Source of the DNA: Kiritimatiellia bacterium | GTDB taxonomy: Bacteria > Verrucomicrobiota > Kiritimatiellia > CAIVKH01 | Length of the DNA stretch: 64,000 nt | Assembly (NCBI GenBank): GCA_027493775.1 | Contig: JAOSKE010000002.1 | Coordinates: forward strand, 407,435-471,434 | Direction of reading: 5' to 3' | Part shown: piece by piece, positions 1 to 64,000 of the stretch | Numbering within the stretch: position 1 is the first letter of the stretch | Layout: each line of letters begins with the position of its first letter | Notes under the pieces: generated by a model | Seen by the model: the letters and a program-made list of their open reading frames with translations, nothing else | What the model was told of the DNA's origin: nothing | Database searches by the model: none | Made by a program: the position numbers and the translations under genes

Positions 1-41
1 AAACCCTTCCCCCATCAACTCATCCACTCATCAACCGGCTT

Positions 42-1668
42 ATGGGTATCCCCTTGATGCCTTTTGTGGTTAATTCTGGCGGCATTCATTTTATCGTCCC
101 TTGTCCCCTCCCCCGAAATGAGCTACGGTTAGAGGCTATGAAACAATGGATTTCTGATTCGATCATTTATCAAATTAATCTTCGCGGCCTCGCGATGCGC
201 GAGCCGCGCAATGCGATTGAGGCGGCGACCGAACGTCGGCTTGCAGAATCGCCATTGGCGTATGTCGCCAATCATCTGACGACGATCAAAAAGCTCGGCG
301 CAAATGTCCTCTATTTTATGCCGCCCTATCCCATCGGAAATGCGTTCCGAAAAGGAATCGGGTCGCCCTACTCCATCCGCAACTTTCGCGCGATTGAACC
401 GGAGTACGGAACACTCGAAGAAATGAAATCGCTCGTTCGCAAGGCGCACAAACTTGGATTCAAAGTGATCTTCGACATCACGCCGAACCATACGAGTCGC
501 GACAACGTGTGGATTCGCTCGAATCCCGAATTTTATGTGAAATGCAAAAACGGCGAAATTTTTTTATGACGCGGATTGGTCCGACACCGCAAAGCTCGAC
601 TACACACAACCGGCACTGCGCAAAAGGATGCTGGCGATCTATGACTACTGGCTCAGCTTCCTCGGCAAGGACGCAAAAGGACAGCCCGACGGCATTGATG
701 GGTTTCGTCTCGATATGGCGCACTTCATCAATGACAAGTCGTTTTGGAACGAGGCCATGCCAAGGCTGAAAAAGCGCCACGCTGGCCGCGAACTGCTATT
801 CCTCGCCGAGTGCTACGGCATTGCGAACAATGTGGACCTCTTTGACCGCGGCATCAATGCCGCCTACGATGATGATTTTTACAAAGTCTGCTCGTTCTAT
901 TACGGCATCACAGAGGAAGGGCGCTCAACAATCATCCCGTCAGCCGAGTGCGAGCACAATCACGACTTCAAAGATCGTTATCTAGCTTTTCAAAAAGGCG
1001 GTATCGCAGCCGCGTTCGAGCGCGCCTTATTGAACTACGAGGAAAAATACGCGTCGCAGGGCGCGCCCTGGGTCGCGCGCTATTCCGACAACCACGACGA
1101 GGGGCGGGGATTCTATCTATTTGGCCCCGAGGCAACAAAGGCGATCAATATGCTCGTCTTCATGGCGCCGCGAACAATTCCGTTCATTCTCACGGGCGAA
1201 GAGTTCGGCGCAACAAACCGACCGCCCATTCACGATCGGATGAACCCGATCGGCAAGCGGCGTCGTATCCAAACCGCCACCGGAATTCGTGAGCAGGAGT
1301 CCGTCGAATTCGAGGGCAATTCCTTCGCGCGCGACCCGGCGGAACGCAAAGCGATCTACAAACTCTTCCAAGACCTCATCCGACTCCGCGCACAGAACAA
1401 GGAACTCTCGCAGGGTTCGTTTGCGCTATTCAACGCGGGTGAGGAATCGCCGAGGAAACAGCGCAGCGTCGTCGCGTTTGAACGCAGGTTGGGCAACTCC
1501 ACCGTTCGCTGCGCAATCAATCTCGGGCCAACTGACCGGAAGTTGCGCAACCGCGGGCGATTCAAAGGAACTCGGTTGTTTGGCGCTCTAAAAGGAGACA
1601 CACTGCCCGCCTTCTCTGCGATTGCCGTGAAGGCTCGCACGCAGGAGCGCTCCGTTGGAACAGCTTGA
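42..1668 (+). CDS. glycoside hydrolase family 13 (alpha-amylase family) protein; frameshifted in T7 run 559-565
   Basis: ORFs 42-569 and 628-1668 lie in different frames. The first has YQINLRG and DITPNHTS motifs, the second GFRLDMAHF. Removing one T from the T7 run gives continuous GEIFYDADWSDTAKLDY. Start uncertain: in-frame ATG also at 138 and no upstream stop before the window edge. Confidence 0.8.
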
Positions 1669-1699
1669 AACTTCGGGCATTTCCGGCAAGGCTATACCG

Positions 1700-2743
1700 A
1701 TGAGCAACACACCTCCGCCCCTGCCGCGACCCCGCCGCAAGAAACGTCACATTTGGCCTTGGCTGATTTTCATTCTTGTTGTGGCGGTCATTGTCTTTGC
1801 CGGACGCACACTGCGTCAGGTGAGCAAGTCCAGCGCGCTCGTCCACTCAAAATTGATGCAACGCGGAATGCTCAGTGACCGCGCGGTGGACGAGTTCCCC
1901 GAAATGAACGAGGTCTGGTCGTACGGCAACGGCACAGTAAAAGTCGCGCGTATCGCCGTTCACGGCGTCATTATGCGTACGCCGCAAACCGGCGTATTTG
2001 CAATGCAGGGGAACATGGTGGACACCATCATTTCCCAAATCCGTCACGCGCAGGGAGACGAGAAGATTAAGGCCATAATTCTCGACGTGGACAGCCCTGG
2101 CGGCGGCGTCACCGCGAGCGATGAAATCTACAAGGCGCTCCAGGACTTCCGCGCGAGCAAGGAAGATAGAAAAGTCGTCGTTTATATGCGCGACCTTGCG
2201 GCCTCGGGCGGCTACTACGTTTCGATGGCGAGCGATTGGCTGATCGCACAACCAACCACCGTTCTCGGTTCCATCGGCGTGATTATGCAATCGTACAATG
2301 TGAAGGGCTTGGGCGAAAAATTGGGCGTTACCGATGTGACCATCAAGTCCGGTGCGAACAAGGACCTACTCAACCCATTCAGTGAAGTGGATCCCGCACA
2401 GATGGCGCTGCTGCAGGAGATGATTAATTCGATGTACGAACATTTCCTCGGCATCGTTGCAAAGAATCGCGCGATTCCGGCGCAAGATCTCCGCGCACTT
2501 GCGGACGGTCGCATCTTCGTCGCGGAACGGGCAAAGGAACTCGCGCTGGTGGATCAGATCGGCTACTGGGACGATGTGATGAAAAAGACCGCTGAATTAC
2601 TCGGCGAAGACTCAATCAAAGTCGTTCGCTACGAACAGCCGATGGATTTCATGCGGTGGATCATGGGCATCCGCGCGCCCCTGCAACCTCTGAACTGGCT
2701 GGCCCAATACAACTCCCGCTTCCTCTACCTCTGGCAGCCGTAA
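1700..2743 (+). CDS. sppA: signal peptide peptidase SppA (S49 family, 36K type)
   Basis: N-terminal TM segment WLIFILVVAVIVFA, then S49 motifs (ILDVDSPGGGVTASDEIY, AASGGYYVS). Start chosen at ATG 1700 (MSNTPPP) with upstream AAGG; the ORF track start 1655 overlaps the preceding gene. Confidence 0.85.
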   Translation: MSNTPPPLPRPRRKKRHIWPWLIFILVVAVIVFAGRTLRQVSKSSALVHSKLMQRGMLSDRAVDEFPEMNEVWSYGNGTVKVARIAVHGVIMRTPQTGVFAMQGNMVDTIISQIRHAQGDEKIKAIILDVDSPGGGVTASDEIYKALQDFRASKEDRKVVVYMRDLAASGGYYVSMASDWLIAQPTTVLGSIGVIMQSYNVKGLGEKLGVTDVTIKSGANKDLLNPFSEVDPAQMALLQEMINSMYEHFLGIVAKNRAIPAQDLRALADGRIFVAERAKELALVDQIGYWDDVMKKTAELLGEDSIKVVRYEQPMDFMRWIMGIRAPLQPLNWLAQYNSRFLYLWQP

Positions 2744-2805
2744 CCGCAGGCGTCGGACTGATCCTTGTGTCGGACCAGCCCGACGCCGCCACCTCGCCCC
2801 ACGTT

Positions 2806-3993
2806 CTATTGTTTGCTATAGGCCAGCACAAACCCGGCATAAAACGCGCACGCGCGGGTCAAATGCTCAATCTCGACACACTCATTCGGGGCGTGCGCCA
2901 TGTGTTCATGCCCGGGCCCGAACCCAATGGTCGGAATGTTGTGCATCCCCGCGCTGGCGACGCCGTTTGTGCTGAAGACCCAGTGGCCGACAATCGGCTT
3001 CTCATCGAACACCGCCTGATACGCCTCGCGCGCCTTCTTCACTTCGAGCGTGGATTCCGGCATCTCCCAGGTTGGGAAATACTTCTTCGTCGGATAGGTC
3101 AACCCCGTGTAGCTCGGCGTTGCATAATCAAGCACGCGCACAACCGCCTTCGCCTTCTTCACCGAAGGCAGCGCCTTGATCTGATTCACGGCAATCTTTT
3201 CCGTTTCGCCCACGGTCAAGCGGCGATCCAAATGGATGGCGCATCCGTCCGCGACCGCGCACAAACTCGGCGAGCGCGAACGGATGTGACTGATCGTCAC
3301 GGTGCCCTTGCCCAACGGCTTTTTCGGCTTGAGGCGCGCGTTCAACTTTTCGATATCCGCAATAATCGGCGCCATCTTATAGATCGCGTTCACGCCGCGT
3401 TCGGGCGCGGAGCCGTGGCAGGAAATTCCCGTCGTCTCCACTTCGATTTCCATGCGGCCACGGTGCCCGCGATAAATGCGCAGACTCGTCGGCTCGGTGA
3501 TGACAACCACGTTGGGACGTAGTTTCTCTTCCTTCACCAAATACTGCCAGCACAGCCCGTCACAGTCCTCCTCCTGCACCGTCGCCGTGATAAAGAGCGA
3601 TACATTCTTCGGGAAGCCCATCTTCTTCAAAAGCGCGCCCGCGTAAATTGCCGATGCCACACCGCCCTTCATGTCGCTTGTGCCGCGTCCATACAAACAT
3701 CCATTTTTTACAATCGGCTTGAACGGGTCGGTTTTCCATGCCTTGAGGTCGCCCACATCCACGGTGTCAATGTGCCCGTCAATAGCGATTTGAACCGGCC
3801 CCTTCCCGATTCGCCCGATGACGTTCCCCATCTTGTCCACGCGCACGGAATCGTAGCCGAGCTTCTTCATTTCATCTGCGATGCGGCGCGCAACGCGCCC
3901 CTCCTCGCTACTCAGCGATTTGATTGAGATGATGTCCTTCATGAATTTCAGAAGGCGCGATTCCATTGCCCGACTTGCTGCCAGTATGCTCAT
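2806..3993 (-). CDS. ygeY: YgeY-family M20 peptidase/hydrolase (selenium-metabolism-linked hydrolase family)
   Basis: 395 aa with M20 metallopeptidase motifs (GHIDTV, GRGTSDMKGG, ITEPT). Lies 5 nt downstream of the TrpB-like gene on the same strand. Confidence 0.8.
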   Translation of the reverse strand: MSILAASRAMESRLLKFMKDIISIKSLSSEEGRVARRIADEMKKLGYDSVRVDKMGNVIGRIGKGPVQIAIDGHIDTVDVGDLKAWKTDPFKPIVKNGCLYGRGTSDMKGGVASAIYAGALLKKMGFPKNVSLFITATVQEEDCDGLCWQYLVKEEKLRPNVVVITEPTSLRIYRGHRGRMEIEVETTGISCHGSAPERGVNAIYKMAPIIADIEKLNARLKPKKPLGKGTVTISHIRSRSPSLCAVADGCAIHLDRRLTVGETEKIAVNQIKALPSVKKAKAVVRVLDYATPSYTGLTYPTKKYFPTWEMPESTLEVKKAREAYQAVFDEKPIVGHWVFSTNGVASAGMHNIPTIGFGPGHEHMAHAPNECVEIEHLTRACAFYAGFVLAYSKQ

Positions 3994-3998
3994 GACCT

Positions 3999-5487
3999 TT
4001 ACTCCATGTTTTTCAGTACGCCTGTTGCCTCATTGAATTCCGTGATCCGCCGATCCCATTCGGCGATCCGTTCCTCCGCAAAAATGTCCCGCCAGAACGA
4101 CTCGTCCCACAGCCTCCGCAAGTCTTCCACGTCCCGGCCCTGCTGTTCGACCCAGGTGAAGTATTTGAACTGATGCAACGCCTTCCGTTCCTGATAATTC
4201 AGCTCGCGGAAAAGAGATGTTGTGTGTCCATCGAGATAGGTCGCCGCCACGGAGATCGCATCGCGAGCGCTGAACCGGCCACGCGCCTCCGTCATTTCTT
4301 CGAGGCGCGATCCGTAAAGCTCCATCGAATCCGTAAGCGGAATAAACAGAACGTCATTGCGGTCCATCTCGTAATATTCGGCGGTCTTTACCGCTGCGAC
4401 CAAATTGCAGATTCCGGAAATGCCTGCGAGATCGAGCGATTCAATCGTTGCTTCTGGCACTCCGCTTGCCGCGAGCAAATTTTTTCCCTCTATCTCGTTA
4501 AACAACCGCATGAGCTGCATGACCGCCTCGTCATCCACCGCGGCCACCGCATCGGTATTGCGGACGTTGTGAACCCACGGAACATGCTTGTCCCCGATTC
4601 CCTCGATTCGGTGTGCGCCGAATCCAAACTGGTACAGCGTCGGACACTGTAACGCCTCCGCCGCAACGACACGCAGCTGTGGATATTTTGTCCGCAAATA
4701 ATCGCCCGCCGCAATGGTGCCCGCCGATCCCGTTGCGCTGATAAATCCCGCAAGCCGCGAAGAAGGCCCACGGATCTGATTTTCGTACACCTCGCTGATC
4801 AGCGAACCGGTGACGTGATAATGCCACATCGCGTTTCCAAACTCTTCTGAACTGATTGAAAATCACGATGTCATCGCCGCGCGTGCGGCGTAGCTCCCAG
4901 CACTTGTCGTAAATCTCTTTTACGTTCGACTCCGTGCCCGGCGTCGCAATGATCTCGTCCGTCCCGATCTCGCGCAACCAGTTGAATCGCTCCTGACTCA
5001 TTCCCTCCGGCAGAATCGCAATGGCGGGACAGCCCAGCAGCGCACAGTCGTACGCGCCGCCCCGACAATAGTTGCCGGTGGATGGCCACACGGCCTTTTG
5101 CCGGGTCGGATCGAACTGCCCCGAGACCAGACGCGGCACGAGACATCCATAGGCTGCGCCCACTTTATGGGCGCCCGTCGGAAACCACTTTCCGACAATG
5201 CCCACGATTCGAGCGTCCACCCCCGTCAGCGCCGAGGGAAACTCAATCCAGTTCCCTTCTCCGAATCCGCCTCCGCGCGGCTTCGGCTCGTTCTTCCATG
5301 TGATGCGAAACAAATTCAGCGGATTCACATCCCACAATCCGATGGAGGAAAGTTTTGTCTTAATCGCGGCGGGGATTTGGGAAGGATCCATTTGCTGCGC
5401 GATGGTCGGCAAAATTACATGCCGCTCTCGCGCACGACCAATCGCCCGTTGCAATACGCTCTCTTCCGCCATCAATCCCGTAGTCAT
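3999..5487 (-). CDS. TrpB-like PLP-dependent enzyme (tryptophan synthase beta superfamily); frameshifted near 4848
   Basis: N-terminal ORF 4531-5487 has the PLP-lysine motif FPTGAHKVG and ends ...DIVIFNQF. C-terminal ORF 3999-4829 continues in another frame (EEFGNAMWHYHVTGSL...). A 1-nt indel at about 4848 restores one ~495-aa protein. Confidence 0.75.
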
Positions 5488-5653
5488 CGAACACCCCGCT
5501 GGTTCTTTCCGCTAAAGCGTCGCGCCGACTTCGTCATCAAACAACGGAATAACAGCCTCCGGCGCCCTGATTAGCCCATCGGTAAAACCCTGATCCCTCA
5601 AAAGAGGTTCTTCCCCGATTGCGATTCACAAGGAATTACGCAACCATTCCAAC

Positions 5654-5887
5654 ATGGAAATCAGGTTGGAATATGTCGCAATGCTGAAGACCAACGCGCC
5701 GCCGAGCGGGAGCGTAATGACCGTTCAAGAGGGCATCACGATTGCAGCGCTCTTGGAACAAATCGGAATCCCTGAAAAGCAACGCGGCGTGATCACGCCG
5801 TTTGTGAACACAGCAAAAGTCAGTCAGAACCACGCGCTCCAAAACGACGACCGTGTCTTCCTCGCAATGCCGATCGGTGGCGGGTAA
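5654..5887 (+). CDS. MoaD/ThiS-family ubiquitin-like sulfur-carrier protein
   Basis: 77-aa ORF ending ...AMPIGGG-stop (C-terminal Gly-Gly typical of MoaD/ThiS). Convergent with the xanthine dehydrogenase-like gene, divergent from the TrpB-like/ygeY operon. Confidence 0.7.
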   Translation: MEIRLEYVAMLKTNAPPSGSVMTVQEGITIAALLEQIGIPEKQRGVITPFVNTAKVSQNHALQNDDRVFLAMPIGGG

Positions 5888-6005
5888 GAGCTATTTTGCC
5901 CCGCGAACAACTCGCAACCGCCTCCGCAATTTGCGGGAAGCGGCAGGACAGGCGTCGGCAAAGCATTCGCGCTTATTCGATGTCGTCCGCTGCGTCGGCC
6001 CTCTT

Positions 6006-8330
6006 GTTATCCGCCCTCGCGTTCTTGAATCGCTTTCCAAATGGCATTCGGCATGAACGGAGAGCTGCGCATACGAACGCCCACGGCATTGTAGATGGCG
6101 TTGGCGATGCAGGGGAGCGGGCCGTTGATGCAAATTTCGGAAACGCTCTTTGCGCCGTACGGGCCACTCTTTTTCGTAGCTGGGGACCAGAATGGTCTTC
6201 AGCGCCGGCTTGTCCCGCATGGACATGATCTTGTAGTGCGCGAAGGATGGATTGAGCATCCGCCCGCGTGAACTGAAGCGATACTGCTCCGTCAACGCAT
6301 AGCTGATTCCGTTCAACACGCCGCCCTCGGTCTGGCCCTCGGCCAGCTTCGGGTTCACTGCCGTGCCGCAATCCACCGCTGCGACATAGCGCAGGACGCG
6401 CACCCTGCCGGTCAACGTGTCCACCTCCACTTCGCAGAAATGTGCGGAGAAAGGCGGCGGCGACTTGTGCGTGATATGCGAGGAAATCGCGCCAATTTGG
6501 AACTGGTCCGACCCATAGAGCGAGCGCAGCGCGATTTCCGGAGAACGTGACGGATTTTCCATCCGGCCCAAACGCGCAGTTGTCGCGCAGATCGATTTCC
6601 TTGGGTTTGCATTCCATCATCGCGGCGCCAACACCAGCGATTTGTTTGGCAACTTTTTCGGCGACGTTCTTCACCGCCATTCCGCTGAGATACGTCGTGC
6701 TGGAGGCATACGCGCCAACATCGAACGGGGTTGTGTCCGTGTCCGACGAATAGACGATGAGCTTGTCCACATCGCAGCCGACTGTTTCTGCAGCGATTTG
6801 CGCAAGAATGGTATCGCTCCCCGTCCCGATGTCCGTCGCGCCGACCAGCAAATTGAATGACCCGTCGTCATTCATCTTCATCGTTGCCGCGCCCATATCA
6901 ATTTCGGGGATGCTGGATCCCTGCATCAGCGACGCCATTCCGATGCCGCGACGGAAGCGCCCTTTTTTGTCCTGCCAGCGCCCGCGCTTTTTCCAACCGA
7001 TCTCGCGTGCGCCGAGCTTCATGCACTTCTCCATTTCGCAACTGCCGATGGACTGTTCGACGCCCGCCTTTCCTTCTCCCAGCGCCCGGAAAACCGGCGA
7101 TGTTTCACCCGAGCGAATCGTGTTCATCCGGCGGAACTCCAGCGGGTCCATGCCGAGCATCTCCGCCAGCTCATCCATCATGCAATCAATGCCGAACGTG
7201 GATTGCGTCGCGCCATACCCGCGATACGCTCCGCCGACCGGCAGGTTGGTGTATGCGGATTCGCCGACAAAGTGGATGGTTTTGCTGCGGTACAGCGGAA
7301 GAATTTTGCTGCCGCTATTGCACACCACCGTCAGCGCGTGCGCACCGTACGCCCCCGAGTTTGTGCAGCAATCCAACGCAAGCGCACTGATTGATCCATC
7401 CTTTTTCACGCCGGCACGAATACGCATTTTCTCGGGATGTCGCGTCCGGCTGGAAACAAACTCTTCCTCGCGCGTGTATTTCCAATGCACGGCCCGACCG
7501 GTACGCAACGCGAACATGGCAACCACCGGCTCCAGCAGCACCTCCTGCTTTCCTCCGAAGCCGCCTCCGATGCGGGGTTTCACAACGCGAATCCTGCGCA
7601 CCGGGATCTGAAGCACCTGCGCAACGATGCGGCGGACATGGAACGGCACCTGTGTGCTCGTTGTGACAATCACGCGACCATCTACATCAAGATGCGCGGT
7701 CACGATATGCGGTTCAATCGGACAGTGATGCGCATAGTCCGTGTAAAACTCCCGATCAAGCATCGTGTCCGCCGCCTTCAATTCGGCCTCGACATCCCCC
7801 ACGTCCATTGCGACCCGCGCGGCGAGATTCCGCTGCGGTTCGTATGGAACCGGAATCGGGACATGCGCCTCCGGCTCGTCGTGGATCACAGGCGCACCGG
7901 GCTTGAGCGCGTCATCAATCGTGAATACGGCGGGCAGTTCCTCGTACACCACCTTGATCGCCTTCACTGCTGCGGCAGCCTGTTCCGGCGTATCCGCGGC
8001 AACTGCGGCGACGCGATCACCAACGAAGCGCACTTTATTGTCAAACAGGAAGGAATCGTATGGCGAGGGCTCGGGAAAACCCTGTCCCGCAGTCGTGTGA
8101 ACCACACGCGGAACATTGCCGTGATGCAGGATGCAATGCACCCCCGGCATCTTCTCCGCCTCGCTTACATCAATGGATACAATCCGCGCGTGCGCATGGG
8201 GACTCCACAGCGCCTTCACATACAAGGAGTCGGCGGGCTTCAAATCCGCGACAAACATCGGCTTGCCGGTGGCAAGCGAGAGGGAGTCAATTTTCCGGAC
8301 GGACTTTGCGACAACATTAAATTTCTTCAT
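6006..8330 (-). CDS. xanthine dehydrogenase family molybdopterin-binding subunit (XdhD-like); two frameshifts (~6540 and ~6166)
   Basis: N-terminal 600 aa read in the frame of ORF 5973-8330 up to ...GPDGKSVTFS. The middle (FCEVEVDTLTGRVRVL...GQTEGG...ILVPSYEKE) is in the frame of ORF 5891-6571. The true C-terminus GPYGAKSVSEICINGPLPCIANAIYNAVGVRMRSSPF...EREGG-stop at 6006 is in the third frame. Confidence 0.8.
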
Positions 8331-8788
8331 GACCGCGCCTCCGAAGCAAGTTTGCGTAACGCCGATTCAATCTTCTGATAACCCGTACACCGACACAACT
8401 GGCCGTCCAGCGCGACAGCCAGCTCCTCTTCGGTGGGCGATGGATTTTTGTCAAACAGCGCCTTCGCCGCGAGAATGACTCCAGGCATGCAATACCCGCA
8501 CTGAATCGCGCCCTCCTCCACGAGCGCGTCCTGAATGGGATGCGGATGATCCAACGAACCGATCGCCTCCACCGTTTCCACCGTCCGCCCGTTCACCTGC
8601 CCGGCGTAGGTAAGACAGGAATTAATGAGGCGGCCGTCCACATTCACCGCACACGACCCGCACGCGCCTTCGTTGCACCCAATCTTTACGCTGGCGCAAC
8701 CAAGTTCCCGCAACAGGTCCGCGAGTTTGGTGTTGGCCTCAACTTCCGCCGTTCGCAATTTTCCATTGAGCGTGAATTGAATATTCAT
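8327..8788 (-). CDS. (2Fe-2S)-binding subunit of xanthine dehydrogenase-family enzyme
   Basis: Cys motifs CNEGACGSCAV and CGYCMPG...CRCTGY. Start at ATG 8788 (MNIQFTL) preceded by GGAGGAAGG; the stop overlaps the Mo-subunit start. Confidence 0.85.
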   Translation of the reverse strand: MNIQFTLNGKLRTAEVEANTKLADLLRELGCASVKIGCNEGACGSCAVNVDGRLINSCLTYAGQVNGRTVETVEAIGSLDHPHPIQDALVEEGAIQCGYCMPGVILAAKALFDKNPSPTEEELAVALDGQLCRCTGYQKIESALRKLASEARS

Positions 8789-8790
8789 AA

Positions 8791-9631
8791 TTACCTTCCT
8801 CCCGCCATCCCGCACGCCTCTAAAATCGCATCGGGCAAATGTGCGCGCGCCAGTTGTTTGATGTACTCACTGCTGTATCCGCGATCCCCTTTCCAGGAAA
8901 CACCGGCCAGATGCGCTTCCACGGCGGCGGCGATGTCCGCCTCTGCGCATTTTTTTCCCGACAAGCTCCGCCTCCAATGCCGAGAGTCGGCAAGGCAGCG
9001 GGACGCCCGCTCCAACCGCGACCCGTGCATCCCGAATCGTCCGGCCTTCGCGGCGAATCCATGCCGCAATGGTGAGGTGGCTGAAGTCCATATTAACAAG
9101 GCTCTCCTTGTGATAGCCAAAGCCGGACCCCTCTCCGATTTCCGGAACGGATATTTCAGTGAGCAGGTCGCCCGGCTGAAATAGACGACTCGGTTGACCA
9201 TCGAAAAAGACCGACGCCAGATGCGAGGTTTTTGCCTCGCCCGAAATGGTCATCGTTGCGTTCAGCGCAAGCAGCGCGACAGGAAAATCATTCCACGGAA
9301 AAACGCGGCTGATGTTTCCGCCGATGGTCGTCATATTTCGTAGCGGCTGACTCACAAAGCGAAGCGCGACGCGATCCAGCACCCAGCCCGGAGCGTGAAA
9401 CGCCTGCAAATCCGCAATTCGCGTATTTGCGCCGACCACAAAATGTCCATTTTTGCACTCAACACCTTCGAATCCGATATCGGCAATGTCCACACCGATT
9501 TTTTCGTCATCATTCTTAACAAATGAATGCGACGACGCGCCCGCAAGCGGCATCGCCGTCGGGCCAAGCTCCTTCAACAGTCGGCGCGCATCCGCCAGTG
9601 ATTTCGCGCGGTGATAGGCAGTCAGTTTCAT
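8791..9631 (-). CDS. FAD-binding subunit of xanthine dehydrogenase-family enzyme (YgfM-like); frameshifted in A7/T7 run 8950-8956
   Basis: ORF 8867-9631 (MKLTAYHRAKS...LPCRLSALEAELVGKK) plus the C-terminus in another frame (AEADIAAAVEAHLAGVSWKGDRGYSSEYIKQLA, part of ORF 8791-9201). The junction is at the T7 run. Confidence 0.75.
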
Positions 9632-11004
9632 ATTTGACCTCCAGCTTTCTTCAACATCATATCCGTCAACTCGTTCGCCCTATGAAAGAGACGCTGCTCA
9701 TCCGTGCCGATCAACTCGCCGCCGGCCACGCGAATGACGCCATTAACGATCGTATAATCCGCGCGCGCACCCGCGCCGCAGAACAGGATGGCGGACGCGG
9801 GATCCGTCATCGCGCCCGCGTATTCAATCCGATCCAGTCGAAACAAGGCGATATCCGCAAGCGCCCCCGGCGCAATACGTCCAATCTCCGGCCATCCGAA
9901 CACCTCTGCGCCCCCGCGCGTCGCCATGTGCAGCACACGACTCGACGGCATCGCGTCAACCGCCGTTCCAACGCGATGCGCCAGCAGCGCCATTTGCATT
10001 TCGCGGCTGAAACTGGAACTATCATTGCTGGCGGAGCCGTCCACTCCGAGCGCAACGCGAACACCCGCCTCCATCATGCGCGGAATCGGCGCAATTCCCG
10101 ACCCCAGCCGCAGATTGGACGACGGACAGTGCGCGATTCCGGTTTTCGTCGCCGCGAGTTTCTGTATTTCACCGTCATTAAAATAGATGCCGTGCGCAAA
10201 CCAGACATCGGGACCCAGCCACTCGTTCTCCTCCATGTATTCGATCGGTCGCTGTCCGAACATCTCGCGGCAGTAATTCTCCTCATCCACGGTCTCGCAC
10301 AAATGCGTGTGACAGATGACGCGATGTGCACGGGCAAAGCGGATTGTCTCCCGTAACAACTCCGTCGTAACCGAAAACGGCGAACACGGCGCGAGGGCCA
10401 GTCGACACATCGAATCCGGCTCGGGGTTGTGGTATTTTGCGATCAACCGGTCACAATCCGCGATGATTTCCTCGTGATGCTGCACCACGTCATCGGGCGG
10501 AAGTCCGCCATGTGATTTGCCCCGGCTCATGCTGCCGCGTGTGGGATGGAAGCGAATGCCCATCGCGCGCGCGGTTTCAATTTCCACATCCACCAATTCC
10601 CGCGTCACACCACGCGGGAAAACGTAAAAGTGATCCGAGGTGGTTGTGCAGCCGGACAACAACAGCTCGCCGATCCCGACACGCGCGCTGATATCCACCG
10701 CCTCCGGCGTAAGCCAGCGCCAGATTTCGTAAAGATTTGTCAGCCAGTCGAACAGTTTCGCGTTTTGAACGGCCGGAATGTTGCGCGTCAGTGTCTGATA
10801 AAGATGGTGGTGCGTATTGATGAAACCGGGGTAGAGCACATGGTTGCTCGCATCAATCACCGACGCGCCGGGTGGCGCGTCGAGCGACGGCTTAATCGCG
10901 GCGATTCGATTGCCCTCCACAAGCACATCCACGTCATGCACAGGCTGCTCGCCATCCACCATGCTGACGAGGGTCTGCACCCGTTTTAGAAGGATGGCAC
11001 TCAA
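9628..11004 (-). CDS. amidohydrolase-family deaminase (8-oxoguanine/guanine deaminase-like)
   Basis: Metal-binding motif GFINTHHHLYQT and typical amidohydrolase C-terminal half. Start is ambiguous: TTG at 11004 (after GGGGGAG) or GTG at 11019; the ORF track ATG at 11112 overlaps the upstream gene. Confidence 0.75.
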   Translation of the reverse strand: MSAILLKRVQTLVSMVDGEQPVHDVDVLVEGNRIAAIKPSLDAPPGASVIDASNHVLYPGFINTHHHLYQTLTRNIPAVQNAKLFDWLTNLYEIWRWLTPEAVDISARVGIGELLLSGCTTTSDHFYVFPRGVTRELVDVEIETARAMGIRFHPTRGSMSRGKSHGGLPPDDVVQHHEEIIADCDRLIAKYHNPEPDSMCRLALAPCSPFSVTTELLRETIRFARAHRVICHTHLCETVDEENYCREMFGQRPIEYMEENEWLGPDVWFAHGIYFNDGEIQKLAATKTGIAHCPSSNLRLGSGIAPIPRMMEAGVRVALGVDGSASNDSSSFSREMQMALLAHRVGTAVDAMPSSRVLHMATRGGAEVFGWPEIGRIAPGALADIALFRLDRIEYAGAMTDPASAILFCGAGARADYTIVNGVIRVAGGELIGTDEQRLFHRANELTDMMLKKAGGQI

Positions 11005-12316
11005 TGGATTCTCCCCCACAACGCACGCGCGCGCTCGTTTGCCTTTCTTCGTATTCCGGCTTCGTCGAGATGCGAAATGACGCCGTTTTCCAGCAACACG
11101 CGACCACGGCAAATCGTTGTCGTCACCGGCGCGGCGACTAGGCCGAACAAGAGGTGACCGTAAAATGTGGAGGAGTTGAAGGGGGTGAACGGGCGATAAT
11201 CAAAGATTGCGATGTCCGCCAGACACCCCGGCGCAAGACGTCCGCGCGGCTCCGGGAAAATACGGTCGCAAATCGCGCGGTTATTTTCCAACAACAGCCG
11301 ACACGCCTCAACAAATGCCACGCGCGGGTCGCGACGGATTGCGCGTTGCGCGAGATACGCCGCGCGCGCCTGTGCGATCAATTGGTTGGACATGCCATCC
11401 GTTCCTAGACCAAGCAGGATCCCATCGCGCAGAATTTCGAGCAACGGCGTCATCCTAAGTCCGTTGTTCATATTCGACTCGGGATTCGTCGCCATCATGC
11501 TGTCCGATTCGGCGAGCATCTTCCGGCCGCGCTCGTCCAGATGAATTCCGTGCGCGAAGATGGATTTCGGCCCGACAATGCCCGCGCGCTGGAAGCGATC
11601 AATCGGGAGCGCGCCAAATTCGCGCAGCGACGCTTCTCCATCGCACTCCGCCTCATCAATATGCACATGAAAGCCCGTGTCCAGCGCCTGGCCTTCCGCC
11701 GCACAGCGCTCCAGCGTGTCGGGGCTGAGTGTCATGGATGCGTGCAGGCCGAACAGCGGTTGTATCTGAGGGTTCTTCGCCGTCCGGCATTTCTTAATGA
11801 ACCGGATATTCTCCGCGACCCCTCCCCCTTCTTGTTGCGGTCTGACACTTCGTAGCAAAGGCAGCCATTCAATCCGGCCTCACGGAACGCGCGCTCGACT
11901 ATGTCAAGGCTTCCATCCGCGCAGGCGGGCGAGGCATGATGATCAATAATCGTTGTGCATCCGGCATGAATCGCCTCCACGCAGGGAAGAATGGACGAGT
12001 AATAGACATCCTCCGCGTCCAACGCGGCGTCGAGTTTCCACCAGAGCCGTTCGAGTATTTCCTGAAAGTTTTTCGCCGGCTCGCCCGGCGGCGAGAAGCC
12101 GCGCGCCAGGGTTGAATACAGGTGATGATGCGCATTAATCAGGCCGGGCATGACAATGCGGCCTTCCGCATCAATCGTGCGATCCACTCTTTCCGTCGCC
12201 ACACGACCGACGGCGAGAATTTTCGTGTCTTCCACGAGAATGGAGCCGTTTTCAATGATGGCCCCCGCGTCATCGAGCGTCACCAATGTTCCGTTTTGTA
12301 TTAATATGCGGCTCAT
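11001..12316 (-). CDS. ssnA: SsnA-like amidohydrolase; frameshifted in C-run 11819-11828
   Basis: N-terminal ORF 11732-12316 (MSRILIQNGTLVTLDD...GLINAHHHLYSTLARG) and C-terminal ORF 11001-11858 are in different frames; the junction ...EVSDRNKKGEG/VAENIRFIKKC lies in a C4/C5 run. Confidence 0.75.
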
Positions 12317-12317
12317 T

Positions 12318-15300
12318 TTATGAATTCTCCATCAGGGGTATAAACGGAACCGATCCGCGCAGACCATTTAGCAACGCCATCATCTCCACCACCGGGCGCA
12401 GCGAAACGCGCTCGCAATCCGGCGCATTGGGCTTGGCGGTGATGGAAAGCAACTCCCAGCCCACGGACCAAACGGCATCCAGTTCAGGGCTCGAATAATC
12501 AATCCGGCCATTCAGCGACAGGGTGTGCGTTCGACCCGCGATACGCGAGTGAATGGCCGCGCCATCAGCCAATCGCTCCAAGAGAAACGCATTGTTCGAC
12601 TCGCGCTCCCATTCATCGCGCCGCGAGTAGATGCGCGGCTTGTCTTTGTACGGTTTCCCAGCGGAAGGGCAAAACGTGACGCAGTTTCCGCACTCGTTGC
12701 ACAGATCGGCAAACACCGCAACCTGGTAGCGCTGCGTGATTTTGATCGTTTCTCCGTCGAGCGCGAACCAGCGGCTATCCTTAATCCGACCCAACGGCAG
12801 TGTCTTGCAGATCGGCGCGTGCTCGTAGGTGAACAATGCAAGGTTGGGGCATACGCCGACGCAGTAGCTGCACAACAGGTCGCAATCGAGACAGCGCGAC
12901 GCCTCCTCCTTTGCGATCCGTTGACTCAACGTGTTGACAACCTCGTCGAAATCGCGGCGATCTTTCGGCGCCCGCTCCGGCGCCTTCACGGCAAATTTCC
13001 GGGTCACTCTGCGACGCTGAAATTCCGCGCGATTCACAAACAACGCGGACTCCTTTTGCCCGTCCGCAGCGCGCCCCTCAAACTTCGCGCGAATCGCGCG
13101 CGCGATTCTCTTGCCGTCGCCCAACGCCTTCACAATCGTCGCCGGCCCGCTGCCGACCGCGTCGCCGCCCGCATACACGCCCGGTGCGCTGGTTTCCAAG
13201 GTCACTGAATCAACCTGCACGTAGCCGTTCTTGTTCAGCGCGACCCCCGCCTTTTGCAGCCACTCGAAATCACCGGCCTGACTGATTGCGACAATCAGCG
13301 TGTCCATCCCGAACGTTTCCGTTTCATCGCCTTTGGGCGATGGACGACGACGCCCGCTTGCATCCGGCTCGCCCAGCTCCATAACGCGACAAACCAAGCC
13401 GGTGAGATGGCCGTTTTCAGTGAGAATTTTTGCGGCGCACGCAATTCACGAATCGGAATGCCCTCCTCCAATACGCCCCGCAATTCATCGCGCTGTGCGG
13501 GCATTTCTTTGAGGGTGCGGCGATAAATAATGTTCACGCTCTCCGCGCCAAGCCGCCATGCGGCGCGTGCGCAGTCCATCGCGACATCGCCGCCGCCAAT
13601 GACCCCGACGCGGCGTCCGATTTTGGGACGACGCCCTTCGCGCGACTCGCGGAGAAATGAAAGCGAATCCCAAACACCCGGCGCATCCTCATCTTCCAGA
13701 CCAAGCCGCCCCGCGCGCTGCGCGCCGATGGCGACAAGGACTGCCGCGTATCCTTCGCGCTGCAAATCCGACAACTGGAAATCAACACCAGCTCGCTGCT
13801 TGTGCCGGACTTCGACGCCGCGTTGCTGCAAGAACGCCAGATCGCGCTGCAACGCGTCGTCGGATGAGCGATAGCCGGGAATTGAGGAGGCAACCATTCC
13901 CCCCTTGCGATCACTCGCATCGAAGATCGTCACGGGATAACCGGCGCGCGAGAGAAAATCCGCCGCGCCCAAGCCGCATGGCCCCGCCCCAACAATTGCG
14001 ATCCGCTCTCTCTTCTTCGGCTCGACAGCCGTTTGACTCTGCGCGTAGTCAACGATGAATCGCTTGATCTCGCGTATCGCGAGCGGCTCGTCCAAGTGCG
14101 AGCGAACACAGCGCATTTGGCAGGGATGGTGACACGCGCGGCCCAAAACAGACGGCATGGTGTTGTCGCGGCACACAATCGCGACGGCCTCATCCAAGCG
14201 GCTTCCTGCGACCGCGCGCATATACTCCGGCACACCCTGCTCAATCGGACACACCTCAACGCAGGGCGCTTTGATGCAGTCGAAAAGACCAAGCGGCCGG
14301 AGCGACTTTGTATCGGTTCGATCAAACGTCTCCTCACGATACAATCTGCTATCCAACACCTCCGCCGCGTAGCGCCTCAAATTGGCCTGCGCCGCCACAA
14401 TTCGATGATCGTTCCCTGCGGTCTTGCGGACAAATTCATCCGGCGAGTGCGCCTGCGCGGACTTCATCGCCGCCGCGAGATGCTGAACGTACTGCGCGAG
14501 TCGGCCATAGCCGCCGGAGCGGAGCAAATCCGAACAGACGGTGACGGTCCTCATGCCGCACTGCATCAACGACGCGATATTGAAGGCGTCCGCGCCGCCC
14601 GCAAATGAGACATCCACTTCGCCGCCGAACGCCTCTTGCAGGCGGAGCGCGGCGTGAACCGTCACAGCATGCAGCGGGCGGCCGGACATGTACATCTGCT
14701 TTTCTTTGGCGTCAAACGTCCGGCGGTGATTGATGACTTCCAGCGTATTCGACAGCTTCACTCCGAAGGACAAGCCCTGCGCCGCAGCGACGGCGCGGAG
14801 TTCACGGATCAGTTCCACGGCGTTATCAAAAGTGATGTCGTGCTCGAACGCCGCGTCCGGAACCGTGATGTCGTCGAAGCCGAGCTGATCATTCAAAATT
14901 GCGCGCAGCCGTTCCGGGCCAAGTAGCGTGGGGTTCAACTTGACGTAGGTGTGAAGCCGCTTCTTTTCGAGCAAATAGCGGCTGATTGCGCCGATTTCGC
15001 CAGGCGGACAACCGTGCATGGTCGAGAGGGTGACATTGTTGGAAACTCGACTGGGAACAGGCACGTCACCGATGTCGGGAAATATCCTGGAGAGTGTTTC
15101 TTTTCCCTTTTGGACCAAATCAGAGGCGTTCTCCATCGCGTCGAAGAAGCCCTGCACGTTCGGCTTGAGGATTCCCTCCATGTTGTAGCCGACGCTCATG
15201 TTGAAGACGGCGCCCGGCTGGTCGCCTTCCAACCCCAATACGCGATGCAGATAATGCGTCAGCAGCCAAGCGTTCACGTATTCCTGAATAGACTCGCGCA

Positions 15301-15649
15301 CGCGCAACTCTTGCGACCACTCCACATTGTAACCCGCGTCCTCCATATCAATGCACGGTTTACTGACCTCCAGCTCGTCCAGCGTTTGGATCGTCTTCAG
15401 TTCGATGAACCGTGCGCCGCACAGCCAGGCCGCAACGATGTTCTGCGCCATTTGCGTATGCGGCCCCGCAGCGACACCGATGGGCGTGAACAGCGTCTGT
15501 CCGAAAACGGAGGTGCGGAACGGGTCGGAAGCGCGCGGCTCGTAAAACAACTCACGATGGATTCCAAAAATGGATTGATTCGCCGCCATCTCATCGCGCA
15601 CCCATCCCGCAAGACGGCCCAACGATAGAGGAAACATTCGATCACTCAT
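12318..15649 (-). CDS. ygfK: YgfK-like putative selenate reductase subunit (FAD/NAD-binding plus Fe-S domains); frameshifted at T5 run 13427-13431
   Basis: ORF 13295-15715 carries Cys clusters and GXGXXG motifs (IAIVGAGPCGLGAA, VGVIGGGDVAMD). The C-terminal 360 aa (ORF 12318-13397, LVCRVMELGEPDASGRRRP...) is in another frame. Start taken at MSDRMFPL (15649), immediately after the sdaA stop. Confidence 0.75.
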
Positions 15650-16917
15650 GAAACACTCCCTTCCGTCGCCGCGACGACCGGCGCGGCTTGCGTTGACGCG
15701 GCTCGTTTGCGCCACACTGCGGCAAGGCCGCCGCGCGCGGTTTCCCGATAGGCGCTTTGCAGATCAAGCCCGGTGCGGTACATCACCTCGACCACATCAT
15801 CGAAACTCACGCGGTGCCGCCCATCCGTCAGCAGCGAAAACGATGCGCACTCAAACGCGCGAAGGCAGGCGGCCATGTTCCGCTCGATGCAGGGAATTTG
15901 CACGTAGCCTTCCACCGGGTCACAGGTCAATCCGAGGTGGTGCTCCATTCCGATTTCAGCGGCGTATTCAATTTGATGCGGCGAGCCGCCAAGCAGTTGT
16001 GAACACGCCGCAGCGGCCATGGAGCAGGCGGAACCGATTTCGCCCTGGCACCCCACTTCAGCGCCGGACACGGAGGCGTTTGCGCGGATGACTGACCCGA
16101 ACAAACCCGCAGTCGCCAATGCGCCCAGGATTTCCTGAAGAGGCGTCTTTTTAACCGTCGCAAAATAGTACAGCAACCCCGCGACCACTCCGGCGGGGCC
16201 GCAGGTCGGCGCGGTGACAATCGTTCCGGCGCTTGCGTTTTCTTCCGCGACCGCCAGGGCAAAGGAGGACAGAAACGCGAGATCGCGCCGCGTGCCCTGC
16301 AGGGATTGCGCCCGCTCCCAGGTGGTTCCTGCCTGGCGCGAGAGGTTCAGCGAACCGGGCAGAAGCTTGTCCGTGCTCTTCAACCCGCGCTCAACACTGT
16401 CGCGCATAGCGGCCCAAATCGGGATCAGCCTGTTCCATACATCCGGCTCATGCAGTTCGACGAATTGCCGGAACGAGCTGTTGTTTTTTTCGCACCAGTC
16501 GAGCGCGTCCGCGAGATTGGAAATGGGATAGGTGACGACCTCTCCCGTATTGACCGGCCCGCTGTCGTCGCGCAACGAACCGCCACCAATGCTGTACACG
16601 CGCCATTCATCTGAAATAAATCCCAGCGCATTGATCGCTTGCCAGATCATCGTGTTCGGGTGAACCGGAGTTGGCGACACGGCGTCCCACACGATTTCGC
16701 AAGCGATCGGATATAGCGCGGCGATAATCGTTCTATCCGTCAGATGTCCGCGTCCCGTCTCCGCAAGACTGCCCTGCAGGGTCACGCGCACGCAGGCGGG
16801 AGGGGTTGTCTGGCGGTCGAGAAGTATGCGCGCGGCACGCTGCGGCCCAATGCTGTGCGAGCTGGATGGACCCGCGCCAACTTTGAACGTCTCAAAAATG
16901 GATTCCACGACCGGCAT
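15646..16917 (-). CDS. sdaA: L-serine dehydratase, iron-sulfur-dependent, single chain
   Basis: Motifs FKVGAGPSSSHSIGP, YSIGGG, ANASVSGAEVGCQGEIGSACSMAAA and GMEHHLGLTCDPV...VQIPCIERN match the L-serine dehydratase family. First gene of the seven-gene minus-strand operon. Confidence 0.8.
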   Translation of the reverse strand: MPVVESIFETFKVGAGPSSSHSIGPQRAARILLDRQTTPPACVRVTLQGSLAETGRGHLTDRTIIAALYPIACEIVWDAVSPTPVHPNTMIWQAINALGFISDEWRVYSIGGGSLRDDSGPVNTGEVVTYPISNLADALDWCEKNNSSFRQFVELHEPDVWNRLIPIWAAMRDSVERGLKSTDKLLPGSLNLSRQAGTTWERAQSLQGTRRDLAFLSSFALAVAEENASAGTIVTAPTCGPAGVVAGLLYYFATVKKTPLQEILGALATAGLFGSVIRANASVSGAEVGCQGEIGSACSMAAAACSQLLGGSPHQIEYAAEIGMEHHLGLTCDPVEGYVQIPCIERNMAACLRAFECASFSLLTDGRHRVSFDDVVEVMYRTGLDLQSAYRETARGGLAAVWRKRAASTQAAPVVAATEGSVS

Positions 16918-16996
16918 GGCGACTTTCCGATTTTGCTTCCACCAATCAGTCTAGGTTTTCGTTGCGCGATGGACAGCGTTATGTCGCCCAGCAACG

Positions 16997-17014
16997 CCTG
17001 ATGCTCGCATCAGG
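16997..17014. promoter_or_regulatory. perfect 18-bp palindrome in the divergent sdaA/ygeW promoter region
   Basis: CCTGATGC-TC-GCATCAGG with 8-bp arms, in the 178-bp intergenic region between the two divergent island operons. Confidence 0.4.
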
Positions 17015-17095
17015 GGAACCCTGATTGAAGCAAAACGGACAACGCTGAATACTTCGCGCAGTGGTTTGGAACGTGTTGTGTGACCGTCCGAAAAA

Positions 17096-18319
17096 ATGCG
17101 TGACTACTGGTCGCGCGGAAAGGGACAAGTGAATACGCTGAATTCAATTATCGCCGACTTGCGCAAACGCCCCGCATCTCTTCACGGAAAAGATTTTCTC
17201 CTAACGTGGGATCGCTCGCTCGATGAATTAAAGTTGATCCTCGGCCTTGCCGAAGCCCTGCGATTGATGCGCAAGCAGGGAATCTCAACGCGAGTGTTTG
17301 ACTCGGGTCTGGCGGTCTCGAATTTTCGCGACAACTCAACACGCACGCGCTTCTCGTTTGCCTCCGCCTCAAATCTTCTCGGGCTTTCCGTTCAGGACCT
17401 CGACGAAGGAAAATCACAAATCGCGCACGGCGAAACCGTCCGCGAAACGGCGACCATGATTTCCTTCCTCACGGAAACCATCGGCATTCGCGACGACATG
17501 TTTCTCGGCGCGGGTCACACCTACATGCTGGAGGTGGCGGAGGCGCTCGATGAAAGTTTCCGCGAGGGTGTATTGCCGCAACGTCCGGGCATTGTGAATT
17601 TGCAGTGCGATGTGGATCATCCGACGCAGTCCATGGCGGATTTGCTCTGGCTCGAAAAGCAATTTGGATCGCTCGACAACCTGCGCGGAAAAAAGATCGC
17701 GATGACGTGGGCGTATTCGCCGAGCTATGGAAAGCCGCTGTCGGTCCCGCAGGGCATCATCGGTTTGATGAGCCGCTTCGGGATGAATGTGGCGCTCGCG
17801 CATCCAAAGGGATACGACCTGATTCCTGAAGTCGTCGAGCGATCGGCGCGGCAGGCGAAAGAGTCTGGCGGCTCGTTCACCCACACGCATTCAATGGAGG
17901 AGGCGTTCGAGGGCGCGGACATTGTCTATCCGAAATCCTGGGCGTCTTATTCCGTCATGGAAAAGCGCACCGGGCTGTTGCGGAACAACGATCACGCCGG
18001 GCTGAAGGAATTGGAAAAGGCGTGCCTAGCGGAAAACGCTGCGCATACGAATTGGGAATGCTCGCCGGACAAGATGAAGCGCACAAAAGATGGCGACGCT
18101 CTTTATATGCACTGCCTGCCGGCGGACATCACGGGCGTTTCCTGCAAACAGGGCGAAGTGGCGGCCGACGTGTTCGAGAAATATCGCCTGCGCACGTATC
18201 ACGAAGCGGGCGGAAAGCCGTTCATCATCGCAGCCATGATTCTGGCCAACCGCTTTGCCGACCCCGTCGGCATGCTGGAGGAATTGCTCAAAAAGAACAA
18301 ATCGCGCGTCGGCGCGTAA
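17096..18319 (+). CDS. ygeW: YgeW-type knotted carbamoyltransferase
   Basis: 407 aa with the carbamoyltransferase signature NSTRTR and HPTQ; length and overall pattern fit YgeW rather than OTC or ATCase. Confidence 0.8.
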   Translation: MRDYWSRGKGQVNTLNSIIADLRKRPASLHGKDFLLTWDRSLDELKLILGLAEALRLMRKQGISTRVFDSGLAVSNFRDNSTRTRFSFASASNLLGLSVQDLDEGKSQIAHGETVRETATMISFLTETIGIRDDMFLGAGHTYMLEVAEALDESFREGVLPQRPGIVNLQCDVDHPTQSMADLLWLEKQFGSLDNLRGKKIAMTWAYSPSYGKPLSVPQGIIGLMSRFGMNVALAHPKGYDLIPEVVERSARQAKESGGSFTHTHSMEEAFEGADIVYPKSWASYSVMEKRTGLLRNNDHAGLKELEKACLAENAAHTNWECSPDKMKRTKDGDALYMHCLPADITGVSCKQGEVAADVFEKYRLRTYHEAGGKPFIIAAMILANRFADPVGMLEELLKKNKSRVGA

Positions 18320-18326
18320 GGAGAGT

Positions 18327-19286
18327 ATGACAGCGTCCGCAAAGCGGAAGAAGCTCGCGATTATCGCGATCGGCGGCAACTCGCTGATCAGCGACAGCCG
18401 CAGCATGTCGGTTCCGGATCAATACCGGGCCGCAGGCGAGACAAGCCGCCATATTTCCGCGCTTGTTAAGCTGGGCTACCGGGTGGTGGTCACCCACGGC
18501 AACGGGCCGCAGGTCGGCTTCATCCTTTTGCGCTCCGAGCTTGCCAAGGACAAACTGCACTCGGTCCCGCTCGAAAGTTGCGTCGCGGACACACAGGGCG
18601 CGATCGGTTATCAAATTCAGCAAACGCTCAAGAACGAGTTGCACCGACTGGGAATCGTACAGCCCGTCGGAACGCTGGTTACCCAGTGCGTCGTCAGCGC
18701 AAATGACCCGGCCTTCAAAAATCCGACCAAACCCATCGGCCCCTTCTATACGGAAGAGGAAGCGCGTGCCCATGAGGTGAAGGACGGCTGGACGGTGCGC
18801 GAAGACGCCGGGCGCGGGTGGCGTCGTGTGGTGCCCTCCCCCGTCCCGCGCGAGATCGTGGAGGAACCCATTATCAAGGTGTTGCTGGAACGGGATGTCA
18901 TTGTCGTCGCCGTCGGCGGCGGCGGCATCCCGGTGACACGCACAAGGAGCGGACGCCTCAAGGGTTGCGCGGCGGTGATTGACAAGGATGCCGCATCAAG
19001 CCTGCTTGCGCAAAATTTGAAGGCGGATGTTTTGATCATCTCAACCGCGGTCAATCACGTCTATGTGAACTTCGGAAAACCGGATCAGCGGCCGATTTAT
19101 TACATGTCTCTCAAGGAAGCGGAAGGTCACGTCAAAGATGGACAATTCTCCGCGGGAAGCATGTTGCCCAAAATCGAGGCGGCGATCCGCTATCTAAAAG
19201 CCGGAGGAAAGAAGGTCATCATCACACAACCGCACCTCATCGAGAGTTCGGTTGTTGGAAAGGGAGGAACACACATCACGCCATGA
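18327..19286 (+). CDS. arcC: carbamate kinase
   Basis: MTASAKRKKLAIIAIGGN...VVTHGNGPQVG...; ATG 18327 preceded by AAGGAGAG. The stop overlaps the next start (ATGA). Confidence 0.85.
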   Translation: MTASAKRKKLAIIAIGGNSLISDSRSMSVPDQYRAAGETSRHISALVKLGYRVVVTHGNGPQVGFILLRSELAKDKLHSVPLESCVADTQGAIGYQIQQTLKNELHRLGIVQPVGTLVTQCVVSANDPAFKNPTKPIGPFYTEEEARAHEVKDGWTVREDAGRGWRRVVPSPVPREIVEEPIIKVLLERDVIVVAVGGGGIPVTRTRSGRLKGCAAVIDKDAASSLLAQNLKADVLIISTAVNHVYVNFGKPDQRPIYYMSLKEAEGHVKDGQFSAGSMLPKIEAAIRYLKAGGKKVIITQPHLIESSVVGKGGTHITP

Positions 19287-20536
19287 ATACGACATCCACA
19301 TCTCACGTCAGCGGTTTCCGCTGCCTTCGTTGCGGCGCCGAGCAGCCGAAATCATTCGACGGAATGCTCTGCCCCCTCTGTGAATACAATCTCGACGTTG
19401 AATACAACTACGCCGCGATTGATCCGCACAACTGGATGAATGAGCGCGACGATTTGTTCCGCTACTCCGCGCTGCTGCCCGTCAGCAACTTGGGCCTGAC
19501 GCCGGTTCAGCGCGTCGGACAAACTCCGCTCTATCACGCCGCACGCGCAGGAAAAGCACGCGGCCTGAGTCAGCTTTATGTCAAAGACGACGGCATGAAC
19601 CCCAGCGCATCGTTCAAAGACCGCGCGGGCGCGGTGGCGCTGGTCGTCGCGCGCGAGCGCAACGCGAGCGTGATTGCCGCATCCACCACGGGCAATGCGG
19701 GCAGCTCCATGGCGGCCTTGACCGCAGGCGTAGGATTTCCGTGCGTCATTTTCGTCCCCGCGACCGCGCCCGCCGCCAAGATCGCGCAGCTTCTCGTCTT
19801 CGGTGCAAAAGTAATCGCGGTGCAGGGCACCTACGACCAGGCGTACGACCTTTGCGAAACGGCGTGCGAGGAGATGGGCTGGTTCAATCGCAATACGGGC
19901 TTCAACCCCTTCACACGCGAGGGAAAAAAAACCTGCTCGTTTGAAATCTGGGAGCAGTTGGGCGGACAGGCGCCGGATCACCTGTTGGTAGGATCGGGCG
20001 ATGGAAACATCATCAGCGGAATTTGGAAGGGCTTCCGCGACCTGCTCGCGCTCGGCCTGATCAAGAAAATGCCCGCGCTCTACAGTTGCCAATCCGAAAA
20101 AAGCGCGGCCATTGCCACCGCCGTTCGCGCCGTTCAAGACCGCTCCGCAGTGGACTGGAAGGCGCTGAAACTGCCGACGGTGAAATCGGAAACCCTTGCG
20201 GACTCCATTTCGGTGGACTACCCAAGCGACGGCATTGCAGCCATGCGCGCGATGTTTGAAACCGGCGGCGACGCAATTACGGTTTCCGAAGATGAAATTC
20301 TACGCGCCATCCCCGACCTTGCCCAATCCACCGGCGTCTTCGCCGAACCCGCCGCCACCGCCTGCTGGGCGGCATTGGACAAACTCTTAACAATGAAGAC
20401 CATCGCCCACGACGAAAAGGTCGTTTGCGTCATCACGGGCAACGGCCTGAAAGATGTCGCCAGCGCCAGAAAAACCGTGGGCCAGCCGATCACCGTGGAG
20501 CCGACGATAGAGGCCGTGATGGCGGCGATTACCTAG
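19283..20536 (+). CDS. threonine synthase-family PLP-dependent enzyme with N-terminal zinc ribbon
   Basis: N-terminal CxxC...CxxC (CLRCGAEQ...CPLCEY) and the PLP-lysine motif SFKDRAG typical of threonine synthase-like enzymes. Confidence 0.75.
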   Translation: MNTTSTSHVSGFRCLRCGAEQPKSFDGMLCPLCEYNLDVEYNYAAIDPHNWMNERDDLFRYSALLPVSNLGLTPVQRVGQTPLYHAARAGKARGLSQLYVKDDGMNPSASFKDRAGAVALVVARERNASVIAASTTGNAGSSMAALTAGVGFPCVIFVPATAPAAKIAQLLVFGAKVIAVQGTYDQAYDLCETACEEMGWFNRNTGFNPFTREGKKTCSFEIWEQLGGQAPDHLLVGSGDGNIISGIWKGFRDLLALGLIKKMPALYSCQSEKSAAIATAVRAVQDRSAVDWKALKLPTVKSETLADSISVDYPSDGIAAMRAMFETGGDAITVSEDEILRAIPDLAQSTGVFAEPAATACWAALDKLLTMKTIAHDEKVVCVITGNGLKDVASARKTVGQPITVEPTIEAVMAAIT

Positions 20537-20699
20537 CCAGCGCCCGACTCACAATCAAATTTTGCCGCAAGGCAAAACGACACCTGCGACAGACAGCTCG
20601 CCGGGACGCTTGCGGATAAACTCGCTTCGCACGCGCGATTAATAAGGCGCACGGCGCAAAGATATGCTTCACTCCGCGCCATCACTTAGGAGTTACCGA

Positions 20700-21743
20700 A
20701 TGAAATTGCTTCGCGTCCTGGCCGCCGGCAGCTTGTTATTGCCGGGTATTGCTTCCGCTGAATTCATCACCGGCGGACGACCACTCAATTCCAATAAGAC
20801 ATTTTCAGTCCACGCAACAGTCGGACAGGTCAGCGAAATCAGCGGCGGGGTGACGGAAACAACACGGCGACTTTTTGAACTCGAGGGCCGCAACCCCTCC
20901 ACCTTTGAGCCTGAAAGCTATACCTTCAAAGATCTCGGCATCAAGGACAGCGACATCACCTTCGGCCTCTCGCTGGAGAGGAATTGGAAATATTTCACCT
21001 TTCGCGGCGGCCTCTCCTATATGAGCGCGGATGCCAACGGCGCCCCGCCACGCGACTTCTTCATCGGCGTGAGCGACATTGACTTCAACGGGAAATCCTA
21101 CGAATACATGAAGCTGGAGAAAAATATCCCCTACACCGCTTCGATTGACTCCGCAATTATTGACGCGCGTTTGCAATGGACGCCGGTGACCTTCGGCGAG
21201 GACTACACCATTTCCTTCACCCCTCATGCACACCTCGGTTTCTTTGCGCTCGCGGGCACATTTGAAGTGGATCAAGGCGATCCGAAACGCATCCAGATTT
21301 ATGAAGACCCGCCACGCGAATATGTCGTCGGCGGGCACGGTGAAGGCACGGTGGCCGGGTTTGCGCCGGAAATAGGATTGGGCGGCGAAGTTCGCTTTTG
21401 GCTCGGACGCGACCGCCACGGAGATCGCGAGCTGGCGATACAGGGAACCTATGCCATTTTTCAATACAACGGATCATCCGACGCGCTCGGCGTCAGCTCG
21501 CGCAACGCAAAAGACCTCGATGTGGATTACAACATGATGGAGCTTCGCGCATCGCTGTATCTACCGATGAGCGACAAGATAGATCTGGTACTCGGCGCGG
21601 AATACAAGGCCATCAGCACCGACGCGGAGAGCAAGAGCAAGGCACGGACACTGAAAGAAGCGCAAAAGAACCGTGAGAAGTTCGACAAGGACATTGATCT
21701 CGACCTGACCATCATCAATGTCTTCGCGGGCATTCGATTCTAA
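20700..21743 (+). CDS. putative outer-membrane beta-barrel protein
   Basis: Signal peptide MKLLRVLAAGSLLLPGIASA, alternating hydrophobic pattern, C-terminal ...FAGIRF ending in Phe. Confidence 0.55.
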   Translation: MKLLRVLAAGSLLLPGIASAEFITGGRPLNSNKTFSVHATVGQVSEISGGVTETTRRLFELEGRNPSTFEPESYTFKDLGIKDSDITFGLSLERNWKYFTFRGGLSYMSADANGAPPRDFFIGVSDIDFNGKSYEYMKLEKNIPYTASIDSAIIDARLQWTPVTFGEDYTISFTPHAHLGFFALAGTFEVDQGDPKRIQIYEDPPREYVVGGHGEGTVAGFAPEIGLGGEVRFWLGRDRHGDRELAIQGTYAIFQYNGSSDALGVSSRNAKDLDVDYNMMELRASLYLPMSDKIDLVLGAEYKAISTDAESKSKARTLKEAQKNREKFDKDIDLDLTIINVFAGIRF

Positions 21744-21760
21744 AGCGACGGCAGGTCGTT

Positions 21761-21792
21761 AAAAAACAAGCCGGACGGGTTCGGCCCGTCCG
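21761..21792 (-). terminator. rho-independent terminator after the AsmA-like gene (bidirectional candidate)
   Basis: Minus strand reads GGACGGGCCGAACCCGTCC followed by GGCTTGTTTTTT, between the convergent outer-membrane and AsmA-like genes. Confidence 0.5.
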
Positions 21793-21814
21793 ACTTGGTT
21801 AATTCCTCGCAGCG

Positions 21815-22783
21815 TTATTTGCTGGCAGGCTCTTCGGCCTCGCCCTCGTCTTTTTTGTCGTCTGCGCCGAACAGCCCGCCAATTCCCTTAACCACGCTGC
21901 CCGCGCCATCAAGCACTGCCCCACCGGCGGAAGCCGCCGCGCCGCCGACGGCTTTCGCGCCACCCGCCACAGCTCCACCAACCGCGGCCGCGCCATCCAC
22001 GGCTGCCCCGCCGACTGCAGTGGCTCCGTCCACTGCGACGCCGCCCACAGCCATTGCTCCGTCACCGACGGCTTTCGCTCCCTCGCCGACGAGCTTTCCA
22101 GCGCCCGTCGCAACCTGCGTCGCGCTGCCCAAAATGGCCTTTACGATGCGGGCAAGGACATCCGTCAAACTCGCGCCATCGTCTTCCTTGCCGATATCGC
22201 GCAGCGTCAGCGGCGGGAGCGGAAGCGGCGCGGATAGTCCCGCCATTCCCTTGATGCTCAAATTAAGCTGTGCGCCCGAAATGCTGATTTCATCAATGAC
22301 GACTTTCTTGCCGCCTTCCTCTTTCTTTTCATTTTTTGAGGCGGGCGTCCCTTCCCCGCTCTCTTTCTTTTCGCCTTCCAAATTTTCCAGCAATGCGCCG
22401 AGGTTGCTCTTGGTCAACCCGCGTTCCAGCGTGATCTTCGGATCCTTGATTTCAATCTTTTGAATCCGAATCGTGTCGCTCATCAGCGAGCGCGTATCCA
22501 TTTTGATGTCGAGGTAGCCGAGATCGAAAATGCCATCGGTCTGGAAACCTTCCGGATTGCCGACGTGCAACCCGGCGAGATACACGTGGCCGGCAAGCGG
22601 GCGCAATTTGGCGTCCTGCAGCGACACCGGAACGCCGAGCACCATCGGGCCGCCGGTATTTACCGCCTGCTTAATTGTTGCTCCGCCGAAATAGCGGAGG
22701 AAGAACACGAGGCCGACCAGAATAAGCACGAGGACAATTATGATTTTCTTTAGTGTTTTCACGATTCTTTCCCTTTCCCACAA
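21815..22783 (-). CDS. AsmA-like membrane-anchored protein with Gly/Ala-rich 8-residue tandem repeats
   Basis: N-terminal TM helix (KKIIIVLVLILVGLVFF) and AsmA-like N-domain; the C-terminal third is (A/V)VGG(A/V)AVDGA repeats. The opposite-strand ORF 21795-22463 is judged an artefact of the repeat. Confidence 0.55.
   Translation of the reverse strand: MWERERIVKTLKKIIIVLVLILVGLVFFLRYFGGATIKQAVNTGGPMVLGVPVSLQDAKLRPLAGHVYLAGLHVGNPEGFQTDGIFDLGYLDIKMDTRSLMSDTIRIQKIEIKDPKITLERGLTKSNLGALLENLEGEKKESGEGTPASKNEKKEEGGKKVVIDEISISGAQLNLSIKGMAGLSAPLPLPPLTLRDIGKEDDGASLTDVLARIVKAILGSATQVATGAGKLVGEGAKAVGDGAMAVGGVAVDGATAVGGAAVDGAAAVGGAVAGGAKAVGGAAASAGGAVLDGAGSVVKGIGGLFGADDKKDEGEAEEPASK
21910..22100. repeat. 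imperfect ~24-nt tandem repeats encoding the Gly/Ala-rich octapeptide repeats of the AsmA-like protein
   Basis: Repeated GCx-GCC/ACG-GCT-units (e.g. GCCGCCCACAGCCATTGCTCCGTC variants) visible on the forward strand; corresponds to AVGG(A/V)AVDGA repeats on the minus-strand protein. Confidence 0.6.
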
Positions 22784-22881
22784 ACAGGCCTCAAACCATA
22801 CCCCGGCTCTACGGCGGATACAACGTCATCTTTGGCCGCGCGTGGCTTGCCCGCAGCATCGCCACCCGCTAAAATAAGGAG

Positions 22882-23073
22882 ATGGGGAAAAAAGCCAATA
22901 GTCCCGGTGCGCTTGTGCGCGCATGGTTTGCGGTGACACCGCAAGAACGGCGTTTATTGTTCGGGATTCTGGCGGTGACTCTGCTCGGCTTCACGCTTCG
23001 TTACTTTTATCTGCGCGCCAGCGAGCCGACGGCGACCGAGCCACCGGGCAACGCCGGTGCCTTTAATCCCTAG
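22882..23073 (+). CDS. small hypothetical membrane protein
   Basis: 63-aa ORF with one predicted TM helix (LLFGILAVTLLGFTL) directly upstream of the HIT gene; the AAGGAG abuts the ATG, so the start is uncertain. Confidence 0.3.
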   Translation: MGKKANSPGALVRAWFAVTPQERRLLFGILAVTLLGFTLRYFYLRASEPTATEPPGNAGAFNP

Positions 23074-23085
23074 GGAGTCTGCACG

Positions 23086-23505
23086 ATGAGCAATTGTATT
23101 TTCTGCAAAATTGTTCGCGGCGAATTGCCGTGCGAGAAACTGTACGAGGACGACAGCGTCCTCGCCTTCATGGACATCGGGCCGATTGTGAAGGGCCACG
23201 CGCTGGTTATTCCGAAAGCGCACCACGATCCGTTGACGGATGTTCCCACGGAACTGCTCGGCAAAATAATGACTGTCGTCCAACGCATCGCGCGGGCGCA
23301 ACGCGACGGGCTGGGAGCGGACGGCGTGAACATCCACCAAGCCAACGGAAAGGCTGCGGGCCAGGAAGTCTGGCACACACACTTTCATGTCATACCGCGA
23401 TTTGCAAATGATGGGCACTCTTGGAACTGGCGCGCCCAAAAATATGAGCAGCGCGAAGAAATGCAGGCGCTGGCCGGAAAAATTCGCGGGGCGCTGCCGT
23501 CATAG
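23086..23505 (+). CDS. HIT-family (histidine triad) hydrolase
   Basis: HIT motif HTHFHVIPR and N-terminal CIFCKI. Confidence 0.85.
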   Translation: MSNCIFCKIVRGELPCEKLYEDDSVLAFMDIGPIVKGHALVIPKAHHDPLTDVPTELLGKIMTVVQRIARAQRDGLGADGVNIHQANGKAAGQEVWHTHFHVIPRFANDGHSWNWRAQKYEQREEMQALAGKIRGALPS

Positions 23506-23560
23506 GTCCCGCTCGGCGCTTTGCGTTTCATACCACGTGTGCTAAGCTTGTGGCCCTTGT

Positions 23561-23980
23561 ATGAAGAAGATTAATTTTCAGGAAGCGTTGAATCAGGTTA
23601 TCAAGGACGATCCCCGCTTTGCAGAGGATGCGTATGTATTTCTGCGCGAAGCGCTCGACTTTACAGTCAAGCTGCTTGACAAACCGACAGAAGGTCCGGC
23701 CCGCCACATCAGTGGACAGGAGCTGATACAGGGCATCCGCCAATACGCACTGCAAGAATTCGGCCCGCTCGCTCTTCGCGTGCTCAACACATGGGGCATT
23801 CACCGGACCCTAGACTTCGGTGAAATGGTCTACAACCTGATCCGTGTCGGGATCATGGGCAAAACGGACGAGGATCGCGTGGAAGACTTCGCGAACGGTT
23901 TTGATTTTGAAGACGCCTTCACAAAGCCGTTTCAGCCGCGCCGTCAAACTCGGGCAGCGCGTGCCGCAGGCCTGAATTAG
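23561..23980 (+). CDS. conserved hypothetical protein (resembles the Minf_1886 family of Planctomycetes/Verrucomicrobia)
   Basis: 139-aa ORF MKKINFQEALNQVIKDDPRFAEDAYVFLREALDFTV...; the family assignment is from memory, not a search. Confidence 0.5.
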   Translation: MKKINFQEALNQVIKDDPRFAEDAYVFLREALDFTVKLLDKPTEGPARHISGQELIQGIRQYALQEFGPLALRVLNTWGIHRTLDFGEMVYNLIRVGIMGKTDEDRVEDFANGFDFEDAFTKPFQPRRQTRAARAAGLN

Positions 23981-23997
23981 CCGACGCAACCAGTCTT

Positions 23998-26642
23998 ATG
24001 CGCAACTCCATCAAAACTCTGACCGCGCTCATTTGCGCGTGTTTTATCCTATCCCCCTTTATGAAAAATGCCTCCGCCGGAACTCTGGATGTCTTGCGTG
24101 AATCAAACAAACCCCTGCGCCGCGTGGTGCTCGATAACGGCATGGTGTGCCTGATCAAACCCGACGCAAGTGCGCCGGTGGTGGCGGTACAAATCTGGGT
24201 CGGCTCGGGATCCATTCACGAGGGCAAATGGCTGGGCGCGGGTCTTTCGCACTACATGGAGCACATGATTTTCAAGGGCACCCCGACGCGCGGCCCGTCT
24301 GAAATCACAAAAGCAATTGACGATGCCGGGGGTGAAATTAACGCATACACGGCGCAGGATCGCACGGTTTTCTACGCGGATTTGCCCTCCCGCAACTGGA
24401 ACGTCGGGGTGGATGTTCTCGCGGACGCGGTGATGCACGCCTCGCTTCCAGAGGATGAATGGGAGCGCGAAAAAGAAGTTATCCTCCGCGAATTTGCCAT
24501 GGGCGACGACAACCCCGACCGGTTATTGAGCAAGTTGCTGTGGAGCACAGCCTATCGCATCCACCCCTATCGCTTCCCTGTCATCGGCTACGAAGAGATT
24601 TTCCGCGCGATGACGCGCAACGAACTGGAAGAGTACTTTCACCAGCACTATGTCCCGGACAATATGATTACGGTCGTAGTCGGGGACATTGATCTGGACG
24701 AAGTGGAGGCGCACCTCCGGGACGTTTTCAGCGCCTTCCAGCGGCGCGCGCATGCAGCACCCTCTCTCCCCACCGAACCGACACAAGTCGCCCCGCGCGA
24801 GGCGCGAAAAATTTCGCCGGTCGAAGTCAGCCGACTCGCAATGGCCTGGCATACGGTCTCATTGGATCATCCCGACGTGCCCGCACTCGACCTGCTCGCG
24901 ACCCTTGCCGGACAGGGGCGCAGCTCCCGCCTGGAAGCGCGCTTGAAGGAGCGCGAGCAACTCGCGCACGGCATTGGCGCATGGTCATGGAACCCACGCG
25001 ACATGGGGCTGTTCACGATCACTGCAAATTTCGATCCGGACAACGAGCAGGCGCTCCGCGCGTCGCTTGACGAAGAGCTCGCCATCTGGCGCGAAGGCAA
25101 TTTCCGCGCGGACGAAATAGAAAAGGCGCGGCGCAACCTGATGGTGTCCGAGCTGGACGATCTAGAAACCATGCACGGCCAAGCATCGAGCTACGCATCC
25201 GGCGAGTATTACACCGGGAATCCGCGCTTCTCGGAAATCTATATAGCCAACCTCGCGCGCGTGACACCGGAAAAGATCGGCGAAGTCGCGCGTCGCTATC
25301 TGAACCCGGAGCAGCGCACCACCGTCATCCTTTCGCCTCCGACAACCAACGAGGCAAAGTCGGCCGAATCGAATCACACCAACTCGCCGAACATCTCGCG
25401 GTTCACATTGAGCAACGGGGTTCCCGTCATCGTCCGCGAAGACCACCGGCTTCCGTTCGTCTATGCGGCCGCCGTGCTCGGCGGCGGACTGCTCTCGGAG
25501 AACGAAACCAACAACGGCATCACCGTTCTGATGGGTGACCTGCTGACACGCGGCACCGCAAAACACACGGCGGAAGAAATTGCTGTCGAGGTGGAGCAGC
25601 GCGGCGCGGCGCTTAATGCGTTCTCCGGTCGCAACAGCTTCGGACTCGCCGCCCAGATGCTCGCGGAAGACACAGACGCGATATTCTCTCTCTTTGCGGA
25701 ATGTCTGCTCGGCTCCACCTTTCCCGAATCGGAATTTGAAAAACAGCGAGCCTTGCAAATGGCAACCATCCGTCGCCAACGCGAGCAGCCGATGTATATC
25801 GCGCAGGAGGCCCTGCGCAAGATGCTGTTCCCCGGACATCCGTACCGCTTCAACTCGGCGGGCAGCGCCGAATCCTTGAAAACTCTGACGGCTGACGCTG
25901 TCCGCGAACACTACCAACAGCTCGTGACCCGCTCCAACCTCGTCGTCTCGCTCTTCGGCGACATCACGCGCGAGGAGGCGGAGGCGTTGGCGGAAAAATA
26001 TCTGGCCGCAACGCCCAACGGCTCCAAGCCTAATCTGAAACGCGCCGCGCCCACGCCCACCCTCCCCGCAAGCGCCGAACAAACGCAACCAAAGGAACAG
26101 GCCATTCTGCTCATGGCCTATCCCGGCATTGATGTGACCGACCCGCGTGTGGACGCGCTAAATGTTCTCCAAAAAGCGCTCAGCGGTCTCTCGTCCGATC
26201 TCGGCATCGAGATTCGCGAGAAGCGCGGGCTGGTTTATTACGTCGGAGCATTCAGCCTCGTCGCGACGGATCCCGGCTTCTTCGCCCTCTACGCGGGCAC
26301 GCGCGAGGAAGCGATTCCGGAAGTCGAAAGGCTAATGACTGCGGAACTCGAACGCATTCGCACAGAGGGAATTCGCACCGACGAATTTGAGCGGGCGCGC
26401 GCACAGCTTGTCGCAGAGGCGAGTATGAGTTTGCAAGACAACGGCGGACTCGCGAGCGCTTGCGCACTGAACGAACTCTACGGTCTGGGCTATCGCCATC
26501 CCCTTGAACAAGAGCAACGCCTGCGCGCGCGCTGACGCCCGAAGACGTGCGCACGCTGGCCGACAGTTTGATTGTAGAACAACAACGCGCAATTTCCATC
26601 GTTCATCCCGCATCCGTGCAAAAGGACTCCGACAATGAGTGA
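23998..26642 (+). CDS. M16-family (pitrilysin-like) zinc peptidase, two-unit fused; frameshifted in a (GC)n repeat at 26523-26532
   Basis: Signal peptide, inverted zinc motif HYMEHMIF and a second inactive M16 unit. The ORF track stops at 26535 (...EQRLRAR-stop) but the adjacent frame continues LTPEDVRTLADSLIVEQQRAISIVHPASVQKDSDNE-stop (26642). Confidence 0.75.
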
Positions 26643-27012
26643 TTCAAAACAAAACAAAGAGCTTTTCGCGCAACTGGTACTCTCTCTCGCCCAGTCGGCC
26701 TTGATCGGGCTGGGCAAGGTTCTCCATCCGGCGACAGGGAAAGCAGAAGTTGACCTTCCCGGCGCTCAACAGGCCATTGACCTGATTGACATGCTGGAGT
26801 CAAAGACCAAGGGCAATATTGACGCGGAAGAAGAGCGTATGCTCAAAACCACGCTCAGCATGTTGAAGCTCAACTACGTCGAAACCTCCAACGCGCCGAA
26901 GAGCGAAACCCGACCGCCCGTCGCCGCGTCAGAGCCCGCCGCGCCAACGGACGACGCAAATCCGGCTCCCGACAGCGACGAAAAAGTAAAGTTCCGCAAG
27001 ACCTACGGCTGA
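26635..27012 (+). CDS. DUF1844-like protein
   Basis: 125 aa; MSDSKQNKELFAQLVLSLAQSALIGLGK...IDLIDMLESKTKGNI pattern. The start overlaps the M16 peptidase stop. Confidence 0.6.
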   Translation: MSDSKQNKELFAQLVLSLAQSALIGLGKVLHPATGKAEVDLPGAQQAIDLIDMLESKTKGNIDAEEERMLKTTLSMLKLNYVETSNAPKSETRPPVAASEPAAPTDDANPAPDSDEKVKFRKTYG

Positions 27013-27044
27013 AAAATCGGCAAGGGGTTCGGCAAATCCTTAAA

Positions 27045-28070
27045 TCACTCCGCGTCGCGCGTGAGGTCAATCCAGACCGGGTAATGGTCGGAGGCGTGGC
27101 CATTCTGACCAGGCAAGTCGCTGATACGCTCGCTCACCCCGCGCTGCAACACGCCCGGCGCGCCGACGCGCCACGGGTAATTTGTTGCGTCGCCGGCGGC
27201 ATACACCCGATCAAAACAGGCTGGCGGAAATTCCAGCGCGGGATCCCCATAACGGGTCGGAATGGTTGTCCGTTCATGCAACGGCGCGCCGTTCCACAAA
27301 TCGGCCCACGAGCGAAGCGGACTCAATGACCAATCGCCTTCAAATTCCTTCGACTCAGGGTCCACATTGAAATCGCCAATAACCAGCAACTCCTGCGTGG
27401 CCGTGGAGTCTTTTTGAAGCGCCTTCGCATCCGCAACCAGCTCGTCCAGAGCGTGCTTGCGCTTGTTCATATTGCGTGGGGTGTATCCAAAATTCGACTT
27501 GAGGTGAACCCCATATACCGTCAGCAAATGGTCGCCTCCCAAATCAAAGGTCGCGCGAAGCAGGCCGCGCGGCGGACGACCTGCGCCCGTGGTCGGGCCG
27601 AAATCCAGTTCGACCAACTCCTTCGGCTCAATTCGTGAGAGGATCGCAAGGTTGAGTCTTTCCGCATTCGACTCGCCGTCACCCAGCCTAGTCACCCAGC
27701 CGAATGGAAACGGTTTTTCAAGCGCGTCGTTCAGCATTTTGAGCGAATGTTCGTTCTCAATTTCCGCAAGCATCACCACATCAGGGTTAATTTCCTGCAC
27801 CAGCGACGCCGCATTCTTCGCCTGGGCCTGCGCATCGTCCAATGTACGCGCCGGGCCATCGTTGTCGGCATCGGTAAAGTTTTCAATGTTGTAGAACGCA
27901 ACGCGAATACGCTCGCCGACCGACGCAGCCTCCTTTTTCTTGTTCCAAACCTCGAAGGGGTGATCCCGCCGAATCTCGCCGGAATAGGAGAAGTCGTTCG
28001 TTTTTTTCTGCGCGGAACTCGCCGCAACGGCGAACGCGCCCAACACGAGGATCAGAGCTGCCTTCTTCAT
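27045..28070 (-). CDS. secreted endonuclease/exonuclease/phosphatase (EEP) family protein
   Basis: Signal peptide MKKAALILVLGAFAVAASSA; EEP-like motifs (VAFYNIENF, VMLAEIENE, LVIGDFN, SDHYPVWIDL). Confidence 0.7.
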   Translation of the reverse strand: MKKAALILVLGAFAVAASSAQKKTNDFSYSGEIRRDHPFEVWNKKKEAASVGERIRVAFYNIENFTDADNDGPARTLDDAQAQAKNAASLVQEINPDVVMLAEIENEHSLKMLNDALEKPFPFGWVTRLGDGESNAERLNLAILSRIEPKELVELDFGPTTGAGRPPRGLLRATFDLGGDHLLTVYGVHLKSNFGYTPRNMNKRKHALDELVADAKALQKDSTATQELLVIGDFNVDPESKEFEGDWSLSPLRSWADLWNGAPLHERTTIPTRYGDPALEFPPACFDRVYAAGDATNYPWRVGAPGVLQRGVSERISDLPGQNGHASDHYPVWIDLTRDAE

Positions 28071-28129
28071 AGCGTAAGTTTGAAGGATTCTGACGAAGGC
28101 GCAAGCGCCAAATCCGGCGGCGGTAATGA

Positions 28130-29056
28130 CTATTCTTTTACGGGCTTTTCGGGGACAAGGACGGAAAGGACACGAGGCTCCACGGAGACTTCCACCTCCG
28201 CTTCGCTCTCCTGTAATTCGCCATCCACCTGAATCACGGCTTTTTTTTCGCGCCGCACACGCATCTGTTTGAAGCGATGCGTCACAACACCCGGAAGACC
28301 GTCGAGGGTGCCGTCAAAAAAGCGCGGAACATTGGCAAGCGCCCGGCCCGTTTCCGGTTTTTCAATAACGACCAGCTCAAGCAAGCCATCGTCAGGTTCG
28401 GCGGTCGGCGCAATGCGGAGACCACCTCCGAATTGCGTCAGGTTCGCAGCCGTAAAAACCAATGGCGAATGGAACTCAAGTTTCTCACGGCCATCCAGCG
28501 TCACCTCGAAACGTTGCGGCTGGTAATCAAACATTTCATACGCCGCAGCAAACACGTAGGGAATAATTCCTCGAAACGGAAATGTCTCAATCGTCCGCAC
28601 AAGCGAAGCGTCTGCGGCCATGCTACAGGTAATAAAGAATGGACGCCCGTTCGCAACACCCACATCAATCTTTCGCACTGTGGCGCGCGTCAATGCCTTC
28701 GCCGCGGCTTCGATGTTCAACGGAACTCCGAAATGCCGCGCGAATCCATTTCCGCTTCCCGTCGGAATCACACCGAGCGCAACGTCACTCCCGATCAGCT
28801 CCGAACCGATCGTGTTCACGATGCCGTCTCCACCCATCACCAGAACCACGCTCACGCCATCGCCAACCGCGCGACGAGCCTTGCGGCGGCCATCCTGTTC
28901 GTTGTTGCTGAATTCAAAAGAGACATCGCAGCCCAACTCGCTCCAATGCCGGTTGACCGAGTGAACCACATCATCCAATGAATGGCCGCGCCCACTGTGC
29001 GGATTCATCAATACCCGCACGAGCTTCCGCTTCGCCACAGTTCCAACATCACTCAT
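28130..29056 (-). CDS. diacylglycerol kinase-family lipid kinase (YegS/DagK catalytic domain)
   Basis: GGDGT-type motif VLVMGGDGIVNT and conserved downstream GxIPxGSGNxFA. Confidence 0.8.
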   Translation of the reverse strand: MSDVGTVAKRKLVRVLMNPHSGRGHSLDDVVHSVNRHWSELGCDVSFEFSNNEQDGRRKARRAVGDGVSVVLVMGGDGIVNTIGSELIGSDVALGVIPTGSGNGFARHFGVPLNIEAAAKALTRATVRKIDVGVANGRPFFITCSMAADASLVRTIETFPFRGIIPYVFAAAYEMFDYQPQRFEVTLDGREKLEFHSPLVFTAANLTQFGGGLRIAPTAEPDDGLLELVVIEKPETGRALANVPRFFDGTLDGLPGVVTHRFKQMRVRREKKAVIQVDGELQESEAEVEVSVEPRVLSVLVPEKPVKE

Positions 29057-29237
29057 GCTTGAACTTTACCATCAATAAACAATTTTGGCGATAAAAAGCC
29101 CCCCACTCGCCCAACTGCGCCACATCGTCACCACTTGTTCGTACAAGATGCCGAAAGCGTCATTATGTCACACAGCCCGTCGCCCAGTGAAGATAGTAAC
29201 ATTATGACTACCAACGCTTTATTCGAGTTTAACAAAC

Positions 29238-29253
29238 CTGGCACGCGCAATGC
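29238..29253 (+). promoter_or_regulatory. sigma-54 (-24/-12) type promoter upstream of the hsp20 operon
   Basis: CTGGCACGCGCAATGC: TGGCACG exact, GG (29240-41) and GC (29252-53) at the canonical spacing; -12 element ATGC versus consensus TTGC. About 33 nt upstream of ATG 29286. Confidence 0.5.
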
Positions 29254-29285
29254 TTTCTATAAATGCGTAAATAAGGAGAAACACA

Positions 29286-29723
29286 ATGGTATATCCTATC
29301 GCAAGATTAGATTGGTCGCTGGATCCGTTCAACGGGCTTCACAGGCTTCATCGCGATATGAATCGTCTCTTTGCCGGGTTTGCGTCTCCGGCCGAGCGAT
29401 TTCCCGCAATAAACCTTTGGAACTCGGAAGACGGCATGGTGCTGGCTGCCGAAATTCCGGGCGTGGACCCGAAGGATGTCGAGGTATCGGTGCTGGGCAA
29501 CGTGGTCTCGGTGTCGGGTGAGCGCAAAACGGATTCGTCCGTTCCTGCGGATAATTATCACCGCCGCGAGCGCGAGGCCGGAAAGTTCACGCGCTCGATC
29601 CGCCTGCCCTACGAGGTCGAATCAGACAGCGTTCAGGCTCGGTATGAGTTCGGAACACTGCGCGTCACATTGCCGCGCAAGGAGGCAACCAAGCCACGGC
29701 GCATCGCAATCAGCGCGGAATAA
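29286..29723 (+). CDS. Hsp20/alpha-crystallin family small heat-shock protein (1 of 3)
   Basis: Alpha-crystallin domain (WSLDPF...MNRLFAGF...ARYEFGTLRVTLPRKE); perfect AAGGAG 8 nt upstream of the ATG. Confidence 0.9.
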   Translation: MVYPIARLDWSLDPFNGLHRLHRDMNRLFAGFASPAERFPAINLWNSEDGMVLAAEIPGVDPKDVEVSVLGNVVSVSGERKTDSSVPADNYHRREREAGKFTRSIRLPYEVESDSVQARYEFGTLRVTLPRKEATKPRRIAISAE

Positions 29724-29736
29724 GGAGCAACACAAA

Positions 29737-30126
29737 ATGACAACACAGACAGCAGAGCTTCAAACGAAAGAAAATGAGCGGACACGCGATCTCCCGGTTG
29801 CTGTGCCAGCAACGGATATTTACGAGACCGAGAACGGAATCGCACTGTCCGTGGACTTGCCCGGCGTGCGCCAGGAGCAGGTCGAGGTAACGCTTGAAAA
29901 TCGAGTGCTCACGATCAGTGCGCGAAGCGAAGCGGTGGATCCGGCGGGTTACGATGCCGTTCATCGCGATTTCGAGCCGGTCGAATATCGCCGTTCGTTC
30001 ACACTCACGGAGGATGTGGATCGCGCGGCAATCAGCGCACGGCTCAAAAACGGCGTTCTACACCTCGCGCTGCCCAAAGCTGCGGAATCGCAGCCGCGAC
30101 GCATTGAGGTAAAGACGGAACATTAA
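29737..30126 (+). CDS. Hsp20/alpha-crystallin family small heat-shock protein (2 of 3)
   Basis: MTTQTAELQTKENERTRDLPVAVPATDIYETENGIALSVDLPGV...NGVLHLALPK; AAGGAG upstream; 13 nt after the previous stop. Confidence 0.85.
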   Translation: MTTQTAELQTKENERTRDLPVAVPATDIYETENGIALSVDLPGVRQEQVEVTLENRVLTISARSEAVDPAGYDAVHRDFEPVEYRRSFTLTEDVDRAAISARLKNGVLHLALPKAAESQPRRIEVKTEH

Positions 30127-30147
30127 TGAGGAAGGAGGTGATGGAAA

Positions 30148-30663
30148 ATGAAAAAGAACTTGGTTCCATGGCGCAGACGCGCAAGCGACTCCGCGATGGC
30201 GCGGCACGAGGACAATCCTTTCGCCGACTTCCATCGCCAAATGAACCGGCTGTTCGATGACTTCTTCTCGGATTTCGAGGATAGGCCCTTCGGGCTACGG
30301 CTCCCCTCCGCGTTCGAGCGCACCGACACGGCCACGCCCCGCGTGGATGTGTCGGAAACGGACAAAGAGGTGACGGTGAAAGCCGATCTCCCCGGCATCG
30401 CGGAAAAGGATGTTCAAGTCACACTTGATGAAGATGTCCTGATCATTCGCGGGACACGCGAAGATGAGCGGGAAGAAAAGAAGCGGAACTACCACATCGT
30501 GGAACGCCAATACGGCGAATTCCAGCGAAGCGTCCCGCTACCCGGCGGAATTGACGAGGAACACGTAAAGGCCAGCTTTGAAAAAGGCGTGCTGACCGTG
30601 ACCCTGCCGAAACTGCCAGAAGCGCAGTCGAGAAAGAAAACGATTGCGGTGACGAGCGAATAA
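30148..30663 (+). CDS. Hsp20/alpha-crystallin family small heat-shock protein (3 of 3)
   Basis: ...FADFHRQMNRLFDDFF...VKADLPGIAEKDVQVTLDEDVLIIRG...KGVLTVTLPK; GGAAGGAGG upstream. Confidence 0.9.
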   Translation: MKKNLVPWRRRASDSAMARHEDNPFADFHRQMNRLFDDFFSDFEDRPFGLRLPSAFERTDTATPRVDVSETDKEVTVKADLPGIAEKDVQVTLDEDVLIIRGTREDEREEKKRNYHIVERQYGEFQRSVPLPGGIDEEHVKASFEKGVLTVTLPKLPEAQSRKKTIAVTSE

Positions 30664-30668
30664 ACATC

Positions 30669-30704
30669 GAGGGCGCGGCGCCCGCCGCGCCCTCTCTATT
30701 TATT
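30669..30704 (+). terminator. rho-independent terminator after the hsp20 operon
   Basis: GAGGGCGCGGC-gccc-GCCGCGCCCTC (11-bp GC-rich stem) followed by TCTATTTATT, between convergent hsp20 and alaS. Confidence 0.6.
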
Positions 30705-33385
30705 CCAAAAGTTTTTCAGCAGCAGCAAGCGCGGCGTCCAGCTTTGACGCATCCTTGCCGCCGCCTCGCGCGAAGTCAGGTTTGCCACCGCCACGTCCAC
30801 CGACAATCGGAGCAATCGTTTGAATAATTTTTCCCGCCTGCGCCTGCTTTGTGTAATCCGCAGAAACAGAGGCCAGGAGCGCGACCGCGCCAGCGCTCGC
30901 CGCGCCCAATACGACGACCCCCGCAAAACGCGATTTGAGATGATCCGCAATCGCGCCCATGGTATCGCCGTCCACTTCGCCAAGATTCGCGACAATCGTC
31001 GGACGGCCGCCGCGCGTGACCGCCTGCGCGCACAACGCTTCGGCTCGCTCCGCGGCTTGCTTCAAATGAAACGACTTCAATTGTTTTTCCAACGCCTTCT
31101 GATGCGCAAACAACGCCTCAACACGTTTCTCCATTTCGGCGGGCGCAGAATTCAGCGCAGCGGCGGTGCGCTTCAATTGGTGTAGATCATCGGCGACAGA
31201 CTGCCAACCGGATAAACCGGCAACGGCTTCAATGCGACGAATCCCCGCAGCAATTCCGCCCTCGCCGACAATCCGGAACAAACCGATTTCACCGGTCGCG
31301 CGTGTATGCGTTCCGCCGCACAGCTCCATCGAATAGCCGTTCAGCTCGCCCGGTGCGCCACCGATCTGCACAACGCGCACAACATCGCCGTATTTATCGC
31401 CAAAGAAGTGCATGACATCGGGGCGCGCCTTCACATCGGCATACGCGGTTTCCCGCCAACTCACCGGCGCGTTCTCGACAATTCGCTCGTTGACCAATCG
31501 CTCAATATCCGCCACCTGCGACGGCGTCAGCGCAGCGCTGTTGAAGTCGAACGTGAGCTTGTCCGGGCCGACATACGATCCCTTCTGACTCGCATCTGGA
31601 CTGACCACTTCGTGGAGCGCCCAGTGAAAAATATGCGTTGCGGTATGATGCCGTTGAATCGCATTACGCCGCGACATATCCACGGAAATAGAAATTTCGG
31701 CCCCTGCTTCCGGAGACTCGCCGCCGTCAACAAAGTGAAGCCAGGCATCTCCCGCCTTTTGCGTATCAACAATGCGCCAAAGCCGACTGCCTAATCGAAT
31801 CTGCCCCGTGTCGCCGACCTGTCCGCCCATCTCGGCATAGCACGGGCTCTGATCGAGAATAACCGCAACGCGGCCTTTCACATCGAGCACATCCTCCACC
31901 CGCGCCGACGCTTCAAAATGGTCGTAACCGACGAAGTCTGTTTTCACTTCGCTCGCAATATCGGCCACCTCAATCACGGTCTTTTTCTGCGCGGCGCGCG
32001 CACGGGCGCGTTGCTCCTCCATATGCTTTTCAAAACCGATATGGTCCACGCCCAACCCCTGCTCGCGCGCCATCAACTCGGTCAGATCGAGCGGAAAACC
32101 GTAGGTGTCATACAGCTTGAACGCGAATGCGCCATCCAACGATTCCCCACGCGCAAGGCGGTCCGCACGTTCATGAAACAACTCAATGCCGCGATCAAGG
32201 GTCCGATTGAACGCCTCCTCTTCCACGCGAATCGTTTCCTGTACGGCTTTTCTGTGCACGCGAATTTCGGGGAATACATCGCCCATTGTTTCGGCGAGAA
32301 CATCCACCAACTTGAAAAAGAAAGGCTCGCCAAATCCGAGCGCACGGCCGTAGCGGACGGCGCGGCGCAGGATCCGACGTAGCACGTAATGGCGATCCGT
32401 ATTACCCGGTTGAATTCCATCGGCAATGGCAAAACTTAACGCGCGGATATGGTCGGCAATCACGCGAAACGCAACGTCCACCTTCTCCTGCTCCGTCTCG
32501 CCCGCGCTGCCCGTCGCAGGAAGCGTCGAGCCATAGTTTTTTCCGCTCAAGCGTTGCAGCGCATCGAAAATCGGGCGGAACACATCCGACTCGTAGTTGG
32601 ATACCATCCGGCTGAAGTCGGTGAAATTTTTTGTGCATTGCATGATTCCCGCAACGCGCTCAAAGCCCATCCCGGTATCCACATGCTTTGCCGGGAGCGG
32701 ACTGAAAGAACCGTCCGCATCGGCATTGAACTGAATGAACACGAGATTCCAAATCTCAATACACTCCGCAGAACCCTTGTTCACCAATGCACCACGCGTG
32801 TCGCCAGCGGGGGTCAGATCAATATGAATTTCCGAGCATGGCCCGCAAGGCCCCGTGTCGCCCATCATCCAGAAGTTGTCCTTCTTGTTGCCGTTGACGA
32901 TGTGTTCCCCGGGATCAAGTCCGGCGCTCGTGAAAACTGCAGCCCATTGATCGTACGCTTCTTGATCAAATTCCGACGGATCACCCGCGCTCTTGTCCGG
33001 ACTGTACACCGTCGCGTAGAGGCGCTCGGCAGGAAATTTCCAGACCTTCGTCAGCAATTCCCACGCCCACTCGATCGCCTCCTTCTTGAAGTAATCGCCG
33101 AACGACCAGTTGCCGAGCATCTCGAAAAAGGTGTGGTGATAGGTATCGAGTCCGACATCCTCTAAATCGTTGTGCTTACCGCCGGCGCGAATGCACTTTT
33201 GCGTATCGGCCGCGCGACCGGGATGATACGGACACGACTGCTGGCCGAGAAAGATCGGTACAAACTGATTCATTCCCGCGTTCGTGAACAATAGATTCGG
33301 CGAATCCGGCATCAGGCTCGACGACGGCACGATGGTGTGTTGCTTCGACTTGAAAAAGTCGAGGTACGACTGACGAATTTGGCTG
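30700..33385 (-). CDS. alaS: alanine--tRNA ligase
   Basis: Class II aaRS AlaS motifs across ~894 aa (FTNAGMNQF, catalytic core, editing domain HTATH...CGGTH, C-terminal DHHA1-like). Start at tandem ATG 33385/33382 (MMTSSQIRQ); the ORF track start 33519 adds an implausible extension. Confidence 0.9.
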
Positions 33386-33564
33386 GAAGTCATCATAAAA
33401 CTCTTCAAAAGAAGGCGAAACGATAGGCAAACGCGGCCCGCAAGACCAGCGGAAGTTTGGGGGCGGCGCAAATGCCGGAATAACGCTAAAAACTTGCCGT
33501 ACATCCGCACACCAAGCACACTTCGCCCCAGATTTTATTTGTAAAAGGGTGATAAGAACCATTT

Positions 33565-33611
33565 TTCCAAGGGTTGGAAGTCCCGCAAAGGGTCTTTTCC
33601 AACCCTTGGAA
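33565..33611. promoter_or_regulatory. pair of 15-bp palindromic sites TTCCAA-N3-TTGGAA (candidate operator) upstream of proB
   Basis: TTCCAAGGGTTGGAA (33565-33579) and TTCCAACCCTTGGAA (33597-33611), exact reverse complements, centres 32 bp apart, ending 21 nt before the proB ATG. Confidence 0.55.
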
Positions 33612-33631
33612 GTTTCTGATAGAGTGGCGCC

Positions 33632-34774
33632 ATGGCTGTCGAAAAATCCATTCGAACTCGTCTGACGAAGGCCCAGCGGATCATCGTAAAGATCGGAAGT
33701 CGCGTGATTGTTCAGCGCACGGGCCGCCCCGACCGGCGACGTATGCGCGAATTGGTCCGTCAGCTCGCTGCTCTTCACAAAGAAGGGCGCGAAGTCGTCG
33801 TGGTCTCTTCGGGCGCGATTGGGAGCGGAATCGAAGCGTTGGGCTGGCGCAAAAAACCCACGACGTTGAAGCTGCTCCAAATGGCGGCAGCGGTGGGACA
33901 ATCGCGATTGATGGCGGAATACGACGAACTCTTTGCCGCGCACGATATTCGGATCGGTCAGATTTTGCTGACGCACGAAGACCTACGCCACCGCACACGG
34001 CACCTCAATGCGTCGGCAACGATCACCACACTGTTGGAACATCGCGTCATTCCGATCATTAACGAAAACGACGTGGTTGCAATTGATGAGATAAAATTCG
34101 GCGACAACGATTTACTCGCGGCATTGACCAGCCTGCTGATTCAGGCCGACGCGCTGGTTCTCCTGAGCACCGTGGACGGATTTCGCGCACCCGCCGGAAA
34201 AGGCCGCACCCGCCGCGTTCCCACACTGGCCGGGGTTGGGGAAAAAGAACTGGCGCTTGCGCTGGGCAAAGGCAGCGCGCTCTCCACCGGAGGGATGGCG
34301 AGCAAGCTTCAATCCGCAGGGATGGTCGCCGAAAACGGAATTCCTGTTGTCATTGCCAACGGGCGTTCCGACGGCGTGCTTGAGCAAATTTTGGCAGGAG
34401 CGGATATTGGAACGTTGATTAAGGCAAACGTGTCGCCCAGCGCTCTCTCGCGCCGAGAGCGCTGGATCACACTATTCCACCGCCCTGAAGGCGCGTTGGT
34501 CGTGGACAACGGCGCACGCGTCGCGCTACTCGAAAAAGGCCGCAGTTTGCTGCCGGTCGGCATTCGCGAGGTGGAGGGCCATTTTGAAGCTGGCGCCGTG
34601 GTCAGTATTAAGGCGCTGGACGGTGCAGAAATTGGGCGGGGACTGTGTACCTTTTCCAGCACAGAAATGCGCCTGATGAAAGGTCGGCACTCCAAAGAGC
34701 TGGAGGCGATTCCCGGACATACCGAAGCGCCCGAAGCGGTCCATCGCGACAACCTTGTTTTTCGTAAGAAATAG
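33632..34774 (+). CDS. proB: glutamate 5-kinase with C-terminal PUA domain
   Basis: ...RIIVKIGSRVI...VVVVSSGAIG...INENDVVAIDEIKFGDNDLLAA... plus PUA domain. Confidence 0.9.
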   Translation: MAVEKSIRTRLTKAQRIIVKIGSRVIVQRTGRPDRRRMRELVRQLAALHKEGREVVVVSSGAIGSGIEALGWRKKPTTLKLLQMAAAVGQSRLMAEYDELFAAHDIRIGQILLTHEDLRHRTRHLNASATITTLLEHRVIPIINENDVVAIDEIKFGDNDLLAALTSLLIQADALVLLSTVDGFRAPAGKGRTRRVPTLAGVGEKELALALGKGSALSTGGMASKLQSAGMVAENGIPVVIANGRSDGVLEQILAGADIGTLIKANVSPSALSRRERWITLFHRPEGALVVDNGARVALLEKGRSLLPVGIREVEGHFEAGAVVSIKALDGAEIGRGLCTFSSTEMRLMKGRHSKELEAIPGHTEAPEAVHRDNLVFRKK

Positions 34775-34886
34775 ACCGAAACTGTCCGTGTTGCGCGAGA
34801 GGGAATTTTTCGTTTTTAACGGTTTTCATCCGTAATTTTTGCTACTCTCGCAAAGGAACCACGCGTGTACACCAGCGAGGCAAGTT

Positions 34887-36143
34887 ATGAATCTACATGA
34901 AGAAATGATGGCAATGGCAGACCGGGCAGTCGTCGCATCACGCGCGATGGCGCAGTTGTCATGCCGTCGCAAGAACACGATTCTTGAAGCGATGGCCGAC
35001 GAGCTGGACAAGCGGCGCGATTCGCTGAAAGAGGCCAACGCGCTCGATATGGACGCGGGCAAGGCAGCCGGTCTCTCGGCTGCAATGCTGGATCGCCTTC
35101 TCCTCACCGACGGGCGAATTGACGGAATGATCAAGGGCATCCGCGATGTCGTCGCGCTGAAGGACCCGGTCGGAGAGAAGATCAGCAAATGGCTTCGTCC
35201 AAACGGCCTTGAGATCATCAAAGTTCGCGTGCCGATCGGCGTCATTGCGATCATCTACGAATCGCGCCCGAATGTGACGGCGGACTCCTCCATCCTCTGC
35301 ATCAAAACCGGTAACGCTGTGATTTTGCGCGGCGGCAAGGAAGCGCTGCACTCCAACAAGGCGATTGCAGAGGCGCTGCAAGAGGGCGGCAAAGAAAAAG
35401 GACTTCCCGACAACGCGCTGCAAATCGTCGGAACGACTGACCGCGAAGCCATTCGCGAACTGGTTCAGATGGACGGGCGCGTGGACCTCGCAATTCCGCG
35501 CGGCGGCGAAGGTCTAATTCGCGCGGTAACGGAACACGCGCGCATTCCCGTCATCAAGCATTACAAAGGCGTTTGCTACATCCACGTGGATAAATCGGCG
35601 GACACCCAGATGGCGCTGCAAATCATCGAAAATGCAAAAGTGCAACGTCCCGGCGTCTGCAACGCGGTCGAGCACGTCCTGGTGGATGAAGCGATTGCAA
35701 AGAACTTCATTCCCGACCTCGTGAAGACACTTCGCAAGGACAGCGTAGAGCTGCGCGGCGACGAATCCGCGCGCGCAATTGTCGGCGACTTGATCCCCGC
35801 AACTGACGCGGACTGGGATACAGAATATCTCGATCTCAAAATGGGTATTAAAGTCGTGCCCGATTTACATTCCGCGATTGAACACATCAATAAACACGGC
35901 TCGCATCACTCCGATGCAATCGTGGCAACCGATCCAACCGCGTTAAAAGAATTCACCGAGCAAGTGGACTCCGCAACCGTGTACGCGAACGCCTCCACCC
36001 GCTTCACCGACGGCGCGGAATTCGGCCTCGGCGCAGAAATCGGCATCAGCACCGACAAGCTGCACGCGCGCGGGCCGATGGGCTTGGAAGAACTGACCAC
36101 CTACAAATATGTGATTCAGGGCACGGGCCAAATTCGCCCGTAG
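34887..36143 (+). CDS. proA: glutamate-5-semialdehyde dehydrogenase
   Basis: Gamma-glutamyl phosphate reductase pattern (IYESRPNVT, catalytic Cys in PGVCNAVEH). Start at ATG 34887 with GAGG upstream. Confidence 0.9.
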   Translation: MNLHEEMMAMADRAVVASRAMAQLSCRRKNTILEAMADELDKRRDSLKEANALDMDAGKAAGLSAAMLDRLLLTDGRIDGMIKGIRDVVALKDPVGEKISKWLRPNGLEIIKVRVPIGVIAIIYESRPNVTADSSILCIKTGNAVILRGGKEALHSNKAIAEALQEGGKEKGLPDNALQIVGTTDREAIRELVQMDGRVDLAIPRGGEGLIRAVTEHARIPVIKHYKGVCYIHVDKSADTQMALQIIENAKVQRPGVCNAVEHVLVDEAIAKNFIPDLVKTLRKDSVELRGDESARAIVGDLIPATDADWDTEYLDLKMGIKVVPDLHSAIEHINKHGSHHSDAIVATDPTALKEFTEQVDSATVYANASTRFTDGAEFGLGAEIGISTDKLHARGPMGLEELTTYKYVIQGTGQIRP

Positions 36144-36176
36144 CAACAAGCGCGACTGTGTTGTCGCCTGTTCAAA

Positions 36177-36611
36177 TTATCTTTGCGACGACGCCCCGGC
36201 TTTTCCGCGAAAATCCACAGGGGCGTCGGCGAGGCGGCGGGCGGTGTAGTCGAAGAAAACGAAGCCGGTTGTGGCTCGGGCGACCTCGTTTCCACCTTTG
36301 CTCACGAGATACACCAACTCAAAGCCGCGGCGGCTCCATTCGGCGACTGCGATTTGTACGCGCGCGATGTCACCGTAGATCAACTCGGTTTTGAAGCGCA
36401 CGGCGAGGTCCACAAGAATCAAACCAACCGGCTCAACCAGAAGTTCGGAGGGATACCCCATCCCACGCAGCCACTGAACGCGGGCCTCCTGTAAAAGCGA
36501 AAGCATGGTGTCGTTGCCGACATGGCGACCGTAGTTTAGATCGGTGATGCGGACGGGGATTTCTGTGGAAAATAGCCAGTTCTCAGGAAGCTCAATTTTC
36601 TGGCGGGGCAT
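36177..36611 (-). CDS. acyl-CoA thioesterase (hotdog fold, YbgC/4HBT-like)
   Basis: 144-aa hotdog-fold pattern (...RITDLNYGRHVGNDTMLSLLQEAR...). Confidence 0.65.
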   Translation of the reverse strand: MPRQKIELPENWLFSTEIPVRITDLNYGRHVGNDTMLSLLQEARVQWLRGMGYPSELLVEPVGLILVDLAVRFKTELIYGDIARVQIAVAEWSRRGFELVYLVSKGGNEVARATTGFVFFDYTARRLADAPVDFRGKAGASSQR

Positions 36612-36667
36612 AATGAATTCTCCAAGACAACCCCTCCCTCAAGACGCAGATTGCGCCGGAAAGGGAG

Positions 36668-36744
36668 TGGCGGGAGCGACGGGACTCGAACCCGCAACCT
36701 CTGCCGTGACAGGGCAGCGCTCTAACCAGTTGAGCTACGCCCCC
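36668..36744 (-). tRNA. tRNA-Asp (anticodon GTC)
   Basis: Reverse complement GGGGGCGTAGCTCAACTGGTTAGAGCGCTGCCCTGTCACGGCAGAGGTTGCGGGTTCGAGTCCCGTCGCTCCCGCCA folds as a cloverleaf: 7-bp acceptor stem, anticodon loop CUGUCAC (GUC), T-loop TTCGAGT, encoded CCA. Confidence 0.9.
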
Positions 36745-36820
36745 GCCTGAAAGAGAACACGAAGAATAGGTTAATTCTGCTGCAGTTCAAGCCCGATTTC
36801 GAGGCTCGCCAATAAATCTA

Positions 36821-38041
36821 TCAGCCGAGCGGATGAACAAACAAGCCGGAACGGAGCTTCGGCTCAAACCACGTGCTTTTCGGCGGCATAATTTGACCCG
36901 CATCCGCAATGGCGATCAGTTGATCCACCGTCGTTGGATGCAGCGAAAAACCGACCACGGCCTCGCCTGCGTCCACGCGCTGTTTCACTTCCTCTGCGCT
37001 GTGAACGCCGCCGATATAATCAATGCGCGTGTTGTTGCGCGGATCAGTGATCCCTAACACGGGGCCGAGCAAACGATCCTGCAAAACAGAAACATCGAGC
37101 GCGGAAACCGGGTCCGCGCTCGCATCCGGCTGCCAACTCAACGCGTACCAACGTCCGCCAAGATACATCTGTACACTACCCGGCGCGGCAGGGCGCACAT
37201 CCGATGTATCGCCAACCGCAAATCGTTCGCGAACGGTCGCAAGAAACGCCTCAGGTGTAAGCCCGTTCAAATCGTGGAGAATTCGATTGTAGGCAAAGAC
37301 GTGCAACTGCGTGGCCGGGAAAATTACCGCCATCACCCAGTTGTACCCCTCGTCGCCAGTGTGATGCGGGTTTCCCGCCCTCTTCTCGCGGCCCGCCCGC
37401 GCAGCGGCGGCGGAGCGATGGTGCCCATCGGCGACGTACATTTCAGGCACGGGCTCAAATGCGTGACGGAGCTCACTCGCATTCGGAACATTCCAAATCT
37501 CGTGACGAATTCCATCGTTAGCTCGAAAATCAATGGCCGCAGGTCGCCGAATAATATCGTTCACCAACTGATCAATCGCAGGCTGGTCTTTATACATCAG
37601 ATAGATCGGCCCGGTCTGGGCACCGACCTGCAGGACGTGTTGTGTGCGATCATCTTCCGTCGGCTTCTTCGTTTTCTCGTGTTTCTTGATCGGATCCGCG
37701 TAGTAGTCATCCACATGGCAGCCGCCTACGATGCCGACCTGCGAGTGCGCGCCCATCGTGATGCGATAGACAAACAGCGCGGGCGCGGGGAGTCGCTTCA
37801 AATCACCTGCGGCGAGCAGACGCTCCAAATTTGCCCGCGCGGTTTTGTGATGAATTCCGCTCGCAGCGTCAAAATTTACAGGCAAGTCCACTTCCGGACG
37901 TTCGACGTGCAAAAAGCTCGATGGATTTTGCTGCGCCTCGCGGCGCGCGTCTTCCAACTGCCCGACGTCATACGGCAAACTCGCGACGGCGGCGGCCCGA
38001 TCCGGGGGCGGCTGTAAAACTGAAATGGGGTGAACACGCAT
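36821..38041 (-). CDS. DUF1015-family protein
   Basis: ~407 aa; N-terminal ...PPYDV...SFLHV pattern typical of DUF1015. Start at ATG 38041 preceded by GAGAGGAAA. Confidence 0.65.
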   Translation of the reverse strand: MRVHPISVLQPPPDRAAAVASLPYDVGQLEDARREAQQNPSSFLHVERPEVDLPVNFDAASGIHHKTARANLERLLAAGDLKRLPAPALFVYRITMGAHSQVGIVGGCHVDDYYADPIKKHEKTKKPTEDDRTQHVLQVGAQTGPIYLMYKDQPAIDQLVNDIIRRPAAIDFRANDGIRHEIWNVPNASELRHAFEPVPEMYVADGHHRSAAAARAGREKRAGNPHHTGDEGYNWVMAVIFPATQLHVFAYNRILHDLNGLTPEAFLATVRERFAVGDTSDVRPAAPGSVQMYLGGRWYALSWQPDASADPVSALDVSVLQDRLLGPVLGITDPRNNTRIDYIGGVHSAEEVKQRVDAGEAVVGFSLHPTTVDQLIAIADAGQIMPPKSTWFEPKLRSGLFVHPLG

Positions 38042-38163
38042 TGTGTTTCCTCTCTCTAAAAATAGGTTGAACGTCGGGTGTAGCACGGGAACAGAGAGGT
38101 GTCACGGAGTTTGCAGAATCAGCCGCCTTGCCACGCCGCGAAGCAACTGCCTATAGTCGCGTG

Positions 38164-39226
38164 ATGAATAAAATCAACTGGGCCACACTTGCGATTTCCG
38201 CACTTTTCGCGATGCCCGCTCACTCCGCAAACTCCGGAAGAATTCCGATGAACCCCCTCCCCCCTCCCCCTCCACAGCCATACCAACGCCCTGCTCCTGC
38301 AAAACAGAACCATCGAAGTCGCAATTTTTCCGACAATCGGTCGGATTGGCCTTCTGAACTTTCGCGGTGAGTCGAATGTGCTTCGCTTCGATAGCAGTCT
38401 CGCGGAATCATCCGCAGCTCCACTCACACAATCGCCGGCGGACTGGCGCAATTTCGGTGGCGACTGGGTTTGGCCGGTCTCGCAAGCGCGGTGGCCTGAT
38501 TATTTCGGCGCAAATTGGCCGCCACCGTGGTTGTTGGACGGACCGGCCTGGAGCGCGAATGGATGGGTCAACAACGATCAGTCACAAACCGTTCTGATGA
38601 AGATTGAAATCGGCGAGCCGGTGAACATCATCGTTGAGCGCAAGATCACACTGCCCGCCGATTCCACCACGCTTACGATTCAACAGCGCATCGTGCGCAC
38701 GGCGCCTTCAGCCATCCCCGTCACACTCTGGAACATCAGCCAGCTCGTCGGCGCTCAGCGCGTCGCTCTGGCGACGGATTCAAACAGCGCCTTCACCAAC
38801 GGCTATCGCGTGTTGGATTTTTCGCCGCCGTCGCCGGAGATTATGGATACGGAGACGGCGGAGGTACTCGTCCTAAATGTGAAGAGTGTGGACGAGATTA
38901 AAATCGGCAGCGATTCACCGCGTGGCTGGATTGCCGCGCAGCGCGGGGACACGGTGATCATCGAAAAAGCGCAAGGTCGCGCAGACGCCACGGAATTTCC
39001 TGATGGTGGCTGCCGGACAGAGCTGTATTCCAATAGCGGCCTCGGCTACAGCGAAATTGAGACACTGAGCGAAGAGATCAACTTGGCCGAAGGGCAGTCC
39101 GTTCAAAACACGTTAACCGTCTCGCTCTATCACGTTCCCGCGAATTTGAACGATGAGGAATTTGCCACACGCATTCGCGAATTGCTCGGCGAGCAAGTTG
39201 CGTCGAGCGTGGAAGTCACTGAATAA
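38164..39226 (+). CDS. hypothetical secreted protein; possibly frameshifted between signal-peptide ORF and main ORF
   Basis: ORF 38128-38370 encodes a signal peptide (MNKINWATLAISALFAMPAHSA) plus a Pro-rich stretch; ORF 38378-39226 (GTG start, no signal peptide) follows in another frame. A C-rich tract at 38250-38280 could hide an indel. The merged model is tentative. Confidence 0.4.
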
Positions 39227-39235
39227 ATTCGCGCG

Positions 39236-39631
39236 CTACTCCAGGCGCGCAAGCGCAAACGCGGCGGCGGACGCGGCGAAAACCGCATAGTCGAACACCG
39301 GCTTCAAACCGACGGTGTAGCTCATGGACAGGGCAAACATTAGAAGCAATGCGCCACTCGCTATCGCTGTCCATTTCAACTTGTAGCCGATTAGCAACGC
39401 GATCCCCAAAAGCAATTCGGCGACAGTGGCAATCCAGCCGAGCGCGGGAATCAATGCCGCAGGGCACCACGGGTTGAGGGTTTGCGTGTACGTCAAAAAT
39501 GCGTCCATCGTGTGCCAAACCGATACCTTTTCGGGCCAAAAGCCAAAACGGTCTGCAACGGCTGAAAGAAACCCTGCGGCAATCGCAAGGCGCAAATAAA
39601 TTTTTACAGTTTTGTTGCTCAACTCACTCAC
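39236..39631 (-). CDS. DoxX-family membrane protein
   Basis: 131 aa with 3-4 predicted TM helices; GTG start adjacent to AAGGAG. Confidence 0.6.
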   Translation of the reverse strand: MSELSNKTVKIYLRLAIAAGFLSAVADRFGFWPEKVSVWHTMDAFLTYTQTLNPWCPAALIPALGWIATVAELLLGIALLIGYKLKWTAIASGALLLMFALSMSYTVGLKPVFDYAVFAASAAAFALARLE

Positions 39632-39666
39632 TCCTTTTAAGTAGGACGCTGCAAACGGCGACTTCC

Positions 39667-40086
39667 TTACAAGAATGAGCGCAAGACTTCGACGGCTTTT
39701 TTAGGTTTGTTGACATGCGCGACGATCAGGCTCTGCTCTGCGTCGGCGTCATCGGCAGAGTACGCATACTCCACATTAATTCCGGCCTTTGCCCAAACAT
39801 CAATCGCGCTTGCGAGTCCGCCCGGTTTGTTGGCCACCGTGAGCAAGACCACATCGGTCACGGAGATGATGTGTTTGGCCTGCTTCAACACCTCAACCGC
39901 TTCGTTGTGTTTGTCCACAATGATGCGGACGTAGCCGACGTCAATGCCTTCGGAGAGGGAGAGTGCGAGCATGTTAACGCCGTGCTTGCGTAGGGTGTTG
40001 ATCACTTCAGCAAGGGTGCCGGGGCGATTTTCCAAAAAGATGGAAATCTGTTTTCCCGGTTTCGCATTAAATAATTTATTTGTCAT
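39667..40086 (-). CDS. ACT domain-containing protein
   Basis: Tandem ACT-like pattern (ISIFLENRPGTLAEVINTL...); ATG 40086 preceded by GGGGAGGAG. Confidence 0.65.
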   Translation of the reverse strand: MTNKLFNAKPGKQISIFLENRPGTLAEVINTLRKHGVNMLALSLSEGIDVGYVRIIVDKHNEAVEVLKQAKHIISVTDVVLLTVANKPGGLASAIDVWAKAGINVEYAYSADDADAEQSLIVAHVNKPKKAVEVLRSFL

Positions 40087-40108
40087 TTTTCTTCTCCTCC
40101 CCAACCGA

Positions 40109-41329
40109 CTAGAATCGCAGCGCAGCCTTTTTCAACCGGCTCTCCAACTCCGCCAACACGCGGTCTTCGTCCGCCTCATCCTTTGCCTCAAACGTCGCGG
40201 AGAAACGCAGGAACGGACCCACGTCATCCCACGGCACGGTTGAGACCGATGCTTCGCGAATCAGGAATTGCGACGCGTCCTCGGCCGTATCAAACCGCGT
40301 ATCGCCCGTGCCGACCGGCGCGCGCACGTAGAGATAGAACGTGCCGCCCGGCATAGCGGCCTCGAAACCAACACAGTCGAGCACGTATACCATCTTTTCC
40401 AGTCGCCTGCGATAGTGTTCGCGAATGCTTTCGGAAAGCGTGATGTCTGCAATTCCGGCGCACGCGGCGTGTTGAATCGCCTTGAACTGACCTGAATCGC
40501 AGTTGTCTTTCACCTCCGCAAACGCTTTCACCGCCTTCTGCGAGCCAGCTACAAAACCGAGTCTCCACCCTGTCATATTGTAGCTCTTGCTCATCGAGTG
40601 CAGTTCAATCGCGGCATCTTTTCCACCGGGGCGGGAGAGAATGGAAATGCGGTCACCATAAATCAGCGTCGCATACGCGGCGTCTTGTACGATGAGGATG
40701 TTGTATTTGTTCGCAAAGGCAATCAGCTCATCGAAGAATTCAGCCGTCGGCGCGGCGCCGGTGGGGTTGTTCGGATAATTGACATAGAACAATTTCGCGC
40801 GCTGCGCGAGGGCGGGATCAATCGCCTTCAAGTCGGGGAAGAATCCGTTTTCCTGCTTGAGCGGGATCTTGACCACCTCGCCGCCAACATAGCGGGCGTG
40901 CGTCGCCATCACCGGATAGCCCGGAACGGTTTGAAAGACCACATCGCCGGGATTCACAAAGCACAGCGGCAACATCGCGAGAGCCGGCTTGGACCCGATG
41001 CTGTGATTGATCTCGGTGTCAGGATCCAGATCCGATACGCCGAAGAACTTCTTCATGTATTCCGCAGCGGCCAAGCGGAACTCGCGGATGCCGTTGTCGG
41101 AGTAGCCGCGGTTGGCGGGATCGTCCACCGCCTTCTTCAAGGCATCCCGGATCGCCGCCGGCGCAACCTTGTCCGGTTCACCCACGCCAAAGTCCAGCAA
41201 CTCAACACCAGGCCGCGCGGCGCGGGCGGCCGCCTTTGCCCGCTTAATTTTCTCAAACTTATAGATTTCGGTGCCGACGCCAAATTTGGCGCCGCCAATT
41301 CGTTCGGCAAAGAGTGATTGAATATCCAT
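40109..41329 (-). CDS. dapL: LL-diaminopimelate aminotransferase
   Basis: 406-aa class I aminotransferase with the DapL N-terminus (MDIQSLFAERIGGAKFGVGTEIYKFEKIKRAK...LDFGVGEPD) and PLP-lysine region SMSKSYNMTGWRLG. Confidence 0.8.
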   Translation of the reverse strand: MDIQSLFAERIGGAKFGVGTEIYKFEKIKRAKAAARAARPGVELLDFGVGEPDKVAPAAIRDALKKAVDDPANRGYSDNGIREFRLAAAEYMKKFFGVSDLDPDTEINHSIGSKPALAMLPLCFVNPGDVVFQTVPGYPVMATHARYVGGEVVKIPLKQENGFFPDLKAIDPALAQRAKLFYVNYPNNPTGAAPTAEFFDELIAFANKYNILIVQDAAYATLIYGDRISILSRPGGKDAAIELHSMSKSYNMTGWRLGFVAGSQKAVKAFAEVKDNCDSGQFKAIQHAACAGIADITLSESIREHYRRRLEKMVYVLDCVGFEAAMPGGTFYLYVRAPVGTGDTRFDTAEDASQFLIREASVSTVPWDDVGPFLRFSATFEAKDEADEDRVLAELESRLKKAALRF

Positions 41330-41422
41330 AGATAAACGGCCCTTAACAAGTGAGGCCGAACGTCCGGCTGCTCTTCGCCCGGCCGAACGCTGGCTTCATT
41401 CCAACAAGCTTCCGATCAATTC

Positions 41423-41880
41423 TTACGCATTAATGGCAATCATGGAGAAGACCATCACGAGTAGCGCAACCGTTTCCACGATGCCCAGCCCCATGAGATA
41501 ATTTCCAAAGCCCTTCCCCGTCTCCGCCTGCGAATCCGCTGCGGCAGCGCCAATCACGCCTTGGAACCAGGCGGAAAAGCCCATCGCCAGACCGCCGAAA
41601 ATACCGACGGCGATCAGCATCGGAAAGTCGCTCGGCGTCGCCTTGGCGACCTCGATCATCTTGTTCATCAAAATCATTCCGTAAATCGTCTGCGAGAGCG
41701 GGGCGCCAACGAAGGTTACAAGAATGAACGGCGCGGCTTTATTCTGCAAAAACACTTCTTCCACGCGCCCACCGCCGCGGCGCCGGCTGCACCGATTCCG
41801 ATTGCAGATCCTATCGCGCCAAAAGCCAACGCGCTCGCCGCACCAAATTTTCCCCAGCCGATCATCAGTTCAGGTGTCAT
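41423..41880 (-). CDS. atpK: V-type ATPase proteolipid subunit K; frameshifted near 41761
   Basis: N-terminal hairpin MTPELMIGWGKFGAASALAFGAIGSAIGIGAAGAAAVGAW (ATG 41880 after AAGGAG) is in one frame; the remainder (EEVFLQNKAAPFILV...LLVMVFSMIAINA) is ORF 41423-41764. Confidence 0.75.
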
Positions 41881-41905
41881 CGTTCAGTCTCCTTATAAAT
41901 TAATC

Positions 41906-43670
41906 TCAGTCTTCCGCCGTCTGCTCCGCGTCCAGCCGCCGGAAGGGTTTATATGCAAACCCCGCCCACGAAATGCCGCTGTGCGACGAGAACTCCAGCG
42001 TGATCAAACGCACGCCGTGCACCAGCACGCCCATAACGCAGAGCAATATATTCAGCGCATGTCCGGCAAAGAGGAGCAAGGCCGCAATCAAACCGGCCAC
42101 AATCCCCTTCACCCCGCCAGCAAGAATCATGGTGTTGAACGAGTTGGCAACCGTGTAACTCGCAGCGCCGACGGCAAAGAGACGGATGTAGGAAACAAGA
42201 TCCACGAAGTTGCTGACGAGGTTCAACGGAAGCATGACGTGATTGAACCACTCGCCCTTGAGGTCGCGTGGCGCGGTCATAAACAGCACAATCAGCACCA
42301 CACTCACAATAAACAGGGGAGCGAGCCAGCCCGGCATCGGCTGTCCCAACACGAAACTGCACGCGACAAAAAACATCGTCCAGGTGCTGCCGATCCAACC
42401 CAACTGCGCGAGCATTCGGGGGCTGTTCCAAATCCGCATTGCGTTCCACAGATGCGCCAGCGTGAGGTGAATGGCGCCCAAGAGGAAACTGAGAAACATG
42501 ATGTTGTTCCCGTCCTTCAACCAAGCGACTGTCATGTCGTTAAAGAAACGTCGGCAGCGCGCCCGCGCCGAACCAAGTGCCCGTTACAGTGCCCCAAAGC
42601 ACAGTGCAGAAACTCATAATATAGAGCAGGCGGAAGGGATAGGCGGGCGCTTTCGGCATCTTGCGCCGGGCCGCGAATGTCAGACCCATAAAAATCAATC
42701 CGTAGCCCGCATCGCCAACGATGATGGCGAAAAAGATGCTCAGAAAGAGCAAAAAGGCGGCGTTGGTATCAATCTCGCGATACCCCGGCAACACGCCCAT
42801 AAAATCGAGCACCGCCTTGATGGGTTGAACCCAGCGCGGATTTCGAATCAGTGTCGGCACCTCATCGCCTTCCGGCTCGGAAAGGACCAGACCCCAACCA
42901 TGGCGCGCTGCGGACGCGCGGAGCGCCTCGACGGAATCCGCCGGACAAAACCCACGCAAATACGCGAGGGAAGCTTCTGTGCCCATTCCTTCCCGCGCCT
43001 CCAGAAAGCGAACGGCATCTTCCGCGTCCAAGGCATACTTCTTCAGCAACCCTGCATCTCCCGCGCGTTGTTGCAATAGCTTTTCAGAGGCCGCGATCCG
43101 CGCATCGAGATCGCCGAGTCGCCGATCCAGTTCACTCAACGGCAATTCCGGCATCCGAAACTCATGCGCATCAAGCGAAATCGGCTCGCGGCCGATTGCG
43201 GCAAAATACACACCGCTCTTGTCTTCACGCAAAATCTGAATAGCCACCCCGTCCGGCGCATCCACGCGATGGCCAGCATTCGCGTGGAACAGGCGCACGT
43301 GAACGCCCTTCTTCGCCAGCGCTGCAATGGCCTGTGGATCAAATGTTCCGTACGGCGCGAGGCGGGCGCGCTCCTGCAAAAGCGACTCCCTTTCCTCGCG
43401 GCATTTTCGCGTCTCGTCGAGCACGCCCAAAATCCGTTCCACCATCAAATCGGCCGGTTCGCCGGACGAGGCCGTTCCCTCGTTTTCCGGAAGCGCATCC
43501 AACGCGCGCTTAACATTCGTACGTCGCGCGCGCGCCTGCTCGACATCCTTCCCCTCCGGTGCGCGCACCGAAACCAAATGCAACACGCCCCATTCACGCA
43601 GCGCTTCCAGCGTCGCTTCGCGTTCCGACGCGAGGCACAACAGGGTGAGGCTCTTCATCGGAACAATCAT
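41906..43670 (-). CDS. atpI: V-type ATPase subunit I; frameshifted at 42538-42541
   Basis: N-terminal soluble domain (ORF 42540-43670) and C-terminal membrane domain (ORF 41906-42535) are in adjacent frames; the junction ...GALPTFL/NDMTVAWLKD lies at a T-run. Confidence 0.8.
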
Positions 43671-44266
43671 GCCCCGACCTCCACCGACTTGCTCTTTGCA
43701 ATCTTCGCGCGCGCGACTTCCGCCACCTGCGCGTCGCCGATAAAAATACGGATGATTCGGATGTTCGATTGCGCCTCAGGAATCTTCACCTTCTCAAACA
43801 GGTTCACCCGCTGCGAGGTGGTTCGCAATTCTTCGCCCAATAAGCGGTGCTGTTCGGCGAGAATTTCATGTTCCACGCGAAGGCCGACCAATTGCTCGAC
43901 AGCCGCACGCCCGTCATCCACCCAGGCGTCCGTCGCGAGCAAATCCATCTTCACCGCCTCAAAGCTCACTTCCTGCAAAACCGGGATGTTCACGCCGGCG
44001 ATGTTCCCGCTGCCCGTCTTCACCGCCTTCAATCGCACCCACGCCGACAAATCCACCGGCTCGGCAAACAGGCGCACCCACGAGCGCATGCCCCGTTGCA
44101 AGCGCTCCATCTCGCCGCGCACTTCATCCATCCGCTGCTCAAGCTGTCGCATCTCCATCTGCAACTGCTGTTTTTTGAGCAGCAGCGTCGGGAGATAGCG
44201 CTTGAAGCGCCGCAGTGCATCGCGCTGCGCCTTTAGCTCGTTCTTGGTATGCTTGATCTTCGCCAC
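43667..44266 (-). CDS. atpD: V-type ATPase subunit D
   Basis: MAKIKHTKNELKAQRDALRRFKRYLPTLLLKKQQLQ... typical subunit D coiled-coil. Confidence 0.85.
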   Translation of the reverse strand: MAKIKHTKNELKAQRDALRRFKRYLPTLLLKKQQLQMEMRQLEQRMDEVRGEMERLQRGMRSWVRLFAEPVDLSAWVRLKAVKTGSGNIAGVNIPVLQEVSFEAVKMDLLATDAWVDDGRAAVEQLVGLRVEHEILAEQHRLLGEELRTTSQRVNLFEKVKIPEAQSNIRIIRIFIGDAQVAEVARAKIAKSKSVEVGA

Positions 44267-44282
44267 GGATTCGCTCTTTGGA

Positions 44283-45588
44283 TCAACCCTCGGATTTTTT
44301 CGGCCAGTATTGGTCCGTCATCTTGCCAGGAATACCGGTCTCCGTCGGCTCAAAGCAGTCCGCAAGGATGTGCCAGCCGAGGTCGAGCGCCTTTTCCAAC
44401 GGAATATTCACGCTCAGATCCATCATCTCGCGCTCAAAGCGCGCGCCGTACTTGAGCAACTTCTGATCCCACGCGCTCATCCGGAAACCCATCGCCTGCT
44501 TCTCCAGTGTTTCGCGATAGGACGCATAAAGCTGAATCATCGAGTTCATAATCGTGCGGTGATCCGCGCGCGTCTTGTCGTTCACCAACTGCTTCAGACG
44601 ACTGAGCGAACCGAACGGCTCGATGCGTCCGTTGCGCAGATAGAACTGCCCCTCGGTAATGTAGCCCGTATTGTCCGGCACCGGGTGCGTGACGTCATCG
44701 CCCGGCATCGTGGTCACCGCGAGAATGGTAATAGATCCGGCCGTATCGAAATCCACCGCCTTCTCGTAGCGCGCAGCCAACTGGCTATAGAGGTCACCCG
44801 GATAGCCGCGGTTCGACGGAATCTGCTCCATCGTAATCGCGATTTCCTTCATCGCGTCGGAGAAGTTTGTCATATCGGTCAGCAACACAAGCACGCGCTT
44901 GCTCTGCAGCGCAAACTGCTCCGCGACGGCAAGCGCAATGTCCGGCACCATCAAACACTCCACCGTTGGATCCGCAGCCGTGTGAACGAACAACACCGAG
45001 CGCGCCAACGCGCCCTGCTTTTCGAGCGTGTCGCGGAAATACAAATAATCGTCGTGCTTCAGCCCCATGCCGCCGAGAATGATGATGTCCACTTCTGCTT
45101 GCAGCGCGATGCGCGCAAGCAACGGGTTATACGGCTCACCCGCGACCGAAAAAATCGGGAGTTTCTGCGACTCGACGAGCGTGTTGAACACGTCAATCAT
45201 CGGCAGCCCCGTGCGCACCATGTTTCGCGGAATAATACGCTTCGCCGGATTGACGGACGGGCCGCCAATGGCGGTCATATTTTCTTCAATCGTCGGGCCG
45301 CGATCGCGCGGCTGACCAGAGCCGGTAAAGATGCGGCCCAACAACGCATCGGAAAACGGGACTTCCATCGGATGTCCGAGAAAACGCACCTGCGCATCCG
45401 TCGTGATGCCGCGACTGCCCGCGAACACCTGCAAGTACACGCGCTCGCCCTCGAGTCGAATCACCTGCGCCAACGAGGACCCCGTGTTCGGAGGTGACCT
45501 GCGCCAATTCGCGATAGCCGATTCCTTCCGCGCGCACCACAATGACGTTGCCCGCGATCTGTTCGATTTGTTGATACGTCTTATGCAT
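44283..45588 (-). CDS. atpB: V-type ATPase subunit B; frameshifted at G4/C4 run 45480-45483
   Basis: N-terminus [35 protein letters not shown] (ORF 45286-45588) and the rest ([26 protein letters not shown]... with the nucleotide-binding region) in ORF 44283-45542. Confidence 0.8.
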
Positions 45589-47317
45589 GAGCCGTCACCT
45601 CCGCGAGCATGTCTTCCGCGCGGCTTTCGAGCGTTTTGAATTCGGCGCCGTCCTGCGGCGTGCGGTTCCAGTCCTTTGTGAGCTGTGTCAGCTTTTGGAA
45701 AAATTGCCGTGCGGCATCCTTTTCTTCAAACGTCATCTGCATCTTGAGAACATCGTGAATGTGGTTGAACATATACTTTTGACGATCCGCTGACGTCGCA
45801 GCGTCCACATCGTGATACGCATCCTGCTGCAGATAGACCGAATCGAGATACTCCGCCTTCAGGTACACGACAAAGTCGTCAATGGATGTCCCCTCTTCGC
45901 CGACGACCTTCATCATCTGATTCACTTCACTTCCGCGCCGCAACGTGGAACGCGCAAACACGACTTGATCTTCCGGCACAACACCGTCGTACTTGCTCCA
46001 GGAATCCAGCGGCTGAATCGCCGGGAACCGGCGCGCATCCGAGCGTTCGCGCGACAACCCATGAAACGCGCCGACGACCTTCAGCGTGCTTTGCGTGACC
46101 GGCTCTTCAAAGTTGCCGCCCGCCGGACTCACCGTTCCTCCGATGGTGACCGACCCCGTCGATCCGTCGCGCAATCGCACCACGCCACCGCGCTCGTAGA
46201 ACGCGGCGATAACCGATTCGAGGTACGCAGGGAACGCTTCTTCACCCGGAATTTCTTCCAAGCGCCCGGACATTTCGCGCAGCGCCTGCGCCCAACGCGA
46301 CGTGGAGTCGGCCAGCAGCAGCACGTTGAGGCCCATCTGGCGGTAGTACTCCGCCAGCGTCACGCCCGTGTACACCGACGCCTCGCGCGCAGCGACGGGC
46401 ATCGAGCTGGTATTACAAATAATCAGCGTGCGCTCCATCAAACTGCGGCCCGTGCGCGGATCCTCCAAGTGCGGAAATTCGCGCAAGGTTTCCACCACCT
46501 CACCCGCGCGTTCGCCGCAGGCGGTGATAATGACGATGTCCACATCCGCGTGGCGACTCGTGATCTGCTGCAAAACCGTCTTGCCGGCGCCGAACGGACC
46601 GGGGATGCAATAGGTGCCGCCGCGCGATACCGGGAAGAATGTGTCTACAATGCGAACCTTCGTGACGAGCGGTTCCGTGGGACGCAAACGCTCCGTGTAC
46701 ACTTTGATCGGCAGCTTCACCGGCCAGCGCTGCATCATCGAAACGGAAATCGCGCGCCCCTGCTCGCCCTTCAATGTCGCAATGCCCTCCTCCACCGTGC
46801 GCTCGCCCGCGCCGACGATGGTCTCCACCGTGAACGTTCCGCGCAGCCGGAACGGGACCATGATTCGGTGTTCAAAAATGCCTTCGGGCACCGTTCCCAG
46901 CGTATCGCCCGCCTGCACAACATCACCCACCTTCACCTTGGGCGTGAAGGCCCATTTCGTGTTGCGATCCAACGCGGAAAGATACTTTCCGCGCTGTAGA
47001 AAAAAGCCGCTCTCCTCCGCCAACTCGGGCAGCGGGTTTTGCAAGCCGTCATAAATGGCGCCGAGCAGACCGGGGCCCAATTCAACGCTCAGCAGTTCGC
47101 CGGTGAAATCCACCGCATCGCCCACGCGCAAATCGCCCGTGTCTTCGAACACTTGCAGCTCTGCGATGTTGCCGCGAATTCGAATCACCTCCGCCTTCAA
47201 GCGAAGGTCGCCACTCATCGCATAGGCCACCTCGTTTTGCGCAACTGGCGAAAAGAATTCAACGCGAAGCAGGTTTCCGTTGATCCCTGTAATTTTACCC
47301 TGATGTGTCGTTTCCAT
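45581..47317 (-). CDS. atpA: V-type ATPase catalytic subunit A
   Basis: 578 aa with the Walker A motif GPFGAGKT and typical A-subunit N-terminal barrel; apparently intact. Confidence 0.9.
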
Positions 47318-47328
47318 CCGTTTCGTTC

Positions 47329-47878
47329 CTATTCGTTAACCGATGCCGTCGCCGATGCGCGAACGCGCGTCACCGTCTCTTCCAAGCGCGAATAACCGGA
47401 CTCCTCCGTCAGTCGCGCCCAGCGATGAAGCATGCTCAATTTCACTGCGTACGCAAATACGTACGGCTTGCCAAAAGGCGTCGTGCGCGCCCAGTCATCC
47501 AACAACGCCCAGCGAGAGCGATCCAACGACTGCTCGCGCTCAAGAGGATTCGATTTTGCCGTCGCCTCAACCACGGCGCGCTCCGCCTCGCTGCTAAACG
47601 GGACGCCGGCGTTCTGATACTCGCCCGCATCCACGCCCAGCTTCGCCAGCGCGCGCGCGCGCAAGCGCCAGGCCCAATTGTCGCTCCGCCAGCAACCAGC
47701 GCCGCACAAAGCGGTCTGTCACGGCGGCGCCGCTCGTTCCCAGAAGAATCTCCAACTGATCGCCGAACTCATCCCCTACGATGCGCCGGGCATCCGCCGA
47801 AAACGCCTCCATCGTCATGGGCGGCTCCCCCGTGAACGATAGGGTCGGCAAACTGGCCACAAAGTAGTAGAGGCTCAT
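47329..47878 (-). CDS. hypothetical protein in the V-type ATPase operon; frameshifted in (GC)7 repeat 47649-47662
   Basis: ORF 47594-47878 (MSLYYFVASLPTLSF...LGLALARARA) and ORF 47329-47709 (...LAKLGVDAGEYQ...) join across a GC-dinucleotide repeat. Its position between atpE and atpA matches the Chlamydia-type operon. Confidence 0.55.
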
Positions 47879-47880
47879 GG

Positions 47881-48504
47881 CTACCCATTCTCGCGCGCGG
47901 CCTGATAAACGATCGCGGCGAGGTGTGGACGCAGAAAACTCGAAAGCGCCTCCGCAATCGCCTCATTGGTAAAGCTGTGTTCAATGCGGCCATTCGCGAG
48001 CTTCACGTTGAAACCCTTCAAGATGCGCTCGTCGCCTTTCACTTCGAGGCCCTTGCCCAACTGCTCGCGGTACTTCGATTTGAAGAACGCGACCAATCGC
48101 TCCTGGTCCTTCGGGTTGACCATCACTTCGATCCGATGCTCGCGATCCGGTCGGGACCAGTACGATTCGACGAGCTTCTCCAACATCGTCTGTACCGTCT
48201 CGTACGTCAGCGAGGCGTCGGACGCCTCTTTCGCGAGACGACCGACGATGTTCTCTACGCCCCGCCCGACCGTGATCAACAAATCGCGCGATGCCTGCCG
48301 GAGTGTTTGCTGGCTGCGCGCCGTGAATTGCTCCGCGTCGCGCTCGGCCTTTTCCCGATACTCTTTTGCCTGCTTCTCCGCCTCCGCGACAATCTCTGCG
48401 GCTTGCCTCTTCGCCTTCGCGACGAGATCCGCTGCCTGCTTTTCGCCGGTGTCCACGGCCTCGCGCTGGATGCGCTCGATCAGATGTTGCAATTCTTCAG
48501 CCAT
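47881..48504 (-). CDS. atpE: V-type ATPase subunit E
   Basis: MAEELQHLIERIQREAVDTGEKQAADLVAKAKRQAAEI...; ATG 48504 with AAGGAG 9 nt upstream. Confidence 0.8.
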   Translation of the reverse strand: MAEELQHLIERIQREAVDTGEKQAADLVAKAKRQAAEIVAEAEKQAKEYREKAERDAEQFTARSQQTLRQASRDLLITVGRGVENIVGRLAKEASDASLTYETVQTMLEKLVESYWSRPDREHRIEVMVNPKDQERLVAFFKSKYREQLGKGLEVKGDERILKGFNVKLANGRIEHSFTNEAIAEALSSFLRPHLAAIVYQAARENG

Positions 48505-48592
48505 TGACGACCACTCCTTAATCTTGTCGCCATACCCTTTTCGAATAAAGGGCATCCCGACGTGAAAGACACGGGTGTTATAGGCAAGGATA

Positions 48593-48610
48593 TGGCAATT
48601 GAAAAGCCAA
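48593..48610 (-). promoter_or_regulatory. possible sigma-54-like or palindromic element upstream of the V-type ATPase operon
   Basis: Minus strand reads TTGGCTTTTCAATTGCCA: GG and GC at -24/-12 spacing but a weak -24 box (TGGCTT); also TGGC...GCCA inverted ends. About 90 nt upstream of the atpE ATG. Confidence 0.25.
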
Positions 48611-48663
48611 ACTCGCTCTGATCAAAAATAGGGTTTTCCCCGTAGAAAGCAGTTTATCCGCTT

Positions 48664-50344
48664 TTACGGAACCCTGAAGTTTGCGGTCAACTCAACGACC
48701 TCTTTTCCGACGGCCTCTATGACCGATTCGTTTTGCGGGTCGTTGAGCACGCGCGAAATGAATCCCGCAATACGGGCCATTTCCTTTTCCTTCATTCCGC
48801 GCGTGGTCAACGCGGGAGTGCCGAGACGAATGCCCGAAGTGACAAAGGCGCTCTTGGTATCGAACGGAATCGTGTTTTTATTGACCGTGATGTTCGCCCT
48901 ATCCAGCGCTACCGCCGCGTCCTTTCCGCTAAGCCCCGCAGCGCCGACATCCACGAGCATCAGGTGATTGTCCGTGCCACTGGAGCAAATCCGGAAGCCT
49001 GCATCCATCATCCCCTTCGCCAAGGCCCGCGCATTGGCAACGATCTGTTTCGCGTAGTCCGCGAACGACGGCTGCAGTGCCTCGCCAAAGCAAATCGCCT
49101 TCGCAGCAATAATATGCATCAGCGGCCCGCCCTGAATGCCGGGGAATACCTGCTTATCGAGATCTGCCGCAAATTTTTCGCGGCACAAAATCAAGCCACC
49201 GCGCGGGCCGCGCAGCGTCTTGTGCGTCGTCGAGGTGACAAAGTCGGAATAGGGAACCGGAGCTCGGATGCGCACCGCCCGCGACCAACCCCGCGATGTG
49301 CGCCATATCCACCATCAGCAACGCGCCGACACTGTCCGCAATCTCGCGGAAACGCTTGAAGTCAATGATGCGGGAATAGGCGCTCGCGCCGGAGGTGATT
49401 AGTTTCGGACGATGCTCCTTCGCAAGACGCTCGATCTCGTCGTAGTCAATCTGCTCCGTGTCCTGCCGCACGCCGTACGGAATCACCTTATAGTAACGGC
49501 CCGAAAAGTTCATCGGGTGACCGTGGGTCAGGTGTCCGCCATGCGAGAGATTCATCGCGAGAATCGTGTCGCCCGGTTGCAGCACTGAAAAATAAACCGC
49601 CATATTGGCCTGACTGCCGCTGTGCGTCTGCACATTCGCGTGCTCCGCGCCGAACAACTGCGTCACGCGGTCAATTGCAAGCTGCTCCGCTTTGTCCACA
49701 CACTCGCAGCCGCCGTACCAGCGCTTCTTGGGATAACCCTCGGCGTACTTGTTCGTCATATTGCAGCCAGCAGCCTGACGAATCGCGCGGCTCGTGTAGT
49801 TTTCGGAAGCAATCAGCTCCAAATTCCGGCGCTGCCGAACGCCCTCTTCCGTAATCGCTTCGAAGATCGGTGAATCGTGCTTGGCGATGGAGTCCAATCC
49901 CCCGGCAATGTTGCTCGATTGTTCAATCTTTTCGATGCGGCGAACGTGGCGGCCGCCCTCAAATTCTGTCGCAAACCACTTCTCTAAAATTGCGGGAATC
50001 TCCGCAGTCGGCGTCGTCGCCGCACCAAAGACGATGATATTTGCATTGTTGTGCAAACGTGCAAGTCGTGCCATTTCGGGCGAAACGATCAAAGCGGCGC
50101 GAATGCCGGGATAACGGTTCGCAGTGATGCTCATCCCCACGCCGGTCTTGCAGATCAACAAGCCCTGATCAAATTCGTGATCCGCAACGCGACGCGCAAC
50201 GACGCTCGCGTAGTCAGGATAGTCCACCGACTCCGGCCCAAAAGCGCCGATGTCCTCAACCTCAACGCCACGCTTTGTGAGCAGGTCCTTAACCAACGCC
50301 TTCATCTCCACGCCGCCGTGGTCGGAACCAATAATCATCTTCAT
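48664..50344 (-). CDS. glyA: ribose-5-phosphate isomerase B fused to serine hydroxymethyltransferase; frameshifted near 49264
   Basis: Residues 1-145 are RpiB ([11 protein letters not shown]...[15 protein letters not shown]...[13 protein letters not shown]), running without stop into SHMT ([11 protein letters not shown]...[11 protein letters not shown]). The SHMT C-terminus ([25 protein letters not shown]...) is in the frame of ORF 48664-49275. Confidence 0.75.
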
Positions 50345-50844
50345 TGTTCTTCGCTCTCCGTCTTCCGTTTCAATTGTTTCGTATCTTCCAAAATCGTCAG
50401 CAGCACATCCGCGATCGCGCGGTCAATTCGGTCGCGCGTGAAGCGATACACATCCAGCGACATCCCGATCGGGTCTGGAATATCCTCCATCCGCCGATCC
50501 GTGCCGAATTCCGTCAGCAGGCGCACCCGATCCCGCGCCTCGGGGAACATCGAAAGCACCGCCTGTGCATGACCGCGCGTCATCACAATAATCCAATCGG
50601 ACTCTTCCACCAACTTTTGCGTCAGTGGCTGGCTGCGGTGCTGGCGGACATCAATCTGCCACTCGCGCAGTGCAACCAACGCCTCCGCGCTCGCGGGCAC
50701 GCCCGTCAGTGCGGCGACGCCGGCGGATTTTACGCGCCAACCCGGACGGTTTCCGAGCCGATGCCGCAAAATCGCCTCCGCCATCGGGCTGCGACAAATG
50801 TTGCCCGTGCAGACAAACAAAACTTGATGTGTAGCTTCAGCCAT
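50341..50844 (-). CDS. low-molecular-weight protein tyrosine phosphatase (or arsenate reductase-like)
   Basis: P-loop motif [17 protein letters not shown]. Start at ATG 50844 preceded by GAGAGAGGGAAA; the ORF track start 50916 runs through the palindromic operator. Confidence 0.8.
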
Positions 50845-50878
50845 TTCGTAAAAGCGTTTCCCTCTCTCAACCAAAAAC

Positions 50879-50925
50879 TTCCAAGGGTTGGAAGAACCGT
50901 TCCGCGCGACTTCCAAGGCTTGGAA
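50879..50925. promoter_or_regulatory. pair of 15-bp palindromic sites TTCCAA-N3-TTGGAA (candidate operator) upstream of the PTP/rpiB-glyA operon
   Basis: TTCCAAGGGTTGGAA (50879-50893) and TTCCAAGGCTTGGAA (50911-50925), centres 32 bp apart, 35-81 nt upstream of the minus-strand start at 50844. Confidence 0.55.
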
Positions 50926-50944
50926 CTTTTGCCCACAGTCGGCG

Positions 50945-52264
50945 TTACAACGCGGACGATAGCGGGCCGGGCCGGATATTCAAGGCTTTGAGTCCCAACA
51001 AAACATCCACGGCCCGCTGCAACGCCGCATCGCCGCGAATCCGGTCGCGCAACGCGAGGTCGGAATCTTCCTGATCCAATCGAATCCGACGATCCACCCC
51101 CAGCTCCGGCTCGTACTCAACTTTGCCGGGGCCCGCAGGCAGAATCACGGTCGGTTTCACGCCCGACCGCCCGTCGAGCACGATGCCATCTCCCACAAGC
51201 AGCTTCCGCGTTGCAATGCAAAGTGACTCGCTGTCAGAAATGGAAATGACATCGCGGATGGCGGGGTCGCCCGCAGTCTCGCGCCCGATCACGAGCGTTC
51301 CGCGCAAGCTGCCTGCCGCCGTCGCAGCCAGCGCTTCCGCCGCGCCGGAAGTGTGTTCGTCCACGAGAACCATCACAGGCAAATCAATCGGCGCGGATCC
51401 ACCGGCTTGATAGTTCGTCAGCGTATTGCCGTCGCGATCGAGAAATGAAAACAGCGCCGAACCGGGCGATGCAAACGCGCCGGCAATCTGCGCCGCGCTG
51501 GCAACGTCGCTCCCATCTGCACCGCGCAAATCGAGAATGCCTCCCGCGAGTTTTGCGTCCGCCCACGCCTGCAACTGCGTCAACACCCCCTCGCCGGAAC
51601 CCGCATTCAATCCATTTACTCGCGCATAGCCGATGTCGCGCGGCCACATTTCCGAAACTTCGAACAGGGGGAACGGCGACAACACCCGCTCAACGCGAGT
51701 GGTGGCGGGAGCATTCGTGCCGCGCACGTAAATCAGCTCCGTGCCGCCCGCCGTATGGCCGCGCAACTGGCGCAACGCATCGCTTAACGTGACGTTGGTG
51801 GCCGGCGCGCCCTGAATGGAAATAATGCGATCTCCCGTGCGCAAACTCTCCCCAAGGTCGGCTGGCGCGGCGACGACCACCGGCGTTGCATTCGAAATGG
51901 TCAGGCGGATATCCGTGTGGTAATCCACGCCCGCTTGTTCGTGTTGCCAGTGCTCCAACTCAGCCGCGGTGAAAAGTCGCGCCTGCGGATCCACGATGCG
52001 CGCAACACATTCGTAGAGCGGCGCACGTTCCTCGTCGCCGGTCAGTTGAATGCCGTGCGCCGCCAGATTCGCCAACAGCGCATCCACGTCGGCAACCAAT
52101 GGGTGTTTTGCGGGATCAGGCTCCGGCGTCGTCGCGACAACTTCTGCGTCGAGTTCCAAGACCGGCTCCGCAGCGAGATTCTCCTCAGCAACCTGCGCAT
52201 GAAGGCCGACAGGCAAAAGAAGTACGCCGAAGAGAAACAGCAGTATTTGTCTTAGTTCATTCAT
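50945..52264 (-). CDS. S41-family peptidase (C-terminal processing protease-like), secreted
   Basis: Signal peptide MNELRQILLFLFGVLLLPVGLHA; S41-like catalytic region (...VLVDEHTSGAAEALA...). Confidence 0.65.
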   Translation of the reverse strand: MNELRQILLFLFGVLLLPVGLHAQVAEENLAAEPVLELDAEVVATTPEPDPAKHPLVADVDALLANLAAHGIQLTGDEERAPLYECVARIVDPQARLFTAAELEHWQHEQAGVDYHTDIRLTISNATPVVVAAPADLGESLRTGDRIISIQGAPATNVTLSDALRQLRGHTAGGTELIYVRGTNAPATTRVERVLSPFPLFEVSEMWPRDIGYARVNGLNAGSGEGVLTQLQAWADAKLAGGILDLRGADGSDVASAAQIAGAFASPGSALFSFLDRDGNTLTNYQAGGSAPIDLPVMVLVDEHTSGAAEALAATAAGSLRGTLVIGRETAGDPAIRDVISISDSESLCIATRKLLVGDGIVLDGRSGVKPTVILPAGPGKVEYEPELGVDRRIRLDQEDSDLALRDRIRGDAALQRAVDVLLGLKALNIRPGPLSSAL

Positions 52265-53544
52265 AGCAAAAGCGCCCGCCATGCAATATCCTTCCGATAG
52301 TGTGCGTTCGCAAAGCTAATTTTTTCGGCCGCCCCGTATGCCCGCGACACCGCATCGCGCAAACTCGCCCCCATTGCGGTCACGCCGAGAACGCGACCGC
52401 CGTTTGTGACCACTTCCCTGTCCTTTAATAGAGTCCCCGCGTGGAACACCACAGCGCTCTGTTGTTGCGCGGCTGCTGACAGCCCGGAAATTGTGTCGCC
52501 ACACGCATACGAGCCGGGGTAGCCGCCGGCCACCATTACGACGCAGGCACAGGCTTCGTCCTTCCACCGTACAAGCTCATCGCGCAGCTCGCCGTCCGCG
52601 CACGCATCCAGCGCGGGGAGCAAATCGCCGTCCCAACGCGGGAGAATCGCCTGAATTTCGGGATCGCCGAAGCGACAATTGAACTCAAGCACCCTCATAC
52701 CACGGGCGGTCAGCATCAATCCCGCGTACAACACGCCGCGATAGATGATGCCGCGGTTGCGAAGCTCCCTCAGCGTCGGTTCAAAAACAGTCTTGCGAAC
52801 AACTGGCCACAACTCGTCGCTCACGACAGGCGCCGGTGAATAGGCCCCCATCCCGCCCGTGTTTGGCCCCTGATCGCCATCGAAAACACGTTTGTGATCC
52901 TGCGCAGAGGCGAGCATCACAAGATGCTCGCCATCGGTCAGCGCGAGGATGGATGCTTCCTCTCCTTCGAGAAATTCTTCAATCACAACTTGCGCGCCGG
53001 AGCTGCCAAACGCGCCGCGCACCATCATTTCTTCAATCGCCGACTCCGCCGCCGTCAGCGTCTCGCAAATCACAACGCCCTTCCCCGCCGCTAGTCCGTC
53101 GGCTTTCACAACCAATGGCAGTTGCGCCCCACGCGCGTAAATCAGCGCTTCGCCGACTTCGGTGAACGAGGCCGATTTGGCTGTCGGCACACCCGCCTTG
53201 AGCATCACGTCTTTGGAAAAAACCTTGCTGCCTTCGATCTGAGCGGCGGCCTTGTTCGGCCCGAATACGCGCAAGCCTTCGGCCTGCAATCGGTCTGTGA
53301 GCCCGGCGCACAAGGGGGCTTCCGGCCCGATGACGACGAGGTGCGGCCGATGTTCAATTGCCCACGCGACAAGTCCTTCGCAATCCGTCGCGGCAAGATC
53401 AAGGTTCGTTGCGATTTCCGCCGTTCCCGCGTTTCCGGGCGCGCAGACCAAGCGCGGTTGCGCACTGTCCTGCGCGAGCTTCCACGCCAACGCGTGTTCG
53501 CGGCCCCCGCCGCCGACAATTAAAATCAGAGGATGGCTGTTCAT
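52261..53544 (-). CDS. purD: phosphoribosylamine--glycine ligase
   Basis: MNSHPLILIVGGGGREHALAWKL... ATP-grasp pattern; 427 aa. Confidence 0.9.
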   Translation of the reverse strand: MNSHPLILIVGGGGREHALAWKLAQDSAQPRLVCAPGNAGTAEIATNLDLAATDCEGLVAWAIEHRPHLVVIGPEAPLCAGLTDRLQAEGLRVFGPNKAAAQIEGSKVFSKDVMLKAGVPTAKSASFTEVGEALIYARGAQLPLVVKADGLAAGKGVVICETLTAAESAIEEMMVRGAFGSSGAQVVIEEFLEGEEASILALTDGEHLVMLASAQDHKRVFDGDQGPNTGGMGAYSPAPVVSDELWPVVRKTVFEPTLRELRNRGIIYRGVLYAGLMLTARGMRVLEFNCRFGDPEIQAILPRWDGDLLPALDACADGELRDELVRWKDEACACVVMVAGGYPGSYACGDTISGLSAAAQQQSAVVFHAGTLLKDREVVTNGGRVLGVTAMGASLRDAVSRAYGAAEKISFANAHYRKDIAWRALLL

Positions 53545-53636
53545 AGGGGCGCGAGTGTAGGAAGGCGCGCCTCAAATAACAGATAAAATCAGGTTAGGAA
53601 AAGACGAAGGCGAAGAATCGTCAACGGTGGCGCTAA

Positions 53637-54798
53637 TTAGAAAATATCTATTTCGACATCGTCCGAACTTTCGTTCGCCACACGCGCGGGAGTCTCATCG
53701 CGACCGGACGGAAGGCGGAACGAGGAAGGCGCCTTGCCCGTGCGTTTATATTCTTTGAAGTCCTGAACGAGATCGAGCAACTGAACGCGCTGCAAATATC
53801 CCTCGTCCATCGTCTTGTAGTTCACGATGTGTGAGTAGGGAATGTTGTCCAAGAGCGCCGGGTTCCGCATCTTCTTGCGGTTCACATAATTGCCGCCCTG
53901 TTGCTCGTTCCACTTCAACAATTCGCGCGTGGAAATGCCGTCGGCCCACATGCAATCGGTCGGCACCAACTGACGCTGGATACCCGCGTCCTCGCTACTC
54001 CACTCCAGGCGGCTGACGGCGTGAACGAAGACTTCGCAGAATGCGTACTTCACGTCATAGGAGAGTCCGGCAAGCATCTCAATCTGAACCTTGTCTTCCT
54101 GCTGCGGGTGTTCCGTCAACTGGTCGAGCACGAGTTTGTCGTTGATCCACATCCGTGCGCCATCGTCGGATTGTAGATAGAGGGTGTAGTGGCCGCTGCG
54201 TTTCGGAACAATGCGCCCGGTCCAGATAACGGAGAATAGGTCGGGCTTAACGCGGCCCGGCCAGGGACTGGACTCGCCCCAGTTTTTATTCAGCGTCTCG
54301 TCAATTCGCATCAGTGTTGGGCCGGTGAAGTCCACGTTCGCAAAATAGGAGCCGAGCAAACCATTTTCTGTCGCGCGCGAGCCGTAGCGACCTTTCAGCG
54401 TGCCCATGGATTGCGAATCGCCACCGAGCGCCTTGAAGGTGAGTGGGGAGTCGGACGGCAGGATACTCGGCAGCTCATCCACCATCGAAGGCGTTTCCGG
54501 CGTCACATCCGCGAGTTTCTGCGCGATATCGTCGAGAAGCGGCTGCGTATCACTTTCGCTGATCACGTCGTCGTTGAGATCCTGCAACGGCTCAATCGGG
54601 TCCCAGTTCCTTAATGTCGTCCAATTCAAGCTGTTCATCCTGAACGAGCTTCGTCTCCAAATCCGGCGTCGTACTGCTCGAGCTGAAGACCAGAAAGTGC
54701 AAAAGCGCATAAAACAAAAGGATGTGGGCCAGCACAGAAATGGCTGGGCCGCTTGAGCGCTGCAAAAATCGTATGAAAGGGCTGTTTTTATTCATCAC
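53637..54798 (-). CDS. membrane-anchored PA14 domain protein; probably frameshifted near 54595-54605
   Basis: ORF 54592-54798 gives an N-terminal TM anchor plus acidic linker ending ...DDIKELGPD-stop; ORF 53637-54710 continues the acidic linker (...IEPLQDLNDDVISESD) in another frame and contains a PA14-like domain (GLLGSYFANVDFTGP...HYTLYLQSDDGARMWIND). Confidence 0.6.
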
Positions 54799-54922
54799 GT
54801 TTCCCGATTTGTTAACCTCTACGATAGTTTAACGAGAATTGCACTTCCGAAATTACGGGCGCCGAAAGAATTTGCCGTGTCCAGCCTCGCAGCGAGCGCG
54901 ACACTATGCTAGTGGTTAACGA

Positions 54923-55798
54923 ATGCGGCTCGGGCCACTCATAATTTGTCTGACACTCGCCGCGAGTTCCGTCGCGCGGGCGCAAATTCCGCGCGACGAC
55001 TTTCGTTTTCGTGTGCCACTGGAGGGAACGCTGACTAGCGGCGCGCTCTACCGGGTACTCATCCCCGGCCCCATTTTTTCCGGCAGCCAATCGTTTCCAG
55101 CCGATTTGCGTCTGTTGGACGAACATGGAGCCGAGTGGCCGTTCTTCATCCAACAAAGCGACGACGACGAATCGCTGACCCCCACCCCGCTGAGCCAACT
55201 TTCGCCGCCGACCGACTACGTGCCGCAGGAAGACATTCAGTCCGTCTTCTTCGAGCCGCAGTTTGAGCACCAGCCACTGCGCTTCCTTGTACTCAATGTC
55301 GAAAACAAGGAGTTCACGCGCCCGATCAAAGTCTTCGGGCGACACTCCGACCTCGCCCGCTGGCGCTTGGTGGGAAATGGCGCGATTCACCGAATTGAAG
55401 GACTGGAGCGCAACAAGATCAACCTCCACAACAACGGATTCCGTTACCTGCGCCTCGACGTGTATAACTATGAAGAGCCGGAGCTGGTGATCACCGACGC
55501 GCATGCGTTGGCCGAAACGCAGTTCGTCGTCACCCGCGCCGCGAGCAGCGGTCGGGCGTGGATTTACTTCGGCTCCGACACGTTTTTTCTTCCGCGCTTC
55601 GATCTGCAACACTCCCTTTCGCGCACGGAGCTGACGAATGCCACCCCCGTCAGCGCCGGGGCGCGTGAACGGAACCCCTACCGGCTGACTCAGGAAATTT
55701 GGCTCTACGCCCGCCTCTTGCTCTACGTCGTTCTCGACGGCGGCGTAATTTTTATTGCCCTGGCGTGGATGAAAAAATTCCGAACGCGGTCCGGTTGA
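54923..55798 (+). CDS. hypothetical secreted protein with C-terminal TM anchor
   Basis: Signal peptide MRLGPLIICLTLAASSVARA and C-terminal hydrophobic helix (LLLYVVLDGGVIFIALAWM). Confidence 0.5.
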   Translation: MRLGPLIICLTLAASSVARAQIPRDDFRFRVPLEGTLTSGALYRVLIPGPIFSGSQSFPADLRLLDEHGAEWPFFIQQSDDDESLTPTPLSQLSPPTDYVPQEDIQSVFFEPQFEHQPLRFLVLNVENKEFTRPIKVFGRHSDLARWRLVGNGAIHRIEGLERNKINLHNNGFRYLRLDVYNYEEPELVITDAHALAETQFVVTRAASSGRAWIYFGSDTFFLPRFDLQHSLSRTELTNATPVSAGARERNPYRLTQEIWLYARLLLYVVLDGGVIFIALAWMKKFRTRSG

Positions 55799-55808
55799 TT
55801 CACGCAAA

Positions 55809-56744
55809 TTAGCGGCTTTTCCCCGCTTCCAACAGTTCCAGCGCAGCATCAATAACGGGCGCAGCGCATTGATCGTTTAGATTCAATCCGTCACGAACGA
55901 CACGTTGTTGTTTTCCGTATGGCCCGGTCTTGATCGGATCGGTCGGGCCAAAAATTGCAACAGTGGGAATTCCCACCGCGGCGGCGAGGTGCATGGGGCC
56001 GGAGTCCACCGTGATGAGCAGGTCGAGGTCACGCAGCAGGCCGCCCAACTCCAGGATGGAAGTCCGACCGCACCAATTCTGAGCGCTTTCCCCGATCAGC
56101 TCCGTCAGCGCCGCGCAGGCTTCCGCATCGGCCGGCCCGCCGAGCACGACAAAACTCGCCTGCGCTTTTGGGCCCAGCGCTCGTGCGACTTCGGCAAACC
56201 GTTCAATCGGCCAGTTCTTCTCCGTTCGCCGCGAGCAGGGCAGTAATCCGATGCGGGGATGTGGAAGATCCAACGAAATTTTGGGAAATTTTACCGGGAA
56301 CTCAACCGGCGCATCGGGCAGGCCAAGGAATCGCGCGGTATCCAAACACTCCTCTACCGCGTGACGTTTTTTGTTCGTCGGGCCGGACACCGCGTCGTAA
56401 AAAATATGCGAGCCTTCGCGACTGAACGACGGGCCGATTCTTCGCGCTGCGCGGGCAGCGCGGATCACCATCGCGCTTTTGAGCAGCCCCTGAAAATCGA
56501 GCGCGAGATCGTATTCCTCTTTGCGAAGCGCCGCAAAAAATGCGCTCGCGTCACGAACAAACGAATGGCGCGGATAGGCAATCGCACGACTCACCGGGAC
56601 GAACGCCGCAACGAGGTCGAGATACATTCGGTGACAGACCCAGTCCACTTCCGCGCCCGTGTGCCGCTGAATCAGATTCACCGCAGGGAGCGCGTGAAAC
56701 AAATCGCCAAGCGAGCTGAGTTTGACGACGAGGATTCGCTTCAT
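55809..56744 (-). CDS. glycosyltransferase family 9 (heptosyltransferase-like)
   Basis: MKRILVVKLSSLGDLFHALPA... and C-terminal ...DSGPMHLAAAVGIPTVAIFGPTDP typical of GT9. Confidence 0.8.
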   Translation of the reverse strand: MKRILVVKLSSLGDLFHALPAVNLIQRHTGAEVDWVCHRMYLDLVAAFVPVSRAIAYPRHSFVRDASAFFAALRKEEYDLALDFQGLLKSAMVIRAARAARRIGPSFSREGSHIFYDAVSGPTNKKRHAVEECLDTARFLGLPDAPVEFPVKFPKISLDLPHPRIGLLPCSRRTEKNWPIERFAEVARALGPKAQASFVVLGGPADAEACAALTELIGESAQNWCGRTSILELGGLLRDLDLLITVDSGPMHLAAAVGIPTVAIFGPTDPIKTGPYGKQQRVVRDGLNLNDQCAAPVIDAALELLEAGKSR

Positions 56745-56769
56745 AATTCGCACGGAATCAGACTACGCC

Positions 56770-57708
56770 CTATTTTTTTACCGACGCCAACAGGAGGAGC
56801 ATGACCGCCTTCTGCGCGTGCAGACGATTTTCCGCCTGATCGAAAACCACGGACTGCGGGCCGTCAATGACCTCGGCCGTCTGTTCACAACCCCGCACCG
56901 CCGGGAGGCAGTTCATAAAAATCGCGTCCTTCTTCGCCCGCTTCATCAGCGCGGCATTCACCTGATAGGGCGTGAACATCTTGATACGCGAGTCCTGCTT
57001 GTGCTGTGGAATGTGATAGCTCATCCAGGAATCGGTATAGACCACATCTGCGCCCACCACCGCCTCTGCGGCGTCGCTTGTGAGAACGATTTTTGCGTCG
57101 GTCTCTTTTGCAATTTCCTTTGCGCTTGCGACTACCGTATCGAGCGGCTCGTACTCTTCGCCCTTCGGGCAACCGACGCTAATGTCCATGCCCACTTTCG
57201 CACAGCCGAACAGCAGCGAGTGAGTCATGTTGTTGTTTCCATCGCCAAGGTACGCGAGCTTGATGCCCTTCAATGCGCCCTTTTTCTCCCGAATTGTTTG
57301 AAAATCCGCAAGAATCTGGCACGGGTGCTCGTAGTTCGTCAGCGCATTGATCACCGGCACGCCCGCAAGCCGCGCCATCTCTTCAATGTGCGCCTGCTCA
57401 TAGAGACGGCCCATAATGATATCCACGTAACGACTCACGACACGGACCAAGTCGGCGACGTTCTCTTTGCCGGAGCTTAGCGGCGAAGTTGCAAGGTCGT
57501 AAAAAATGGCGTGACCGCCCATTTGCGTCGCGCCGGTTTCGAACGACACGCGGGTGCGCAGGCTCGGCTTTTCGAAAATCATCATCAGCGTCTTGCGCCG
57601 CATCGAATCGTGATATTCTTCCGGCTTTGCCTTGACCCTGTCGGCCAGATCAACGATTTCCAACAACTCTGCGGTGGACCAATTCTCAAGTGTAATCAGA
57701 TGTTTCAT
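56770..57708 (-). CDS. argF: ornithine carbamoyltransferase-family protein
   Basis: Carbamoyltransferase motifs SLRTRVSFE (variant of STRTR), HPCQILAD and CLPAVRG; 312 aa. Substrate specificity is inferred only. Confidence 0.7.
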   Translation of the reverse strand: MKHLITLENWSTAELLEIVDLADRVKAKPEEYHDSMRRKTLMMIFEKPSLRTRVSFETGATQMGGHAIFYDLATSPLSSGKENVADLVRVVSRYVDIIMGRLYEQAHIEEMARLAGVPVINALTNYEHPCQILADFQTIREKKGALKGIKLAYLGDGNNNMTHSLLFGCAKVGMDISVGCPKGEEYEPLDTVVASAKEIAKETDAKIVLTSDAAEAVVGADVVYTDSWMSYHIPQHKQDSRIKMFTPYQVNAALMKRAKKDAIFMNCLPAVRGCEQTAEVIDGPQSVVFDQAENRLHAQKAVMLLLLASVKK

Positions 57709-57717
57709 TTTGCGCCT

Positions 57718-58809
57718 CTAGCTCATCAGGTCTTCATAATAGCTGTTAATTTCGTGATCGCGCTCAAAAATCATTAAAATCAGCGTCGCGCGCACCCACA
57801 TTCCATTCCGCACCTGCCGCCAGTATTTCGCGCGGGGGTCCGCGTCCACCTCCGGCGCAATCTCGTGACGTCGCGGAAGCGGGTGCAAAATGATGGCCTT
57901 CTCCTTGAGCACGGAAAGATGTTCCGCGCGCAGATAGAACTTCGTGATGTCAACTGCCCCGCTCTCGCCCGCCTGATCCCACTCGTCCTGAATGCGGGTC
58001 ATATAGACTGCATCCAGCTCCGGCAGCACCTTTTCAAAGTCCGACGTGACCTCGTATTCCATCCCCGCCGCGTCGAGTTTTTCCAAAATATCCGATCCAA
58101 TTTGCAGTTGTTCGGGCGCGACAAAATACTGCTTCACTCCGGGATAGTGCCGCAGCAGCAGTGAAAGAGAACGCACGGTGCGCCCACGCAGAAGGTCGCC
58201 GACAAACGCAATTTTTGCGCCCTCCAAACCGCCGCGTCGAATTTCGAGACTTCGCTGGAGCGAGTAAATATCCAGCAGCGCCTGAGTCGGATGCTGATCC
58301 TTCCCCGACCCCGCATTGATCACCGGCACCGGACGATCCGTTCCGGAGAGCATCCATGCGATGCGCTCCGCAAACCCGCCCTGCGGGTGGCGCATAATGA
58401 TGAGGTCGAAGTAGGAGCTGAACGTACGGACGGAATCCTCCTGCGACTCACCCTTGACCTCCGACGATGTCCGCGCGTCGCGCACCTCCGCCGGTTGAAT
58501 TCCGAGGATTTGGCACGCGGCATAAAAAGAAAGGAACGTTCGCGTGGAGGGCTGCGCGAAATACAACATCGCGCGTTTCTCCGAAAGAAGGTCTTGTAAA
58601 AACTTCATCCCTCCGCGCGTCTTCCCGATCTTCCGCATCTTCGTCGCTGTATCCACGATGCGATCGAGCAGCGGGCGATCAAACTGCTCCGCAATCAACG
58701 CGTGATACGGCCGGCCGTTGTGATTCAGCAACGGCCCCTTTTCCTTCGGCGCCATCGCATGAAATGTCTCCCAAGGAATCCCCCGCAATGCCTTATGTCT
58801 AAAAACCAT
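57718..58809 (-). CDS. pyrB: aspartate carbamoyltransferase catalytic subunit
   Basis: Motifs PSTRTFLSF, HPTQALLD and HPLPRR. The N-terminal extension is uncertain (alternative ATG at 58755). Confidence 0.75.
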   Translation of the reverse strand: MVFRHKALRGIPWETFHAMAPKEKGPLLNHNGRPYHALIAEQFDRPLLDRIVDTATKMRKIGKTRGGMKFLQDLLSEKRAMLYFAQPSTRTFLSFYAACQILGIQPAEVRDARTSSEVKGESQEDSVRTFSSYFDLIIMRHPQGGFAERIAWMLSGTDRPVPVINAGSGKDQHPTQALLDIYSLQRSLEIRRGGLEGAKIAFVGDLLRGRTVRSLSLLLRHYPGVKQYFVAPEQLQIGSDILEKLDAAGMEYEVTSDFEKVLPELDAVYMTRIQDEWDQAGESGAVDITKFYLRAEHLSVLKEKAIILHPLPRRHEIAPEVDADPRAKYWRQVRNGMWVRATLILMIFERDHEINSYYEDLMS

Positions 58810-58983
58810 GCGGATGCGATACAGCGCGGCGAAGATTTAGGCAATATGAAAAGAGAATCGCCTTCTTTTCGCCTTTTAGACCCGGACAGCGACAGGTCGG
58901 CACGGGCAGGGCATGCCATGTCCCTACGAATCATAACGGGAATCTAACGTGACGTTTCTGCTGGCGTGGCGCACAACTTCGGC

Positions 58984-61936
58984 ATGGCTATTCGTATTGA
59001 GGTCGGACTTCGTGACGGTGTGCCGGATGCGCGAGGGGCGGGGGTGGCTGCGGGGGCGCGCGAGGTGTTGGGGGCGCGGGTGGAGCGGTGCGCAGTGCGG
59101 GAATTTTTCTTAATCGAAGGGGCGTTGTCGCCCGCCGAAGTTGAGTTGGTGCGGGGCGCATTTGTTGATCCGGTCACACAAGTGGCAGCGGTGGATCGGC
59201 TCCCTGCCCCATCGGATTTTTCCTACGCGCTGGAGGTGGGGCTGAAGCCAGGGGTGACGGACAATCTGGGCCGGACGGCGGCGACGGTGATCGGCGACAC
59301 GTTGGGGCGCGAGGTGGCAGGTTGCGAGGTGTTCACCGGAACTCAGTATTTCCTGTGGGGTGAGGTGTCGCGTGAGGAGGCGGAGCGGATCGGATGGGAG
59401 TTGTTGGCGAATCGGCTGATTCAAACGGTAGGCGTATTTTCGGGCCGAGAGTGGGTTGTGCGCGCTGTCGGGCGCGATGCGCCGCTGGTGCGGGAAAAGA
59501 GTGCGGTGGAGGCGCGCACATTCGATCTGGAGGTGAGCGACGAGGCGCTACTGGAGATCAGTCGCAAGGGCGTGTTGTCGCTGTCGCTAGAGGAAATGCG
59601 CGCGATTCGGGAATATTACCGGAACGAGGCGGTGCGCGGGGCGCGCGTGGCTGCGGGGCTGCCGGAGTGTCCGACGGACGTGGAGCTGGAGTGTATTGCG
59701 CAGACGTGGAGCGAGCACTGCAAGCACAAGATTTTTTCGGCGCGCGTGCGATACACGGATGAGCACGGCGAGACGCGGGTGATTGATTCGCTATTCAAGA
59801 CGTTCATCAAGGCGGCAACGGCCGAGGTCGGGCGTCGAGTGGATTGGCTGGTATCGGTGTTCAGCGACAACGCGGGGGTCGTGAAATTTAACGAGCGGTG
59901 GAATGTGTTGTTCAAAGTAGAGACGCACAATAGCCCGTCGGCGTTGGACCCGTATGGGGGAGCGATCACCGGAATCGTGGGCGTGAACCGGGATGCGATG
60001 GGGACGGGAGTTGGCGGTGAGATGCTCTGTAATGTGTGGGGATATTGCTTCGGGCCGCCGGATTTCGCGGGAGATTTGCCGGAAGGCTTGATGCATCCGC
60101 GTCGGATTCGCGACGGCGTTCACACGGGGGTGATTGACGGCGGAAATCAGAGTGGGATTCCGTGGGCGCGCGGATGGGAGCTGTTTGACGAGCGATTTCT
60201 GGGAAAGCCGTTGGTGTTCTGCGGAACGGTCGGAAAGCTCCCGGTGACGGTGGGAGGTGAGCCGTCGGAGCGAAAGGAAGCACTGCCGGGCGATTTGATC
60301 GTGCAGGCGGGGGGCGCATTGGGAAAGACGGAATTCACGGGGCAACATTCTCATCCGTTGAGCTGCGCGAGGAATCGCCAGCGCAGGCGGTGCAAATTGG
60401 GGATCCGATTACACAGCGAAAGCTGTACGAATTTTTAGTCGAGGCGCGGGATGCTGGACTGTTTCGGGCAGTGACGGACAATGGCGCAGGCGGATTGAGC
60501 AGCTCGGTCGGTGAGATGTGTACGTTGAGTGGTGGAGCGGAGGTGGATTTGACAGAGGCACCGCTAAAGTATGAAGGGCTGCAACCGTGGGAGATTTTTC
60601 TTTCTGAAGCACAGGAGCGGATGACGCTGGCGGTGCCGCCGGAGAAATGGAAGGCGTTTGCAACATTGGCGCGGCGTCGGGATGTGGAGGTTGCGCGGCT
60701 CGGACATTTCACGGGTTCGGGGCAATTGCGGATATGGTATCAGGGGCGACTATACGGGGCGCTGGCGCTGGAGTTTCTGCACGAAGGTTGTCCACGAATG
60801 GAGATTCCCGCAGTGTGGTCGGCGCCGCGCGTGGCAGCGCCACCGCCACTGCCAGAGGGAGACTGCCCCGAGTGGGTCGTGCGCGTGTTGGAGGCGCTGA
60901 ACATTCGCTCAACGGAAGAAAAGAGTCGGATGTACGACGGGGAAGTGAAGGGCCTGAGTGTGGTGAAACCCTACGTGGGGGTGCGGAGCGATGTGCCGAG
61001 CGATGCGACAGTGATACGCGTGGAGTACGGCGAACACGAGGGGATCGCGCTGGCCGAGGGCGTGAATCCATTTTTGTCGGATTTGGACACGTACGCGATG
61101 GCCGCATCGGTCGTGGACGAAGGGGCGCGTCGAATTGTCAGCGTGGGCGGGCGCTGGGATCAGATTGCGGGGTTGGACAATTTCTGCTGGCCGGACCCGG
61201 TGCTGTCCGAGGGGACGCCCGACGGGCCGTATAAGATGGCGCAGTTGGTGCGGGCAAATCAGGCGCTGTACGATGTGTGCGTCGCGTACGGAATACCACT
61301 GATCAGCGGCAAGGACAGTATGAAAAACGACTCGGTGCGGGGCGGGCGCAAAATTTCGATCCCCCCACCCTGCTATTTTCGACGATTGGAAAACTGGACG
61401 ATGTGCGAAAGGCAGTAACCATGCCCTTCAAGCGCGCGGGCGATGTTATTTTTGTGCTGGGTCTCACGCGGGACGAATTGGGCGCATCGCTGTTTTATCG
61501 TCTGCGCGCCCGCGCGGCGGCGACGCCGGATCAAATTGGCGGCGCGACACCGGGGTTGGATGTGCACGTCGCAAAGCGGCTGTACGCGGCAATGAACGTG
61601 GCGCAGTCGCGTGGCTTGGTGCGGTCGTGCCATACGCCGACGCGCGGTGGATTGGCCGCTGCATGTTGTCTCGCCGCACACGGCGGCGGGTTGGGCGCGG
61701 AGATTGACTTGGAGCGCGCACCGAACAATGACGTTTCACTGGATGCGTTGTTATTCGCGGAGAGCAACAGTCGTTTTGTCACAACCTGCGCACCGGAATG
61801 CGCGGCGCAGTTCGAAGAAGTCTTCGCGGGCCTGCCGTGTGCGCGCGTGGGATTTGTTTCAGCGGAGCCGGAGGTGGCCGTGAGGTATGCGGGCCGCGAG
61901 GTCTTCCGTTGGCGCGAGGCGAACAGCGCTCGATAA
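58984..61936 (+). CDS. purL: phosphoribosylformylglycinamidine synthase PurS-PurL fusion; two frameshifts (G-run 60309-60314, C-run 61361-61366)
   Basis: PurS-like N-terminus (MAIRIEVGLRDGVPDARG...), then PurL AIRS domains. The frame changes at ...IVQAGG/RIGKDGIHGATFSSVELREE... and again at ...KISIPP/TLLFSTIGKLDDVRKA...; the three ORF-track pieces 58966-60438, 60390-61418 and 61277-61936 join into ~984 aa. Confidence 0.8.
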
Positions 61937-61940
61937 AAAT

Positions 61941-62741
61941 ATGAAACCTACGATCTTGATTATTACCGGCTACGGGCTGAACTGCGAGGGGGAGTCGGAG
62001 TATGCGTGGCAGTTGGCGGGGGCTGAGCCTCGGCGAATGCACGTGAATGATTTGTTGGCAAATCCTGCGCCGCTGCGCGATACGGCAGGCTTGATGCTTG
62101 GGGGCGGGTTCTCGTTTGGCGATCACTTGGGATCGGGATTGGTCTTTGCGAATCGGCTGAAGACAAAATTGCGTGATGAACTGCAATCGTTTTTGGAGCG
62201 CGGTCGGATTGTGCTGGGGATCTGCAATGGGTTTCAGATTTTGACGAAGCTGGGAATGCTGCCGGGGTTGAATGGAGACTATTTTGCACCGACGGTTTCG
62301 TTGCAACAAAACGAGTGCGGACGGTTTCAGAATTTCTGGGTGAAGCTGAAGTTCGAGTCGGAGAGCCGGTGTATTTTCACACAGGGCTTGGGCGAGATGG
62401 AGGTTCCGATTCGACACGGTGAAGGTCGAATTTTTCCGGCGGACGCAAAGGTATTGCGGGAGCTGGAGGAGAAGAAACTGGTTCCATGTCGCTATGTGAA
62501 TCCCACCACAGGCGAGCCGACGCAGGAGTTCCCGTACAATCCGAACGGATCGGTGAATGCGATCGCGGGGTTGTGCGATGAGACCGGGCGGGTGTTCGGG
62601 TTGATGCCCCACCCCGAAGCACATTTATTTCCCGAAAATCATCCGCAGTGGGACTTCAAAAAAGCCAGTGGCACGTTGCCGGAGCACGGAGCGGGGCTGG
62701 CGATTTTTAAGAACGCGGTCGCTTATCTGAAATCTGCGTGA
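61941..62741 (+). CDS. purQ: phosphoribosylformylglycinamidine synthase glutaminase subunit
   Basis: MKPTILIITGYGLNCEGE..., catalytic Cys in GICNGFQIL, His near the C-terminus (GLMPHPE). Confidence 0.9.
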   Translation: MKPTILIITGYGLNCEGESEYAWQLAGAEPRRMHVNDLLANPAPLRDTAGLMLGGGFSFGDHLGSGLVFANRLKTKLRDELQSFLERGRIVLGICNGFQILTKLGMLPGLNGDYFAPTVSLQQNECGRFQNFWVKLKFESESRCIFTQGLGEMEVPIRHGEGRIFPADAKVLRELEEKKLVPCRYVNPTTGEPTQEFPYNPNGSVNAIAGLCDETGRVFGLMPHPEAHLFPENHPQWDFKKASGTLPEHGAGLAIFKNAVAYLKSA

Positions 62742-63836
62742 TCACCACGGAAGCGTTTTCGGCGTAAAGCGGTCGTTCTCGGTTCCCATACCGCCGAGTT
62801 TTGATGCGGGCGCCTCCGCACTAATCGGCGTAGTGGGCAGGGAGACCGACGCGGGCTTGATGTCCACTGCCGGTGAATCCAGCGGGCCGACCGAGAAGGG
62901 TTTGAATCCGCCGAAATCGCTGACGGCAGCGCTGCTCGAAAAGAGACTTCCGGGACTTTCCGTGTTGAAGCGTTCCGTCTTGAAGCGGTCTCCATCGCCA
63001 AATCGCGCATCCGGCGCAGCGACCGGTGTTGGCGCGGGGATATCGCGTGGCGCATCGCGCAGAGTTGGAGATACAGCGGAGAGATCGAAGAGCGACGGCG
63101 TTGCGGCGAGCTCCGCTGCGAAGCTTGGGCTATCCCAGACACCAGAACCCGAAGGAGCTGACCAGTCTGTTCCTGCGGAAATATCCTGTTGCGCGGCGCC
63201 GAGGAGATTCCGGTCAGCCTTTGGCGTGACATCGCTCGCCTGCTGCGCATCGTTCTGCGAGTCGCCGAGCCAACCAAGCGCCGGCTCGCTAATCACTGCG
63301 CGGGAACTGGATTGGTTTGTGGCTGATACCGAAGACGGGTCATCGTACGCGGTAGTCATTCGATTGGTCTGAAAATCTGTGCGTCCTGAATCGTTGTTAT
63401 CTCGGCCATTCGCCGAGCGATCATCTTCATCCTGTTGCATCGCGCGTGCGGCAAGGTTGCTTGCCATGCCATCGGCAAGCCAGCCCCAACCCGATCCGGC
63501 TTTGTTCGACAGCGAATTGTCGCGCAGCCCTAAAAATGGGTCGATTCGGTCGAAGGTTGAGTAGTCGCTTCGGCTGTCCGGATTTTGCGCAGTCGGCTGG
63601 ATAATCATCGGGATAACCCGCGTGACACCCTCCACCGCAGGCGCCTCACGCGTCGTCGGCGCTTGATCGTCTGGAATAGCCGCCGGCTTTGGCGACGCGA
63701 CCGAGAGCGGCGCATCATACAGTTGCGCACGACCGCTATAATTCGCAGGCGGCCTTTCCCTCTTCTGCGTCCCCTGCCCCATCGCCACACCAGCGAACAG
63801 AGCGAGTGCAAACGCTATGGAGCAAGTTCGAAACAT
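62742..63836 (-). CDS. hypothetical secreted low-complexity (Ser/Asp/Ala/Pro-rich) protein
   Basis: Signal peptide MFRTCSIAFALALFAGVAMG followed by low-complexity sequence; no recognised domain. Confidence 0.4.
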   Translation of the reverse strand: MFRTCSIAFALALFAGVAMGQGTQKRERPPANYSGRAQLYDAPLSVASPKPAAIPDDQAPTTREAPAVEGVTRVIPMIIQPTAQNPDSRSDYSTFDRIDPFLGLRDNSLSNKAGSGWGWLADGMASNLAARAMQQDEDDRSANGRDNNDSGRTDFQTNRMTTAYDDPSSVSATNQSSSRAVISEPALGWLGDSQNDAQQASDVTPKADRNLLGAAQQDISAGTDWSAPSGSGVWDSPSFAAELAATPSLFDLSAVSPTLRDAPRDIPAPTPVAAPDARFGDGDRFKTERFNTESPGSLFSSSAAVSDFGGFKPFSVGPLDSPAVDIKPASVSLPTTPISAEAPASKLGGMGTENDRFTPKTLPW

Positions 63837-63969
63837 AGTGCGATTGTACTCGCGCACAGAGCGGATGCAACCGCGCAGAAATCCCACCCGCTCCGCCCGA
63901 TTTTGGGCTTCCGTTCCTCTTCAACTTCTGGGTATATGATTTGCGTCGGACTGTTCCAGTCCAAGCAAC

Positions 63970-64000
63970 GGAGAGGTGGCCGAGTGGTTTAAGGCGCACG
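63970..64000 (+). tRNA. tRNA, 5' part only (truncated by window end; tRNA-Ser-like start)
   Basis: GGAGAGGTGGCCGAGTGGTTTAAGGCGCACG matches the acceptor and D-arm of a type-II tRNA; the anticodon is beyond the window. Confidence 0.6.

Follow-up and report, generated by a model that had tools for sequence, protein, structure and literature searches.

The window, by which we mean the whole 64,000-nt stretch of DNA analysed, comes from a Kiritimatiellia MAG and carries about 55 genes. Among these are a ygfK-ssnA-xdh cluster, a V-ATPase operon, an RpiB-SHMT fusion, purL, and genes for a GH13 alpha-amylase family protein and an M16 insulinase-family peptidase; about 15 of the genes (27%) are broken by small indels (Table 1). 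Scans with Rfam and for tRNAs gave a sole match, tRNA-Asp at 36668-36744, and no structured RNA hit by an indel. For the longest ORF at 9628-11112 (494 aa), no exactly matching protein was found; since the called gene has 458 aa, the two differ in their start codon.

Table 1. Genes and intergenic positions of the window affected by indels. Changes are given as window vs short-read contigs; the fifth column shows where the preliminary description had placed the disruption.
Feature	Positions	Strand	Protein or context	First placed at	Aligned site and change
Intergenic error	110..114	.	about 28 nt upstream of GH13 start (MKQW..., about 138)		C5 vs C6 in 6/6 contigs
GH13 alpha-amylase family	138..1668	+	intact 501-509 aa on short-read contigs; ORF after edits 534 aa	559-565	559, T7 vs T6
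PLP-dependent (PALP) enzyme	3999..5487	-	intact 495 aa	~4848 (as TrpB-like)	4848, TTCTGAA vs TTCGAA, extra T outside homopolymer
Intergenic error	5999..6001	.	8 nt past XDH stop		C3 vs C4 in 6/6 contigs
Xanthine-dehydrogenase-like Mo subunit	6007..8330	-	intact 773 aa; 6170-6538 segment out of frame	~6166; ~6540	6170, T5 vs T4; 6538, CC vs C
XDH FAD-binding subunit	8791..9631	-	intact 279 aa	8950-8956	8950, T7 vs T6
SsnA aminohydrolase	11001..12316	-	intact 438 aa; 479 bits vs NF005540 (cut-off 444)	11819-11828	11819, C4 vs C5
YgfK	12318..15715	-	intact 1110 aa (ORF 1132 aa); 932 bits vs TIGR03315 (cut-off 835)	13427-13431	13427, T5 vs T6
M16 insulinase-family peptidase	23998..26642	+	intact 880 aa; 845 aa in window	26523-26532	26523-26524, (GC)5 vs (GC)4
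DUF4380 protein	38128..39226	+	ORF after edits 366 aa		38265, C6 vs C7; 38266, C5 vs C6
V-ATPase subunit K	41423..41880	-	intact 152 aa	~41761	41748, A5 vs A6
V-ATPase subunit I	41906..43670	-	intact 587 aa; fragment 376 aa = MCZ7592248.1	42538-42541	42542, A3 vs A2
V-ATPase subunit B	44283..45588	-	intact 434 aa	45480-45483	45480, C4 vs C3
DUF2764 protein, V-ATPase operon	47329..47878	-	intact 182 aa	47649-47662 (as V-ATPase hypothetical)	47648, extra A
Two intergenic errors	48538..48628	.	SHMT gene to 207-aa gene		48538, T4 vs T3; 48624, A5 vs A6
RpiB-SHMT fusion	48664..50344	-	intact 559 aa	~49264	49261, CCGGAGCTC vs CCGGGCTC, extra A outside homopolymer
PA14-domain protein	53637..54798	-	intact 385 aa (ORF 386 aa)	~54600	54602, C3 vs C2
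PurL	58966..61936	+	intact 984 aa (ORF 990 aa); three pieces	60309-60314; 61361-61366	60309, G6 vs G7; 61361, C6 vs C7

The window was compared with 28 independent Logan short-read contigs of the same organism, derived from at least 15 SRA runs; the runs containing the same strain include SRR11288142 and SRR25580105. These contigs tile positions 21-64000 with an identity of 99.66-99.99%; the segment 33120-35581 is covered by a single contig, and no indels were seen there. Alignment to these independent assemblies revealed 23 inserted or deleted bases, corresponding to 22 events. At 23/23 bases the window was opposed by every covering contig (4-12 per site), and the contigs were unanimous. All independent short-read assemblies of this organism have the genes intact. 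The broken genes therefore represent consensus mistakes of one or two bases, and we hold with very high confidence that the frames are disrupted by base-calling errors in the consensus of this one MAG and not by real pseudogenisation.

In the preliminary description, at least 16 conserved genes had been reported as split, mostly in homopolymer or GC-dinucleotide tracts. All 16 sites are real frame disruptions, each matching an aligned indel with an offset of 0-13 nt, but the genes concerned are 14, the XDH Mo subunit and PurL having two sites each. The sequence context had also been recognised correctly, since 18/22 events are homopolymer length changes and one is the gain of a GC unit, while the remaining three (4848, 47648 and 49261) are single-base insertions outside any run. 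At 47648 the disruption exists, but it is not the change in the GC repeat that had been proposed, as the extra A lies immediately before (GC)n. Six events had escaped that description, four of them intergenic and two in a fifteenth gene, that of the DUF4380 protein. In the latter, two C are absent from the poly-C tract coding for PLPPSPL, and the indels cut the mature protein off from its signal peptide. It is very unlikely that a few events are real within-population heterogeneity, the candidates being the CCCCCTCCCCCCCTCCCCCCTCC tract at the DUF4380 N-terminus, with its double change, and the GC unit of the M16 gene. If this were true, the tracts would be prone to slippage, and some of the cells sampled for the MAG would have a secreted protein switched off.

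True pseudogenisation would mean that the sampled lineage is in genome decay and that the inactivating mutations are real. Frameshifts in many genes are indeed typical of decaying genomes, and a private lineage would be compatible with the window taken alone; the other strains, however, make this reading highly improbable, and less likely than heterogeneity at a few sites. Sharing of the indels by related strains, named beforehand as the sign of true pseudogenes or recoding, was looked for in the 28 contigs, and 0/28 carry any window indel. Strains that are 0 to 44 SNPs per ~14 kb away all lack them, so that the lesions are private to the window's assembly and not inherited. Contigs that match the window without a single substitution over 15-16 kb still differ from it by 2-6 indels: we counted 0 mismatches and 2 gaps over 14,974 bp (L026), 0 and 6 over 16,288 bp (L005), and 0 and 6 for L004, whereas L001 showed 1 mismatch and 10 gaps over 20,626 bp. 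In near-identical contigs, indels therefore far outnumber substitutions with respect to the window. Real divergence, in contrast, consists mostly of substitutions, the contigs being polymorphic among themselves at 149 positions by substitution and at 0 by indel. The ratio of private indel bases to substitutions is thus 23:6 in the window and 0:149 among natural strains (Fisher exact p = 9e-24). The 6 window-private substitutions, 4 of which are transversions, may be errors or else genuine SNPs of the strain. Decay would also have had to strike 27% of the genes, among them purL, that for SHMT and those for three V-ATPase subunits, without any amino-acid changes beside the frameshifts, and the truncated proteins are singletons known from one record. 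The involvement of essential genes had already been taken as an argument for error, and the hits in purL, the SHMT gene and atpB/I/K show that selection has not kept the indels out of coding or essential sequence. As about 94% of the window is coding, 18/22 events are genic and cause a frameshift.

The position of the indels was set against homopolymer length, a comparison that had been suggested together with the claim. Miscalls by true run length were 1/35,154 (1 base), 2/9,485 (2), 2/2,152 (3), 2/577 (4), 1/161 (5), 7/41 (6) and 3/6 (7), so that the miscall probability climbs from 3e-5 for single bases to 0.35% for runs of 4, 17% for runs of 6 and 50% for runs of 7. Runs of 5-7 are mostly one base short and runs of 1-4 mostly one base long. 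The profile is not purely length-driven, because the insertions at 4848, 47648 and 49261 are non-homopolymer and both 8-base runs (2/2, a small sample) are correct. A common motif was looked for at these three insertions, three cases being too few for a conclusion. Overall, the density is about 1 indel per 2.8 kb, or ~3.6e-4 per base (roughly Q34).

Changes of one base in homopolymers are also the signature of slippage, and the poly-C tract at 38254-38275 is of a type able to phase-vary. A mismatch-repair-deficient hypermutator, or slipped-strand phase variation, would thus make the length changes real, either heritable or heterogeneous in the population. We consider the chance of this fainter still than that of pseudogenisation. 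Half of the events lie in runs of at most 4 bases and three outside any run, and tract length is invariant among the 4-12 contigs from different samples. Loss of mismatch repair would be expected to give an excess of transitions, but private substitutions are few and mainly transversions. The targets, moreover, are housekeeping enzymes and not contingency loci.

The consequences of the consensus errors were examined by undoing the 23 base changes, which repaired the window and gave 15 full-length single ORFs of 534, 495, 773, 279, 438, 1132, 880, 366, 152, 587, 434, 182, 559, 386 and 990 aa. These lengths equal the short-read gene calls or exceed them by 1-40 residues where the longest ORF begins upstream of the called start. 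The repaired proteins align end to end with NCBIfam models, with scores beyond the curated cut-offs for SsnA, YgfK, AtpB, AtpK, SHMT and RpiB; each unrepaired fragment covers just consecutive portions of the family models. Repeat collapse is possible in De Bruijn contigs, so in principle the short-read contigs might be wrong and the window right. This is scarcely credible, considering that all 28 contigs, from their at least 15 runs, agree, and that the contig state yields full-length conserved proteins fitting the family models while the window state truncates them. Illumina data are not known to miscount 2-7-base runs systematically.

Reading frames were also checked across species, in relatives taken from a scan of GTDB representatives with AtpA. 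The window's own species was not found among the matches listed, the best of which was the Kiritimatiellia MAG ACE_NR_VERR3 (87% amino-acid identity). In the nearest species among the matches listed (L029, AtpA 87% identical), atpI, atpB and the DUF2764, RpiB-SHMT and PA14 genes are single-frame across the sites, and the atpB site is read through in one frame at 43/43 orthologue loci. For AtpK, a short hydrophobic protein, a single-frame tblastn HSP crosses the site in 4/23 loci; this site is settled by the same-species contigs. Programmed ribosomal frameshifting or recoding, by which the genes would be expressed through the shifts, is the least credible reading of all: some sites look slippery (T7, A-rich), but programmed frameshifts are conserved in orthologues, and the reading is refuted by these genes being single-frame across every tested site in the same and in other species. 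The shifts, moreover, mix +1, -1 and +2 without a common motif.

Consensus error thus remains the preferred explanation. The sequencer or the consensus step misjudged the lengths of short repeats and added a few stray bases; the genes of the organism itself are intact. The MAG was very probably built from long, error-prone reads of a nanopore-like kind that had too little polishing with short reads. This technology is inferred from the error profile and, indirectly, from the length of the MAG contig, 668 kb, against at most 49 kb for the organism's short-read contigs.

The broken genes are an ordinary assembly artefact, and their importance is practical rather than biological. For about a quarter of the region's genes the annotation wrongly shows a truncated, split or hypothetical protein, and at least two truncated products, MCZ7592248.1 and MCZ7592231.1, have already entered NCBI nr and protein clusters. 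The expectation that automated annotation would contain split genes is confirmed by AtpI and M16, whose truncated forms (376 aa and 845 aa, respectively) are deposited at NCBI from one MAG contig only (667,893 bp, locus-tag prefix M5U15); protein MCZ7592250.1 carries the same prefix. The other members of these clusters are all 587 aa and 880 aa, respectively, and the intact forms occur on dozens of contigs. Metabolic reconstruction, pseudogene counts, completeness estimates or pangenome work on this genome would produce false calls of gene loss, affecting V-ATPase, purine synthesis, serine/glycine interconversion and the ygfK-ssnA-xdh cluster.

Pseudogene-rich decaying genomes, for example those of Mycobacterium leprae and Sodalis glossinidius, likewise have many conserved genes frameshifted. 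Their lesions, however, are shared within the lineage, come with substitutions, deletions and IS elements, and spare essential genes, whereas those of the window are private to one assembly, almost free of substitutions and random over biosynthetic and ATPase genes. Phase-variable contingency loci, for example those of Helicobacter, Neisseria and Campylobacter, resemble the window in that mononucleotide runs, lying in genes or ahead of them, gain or lose one base. Contingency tracts are usually at least 7 nt long, vary between isolates and lie in surface or restriction-modification genes; in contrast, the tracts of the window are 1-7 nt, invariant across independent assemblies and located in housekeeping genes. 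Long-read assemblies are known for homopolymer-linked indels that fragment genes (PMC12007338, citing Watson & Warr 2019, Nat Biotechnol 37:124). As in the window, the errors of ONT and PacBio CLR assemblies are nearly all 1-base indels with respect to accurate assemblies. They cluster in homopolymers, where long runs come out too short, with occasional insertions elsewhere, and they split genes into adjacent ORFs of different frames, which then appear in annotations as separate, truncated or hypothetical proteins. With these assemblies, whose technology we infer for the MAG, there is no substantive difference, and the residual error rate of the window is what partly polished assemblies typically show.

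In the window, each of the listed sites shows a pair of ORFs on one strand, in different frames, that adjoin or overlap each other (six-frame ORF list), and NCBIfam scans showed that the split fragments match consecutive stretches of single family models. The fragments of the XDH Mo subunit correspond to positions 1-568 and 581-713 of the 758 of the XdhA profile, those of the PLP-dependent enzyme to positions 51-141 and 161-276 of the cysK model, and those of GH13 to an N-terminal and a C-terminal part. The ORF pairs and the fragment coverage bear out the preliminary description, which had read 16 sites with split conserved genes from the sequence alone. The gene count of 16, however, has to be corrected, since the sites fall in 14 genes; a fifteenth broken gene, DUF4380, was absent from that list.

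Exact-protein look-ups with five intact window proteins (AtpA, OTCase-like, PALP enzyme, M20 peptidase and DAG-kinase-like) yielded 28 contigs of the same organism, assembled in Logan from the short reads of at least 15 different SRA runs. These contigs cover window positions 21-64000 at 99.66-99.99% identity (megablast), and every affected gene is one full-length call on them (Table). A base-by-base tally of window against contigs gave 23 indel bases in 22 events, each covered by 4 to 12 contigs that unanimously oppose the window. No indel polymorphism was found among the contigs, as compared to 149 substitution positions that vary between them, and only six window-private substitutions were counted at a coverage of at least 4 (private indels and substitutions vs. 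between-contig variation, Fisher p = 9e-24). In megablast alignments, the contigs nearest to the window deviated through indels alone: L026 showed 0 mismatches and 2 gaps over 14,974 bp, L005 0 and 6 over 16,288 bp, L004 0 and 6, and L001 1 and 10 over 20,626 bp. Divergence by indels only, together with strain variation by substitutions only, is the product of consensus error and not the outcome of mutation, whatever the selection regime. The private substitutions listed in the Table could be either genuine SNPs of the strain or errors of substitution. At positions 25 and 38 every covering contig differs from the window. At the left edge (1-40) six contigs (L017-L022) each reach only ~130 nt past position 1, and at the right edge four (L005-L008) stop 1-56 nt past position 64000; these ends suggest repeats or variable regions directly outside the window.

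Undoing the 23 bases changes the window from 64,000 to 63,997 nt and gives a single ORF per split gene, as long as the short-read call or, where the longest ORF begins upstream of the called start, 1-40 residues longer. The repaired genes align end to end to NCBIfam models, with scores above the curated cut-offs for SsnA (479 bits vs. 444), YgfK (932 vs. 835), AtpB (753 vs. 431), AtpK (192 vs. 127), SHMT (637 vs. 335) and RpiB (171.5 vs. 138.65); for AtpI, PurL and XdhA-like the alignment spans the whole model, with scores under the equivalog cut-offs. Therefore, the gene names first proposed are essentially right, except that "unassigned PALP enzyme" is a better term than "TrpB-like" and that what was named SHMT is encoded as an RpiB-SHMT fusion. 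Since no contig shares any lesion and repair restores full-length genes, error is supported over pseudogenisation, as had been argued, and we are nearly certain that the frame disruptions are sequencing or assembly errors. True pseudogenes are contradicted by lesions common to no other strain and by the absence of substitutions alongside them.

Eighteen of the 22 events are homopolymer length changes, one is the gain of a GC unit, from (GC)4 to (GC)5, at 26523-26524, and three are lone bases inserted outside runs (T 4848, A 47648, A 49261). The disruption described at a GC repeat near 47648 is real, but it consists of the A inserted beside the repeat and not of a change in repeat length. Miscalls by true run length were 1/35,154 (length 1), 2/9,485 (2), 2/2,152 (3), 2/577 (4), 1/161 (5), 7/41 (6), 3/6 (7) and 0/2 (8); runs of at least 5 were under-called in 9 of 11 cases, and runs of up to 3 were over-called every time. 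Assemblies from long reads, nanopore ones in particular, are described as having this same error profile (PMC12007338, citing Watson & Warr 2019). With 18 of 22 events coding in a window that is ~94% coding, there was no sign of selection against frameshifts inside genes. A mismatch-repair-deficient hypermutator or phase variation is contradicted by tract lengths that are constant across contigs, by the half of the events that sit in runs of up to 4 bases and by transitions that are not in excess.

The proposed comparison of frames in relatives showed orthologues mostly in a single frame. A scan of GTDB representatives with AtpA as query brought up relatives from Kiritimatiellia and other PVC groups, the closest among the matches listed being a contig (L029) of the Kiritimatiellia MAG ACE_NR_VERR3, at 87% amino-acid identity. 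In tblastn with the repaired proteins, this contig gave single-frame, essentially full-length HSPs for AtpI, AtpB, DUF2764, RpiB-SHMT and PA14, and among the matches listed the site was crossed in one frame at 43/43 loci for AtpB, 39/39 for DUF2764 and 26/32 for AtpI. Programmed frameshifting is contradicted by these in-frame orthologues, and an error in the short reads by the full-length conserved proteins that their state yields.

The AtpA sequence of the window is identical to NCBI MCZ7592250.1 ("MAG: Kiritimatiellae bacterium"), which lies on a contig of 667,893 bp. The 376-aa AtpI fragment ("hypothetical protein M5U15_08875", MCZ7592248.1) and the shortened, 845-aa M16 peptidase (MCZ7592231.1) were found only in that one record; the other members of their 90% clusters, from dozens of contigs, measure 587 and 880 aa, respectively. 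The size of the MAG contig (668 kb vs. at most 49 kb for the short-read contigs) points to a long-read assembly. The disruptions are an assembly artefact, whose practical importance is for annotation only.

Features of the window and of the matching short-read contigs
Feature	Window position	Strand	Length (aa)	Remark
GH13			501-509	full-length call
PALP			495	full-length call
XDH-Mo			773	full-length call
XDH FAD subunit			279	full-length call
SsnA			438	full-length call
YgfK			1110	full-length call
M16			880	full-length call
DUF4380			326	full-length call
DUF4380 start region	38128-38300	+		in L001: 18850-19191 (-)
AtpK			152	full-length call
AtpI			587	full-length call
AtpB			434	full-length call
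DUF2764			182	full-length call
RpiB-SHMT	48664-50344	-	559	full-length call
PA14			385	full-length call
PurL			984	full-length call
Intergenic events	110, 5999, 48538, 48624			four of 22
Window-private substitutions	14617, 15757, 17947, 37692			another base in all 4-6 covering contigs
SHMT-gene contig ends and strain-variable segment	~49199-49232 and 48826-49023			short-read contigs
Large cluster	2806-20536			M20 peptidase, PALP enzyme, XDH-like Mo/Fe-S/FAD subunits, two amidohydrolases (one SsnA), YgfK, serine-dehydratase-like, OTCase-like (ygeW-like), carbamate-kinase-like, second PALP enzyme
Three tandem HSP20-family small heat-shock genes	29286-30663	+	145, 129, 171	
Two adjacent OTCase-fold genes	56770-58809	-	312, 363	beside purL/purQ
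Third OTCase-like gene	17096-18319			
tRNA-Asp (GTC)	36668-36744	-		sole structured RNA found in window; L001 stops within it

In DUF4380, two C are absent (38265 and 38266) in the PLPPSPL-coding tract directly after a good signal peptide. The automatic call probably begins too far downstream: from an ATG ahead of it, translation yields a typical signal peptide, MNKINWATLAISALFAMPAHSA, and then the proline-rich stretch that the poly-C tract encodes. The fusion protein carries RpiB (ribose-5-phosphate isomerase B) N-terminal to serine hydroxymethyltransferase, each half scoring above its NCBIfam cut-off, and is also found in L029, where identity is 74.6% along the entire 559 aa. Inside its gene, contigs of many different runs stop at one place, and contigs from opposite sides share an overlap of ~31 nt, a pattern resembling a branch point in a de Bruijn graph. 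Adjoining this end, the strain represented by contig L003 has 10 SNPs in 200 bp, suggesting a strain-variable or recombined segment. The large cluster of this Kiritimatiellia genome resembles the ygeW-ygfK region of E. coli.

Follow-up and report, generated by a model that had tools for sequence, protein, structure and literature searches.

Two groups of genes of Escherichia coli, ygeW-ygeY-yqeA and ygfK-ssnA-ygfM-xdhD, long stood without a substrate, and the first-pass annotation of the DNA analysed here still presented their pathway as unknown. This is outdated: in 2025 they were assigned to the reductive degradation of urate via 2,8-dioxopurine, a pathway of E. coli and clostridia with pyruvate, ammonia and ATP as its end products (PMC12507026; bioRxiv 10.1101/2025.04.24.650524). 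In full, the first group reads ygeW-ygeX-ygeY-hyuA-yqeA; YgeX, a diaminopropionate ammonia-lyase, performs the last step in E. coli, and the hydantoinase HyuA opens the hydantoin ring. The enzymology comes from in-vitro reconstitution, described in two papers (Li et al., PMC12507026; Liu et al., bioRxiv 10.1101/2025.04.24.650524). A glutamate in an insertion specific to XdhD was singled out for the orientation of urate (Li et al., Life Metab 2025, PMC12507026), and selD, yqeB and yqeC were present in all urate-degrading strains of one gut strain library (bioRxiv 10.1101/2025.04.24.650524). The clostridial clusters follow a common logic, in which a molybdenum enzyme, a reductase and SsnA act in turn before the ureido groups are removed, while swapping single steps for unrelated enzymes. 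Clostridium sporogenes uses XdhAC, a selenium-dependent 2,8-dioxopurine dehydrogenase, and C. difficile has a UacX/UacY variant, in which UacX stands for YgfK, and UacY for YgeW and YqeA.

We read the island described below as a further variant of this anaerobic reductive pathway, from a bacterium of the PVC group and most likely of the Kiritimatiellia, in which a pair of PLP enzymes acts at the last step and the frameshifts of the sequence are errors; we give this reading as a whole a probability of about 70%. It has the same logic as the clostridial clusters, the steps swapped here being the last one (YgeX) and perhaps that of the hydantoinase.

Layout of the island and its core enzymes

Thirteen genes of the window, by which we mean the whole 64-kb stretch of DNA that was analysed, make up the island (Table 1). 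Families were called by comparing NCBIfam scores with curated cut-offs, and the ThiS/MoaD match with Pfam. Nine of the 13 products exceed the cut-off of a curated family: YgeY, YgfK, SsnA, YgeW, carbamate kinase, L-serine dehydratase, the 8-oxoguanine-deaminase-family amidohydrolase, the ThiS/MoaD-like carrier and, nominally, threonine synthase. All the genes listed by the first-pass annotation are present, with coordinates essentially as it gave them. Its minus-strand operon, said to run from 16917 to 6006, does comprise seven genes, the last of which ends at 6007; in intact copies, neighbours overlap by 4 bases or lie 1-2 bases apart.

Table 1. Genes of the island, with roles by homology and HMM scores in bits (cut-off in brackets)
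Product	Position	Strand	Family model and score	Remarks
YgeY, M20 hydrolase, cleaves one ureido group of 2,3-diureidopropionate	2806..3993	-	NF009555, 561 (321)	
PALP494, 495-aa CysK/CBS-like fold-type-II PLP enzyme	3999..5487	-	Pfam PALP only	split at 4848 (1-base insertion)
ThiS/MoaD-like small protein, GGG end	5654..5887	+	Pfam ThiS PF02597, 23.9 (22.5), weak match	alternative start 5681
Mo subunit, probable XdhD-type hydroxylase, 773 aa intact	6007..8330	-		split by insertions at 6170 and 6538
2Fe-2S subunit, 153 aa	8327..8788	-	Pfam Fer2 and Fer2_2	
FAD subunit, 279 aa intact	8791..9631	-	Pfam FAD_binding_5 and CO_deh_flav_C	split at 8950 (insertion, run of A)
8-oxoguanine-deaminase-family amidohydrolase, 458 aa	9628..11004	-	NF006055, 602 (532)	
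SsnA, ring-opening amidohydrolase, 438 aa	11001..12316	-	NF005540, 480 intact (444)	split at 11818 (deletion, run of G)
YgfK, Fe-S flavoprotein reducing 2,8-dioxopurine, 1110 aa	12318..15649	-	TIGR03315, 930 intact (835)	split at 13426 (deletion, run of A)
Fe-S L-serine dehydratase	15646..16917	-	TIGR00720, 368 (345)	first gene of the seven-gene operon
YgeW, knotted carbamoyltransferase	17096..18319	+	NF005538, 679 (453)	
Carbamate kinase, 319 aa	18327..19286	+	TIGR00746, 378 (358)	adjoins YgeW
ThrC-like PLP enzyme	19283..20536	+	TIGR00260, 187 (167)	N-terminal Cys-rich region

Homology to both E. coli loci, proposed from the bare sequence, is borne out by the core enzymes: YgfK, SsnA, YgeW and YgeY pass the cut-offs of their own families, the molybdenum subunit lies nearer to XdhD than to XdhA, and ornithine carbamoyltransferase models score far under the YgeW model on the YgeW protein. 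Identity to the E. coli counterparts is 68% for YgeW, 51% for YgeY, 48% for the carbamate kinase (YqeA), 34-39% for YgfK and 28-43% for SsnA, the 28% coming from its weaker segment. YgeY is encoded identically on 23 independent contigs. Because this homology goes together with co-conservation of the neighbourhood in relatives, the resemblance put forward by the first-pass annotation stands.

Common to the E. coli cluster and the island are YgfK, SsnA, YgeW, YgeY, carbamate kinase and a molybdenum enzyme, here probably of the XdhD type, with its FAD subunit. A purine deaminase adjoins both, GuaD (guaD) in E. coli, an enzyme of the 8-oxoguanine type here, and in the island the Fe-S domain of XdhD is encoded on its own. 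The window lacks HyuA, YgeX, yqeB, yqeC and mocA, while the island adds PALP494, the ThrC-like enzyme, the Fe-S serine dehydratase and the ThiS-like protein; the arrangement had rightly been described as differing from that of E. coli.

From what is established for the characterised homologues, the three-subunit XdhD-type enzyme would convert urate to 2,8-dioxopurine, the ring of which YgfK would reduce before SsnA opens it to ureidomethylhydantoin. YgeW would then move one ureido group to phosphate, with carbamate kinase turning the carbamoyl phosphate into ATP, and YgeY would hydrolyse the other, giving 2,3-diaminopropionate. Family membership and gene position further suggest that PALP494 and the ThrC-like enzyme replace YgeX, making pyruvate and ammonia from diaminopropionate or ureido-alanine. 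In the Kiritimatiellia-type lineage, this last step may pass via L-serine and be finished by the serine dehydratase of the operon.

Several observations weigh against this reconstruction. Within the 64-kb window, tblastn with E. coli HyuA returned no match at E <= 1e-3, and YgeX was not found either: the E. coli protein gave only weak local matches, to PALP494 and, at 25% over 206 aa, to the ThrC-like enzyme. The known pathway thus has two steps without a demonstrated enzyme here. No diaminopropionate ammonia-lyase model is among the HMM matches listed. YqeB and YqeC, which with SelD mark the selenium-cofactor trait, have no match within the window. It also counts against our reading that two enzymes would take the place of one.

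The PLP pair and the last step of the pathway

PALP494, initially labelled TrpB-like, is closer to CysK and CBS than to TrpB. Its nearest PDB structures are those of CysK, beta-cyanoalanine synthase and CBS, at 18-27% identity. It is intact, with 495 residues, in six loci (L001-L006), and it carries extra N- and C-terminal helical domains (pLDDT of the AlphaFold model, 81.8). Across 19 homologues, neither the PLP lysine (Lys108) nor the STGN loop varies, and the fold is kept. As a cysteine synthase of the CysK/CysM type it was rejected, with a cysK score of 98.7 bits for a cut-off of 351. The ThrC-like enzyme, which passes the broad threonine synthase model of Table 1, reaches 246 bits with NF006050, under the cut-off of 303. 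Solved threonine synthases carry the motifs STGNT and NPxR(L/I)EGQKT, the arginine of which binds the phosphate of the substrate, whereas the ThrC-like subfamily (32 sequences from these loci) has STGNA and NPx(T/L)xEGKKT. With both motifs altered and NF006050 below its cut-off, a canonical threonine synthase was likewise rejected. Neither enzyme resembles YgeX by HMM, a further point against the pathway reading.

The surroundings of PALP494 were surveyed in 80 genomes of about ten phyla. The ThrC-like gene is found in 39 of the 80 loci (the two are immediate neighbours in 24). SsnA, the molybdenum subunit, YgeY and a carbamoyltransferase each occur in 25 loci, followed by carbamate kinase (19), YgfK (17) and HyuA (seven), and YgeX is absent from all; the same families come out on top when all the flanking ORFs are clustered without supervision. 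Of the loci, 44 are 15 kb or longer; 35 of these hold at least one gene of the pathway, and the nine without one nearby count against our reading. Co-conservation in related genomes, anticipated from the window, is indeed seen there: one locus (L020) has the same set of 12 genes in a rearranged order, and two (L012 and L014) keep the block from YgfK to YgeY between different flanking genes. Four loci of the Bacteroidales type (L072, L082, L084 and L094) combine most of the E. coli enzymes with PALP494 and the ThrC-like enzyme, without YgeX; L072 has the entire E. coli set minus carbamate kinase (and YgeX). Metagenome loci centred on SsnA tell the same from the other side, with a PALP494-type gene (32-70% identical) in eight, YgeX in one and both in none; the single YgeX match indicates that the search was able to detect it.

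These data bear on what we consider the best placed of the alternatives, an unlikely one nevertheless, according to which the serine dehydratase, the ThiS-like protein and the PLP pair belong to ordinary amino-acid metabolism and happen to adjoin the urate genes, the true YgeX and HyuA lying elsewhere in the genome. The set might then comprise a thiocarboxylate-dependent cysteine synthase in the style of CysO/CysM, a threonine synthase and SdaA. In CysO-CysM of Mycobacterium tuberculosis, a protein of the ThiS fold, with Gly-Gly at its C-terminus, stands beside a PLP enzyme of the CysK family. The likeness lies in the GGG end of the ThiS-like protein here (GGG or SGG in three species) and in the position of its gene, which is convergent with that of the molybdenum subunit and divergent from that of PALP494. 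The passing of TIGR00260 by the ThrC-like enzyme would fit as well, and so would the 23 of 80 PALP494 loci with no pathway gene within reach, the Elusimicrobia loci, the conserved context of which is of a different kind, and the unusually high conservation of PALP494 (60-80% identity across phyla), which would suit a housekeeping role and counts against the pathway reading. Yet across many rearranged loci of unrelated phyla, the pair remains in the company of SsnA, YgfK, YgeY, carbamoyltransferase and carbamate kinase and never has YgeX near it; the cysK score of PALP494 sets it apart from cysteine synthases, and the altered motifs of the ThrC-like subfamily set that one apart from threonine synthases. 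PALP494 also differs from the CysO-CysM system by its low identity to the best-matching structures, its two extra domains and its association with purine-catabolic genes. As for its ThiS-like partner, it is limited to one lineage, adjoining PALP494 in Kiritimatiellia-type loci only, and no MoeB/ThiF-type adenylating partner was seen among the scanned ORFs, which are part of those of the window.

Judging from sequence, the step of YgeX is most likely performed by the PLP pair, possibly with serine as an intermediate. That the two enzymes jointly form an ending of the 2,8-dioxopurine pathway that had gone unrecognised, with a chemistry unlike that of YgeX, is a more tentative proposal, to which we would give somewhat less than even odds; perhaps the nitrogen group of the side chain is swapped for water, yielding serine. 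Since most such clusters lack HyuA, the pair may also bypass the hydantoinase step. Of the components that come in addition to the core, the 8-oxoguanine-deaminase-family enzyme is a probable feeder, the PLP pair is widely conserved, and both the ThiS-like protein and the serine dehydratase are lineage-specific, the latter adjoining the cluster in L014 and L020 too. The PLP pair, an uncharacterised one, accompanies the urate pathway in many environmental bacteria. If the more tentative proposal is true, the version that prevails in sediments, groundwater and other anoxic habitats would be that with PALP494 and not that of the gut, and anaerobic fermentation of urate and purines would extend to Kiritimatiellia, Planctomycetota, Woeseiaceae, Bacteroidales and others.

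Frameshifts in the window

Single-base indels, mostly in homopolymers, break five genes of the island (YgfK, SsnA, the FAD and molybdenum subunits and PALP494) at the six sites of Table 1, and a further one lies outside genes at 5998; the first-pass annotation is silent on these split genes. Were the frameshifts real, the cluster would be decaying in the source strain and the pathway would be non-functional, an explanation that we hold to be improbable. In its favour are the number of broken genes and the distribution of the lesions: nine of the ten window-specific indel events between 1 and 28.3 kb fall within the first 13.5 kb, a clustering beyond an even error rate (about P = 0.007 by our own binomial estimate). 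However, every gene is intact in all of ten independent short-read assemblies that are 99.7-99.9% identical, and none of the nine indels between 1 and 14 kb is present in six independent assemblies. Seven of these nine alter the length of a run of at least three identical bases, two are in an alpha-amylase gene outside the island and one is intergenic. Over 14 kb, the 9 indels stand beside 14-33 substitutions, a ratio that seems far above natural divergence. Further along the window, housekeeping genes are broken too, PurL being in four frames and SHMT in two, and for this reason the frameshifts are read as sequencing errors. On this reading they involve no gene decay.

The molybdenum enzyme and the supply of urate

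An oxidation of heterocycles had been proposed for the molybdenum enzyme; in the solved pathway this enzyme reduces urate. The molybdenum subunit of the island shares 40% identity with E. coli XdhD and 34% with XdhA, and it has the insertion found in XdhD only, including the equivalent of Glu606 (ALGEGKAG). All three subunits belong to the xanthine-dehydrogenase family and none passes an equivalog cut-off. The top model for the molybdenum subunit is XdhA_XDHase (671 bits, cut-off 780), all its HMM scores being below cut-offs; the 2Fe-2S subunit matches pucE, XdhC and the glyceraldehyde-dehydrogenase gamma model about equally (148-151 bits, all below cut-off), and the FAD subunit gives weak matches to XdhB and to the YgfM type. 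A conventional oxidative purine unit, made of xanthine dehydrogenase, a guanine-type deaminase and an arginine-deiminase-like carbamoyltransferase with its kinase, might claim this top model and the membership of the second amidohydrolase in a family of guanine-analogue deaminases, but it is already disfavoured, and very improbable in our view, by the shortfall of that score, the XdhD signature, the equivalog cut-offs passed by YgfK, SsnA, YgeW and YgeY, and the wide lead of YgeW over ornithine carbamoyltransferase models. As compared with clostridia, the island enzyme probably belongs with XdhD of E. coli, a fused enzyme of the clostridial type being found in Woeseiaceae, Bacteroidales and Planctomycetes relatives of the cluster.

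On the evidence of its family and place in the operon, the second amidohydrolase is probably a feeder, which would supply urate from a 2-aminopurine, 8-oxoguanine or a related compound. It resembles the known 8-oxoguanine deaminase in its equivalog score and in its full-length matches to two structures, PDB 3HPA (E = 9e-133) and 7WW2 (E = 8e-127), while differing from it by its setting, an anaerobic catabolic operon rather than a damage clean-up role. Other guanine analogues are the substrates of close relatives that share a sequence cluster with 8-oxoguanine deaminase, which makes the substrate of the feeder uncertain. The two structures are named differently, 7WW2 as '8-oxoguanine deaminase' and 3HPA, as deposited, only as 'amidohydrolase'.

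The island and the pathway to which it belongs

The first-pass annotation had described the genes between 2806 and 20536 as a catabolic island akin to E. coli genes of unknown function. Its gene list stands after ORF listing and profile searches (see table), and its remark on function no longer holds, since the island belongs to a pathway that is now known. That pathway was not worked out until 2025, in gut bacteria, by two groups (Li et al., Life Metab 2025, PMC12507026; Liu et al., bioRxiv 2025, 10.1101/2025.04.24.650524). As reconstituted, it begins with XdhD-YgfM, which turns urate reductively into 2,8-dioxopurine; YgfK and SsnA then reduce and open the ring to make ureidomethylhydantoin, the hydantoinase HyuA gives 2,3-diureidopropionate, YgeW and YgeY strip both ureido groups, and pyruvate and ammonia are finally released from 2,3-diaminopropionate by the diaminopropionate ammonia-lyase YgeX (Li et al., PMC12507026). 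YgeW and carbamate kinase form ATP, and the clostridial Mo enzyme is selenium-dependent (Liu et al., 10.1101/2025.04.24.650524). As to which ureido group YgeW removes, the two studies disagree.

Features of the island and of the rest of the window (bit scores against profile cut-offs; 'intact copy' marks scores from near-identical loci of other assemblies that lack the frameshifts of the window)
Feature	Position	Strand	Remark
YgeY	2806-3993	-	NCBIfam 561 bits, cut-off 321
PALP494 (CysK-like PLP enzyme)	3999-5487	-	
ThiS/MoaD-like	5654/5681-5887	+	C-terminal GGG
Mo subunit	6007-8330	-	xanthine-dehydrogenase family, no equivalog cut-off passed
2Fe-2S subunit	8327-8788	-	xanthine-dehydrogenase family, no equivalog cut-off passed
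FAD subunit	8791-9631	-	xanthine-dehydrogenase family, no equivalog cut-off passed
Second amidohydrolase	9628-11004	-	8-oxoguanine deaminase model 602 bits, cut-off 532
SsnA	11001-12316	-	480 bits, cut-off 444 (intact copy)
YgfK	12318-15649	-	930 bits, cut-off 835 (intact copy)
L-serine dehydratase (Fe-S)	15646-16917	-	368 bits, cut-off 345
YgeW	17096-18319	+	679 bits, cut-off 453
Carbamate kinase	18327-19286	+	378 bits, cut-off 358
ThrC-like PLP enzyme	19283-20536	+	passes TIGR00260 cut-off
347-aa protein	20700-21743	+	signal peptide, C-terminal Phe (outer-membrane-like)
tRNA	36671-36744		sole Rfam match
RpiB domain and first half of SHMT	48664-50344	-	one ORF
Carbamoyltransferase-family genes, tandem	56770-57708, 57718-58809	-	aspartate/ornithine family, distinct from YgeW
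PurL (large FGAM synthase)	58966-62741	+	four overlapping ORFs in different frames

Identity with the E. coli proteins reaches 68% for YgeW, 51% for YgeY, 48% for YqeA, 34-39% for YgfK and 28-43% for SsnA. The Mo subunit is closer to XdhD (40%) than to XdhA (34%), and it has a short insertion, present in XdhD and missing in XdhA, that holds the equivalent of Glu606 (ALGEGKAG in the window, AIGEGKAP in XdhD), a residue singled out for the orientation of urate (Li et al., PMC12507026). A tblastn search of the 64-kb window with the E. coli proteins gave no homologue of HyuA, YgeX, YqeB, YqeC, MocA, XanQ or UacT. Added to the E. coli set are the second amidohydrolase, PALP494 (the 'TrpB-like' enzyme of the first pass), the ThrC-like enzyme, the Fe-S L-serine dehydratase and the ThiS/MoaD-like protein.

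Around the operons an Rfam scan found no known regulatory RNA or riboswitch, and scanning 2500-21900 for sigma-70 promoters and for terminators was uninformative, promoter-like sites being rarer there than in shuffled sequence. The remainder of the window carries housekeeping genes, among them the tandem carbamoyltransferases, probably of the argF and pyrB types. No Pfam or NCBIfam family covers the 347-aa protein encoded directly after the ThrC-like gene, and none of the 80 related loci holds a homologue.

Broken reading frames

As assembled, the window splits YgfK, SsnA, the FAD subunit, the Mo subunit (twice) and PALP494 between reading frames. Identical YgeY proteins occur on 23 other contigs, identical YgeW likewise on 23, and in all ten comparison loci, drawn from seven samples and 99.7-99.9% identical to the window, the island genes are intact. 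There they encode YgfK of 1110 aa, SsnA of 438, the amidohydrolase of 458, the FAD, Fe-S and Mo subunits of 279, 153 and 773, and PALP494 of 495 aa; all protein analyses used these intact copies. Nine single-base indels within 1-14 kb (109, 559, 4848, 5998, 6170, 6538, 8950, 11818 and 13426), seven of which alter the length of a run of at least three identical bases and two of which fall in an alpha-amylase gene outside the island, set the window apart from all comparison loci, as does a two-base insertion at 26523-26524. The spread is uneven: the comparison covered 28.3 kb, and its first 13.5 kb hold nine of these ten events.

Housekeeping genes are broken too. From first to last, the PurL pieces hold linker plus AIRS, AIRS_C, AIRS_C and GATase_5, which implies at least three further frameshift errors. 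What looks like an RpiB-GlyA fusion gene is also broken, the second SHMT half lying in another frame. Because ten independent assemblies show no disruption at any of these sites and housekeeping genes suffer likewise, we take the indels for sequencing errors in the source assembly; for the same two reasons programmed frameshifting, recoding or pseudogenes were rejected as the cause.

The PLP pair and its neighbours

PALP494 and the ThrC-like enzyme (hereafter the PLP pair) probably belong to the pathway. The best 120 database matches to PALP494 are 70-100% identical, several coming from Kiritimatiellia or Verrucomicrobia genomes, which is why a Kiritimatiellia source for the window seems most likely. 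A scan with one genome per species places the gene in at least 592 species; across phyla it is 60-80% identical. The 80 best of these (60-75% identical) span Kiritimatiellia, Verrucomicrobiota, Planctomycetota, Woeseiaceae, other Gammaproteobacteria, Bacteroidales, Elusimicrobia, Chloroflexi, Myxococcota and others. Within 10 kb of PALP494, the ThrC-like gene is found in 39 of these 80 loci, SsnA, the Mo subunit, YgeY and a carbamoyltransferase in 25 each, carbamate kinase in 19, YgfK in 17, HyuA in seven and YgeX in none. At least one pathway gene is present in 35 of the 44 loci that extend over 15 kb or more, and when all flanking ORFs were clustered without supervision the same families came out on top. 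Where both members of the pair occur they are directly adjacent in 24 of 39 loci, in co-directional as well as divergent arrangements. Approached from the other side, 80 SsnA-centred metagenome loci hold a PALP494-type gene (32-70% identical) in eight cases and YgeX in one, never both.

The block YgfK-SsnA-amidohydrolase-FAD-FeS-Mo / ThiS / PALP494-YgeY is retained in two other species (77-78% identical); at locus L012 it has other genes on its flanks, and locus L020 keeps all twelve island genes, serine dehydratase included, in a changed order. In Bacteroidales-type loci the PLP pair stands with the greater part of the E. coli enzymes, YgeX being absent; one of these loci, L072, has the order YgfK-PALP494-ThrC-like-FeS-Mo-SsnA-HyuA and, opposite, YgeW and YgeY. 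The Woeseiaceae loci have a compact ten-gene version without HyuA or the second amidohydrolase.

Several loci show further particulars. In Woeseiaceae and related loci (L027, L028, L041, L098) a single strand carries YgfK-SsnA-FAD-FeS/Mo-PALP494-YgeY-carbamoyltransferase-carbamate kinase-ThrC-like, without hydantoinase; its Mo enzyme belongs to the fused 'Se-dependent XDH' type, and the carbamoyltransferase falls below every family cut-off. Three Chloroflexi loci (L090, L093, L095) have a Bmp/PnrA-type ABC transporter, a type associated with nucleoside uptake, between carbamate kinase and the ThrC-like gene, and a GT2 glycosyltransferase between the latter and PALP494. In six Elusimicrobia loci (L049, L064, L069, L071, L076, L086) PALP494 has a conserved context of another kind: the genes after it encode a 216-aa protein with paired CxxC motifs and one of about 360 aa, and no pathway gene lies within reach.

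A proposed different last step

PALP494 has a confidently modelled core (AlphaFold, pLDDT 81.8), flanked by additional helical domains at its N and C termini. It best matches the structures of CysK, beta-cyanoalanine synthase and CBS (18-27% identity). NCBIfam and Pfam profiles offer no curated family for it, and it has no close solved relative. Existing sources label it 'cysteine synthase'. The ThrC-like subfamily has STGNA where solved threonine synthases have STGNT, and consistently replaces with Thr or Leu the Arg of NPxR(L/I)EGQKT, the residue that binds the substrate phosphate in threonine synthase. Because of these changes, the loss of Arg among them, we judge that it does not make threonine, although it passes TIGR00260, for which reason automatic pipelines are likely to call it threonine synthase. 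Both names are probably wrong.

By homology to characterised enzymes, the upper pathway would run from urate through 2,8-dioxopurine to ureidomethylhydantoin, and both ureido-removing steps would proceed with gain of ATP. Most likely the PLP pair replaces YgeX at the last step, as its gene context suggests. CysK-family enzymes exchange the group on the side-chain carbon via an aminoacrylate intermediate, and the threonine synthase reaction ends with addition of water; taken together, these chemistries would fit conversion of diaminopropionate or ureido-alanine to serine, then pyruvate. A route through serine would also explain why, in this lineage, serine dehydratase heads the operon. Alternatively, the pair may act as racemase plus lyase, or each enzyme may serve one of the two reported orders of ureido cleavage. 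For new PLP chemistry on diaminopropionate-type compounds, the two proteins offer concrete candidates.

Opening of the hydantoin ring may fall to a dihydropyrimidinase encoded elsewhere in the genome, or the step may be bypassed in the variant. The 8-oxoguanine-deaminase-like gene is kept only as a minor possibility for replacing HyuA, its family assignment being that of a deaminase; the two never share a locus, in counts too small to be meaningful. This second amidohydrolase, comparable in position to the guaD that adjoins the E. coli cluster, matches the solved 3HPA and 7WW2 over its full length (E about 1e-130), the latter named 8-oxoguanine deaminase. Most likely it supplies urate by acting on 8-oxoguanine or a comparable 2-aminopurine, the substrate being uncertain since relatives in the same sequence cluster act on other guanine analogues. 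The ThiS-like protein was considered as a general partner of PALP494 and set aside, as small ORFs ending in Gly-Gly adjoin PALP494 in Kiritimatiellia-type loci only; this lineage-specific gene may serve molybdopterin synthesis for the adjoining Mo enzyme.

This variant, which lacks YgeX and usually HyuA, conserves the PALP494/ThrC-like pair and is spread widely across environments, appears to be undescribed: full-text literature searches yielded no mention of the pair in this pathway, and neither Li et al. (PMC12507026) nor Liu et al. (10.1101/2025.04.24.650524) mentions these PLP enzymes or phyla. A MAG survey, which found the pathway strongly enriched in Bacillota and host-associated habitats, called a genome positive once it held four or more of seven clostridial enzymes, YgeX among them, and a sequence-network survey took whatever PF00291 protein lay in the neighbourhood for YgeX. 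The former criterion can miss the variant and the latter mislabels its PLP enzymes, so that the spread of the pathway in environmental anaerobes is probably underestimated.

At L058 (15597-17884) and L075, paired carbamoyltransferase paralogues adjoin carbamate kinase and the ThrC-like gene, which would let both ureido groups yield ATP. At L155 (11372-12652) and L159 (11332-12675), whose clusters start with an 8-oxoguanine-deaminase-like gene before FAD-FeS-Mo, a CysK-like protein of about 427 aa, 32-33% identical to PALP494, directly follows SsnA and may represent a third form of the last step.

Follow-up and report, generated by a model that had tools for sequence, protein, structure and literature searches.

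The PALP495 family of pyridoxal-phosphate (PLP) enzymes is a component of those variants of the reductive urate (2,8-dioxopurine) cluster that lack DpaL (YgeX). These DpaL-less variants carry XDH, YgfK, SsnA, YgeW and carbamate kinase; YgeY and HyuA are encoded in some of them. By its fold and its conserved active-site residues, PALP495 belongs to the CysK/CBS (beta-substituted-alanine synthase) structural class of fold-type II PLP enzymes.

The reductive urate pathway was elucidated as recently as 2025, in E. coli and Clostridia, and YgeX is among the seven marker genes used in surveys of this pathway. The evidence indicates that clusters without YgeX occur in much of the diversity of environmental and gut bacteria (among them Verrucomicrobiota/Kiritimatiellia, Planctomycetota, Chloroflexota, Bacteroidales, Woeseiaceae and Desulfobacterales), and that these clusters hold two uncharacterised PLP enzymes instead. 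Hundreds of species, mostly uncultured bacteria, carry such a cluster with a member of the PALP495 family. No paper giving a function to either PLP family was found in the literature on ygeY/ygeW/ygfK, albizziin, dioxopurine/isoxanthine and UacX/UacY, and two pathway papers searched for a cysteine-synthase-like or threonine-synthase-like enzyme mention neither. If the role proposed below is correct, the final steps by which these organisms degrade urate could be assigned, better marker sets would become available for the detection of urate degraders in metagenomes, and a function would be attributed to a family with thousands of entries labelled "cysteine synthase" or "pyridoxal-phosphate dependent enzyme".

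The gene and its cluster

The window is the whole stretch of DNA analysed (64 kb), and its features are listed in Table 1. The PALP495 gene appears there as two ORFs on the minus strand (4531-5487 and 3999-4829), which give a protein of 495 residues once the frame is repaired. The first-pass annotation had described a PLP enzyme of about this size, longer than its canonical relatives, with the lysine motif FPTGAHKVG, and both points hold: the motif is part of the stretch W-F-P-T-G-A-H-K-V-G (residues 101-110, at about 5158-5187), and K108 aligns with K42 of E. coli CysK. The YgeY gene starts 5 bp past the PALP495 stop, and the two genes are probably co-transcribed. PALP495 thus occupies the slot directly upstream of ygeY that is filled by ygeX in E. 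coli, as had been claimed. A scan of the window for sigma-70 promoters yielded nothing informative on operon boundaries, and an Rfam scan detected no riboswitch and only one tRNA.

Matches to curated models or to E. coli proteins show the XdhD-type molybdenum enzyme, YgfK, SsnA, YgeW, carbamate kinase and YgeY all to be present between 2.8 and 19.3 kb of the window. E. coli HyuA had no tblastn match in the window. YgeX/DpaL is also absent from it; tblastn with E. coli YgeX gave only weak matches (E 2e-5 and 8e-4), on the two other PLP genes. The DpaL models TIGR03528 and PRK08206 did not match PALP495, the DpaL of locus L076 serving as a positive control (489-512 bits).

Table 1. Positions of the features discussed, within the window
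Feature	Position	Strand	Basis
YgeY-family M20 hydrolase	2806..3993	-	NF009555 561 bits (cut-off 321); 51% identity to E. coli YgeY
PLP enzyme gene PALP495 (495 aa, CysK/CBS-like, fold-type II)	3999..5487	-	ORFs, repaired translation, Pfam PALP 69 bits
Inserted base (T on the + strand) causing the frameshift	4848..4848		Base-by-base comparison with contig L001
PLP-lysine motif FPTGAHKVG	5158..5184	-	K108 at 5164-5166
ThiS/MoaD-family protein, 77 aa, ending in GGG, divergent from the PLP gene	5654..5887	+	Pfam ThiS 23.8 bits (cut-off 22.5)
Xanthine-dehydrogenase-family enzyme (Mo, 2Fe-2S and FAD subunits)	5973..9631	-	Pfam and NCBIfam; 40% identity to E. coli XdhD
Second SsnA-like amidohydrolase, 8-oxoguanine deaminase model match	9628..11004	-	NF006055 602 bits (cut-off 532); counterpart of the 458-aa gene in L001
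SsnA, ring-opening amidohydrolase, frameshifted at 11822	11001..12316	-	Intact L001 copy: NF005540 481 bits (cut-off 444)
YgfK-type Fe-S flavoprotein reductase, frameshifted at 13431	12318..15715	-	L001 copy: TIGR03315 888 bits (cut-off 835)
Fe-S L-serine ammonia-lyase, upstream of ygfK, same strand	15646..16917	-	TIGR00720 368 bits (cut-off 345)
YgeW knotted carbamoyltransferase	17096-18319	+	NF005538 679 bits; 69% identity to the E. coli protein
Carbamate kinase	18255-19286	+	TIGR00746 378 bits; 50% identity to the E. coli protein
ThrC-like PLP enzyme, N-terminal Cys-rich ribbon, SFKDR lysine motif	19283..20536	+	Family matches, alignment

The frameshift that had been reported at about position 4848 does exist in the sequence of the window, as one extra base at exactly that position (CTCTTC[T]GAACTG on the + strand), and the frame changes in the protein between ...IVIFNQF and EEFGNAMWHYHVTG. 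As a feature of the organism, it almost certainly does not stand. When the base is removed, a protein of 495 residues is obtained that differs only by Q/H in KYP(Q/H)LRVV from P0001, an intact 495-residue protein recorded for 17 short-read contigs. Comparison of the window with four of these contigs (about 99.7% identical) revealed nine single-base indels in 15.5 kb, affecting six genes, and the insertion at 4848, one of these nine, is almost certainly an assembly or sequencing error. Most of the eight others sit in homopolymer runs, and five other genes of the cluster or its flank are broken; the xanthine-dehydrogenase-family genes alone have indels at 6001, 6174, 6539 and 8956 (one of them affects the FAD subunit, the other three the Mo subunit). 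A real frameshift, making the gene a pseudogene in this strain, would account for the extra base, but is highly improbable given the accumulation of further indels over so short a distance, a divergence by substitution of just 0.2-0.3% or so from the short-read contigs, and the intact protein recorded for so many of them. Programmed frameshifting was likewise dismissed: no slippery sequence is present at the site (TTC-A-GAA), all the orthologues retrieved read uninterrupted through it (...FNQFEEFGN...), and eight other indels lie nearby.

Conservation of the context across loci

The PALP495 family is unusually highly conserved (at least 57% identity over many phyla), and at least 596 stretches of the species-genome collection match it. 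Loci were searched with a narrower alignment (A2), the 13-sequence alignment A1 being too diverse. Neighbouring genes were counted in 82 loci, 38 of which have full flanks (8 kb or more on each side) and come from different species. The urate-pathway context is conserved: at least two genes of the pathway are present in 30 of these 38 loci, and in the other eight none occurs within 10 kb. Over all 82 loci, the neighbours include the carbamoyltransferase (29 loci), carbamate kinase (28), SsnA (27), XDH (26), YgeY (21), YgfK (18) and HyuA (18). The PALP495 gene is directly upstream of YgeY in seven loci from different lineages (L005, L008, L009, L011, L060, L064 and L078). Rosetta-stone fusions were sought in the long family members P0126, P0140, P0207, P0244, P0259 and P0264, and no pathway partner was found in them; they consist of the PLP domain alone or include segments of unrelated ABC/HerA type, and probably represent chimeras or wrong gene calls.

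The most frequent neighbour of PALP495 is the ThrC-like PLP enzyme, which is encoded within 10 kb in 43 of the 82 loci (the count being corrected for L076). In many loci, the two genes are separated by 31-148 bp, a spacing equally compatible with a heteromeric complex of the two enzymes and with separate ones. PALP495 also has a paralogous sister subfamily (about 466 residues, about 41% identity), which is found in a similar type of cluster, where a ThrC-like gene is again adjacent. Among 80 metagenome loci anchored on the ThrC-like gene, none has DpaL and 28 have a member of the PALP495 family or its sister, within 300 bp in 16 cases. DpaL is present in only two of the 82 PALP495 loci, L076 and L042, where it is a bona fide DpaL in the same cluster (PRK08206, 489 and 300 bits, cut-off 276); in L076, the DpaL and PALP495 genes are adjacent. 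The ThrC-like gene and DpaL never occur together, the former being missing in exactly the two DpaL loci (Fisher p 0.06).

The first-pass annotation had suggested that PALP495 could be a non-orthologous replacement for YgeX. In its strict form, PALP495 alone would be the diaminopropionate ammonia-lyase, replacing YgeX one for one, and the ThrC-like enzyme would be unrelated. The part of this suggestion concerning genomic position is borne out by the ygeX slot upstream of ygeY and by the lack of DpaL in the window and in 80 of the 82 family loci, and the active site, as aligned with that of CysK, appears competent for PLP-dependent beta-elimination. A strict replacement nevertheless seems unlikely. 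PALP495 coexists with a true DpaL in L042 and stands next to one in L076, and a comparison of profiles with YgeX gives a probability of 97.7% (E 1.6e-12) for the ThrC-like enzyme, which is thus much closer to it than the PALP495 family is (75.8%, E 2e-5). The ThrC-like enzyme is an at least equally good candidate for the DpaL analogue, because its gene is missing precisely where DpaL is found, although the p value for this exclusion is only 0.06. CysK-class enzymes (O-acetylserine sulfhydrylases) also normally keep the aminoacrylate bound for attack by a nucleophile and do not let it go as pyruvate. The ThrC-like protein, rather than PALP495, is thus the likelier direct analogue of DpaL.

Possible roles at the end of the pathway

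In the known pathway, YgeW and YgeY lead to 2,3-diaminopropionate, which is converted to pyruvate by YgeX (10.1101/2025.05.19.654654; 10.1101/2025.04.24.650524). In the DpaL-less clusters, it is therefore the PLP-dependent step that has no enzyme. The explanation that we prefer, and to which we give slightly better than an even chance, is that PALP495 is an intact CysK/CBS-class enzyme of a DpaL-less terminal module, catalysing beta-elimination or beta-replacement on 2,3-diaminopropionate or albizziin beside a second PLP enzyme. The PLP bound to Lys108 would form an external aldimine with a three-carbon alpha-amino acid from the end of the pathway, either 2,3-diaminopropionate, the product of YgeY, or albizziin, the 3-ureido compound from which it is made. 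Expulsion of the beta-substituent (ammonia or urea) would give an aminoacrylate intermediate, which could be released, yielding pyruvate and ammonia, or trapped by a nucleophile, such as water. In most clusters, the partner would be the ThrC-like enzyme, with DpaL taking this place in a few, and the two PLP enzymes might share the work by catalysing sequential steps, by acting on opposite stereoisomers or by handling different leaving groups.

Several observations weigh against this explanation. DpaL is found in the same cluster in L076 and L042; given this coexistence, PALP495 cannot simply be redundant with DpaL. Active sites of the CysK type are suited to L-amino acids, but the intermediates published for the pathway have the (R), or D, configuration. 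In eight of the 38 full-flank loci, pathway genes are missing from the surrounding 10 kb. The E. coli pathway also runs in vitro without any PALP495-like enzyme (10.1101/2025.04.24.650524). A bolder version, put forward tentatively and with less confidence than the preferred explanation, is that the CysK-like family (in its 495- and 466-residue forms) and the ThrC-like family together make up a terminal module of two PLP enzymes, previously unrecognised, in the anaerobic degradation of purines, replacing DpaL in hundreds of species of many phyla, with a chemistry unlike that of a simple diaminopropionate ammonia-lyase. Such a module might eliminate urea directly from albizziin, perform a hydrolytic beta-replacement to serine, which would then be passed to a serine dehydratase, or act as a stereo-complementary D/L pair.

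YqeB and YqeC are missing too (present in none and one of the 82 loci, respectively), so a role in cofactor maturation is conceivable. PALP495 would then be an accessory factor of the molybdenum hydroxylase, with the CysK-like and ThrC-like enzymes mobilising the sulfur or selenium needed to form the Mo=S/Se ligand, in place of YqeB/YqeC. The published urate pathway relies on selenium-dependent hydroxylases, SelB adjoins the cluster in Anaerolineae, and a ThiS-like gene is a neighbour in the lineage of the window, all of which would suit such a role. We nevertheless regard it as very unlikely: the tight operon links are with the carbamoyltransferase, carbamate kinase and YgeY, not with XDH, as illustrated by the order carbamoyltransferase, carbamate kinase, ThrC-like gene, sister gene in L095 and by the Anaerolineae loci without XDH within 10 kb. 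Known Moco sulfurases are, moreover, NifS-like enzymes of fold type I, unlike PALP495.

The ThiS-like gene also bears on another suggestion of the first-pass annotation, that of a carrier-dependent synthase of the CysM/CysO type, in which the C-terminal thiocarboxylate (or selenocarboxylate) of a ThiS/MoaD-like protein would attack the enzyme-bound aminoacrylate. The window does encode a ThiS-fold candidate partner with a C-terminal GG (ORF 5654-5887); it has no PDB relative by sequence and no NCBIfam match. An HMM search of all ORFs found a ThiS-like gene near PALP495 in only four of the 82 loci (the Verrucomicrobia-type loci L005, L006 and L008, plus L071), and the carrier-dependent mechanism is extremely unlikely because of this rarity. 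Tblastn found none in the 80 ThrC-like loci, and the 64-kb window has neither a MoeB/ThiF-type activating enzyme (no MoeB homologue at E ≤ 0.01) nor MoaE. In L071, the ThiS-like gene shares its locus with MoeB-like and MobA-like genes, which suggests a part in molybdenum-cofactor synthesis; its product is probably a MoaD serving the molybdenum enzyme.

Relation to known fold-type II enzymes

All the hallmarks of the CysK/CBS class are found in PALP495: the fold, the Schiff-base lysine, an Asn-loop (S/T-x-G-N), a glutamine, a Gly-rich phosphate loop and a serine at N1 of PLP. The residues aligned with the catalytic and cofactor residues of CysK (K108, the PSTGN Asn-loop, Q212, H222, the GSAGT phosphate loop and S357) are all at least 97% conserved in the family, and the same level of conservation is seen around the lysine (T104, G105, H107, K108, V109, G110, A111 and A112; n = 68 orthologues). 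PALP495 scores below the equivalog cut-offs of the NCBIfam models cysK (94 bits, cut-off 351) and cysM (37 bits, cut-off 394), and structure-based alignments show it to be only 20-26% identical to members of the O-acetylserine sulfhydrylase/CBS class (CysK, CBS, beta-cyanoalanine synthase and Fn1220). It also has helical extensions of its own at the N-terminus (about 80 residues) and at the C-terminus (about 95 residues) and an internal insertion of 19 residues, all absent from CysK, together with an invariant D299-K300-H301 where CysK shows A-G-F, and R142 after the Asn-loop. The genomic setting of PALP495 is purine catabolism, whereas that of CysK is sulfur assimilation.

The label "TrpB-like" given by the first-pass annotation has to be replaced by CysK/CBS-like. 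PALP495 shares with TrpB1 and TrpB2 nothing more than membership of the fold-type II superfamily and G-A-H-K at the lysine, the corresponding stretch of E. coli TrpB being HGGAHKTN. None of its NCBIfam matches at E ≤ 0.01 is to a TrpB model, and when the profile of the family was aligned with TrpB by hhalign, the probability was 0.5%. The accompanying remark that no trpA or other trp genes lie nearby was correct: tblastn with E. coli TrpA and TrpB gave no match below E 0.4 in the 64-kb window, and TrpB did not match the PALP495 gene. It is also extremely improbable that PALP495 is a housekeeping TrpB or CysK located in this cluster by chance, even though its lysine motif includes GAHK and its homologues are named "cysteine synthase" in the source databases, since TrpB similarity is not detected by any of these methods, the score with the cysK model is far below the cut-off, the extensions and insertion are foreign to CysK, and the urate-pathway context is kept across phyla.

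Other related enzymes are SbnA and CmnB, which synthesise precursors of 2,3-diaminopropionate, and the O-ureido-L-serine synthase DcsD; all have the CysK fold and handle N-linked or ureido beta-substituents. However, these enzymes are biosynthetic, belong to siderophore or antibiotic clusters and use O-phospho- or O-acetyl-serine, whereas PALP495 has a catabolic setting; the SbnA model gives only 35 bits on PALP495 (cut-off 350). A known enzyme with a similar setting is YgeX/DpaL (E. coli b2871; PDB 4d9g): like PALP495, it is a fold-type II PLP enzyme, and its gene immediately precedes ygeY in a cluster for urate degradation. PALP495 is a candidate for the same segment of the pathway.

The PALP495 gene and its frameshift

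PALP495, the gene for a 495-aa CysK-like fold-type II PLP enzyme, appears in the window as two overlapping minus-strand ORFs that are halves of one gene, and deletion of one base restores a 495-aa reading frame. The first-pass annotation located the gene, the PLP-lysine motif, the YgeY and ThiS/MoaD neighbours and the frameshift position correctly. The extra base at 4848 that it took to interrupt the gene is indeed present, but it is one of nine single-base indels relative to short-read contigs. An intact database protein (P0001, 495 aa) differs from repaired PALP495 at one residue and is recorded for 17 contigs, four of which were fetched. These four, all Logan assemblies of short-read runs, match window positions 21-15487 with about 99.7% identity and nine gaps, mostly in homopolymer runs. 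The indels hit six genes (amylase, PALP495, XDH Mo subunit (three times), XDH FAD subunit, SsnA and YgfK), whereas substitutions are nearly absent over the same 15 kb. So many broken genes with almost no substitutions indicate that the PALP495 frameshift is an artefact of error-prone assembly rather than gene decay, and any further apparent frameshift in the window should, thus, be distrusted. Retrieved orthologues are uninterrupted across the site, at which no slippery sequence was found.

Positions of features in the window, in the PALP495 protein and in related loci
Feature	Position	Strand	Remarks
PALP495	3999-5487	-	495 aa after repair
Upstream ORF	4531-5487	-	ends ...GDDIVIFNQF
Downstream ORF	3999-4829	-	resumes EEFGNAMWHYHVTG...
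YgeY-family M20 hydrolase		-	5 bp downstream of PALP495; 561 bits (cut-off 321)
ThiS/MoaD-family ORF		+	77 aa, C-terminal GGG; divergent, 166 bp upstream of PALP495
Single-base indels	114, 565, 4848, 6001, 6174, 6539, 8956, 11822, 13431
Second SsnA-like amidohydrolase	9628-11004	-	602 bits, 8-oxoguanine deaminase model (curated cut-off 532)
Iron-sulfur L-serine ammonia-lyase	15646-16917	-	directly upstream of ygfK
ThrC-like PLP enzyme	19283-20536	+	N-terminal Cys-rich ribbon; downstream of YgeW and carbamate kinase
Two ORFs downstream of ThrC-like	20664-21743, 21795-22463	+	no Pfam/NCBIfam match; no counterparts in related loci
GT2 glycosyltransferase	L156 11240-12310		Chloroflexi, membrane-anchored
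~192-aa conserved protein	L028 11529-12107		Chloroflexi
SelB	L045 16993-18891		Anaerolineae
WFPTGAHKVG	residues 101-110
K108	residue 108		E. coli CysK K42, Schiff-base lysine (direct alignment)
P-S-T-G-N	residues 135-139		CysK P-T-S-G-N, carboxylate-binding loop (direct alignment)
Q212, H222	residues 212, 222		conserved in CysK (direct alignment)
G-S-A-G-T	residues 253-257		CysK phosphate loop (direct alignment)
S357	residue 357		CysK serine at PLP ring nitrogen (direct alignment)

Urate-type gene clusters around PALP495

The minus strand of the window carries, in order, L-serine ammonia-lyase, YgfK, SsnA, a second SsnA-like amidohydrolase and XDH (FAD, Fe-S and Mo subunits), then the plus-strand ThiS-like gene, and PALP495 and YgeY back on the minus strand; the divergent plus-strand group comprises YgeW, carbamate kinase and the ThrC-like PLP enzyme. 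As judged from its predicted genes, this is a cluster of the reductive urate / 2,8-dioxopurine pathway, reported in 2025, at the end of which YgeW and YgeY strip the two ureido groups of 2,3-diureidopropionate and YgeX (DpaL, diaminopropionate ammonia-lyase) converts 2,3-diaminopropionate to pyruvate as the last step (10.1101/2025.05.19.654654; 10.1101/2025.04.24.650524). The serine ammonia-lyase, the second amidohydrolase and two extra PLP enzymes are outside the published pathway. The 64-kb window has no orthologue of E. coli HyuA or YgeX and no YqeB or YqeC homologue, despite the presence of the remaining urate cluster. The second amidohydrolase might feed 8-oxoguanine into urate or substitute for the missing hydantoinase HyuA.

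PALP495-anchored loci (82) were searched with the window proteins and E. coli K-12 proteins, and neighbours within 10 kb were counted. The ThrC-like gene was the commonest (43/82; 44 raw, one match, in L076, falling on a DpaL gene), followed by carbamoyltransferase (29), carbamate kinase (28), SsnA (27), XDH (26), YgeY (21), YgfK (18), HyuA (18), the ThiS-like gene (4), YgeX (2), YqeC (1) and YqeB (0). Thirty-eight loci have 8 kb or more of flank on either side, and 30 of them contain two or more pathway genes; unsupervised clustering of all neighbouring ORFs recovered the same families. Gene content places PALP495 within predicted urate clusters lacking DpaL. Bacteroidales have YgfK, PALP495, ThrC-like, XdhD and SsnA; SAR324 and Desulfobacteraceae have ThrC-like, PALP495, YgeY, kinase, XdhD, SsnA and carbamoyltransferase; and the fullest Woeseiaceae locus has YgfK, SsnA, XDH, PALP495, YgeY, carbamoyltransferase, kinase and ThrC-like. 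The Anaerolineae order is two carbamoyltransferases, kinase, a nucleoside ABC transporter, ThrC-like, a GT2 glycosyltransferase, PALP495, a 192-aa protein and HyuA. This glycosyltransferase lies between the ThrC-like and CysK-like genes of Chloroflexi (L028, L037, L045, L050, L061, L069 and others), with the 495-aa family and its 466-aa sister alike. The ~192-aa protein, encoded directly downstream of the CysK-like gene in L028 and 16 other loci, has no Pfam or NCBIfam match. SelB, the selenocysteine elongation factor, is encoded a few genes downstream of the cluster in L045 and other Anaerolineae loci, consistent with the selenium dependence reported for the pathway.

The possibility had been raised that PALP495 is a carrier-dependent synthase working with the ThiS-like protein. 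An HMM built from this protein and its relatives, run on all ORFs of the 82 loci, found the gene in only four (three Verrucomicrobia-type and one Ignavibacteriaceae, the latter alongside MobA-like and MoeB-like genes), so a CysO/CysM-like mechanism cannot hold for the PALP495 family as a whole, although a lineage-specific link is possible. The ThiS-like protein is most simply read as a putative MoaD-type carrier for the molybdenum enzyme; no homologues of MoeB, MoaE or other Moco-synthesis proteins were found in the 64-kb window.

Fold, active site and family of PALP495

A Pfam search of PALP495 returned the PALP domain alone. Its best NCBIfam matches (cysK, cysKM, CBS) are all far under cut-off and include no TrpB or DpaL model, and the PDB sequence matches shown are all cysteine synthases, CBS and close relatives, such as beta-cyanoalanine synthase. 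The family profile matches E. coli CysK (probability 98.9%, E 3e-17) and YgeX (75.8%, E 2e-5) and gives no alignment with TrpB (0.5%); the first-pass label "TrpB-like", for which the GAHK tetrapeptide was the one point of support, is not retained. Orthology to CysK, CysM, CBS, SbnA, DpaL or TrpB fails curated thresholds. A confident AlphaFold model built from seven family members (pLDDT 86.5, pTM 0.89) has Foldseek matches to CysK, beta-cyanoalanine synthase, CBS and the O-ureido-serine synthase DcsD. Structure comparison gave values of 30-33 for Fn1220, CysK, CapA1, CBS, CmnB and SbnA, 27-28 for CysM and O-phosphoserine sulfhydrylase, 24-26 for threonine dehydratases and racemases, 24.0 for ThrC, 23.7 for DpaL and 22 for TrpB. 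No solved structure aligns over more than about 300 residues; the helical ends (the first ~80 and last ~95 residues) are without counterpart. By modelled fold and predicted active site, PALP495 belongs to the CysK/CBS structural class, and alignment shows a predicted site with the full CysK-type set for converting an alpha-amino acid that bears a beta leaving group to aminoacrylate. After the G-I-G strand, the PALP495 family has D299-K300-H301 in the position of CysK A-G-F.

The family is large: a word-indexed search found at least 8000 clusters, the best 120 all being ~494 aa and at least 70% identical, and an exhaustive search of 50%-identity representatives found 330 with E < 1e-30. At least 596 stretches of GTDB species genomes encode a relative; in the best 80 of these, identity to the query is 57-73%, and the taxa include Verrucomicrobia, Planctomycetes, Chloroflexi/Anaerolineae, Bacteroidales, Elusimicrobia, Woeseiaceae, SAR324, Desulfobacterales, Myxococcota and Bacillota, among others. 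Among 68 full-length orthologues, 162 of the 495 positions are at least 97% identical, including D299-K300-H301 and R142, which immediately follows the Asn-loop. A very large sister subfamily (P0137, P0338; ~466 aa, ~41% identity to the query, shorter N-terminus) sits with carbamoyltransferase, kinase, ThrC-like, SsnA, XDH and HyuA genes (L095, L097, L105, L116, L156, L170). In L170, a more divergent ThrC-like gene is directly upstream of the sister gene, and PydA-like reductase genes and a nitrilase-family hydrolase are nearby. Because both subfamilies share this partner and setting, the CysK-like/ThrC-like pairing predates their split.

Two candidate PLP enzymes for the YgeX step

The idea that PALP495 replaces YgeX is supported in a broad sense, because the missing step uses fold-type II PLP chemistry and the clusters carry two enzymes of that type instead. 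A strict one-for-one replacement by PALP495 alone is complicated by three observations. A bona fide DpaL (PRK08206, cut-off 276) occurs in just two loci, and both retain PALP495: L076 (489 bits), where it is directly upstream of DpaL, and L042 (300 bits). The ThrC-like gene is missing from exactly these two, and its profile is far nearer to YgeX than that of the PALP495 family. Where three or more pathway genes are present, 25 loci have ThrC-like only, two DpaL only, seven neither and none both (Fisher p 0.064, suggestive only). A second set, of 80 ThrC-like-anchored loci from metagenome contigs, contains no DpaL, and the two genes never occur together among 162 loci. In this set, a CysK-like gene is present in 28 of 80 loci (14 of the 30 with at least 3 kb on either side), at most 300 bp from the ThrC-like gene in 16 of the 28 and belonging to the ~466-aa sister in five. 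On the most economical reading, the ThrC-like enzyme is the YgeX analogue and the CysK-like enzyme contributes a further function alongside either lyase. Gene order in the PALP495-anchored loci fits a place for PALP495 next to YgeY, which it directly precedes in several lineages, while the ThrC-like gene tends to come after the carbamoyltransferase-kinase pair.

The balance tips slightly towards PALP495 being a terminal-module enzyme of DpaL-less urate clusters that acts on 2,3-diaminopropionate or albizziin, which would be the sole pathway intermediates with a free alpha-amino group. Albizziin would arise if YgeW takes the 2-ureido group first (10.1101/2025.05.19.654654). In a PLP-dependent beta-elimination, ammonia or urea would leave and aminoacrylate would form, which would then be freed as pyruvate and ammonia or react with water to yield serine. 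The serine ammonia-lyase gene, also found in relatives L008, L088 and L089, hints at serine as an intermediate in the window lineage. In the published pathway the intermediates are (R) (10.1101/2025.04.24.650524), whereas CysK-type sites accept L-amino acids; the two PLP enzymes may therefore be stereo-complementary, or one may act as a racemase.

Homologues of PALP495 are named "pyridoxal-phosphate dependent enzyme" or "cysteine synthase" in databases, and text searches of the literature found no function assigned to either PLP family. The two 2025 pathway papers make no mention of an enzyme resembling cysteine synthase or threonine synthase. One paper reports that Chloroflexota clusters differ in the reductase, and does not comment on the PLP step. 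These enzymes are relevant to purine catabolism and PLP enzyme evolution, and the substrates and a reconstitution system have already been published. The structural relatives CmnB, SbnA and DcsD make or accommodate C-beta-N and ureido substituents, which puts the proposed chemistry within reach of the fold. The finding is best taken as a variant form of an established pathway that draws on an uncharacterised branch of a familiar enzyme class.

Follow-up and report, generated by a model that had tools for sequence, protein, structure and literature searches.

Molybdopterin synthase has a small subunit, MoaD (E. coli 1FM0/1JWB; human MOCS2A), that resembles the small carrier protein described here: it is a β-grasp protein about 80 aa long, ends in Gly-Gly and is genetically tied to a molybdoenzyme; its gene typically lies beside that of MoaE and rarely beside its own E1 (PMC1779556). 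A precedent for another arrangement is set by the AOR-associated paralogues of MoaD, which are strictly linked to one Mo/W enzyme, often together with MoeB (PMC1779556); like our carrier they stand beside that enzyme, sometimes have an E1 near and are presumed to be dedicated to its cofactor. In the ThiS-ThiF system (thiamin thiazole) the genes for carrier and E1 are adjacent, and in CysO-CysM-Mec+ of M. tuberculosis, where cysteine is made from a protein thiocarboxylate, a Gly-Gly carrier is found by a cysteine-synthase-family PLP enzyme. Finally, XdhC with NifS4 (Rhodobacter capsulatus) and the YqeB/YqeC/SelD trait (gut-bacterial DOPDH) install the terminal chalcogenide on the Moco of XDH-family enzymes. 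In bacteria, the sulfido ligand is known to come from a NifS4 persulfide that acts on Moco bound to XdhC, and a 2026 review of this ligand describes no protein thiocarboxylate donor (PMC13653126). The donor in these XdhC/NifS4 and SelD systems is a cysteine-desulfurase persulfide or selenophosphate, a protein thiocarboxylate carrier being undescribed (PMC13653126, 10.1101/2025.04.24.650524).

We analysed a stretch of 64,000 nt (hereafter, the window) from the metagenome-assembled genome of a Kiritimatiellia bacterium (GCA_027493775.1, contig JAOSKE010000002.1, positions 407,435-471,434, forward strand). The island around the carrier gene is a reductive uric-acid (2,8-dioxopurine) cluster (Table 1). 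This pathway, which begins with an unusual Mo hydroxylase, was elucidated only in 2025 (10.1101/2025.05.19.654654, 10.1101/2025.04.24.650524). Single-nucleotide insertions break the reading frame of the PLP enzyme PALP495 (at 4848) and lie in the gene for the Xdh Mo subunit (at 6170 and 6538). A pseudogenised island was nevertheless rejected, since comparison with a 99.85%-identical contig traces the frameshifts of the neighbouring genes to five 1-nt indels, and the affected genes are whole in all three other same-species contigs examined. PALP495 is uninterrupted, with 495 aa, in loci L005 and L116-118, and an intact orthologue of the Mo subunit scores 671 bits with the NCBIfam XdhA model and 641 bits with TIGR03313.

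Table 1 Features of the island around the carrier gene, in positions of the window
Feature	Position	Strand	Basis
YgeY-family M20 hydrolase	2806..3993	-	NCBIfam NF009555, 561 bits vs cutoff 321; synteny
PALP495, fold-type-II PLP enzyme, 495 aa, CysK/CBS-like	3999..5487	-	Pfam PALP
Intergenic region common to carrier and PALP495 genes	5488..5653	.	Gene coordinates
Conserved motif CCCTGAT-N6-ATCGG-N5-CCC, candidate operator or promoter element	5565..5590	+	Intergenic conservation
Carrier gene, 77-aa MoaD/ThiS-family β-grasp protein, stop included, C-terminus ...MPIGGG	5654..5887	+	Translation, Pfam, AF2, Foldseek, dN/dS, alignment
Xdh molybdenum-binding subunit, 'type A' (XdhA/XdhD-like)	6007..8330	-	Pfam MoCoBD_1/2 + Ald_Xan_dh_C
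Xdh 2Fe-2S subunit	8327..8815	-	Pfam Fer2_2 + Fer2
Xdh FAD-binding subunit; 1-nt insertion at 8950	8797..9631	-	Pfam FAD_binding_5 + CO_deh_flav_C
Remaining uric-acid cluster	9631..20536	both	NCBIfam on window genes or intact L004 orthologues; tblastn map
8-oxoguanine-deaminase-like amidohydrolase, SsnA, YgfK, L-serine dehydratase	within 9631..20536	-	
YgeW, carbamate kinase, ThrC-like PLP enzyme	within 9631..20536	+	

The carrier gene is flanked on both sides by minus-strand genes, diverging from that of PALP495 over a 166-bp spacer and converging with that of the Xdh Mo subunit at about 120 bp, which agrees with the position between Mo-subunit and PLP-enzyme genes given in the original prediction. 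Its translation (5654-5887, plus strand), MEIRLEYVAMLKTNAPPSGSVMTVQEGITIAALLEQIGIPEKQRGVITPFVNTAKVSQNHALQNDDRVFLAMPIGGG*, is 77 aa long and ends, as that prediction had read it, in PIGGG before the stop. This is a genuine gene under purifying selection and no chance ORF. Orthologues of 77 aa each align without gaps at 35-82% identity, and each has GG just before its stop codon; between the window carrier and that of L005, dN/dS is 0.13 (11/7/28 differences at the three codon positions). Conservation in related genomes, on which the prediction had been staked, was thus found. The identical protein has the accession MCZ7592213.1, under the title 'MoaD/ThiS family protein [Kiritimatiellae bacterium]'. 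We place the start at 5654 because residues 1-9 are conserved and correspond to strand β1 of the structural model; a 68-aa form starting at Met10 (P0001), the choice of some gene callers, was rejected in view of the conserved N-terminal strand. An antisense artefact was also considered: an overlapping 68-aa ORF on the minus strand (5636-5842) is open in most orthologues, and it was ruled out, as the substitutions sit at third positions of the plus-strand frame.

The predicted structure matches the original assignment to Gly-Gly β-grasp carriers. The AF2 model (pLDDT 89.3, pTM 0.79) has the strand and helix order of this fold, and Foldseek against the PDB returned SAMP1 on top, with MoaD, ThiS and TtuB also found, at probability 1.0. 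The Pfam match to PF02597 (ThiS family) is marginal for the window protein (E=6.6e-5, 23.8 bits against a gathering cutoff of 22.5) and is precomputed for most members of its family, which comprises 119 clusters at 50% identity (E<=1e-10). Nearly every member has 77 aa, and D66, P73, G76 and G77 are invariant in a gapless alignment of 65 members. Judged by profile scores, this is a distinct 77-aa subfamily, outside every curated MoaD or ThiS model. The NCBIfam search with the window protein gave no match at E<=0.01; the L104 member reaches 21.4 bits with the MoaD models (TIGR01682/TIGR01687; cutoff 49.5) and 19.7 bits with ThiS (TIGR01683; cutoff 37.45), the latter matched weakly by 16 of the 65 members. 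Database names for the family are inconsistent ('ThiS', 'MoaD', 'hypothetical' and 'molybdopterin converting factor small subunit').

Related carrier loci, about 30 in number, show four gene arrangements and belong nearly all to the uric-acid cluster. The usual slot lies between the xdh genes and PALP495, and in most loci the carrier is convergent with the gene for the Mo subunit (XdhMo) at 4-120 nt; the two exceptional contexts, L001-3 and L095, stand outside any Xdh cluster, an observation that counts against a role in maturation of Xdh. In arrangement 2 the carrier gene is followed by one for a 971-aa protein, which was considered as a hidden E1 and dropped, having only weak similarity to glycosidases and carbohydrate-binding modules (CBM).

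An ordinary MoaD, giving the dithiolene sulfurs together with MoaE and merely parked beside the organism's main molybdoenzyme, would account for part of these data. Six of the top ten PDB matches of the carrier are MoaD of molybdopterin synthase (SAMP1 and ThiS are also among the ten), with TM 0.63-0.73 for the best of them, and the best PDB profile match is a MoaD-like protein of P. furiosus. The moaD_arch model is matched weakly by 16/65 members (best E=1.4e-6) and moaD by 5/65, some sources call members the small subunit of molybdopterin converting factor, every Xdh-bearing organism requires MoaD, and two members located away from Xdh genes are consistent with a general function. However, none of the 65 members reaches a curated MoaD cutoff, ThiS is matched equally often, and the family is restricted to clusters with one Xdh subtype. 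None of the roughly 30 contexts examined contains MoaE, MoaA, MoaC or MoeA; the actual neighbours are the late, XDH-specific XdhC and MocA, and the one E1 in cis is of ThiF family 2 and not MoeB. We consider an ordinary MoaD rather improbable. The AOR-associated paralogues are a parallel in that the carrier, too, adjoins a pterin-cofactor enzyme and has XdhC, MocA or an E1 near in two lineages, but their enzyme is the tungsten AOR, whereas the carrier adjoins a hydroxylase of the XDH family (Mo-MCD or MPT, terminal sulfido ligand), the accompanying genes differ (XdhC, MocA, a CysK-like PLP enzyme and a nitroreductase in our case) and the carrier forms a separate 77-aa sequence family.

The original prediction had seen no MoeB/ThiF-type E1 and no JAMM protease in the window, and our searches agree. 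Neither ThiF/MoeB nor JAB, MoaE, rhodanese, NifS, SelD or XdhC was found in the 64 kb by a Pfam scan of large ORFs, which covered ORFs below about 110 aa only in part and read a sequence with indel errors. Regular-expression scanning of the window for E1 and JAMM motifs was negative, as was jackhmmer seeded with genuine E1, XdhC and MocA sequences. The mechanism for the window carrier therefore rests on trans-acting partners; that E1, XdhC, MocA, MoaE, cysteine desulfurase and rhodanese are all missing from the 64 kb counts against a maturation role.

In the Ignavibacteriaceae the picture is different. Eight loci of this family have the order MocA-like, PALP495, XdhC, carrier, ThiF-type E1, with 2 nt between xdhC and the carrier and 0 nt between the carrier and the E1 gene. 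XdhC matches PF13478 (2.4e-27) and PF02625, and the E1 passes the curated cutoffs for ThiF (family 2), with 262.9 bits for NF006395 (cutoff 159) and 233.9 bits for TIGR02354 (cutoff 152). Thus, an E1 partner exists in cis in Ignavibacteriaceae, and the description of the carrier as lacking a visible E1 holds for the lineage of the window but not for this one. As in the XdhC systems, XdhC is encoded directly upstream of the carrier here. It is also the sole gene between PALP495 and the carrier in lineage 3a; in lineage 3b the order is MocA-like, PALP495, carrier, the last following PALP495 on the same strand after 55-59 nt.

These relatives suggest a role in Mo-cofactor maturation rather than in feeding the PLP enzyme. 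Our leading interpretation, to which we give close to an even chance, is that the protein is an E1-activated thiocarboxylate carrier for Mo-cofactor maturation of the neighbouring Xdh, probably at a late, XdhC-linked step. Its C-terminal Gly-Gly would be adenylated by a ThiF/MoeB-type E1, encoded beside it in Ignavibacteriaceae and, for the Kiritimatiellia of the window, presumably elsewhere in the genome. The adenylate would then be turned into a thiocarboxylate, whose sulfur may pass into Moco maturation of the adjacent XdhA/XdhD-type hydroxylase. A late step, in which the carrier would provide XdhC-held Moco with its terminal sulfido ligand, is favoured because the carrier travels with XdhC and MocA, which are late and specific to the XDH family, and never with MoaE or early Moco genes. 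The fully specified version, in which a thiocarboxylate or selenocarboxylate formed on the carrier with a ThiF-type E1 provides XdhC-bound Moco, destined for XdhA/XdhD-type hydroxylases, with its terminal ligand (sulfido or selenido), is more doubtful, although possible. Sulfur delivery to the Mo cofactor, one of two functions originally offered, has gained from the Ignavibacteriaceae xdhC-carrier-ThiF operon with its MocA-like gene and from the association with one Xdh subtype. On the other side, E1 and XdhC are known together in cis from this single lineage.

The association with Xdh subtype is as follows. XdhMo is of type A (43-100% identity to the L004 reference) in the window and in each of the 20 carrier-positive loci where a Mo subunit is visible, whereas 20/20 carrier-negative loci have type B (about 30% identical), and PALP495 in those type-B loci is 64-70% identical. 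L093 has both types, and its carrier abuts type A. The correlation is confounded by phylogeny, since the carrier-negative loci are mostly Woeseiaceae. The original prediction had suggested a co-occurrence analysis with TrpB-like and XdhD-like genes: the carrier co-occurs only with the XdhA/XdhD-like subtype, and of 80 PALP495 loci 75 show no carrier inside the fetched flanks (about 6 kb).

PALP495 was originally called TrpB-like. It is indeed a PLP enzyme, but a cysteine-synthase-like one: NCBIfam gives weak CysK/CysM/CBS/SbnA matches (CysK TIGR01139 at E=3e-28, below its cutoff), and PDB searches point the same way. Its sequences share 62-79% identity among Kiritimatiellia, Woeseiaceae, Planctomycetota, Myxococcota and further groups. 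An OrtA/OrtB-type thiolase, considered for the pair of small protein and PLP enzyme, was dropped, there being no family match and the small protein being clearly of ThiS fold.

The other function originally offered was that of a CysO-like donor. In such a scheme, CysK-like PALP495 would carry an aminoacrylate bound to PLP, which the carrier thiocarboxylate would attack; the aminoacrylate might derive from, e.g., O-phosphoserine, O-acetylserine, serine or 2,3-diaminopropionate, and a peptidase would then free the thiol amino acid, on the model of CysO-CysM-Mec+. The nearest solved relatives of PALP495, cysteine synthases (E=2e-20) and also CBS, fit this scheme, and operons joining ThiS/MoaD, E1, JAB and cysteine synthase are a known theme (PMC1779556). 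Gene order is likewise favourable: in the clade of the window carrier and PALP495 diverge across a conserved motif, the two are close in lineages 3a and 3b, and the M20 hydrolase YgeY always adjoins PALP495 in related loci, although a ureido-hydrolase function has been assigned to it in this catabolic route (10.1101/2025.05.19.654654, 10.1101/2025.04.24.650524). Where extra genes were independently inserted (L086, L089, L119), the carrier remains with PALP495, apart from XdhMo, which also speaks against maturation of Xdh; this argument is weak, because a 3'-3' junction is a neutral place for insertions. Against the scheme, carrier and PALP495 are not inherited together. The 75 carrier-free loci imply that PALP495 chemistry cannot generally depend on the carrier, and about nine PALP495 loci of Kiritimatiellia and other Verrucomicrobiota without a nearby Xdh lack the carrier as well. 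Unlike CysO-CysM-Mec+, carrier loci lack both a JAMM protease and a MoeZ-type E1, the setting is a catabolic pathway with no need for sulfur chemistry, and the PLP enzyme belongs to a 495-aa family mostly found without a carrier. Genes for a JAMM/Mec+ protease, a rhodanese-E1 or E2-like proteins occur in no carrier context, be it the window or the related loci. The CysO-like donor is weakened by these findings, and we judge it unlikely.

A further set of observations touches on the nitroreductase family. In one Verrucomicrobiota clade the gene coupled to the carrier on its upstream side encodes a 170-aa nitroreductase-family protein, and nitroreductase-carrier pairs with spacers of 2-12 nt occur in six loci (L093, L094, L096, L097, L101, L102). 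Cofactor maturation leaves this partner unexplained. The E1 and the nitroreductase protein each match the E1-nitroreductase fusion family Rv1355c. The carrier might instead act in another pathway, with the nitroreductase or as a thiamin ThiS, or be a ubiquitin-like modifier or regulatory adaptor. SAMP1 as the top structural match and the scoring of the cis E1 as 'ThiF' can be read in this sense. In contrast to a thiamin ThiS, though, the carrier has 77 rather than about 66 aa, stays below the ThiS cutoff, occurs without ThiG, ThiH, ThiO or ThiE in every context examined and sits in a purine-catabolic Xdh cluster; a modifier would have to do without JAB or E2-like genes in any context, and the near-constant location in one catabolic cluster argues against all these variants, which we regard as very unlikely.

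In gut bacteria SelD, YqeB and YqeC are needed for maturation of the Mo hydroxylase of the uric-acid pathway (10.1101/2025.04.24.650524). The environmental clusters (Kiritimatiellia, other Verrucomicrobiota, Ignavibacteriaceae) have none of the three in the stretches examined, and NifS is likewise missing near the carrier there; instead, they have a private MoaD/ThiS-type carrier, accompanied in one phylum by XdhC, MocA and a ThiF-type E1. With the Mo centre as its recipient, the carrier would represent a new route of cofactor sulfuration in the xanthine-oxidase family, one that is genetically compact and can be tested, and it would have to be co-expressed in transplanted clusters, e.g., in urate-lowering probiotics. 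As donor of the Mo=S(e) ligand, which is essential for catalysis, it would define a third route, beside persulfide transfer by NifS4/ABA3 and the selenium trait of YqeB/YqeC/SelD. Should it serve the CysK-like PLP enzyme, a hidden sulfur chemistry would exist in the purine pathway.

The region between the divergent carrier and PALP495 genes must hold both promoters. No sigma-70 consensus promoter was found in it, terminator-like matches were unconvincing, and the Rfam search near the carrier gene revealed no Moco or other riboswitch, even at E<=1. The candidate operator or promoter motif is kept in the equivalent region of L004, L005, L006, L007, L086, L088 and L089, but the sequence on either side of it varies. 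The window has three matches to it against 0.21 expected, and a palindromic copy is located at 16996-17021.

The 77-aa open reading frame of the molybdenum-hydroxylase island is a genuine gene, and its placement and description in the original prediction agree with translation, Pfam and the neighbouring genes. The encoded carrier protein passes the gathering score of Pfam PF02597 (ThiS/MoaD family) only barely (23.8 bits vs 22.5) and matched no NCBIfam model. Five close relatives came from a word-based search and 69 from a profile search; when 1.84 billion representatives were scanned in full with HMMER, 119 clusters passed E<=1e-10 and 1022 passed E<=1e-3. A length of exactly 77 aa is shared by almost all relatives; an alignment of 65 sequences has no internal gaps, with D66, P73, G76 and G77 invariant and M1, E6, A9, L11, G15, G19, L34, L37, H43, F50, N52, L62 and L70 near-invariant. 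Between the window and the related locus L005 (82% aa identity) dN/dS is 0.13 (dN 0.11, dS 0.86), with 11, 7 and 28 differences at codon positions 1, 2 and 3. The gene is kept in relatives, so the concern that it might not be conserved can be set aside. An overlapping antisense 68-aa ORF is open in most orthologues; it was rejected as a gene, the substitution pattern fitting the plus frame only, and is probably a GC-rich artefact.

AlphaFold2 with the 65-sequence alignment predicted a confident beta-grasp fold (pLDDT 89.3, pTM 0.79), as had been anticipated for a protein of this kind; the C-terminal tail is flexible. Foldseek against PDB retrieved SAMP1 and MoaD (mycobacterial, E. coli, H. pylori, human), then ThiS and TtuB (TM 0.61-0.73). 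By fold, Gly-Gly end and Pfam match, the carrier belongs to the MoaD/ThiS superfamily. Judged from sequence, it is not demonstrably a member of MoaD proper or ThiS proper, because the curated models are not reached: weak matches were seen to MoaD_arch (16/65 members), ThiS (16/65) and MoaD (5/65), and in the PDB profile comparison a P. furiosus MoaD-like protein (E 0.006) ranked ahead of the E. coli proteins ThiS (0.058) and MoaD (1.1). An identical protein has been deposited under the name 'MoaD/ThiS family protein [Kiritimatiellae bacterium]', and public names of other members are inconsistent ('ThiS', 'molybdopterin converting factor small subunit', 'MoaD/ThiS family', 'hypothetical'). The carrier type is a known one; the subfamily, specific to the cluster, had not been described before.

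Features and gene arrangements in the window and related loci (L handles); XdhMo, molybdenum-binding subunit of the Xdh enzyme; PALP495, 495-aa fold-type-II PLP enzyme
Feature	Locus	Position	Strand	Details
Carrier gene	window	5654-5887	+	ATG start, 77 codons, C-terminal ...AMPIGGG then stop
Antisense ORF	window	5636-5842	-	
PALP495 gene	window	3999-5487	-	divergent from carrier, start 166 nt away
PALP495 gene	L005	8345-9832		
PALP495 genes	L006-L085			80 loci
XdhMo, type A, of three-subunit xanthine-dehydrogenase-family enzyme	window	6007-8330	-	stop near 6007, convergent with carrier, ~120 nt
Fused Fe-S/Mo protein, 928 aa	L025	3191-5977		stop overlaps PALP495 start by 4 nt
Single-base indels vs L117	window	4848, 5998, 6170, 6538, 8950		mostly short homopolymer runs
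Breaks in SsnA, YgfK, PurL	window	~11819-11837, ~13427, 58.9-61.9 kb		
Arrangement 1	window clade			XdhMo(-), carrier(+), PALP495(-), YgeY(-)
Arrangement 2	another Verrucomicrobiota clade			170-aa nitroreductase-family gene, then carrier; spacer 2-12 nt (124 nt in L091)
Arrangement 2 nitroreductase-family genes	L093; L094; L096	7484-7996; 6581-7111; 9479-9985		also L097, L101, L102
Arrangement 3a	Ignavibacteriaceae			one strand: YgeY, YgeW-like, ThrC-like, MocA-like, PALP495, XdhC, carrier, ThiF-type E1
Arrangement 3b				ThrC-like, MocA-like, PALP495, carrier (spacer 55-59 nt), then convergent XdhMo
MocA-like + XdhC	L041	3979-5682		
Insertion between carrier and XdhMo	L089	8615-12467		Y1 transposase + small ORFs
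Insertion between carrier and XdhMo	L086	8298-9933		CarboxypepD_reg-domain protein
Insertion between carrier and XdhMo	L119	3834-4709		glycosyltransferase
Motif	window	5565-5590		carrier/PALP495 divergent promoter region
Palindromic motif copy, CCTGATGCTCGCATCAGG	window	16996-17021		serine-dehydratase/YgeW divergent region
RpiB/serine hydroxymethyltransferase ORF	window	49157-50422	-	

Four gene arrangements were distinguished among loci collected with PALP495 as bait and contigs found via the carrier itself; only two carrier contexts, L001-3 (beside lpxB) and L095, lie outside any Xdh cluster. In arrangement 2 a response regulator and a small gene (~125 aa) are located divergently upstream, and XdhMo and PALP495 are still within a few kb. 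Its nitroreductase-family protein is BluB/TM1586-like and, like the Ignavibacteriaceae E1, matches the E1-nitroreductase fusion family Rv1355c. The arrangement 3a operon, with which XdhMo is convergent, has spacers of 2 nt (xdhC-carrier) and 0 nt (carrier-E1), and its E1 exceeds the curated ThiF cutoffs (NF006395, 262.9 bits vs 159; TIGR02354, 233.9 vs 152.2). The reported lack of a visible E1 is therefore a trait of the window's lineage but not of the family: in the 64 kb, no ThiF/MoeB, JAB, MoaE, rhodanese, NifS, SelD, XdhC or MocA came up in Pfam scans of the large ORFs, a motif regex search or jackhmmer runs started from genuine partner proteins. In a Thermodesulfobacteriota locus lacking the carrier (L041), MocA-like and XdhC genes lie between the xdh genes and PALP495, and the slot thus hosts Moco accessory genes in further lineages.

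The evidence points to the Mo enzyme rather than PALP495 as the partner of the carrier, because PALP495 is often present, and highly conserved, where the carrier is missing and because carrier presence tracks XdhMo subtype A. PALP495 has at least 587 relatives in 185,579 species genomes; the best 80 of these (62-79% identical; Kiritimatiellia and other Verrucomicrobiota, Woeseiaceae, Planctomycetota, Myxococcota and others) include only five loci with the carrier, and among those lacking it are Woeseiaceae operons whose Mo subunit gene overlaps or directly abuts PALP495. Every locus in which both the carrier and a Mo subunit are visible has XdhMo of type A (best models XdhA and XdhD type TIGR03313), at 43-100% identity to the L004 reference; the carrier-negative loci all have type B, at ~30%. 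In Woeseiaceae, type B is a fused Fe-S/Mo protein, for which TIGR03311 (selenium-dependent XDH) is the closest model. One cluster position is accordingly occupied by either a separate 773-aa XdhA/XdhD-like subunit (with carrier) or the fused 928-aa protein (without). Where the two types occur together, in locus L093, the carrier directly adjoins type A. In other lineages the carrier's slot is shared by XdhC and MocA, late maturation factors specific for the XDH family; MoaE, MoaA, MoaC and MoeA were never found in it among the loci compared. Against this assignment, the subtype correlation is confounded by phylogeny, and XdhC and E1 in cis are known from one phylum. Furthermore, three independent insertions (L086, L089 and L119) split the carrier from XdhMo, while it stays divergent from PALP495; these weigh little, since a 3'-3' junction is in any case where an insertion does least harm.

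The original prediction offered either delivery to the Mo cofactor or a CysO-CysM-like donation to the PLP enzyme, and the former is favoured. The latter gains from PALP495 being a cysteine-synthase relative that is always nearby, but appears unlikely. The label 'TrpB-like' does not suit this enzyme specifically, its nearest named or solved relatives being cysteine synthases and CBS. For service to the Mo enzyme, family precedent suggests that a ThiF/MoeB-type E1 would adenylate the C-terminal glycine and that the adenylated carrier would become a thiocarboxylate, the sulfur of which may then enter Moco maturation of type-A Xdh. Given the company the carrier gene keeps, we favour a late, XdhC-linked step, in which the carrier would supply the terminal sulfido ligand; the more cautious alternative is that it acts as an ordinary MoaD. 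If the favoured step is true, the Mo=S ligand would derive from the carrier's thiocarboxylate. Published bacterial Moco sulfuration uses XdhC and a NifS4 persulfide (PMC13653126), and DOPDH, the gut-bacterial Mo hydroxylase of the 2,8-dioxopurine pathway, requires SelD, YqeB and YqeC (10.1101/2025.04.24.650524); a protein thiocarboxylate figures in neither source. Among described systems, the MoaD paralogues linked to AOR (PMC1779556) come closest.

The island itself is a reductive uric-acid/2,8-dioxopurine cluster, a type described in 2025. NCBIfam identified YgeY (M20-family hydrolase, 561 bits) and YgeW (679 bits) among window genes, and SsnA, YgfK, the XdhA/XdhD-like Mo subunit and an 8-oxoguanine-deaminase-like amidohydrolase among intact L004 orthologues; carbamate kinase, L-serine dehydratase and a ThrC-like enzyme are also present. 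Relative to L117, a 99.85%-identical short-read contig, single-base indels split the window genes for PALP495 and the Mo and FAD subunits. All three are intact in the three other same-species assemblies examined (L116-118), so pseudogenes were ruled out, the breaks look like assembly errors and the island is considered functional. Like breaks affect SsnA, YgfK and PurL. Elsewhere in the window, a single ORF joins an RpiB (LacAB_rpiB) domain to the N-terminal half of serine hydroxymethyltransferase, either as a fusion or because another indel artefact has run two genes together.

The window's cluster showed neither HyuA nor YgeX. In environmental uric-acid clusters PALP495 almost always adjoins YgeY, with the ThrC-like enzyme present and L-serine dehydratase often so; PALP495-bearing clusters of this kind suggest that the published pathway has a variant ending, as yet uncharacterised. 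The divergent promoter region between the carrier and PALP495 contains the motif CCCTGAT-N6-ATCGG-N5-CCC, kept in seven orthologous loci with diverging flanks and counted three times in the window vs 0.21 expected; it is a candidate operator for a regulator of the cluster.
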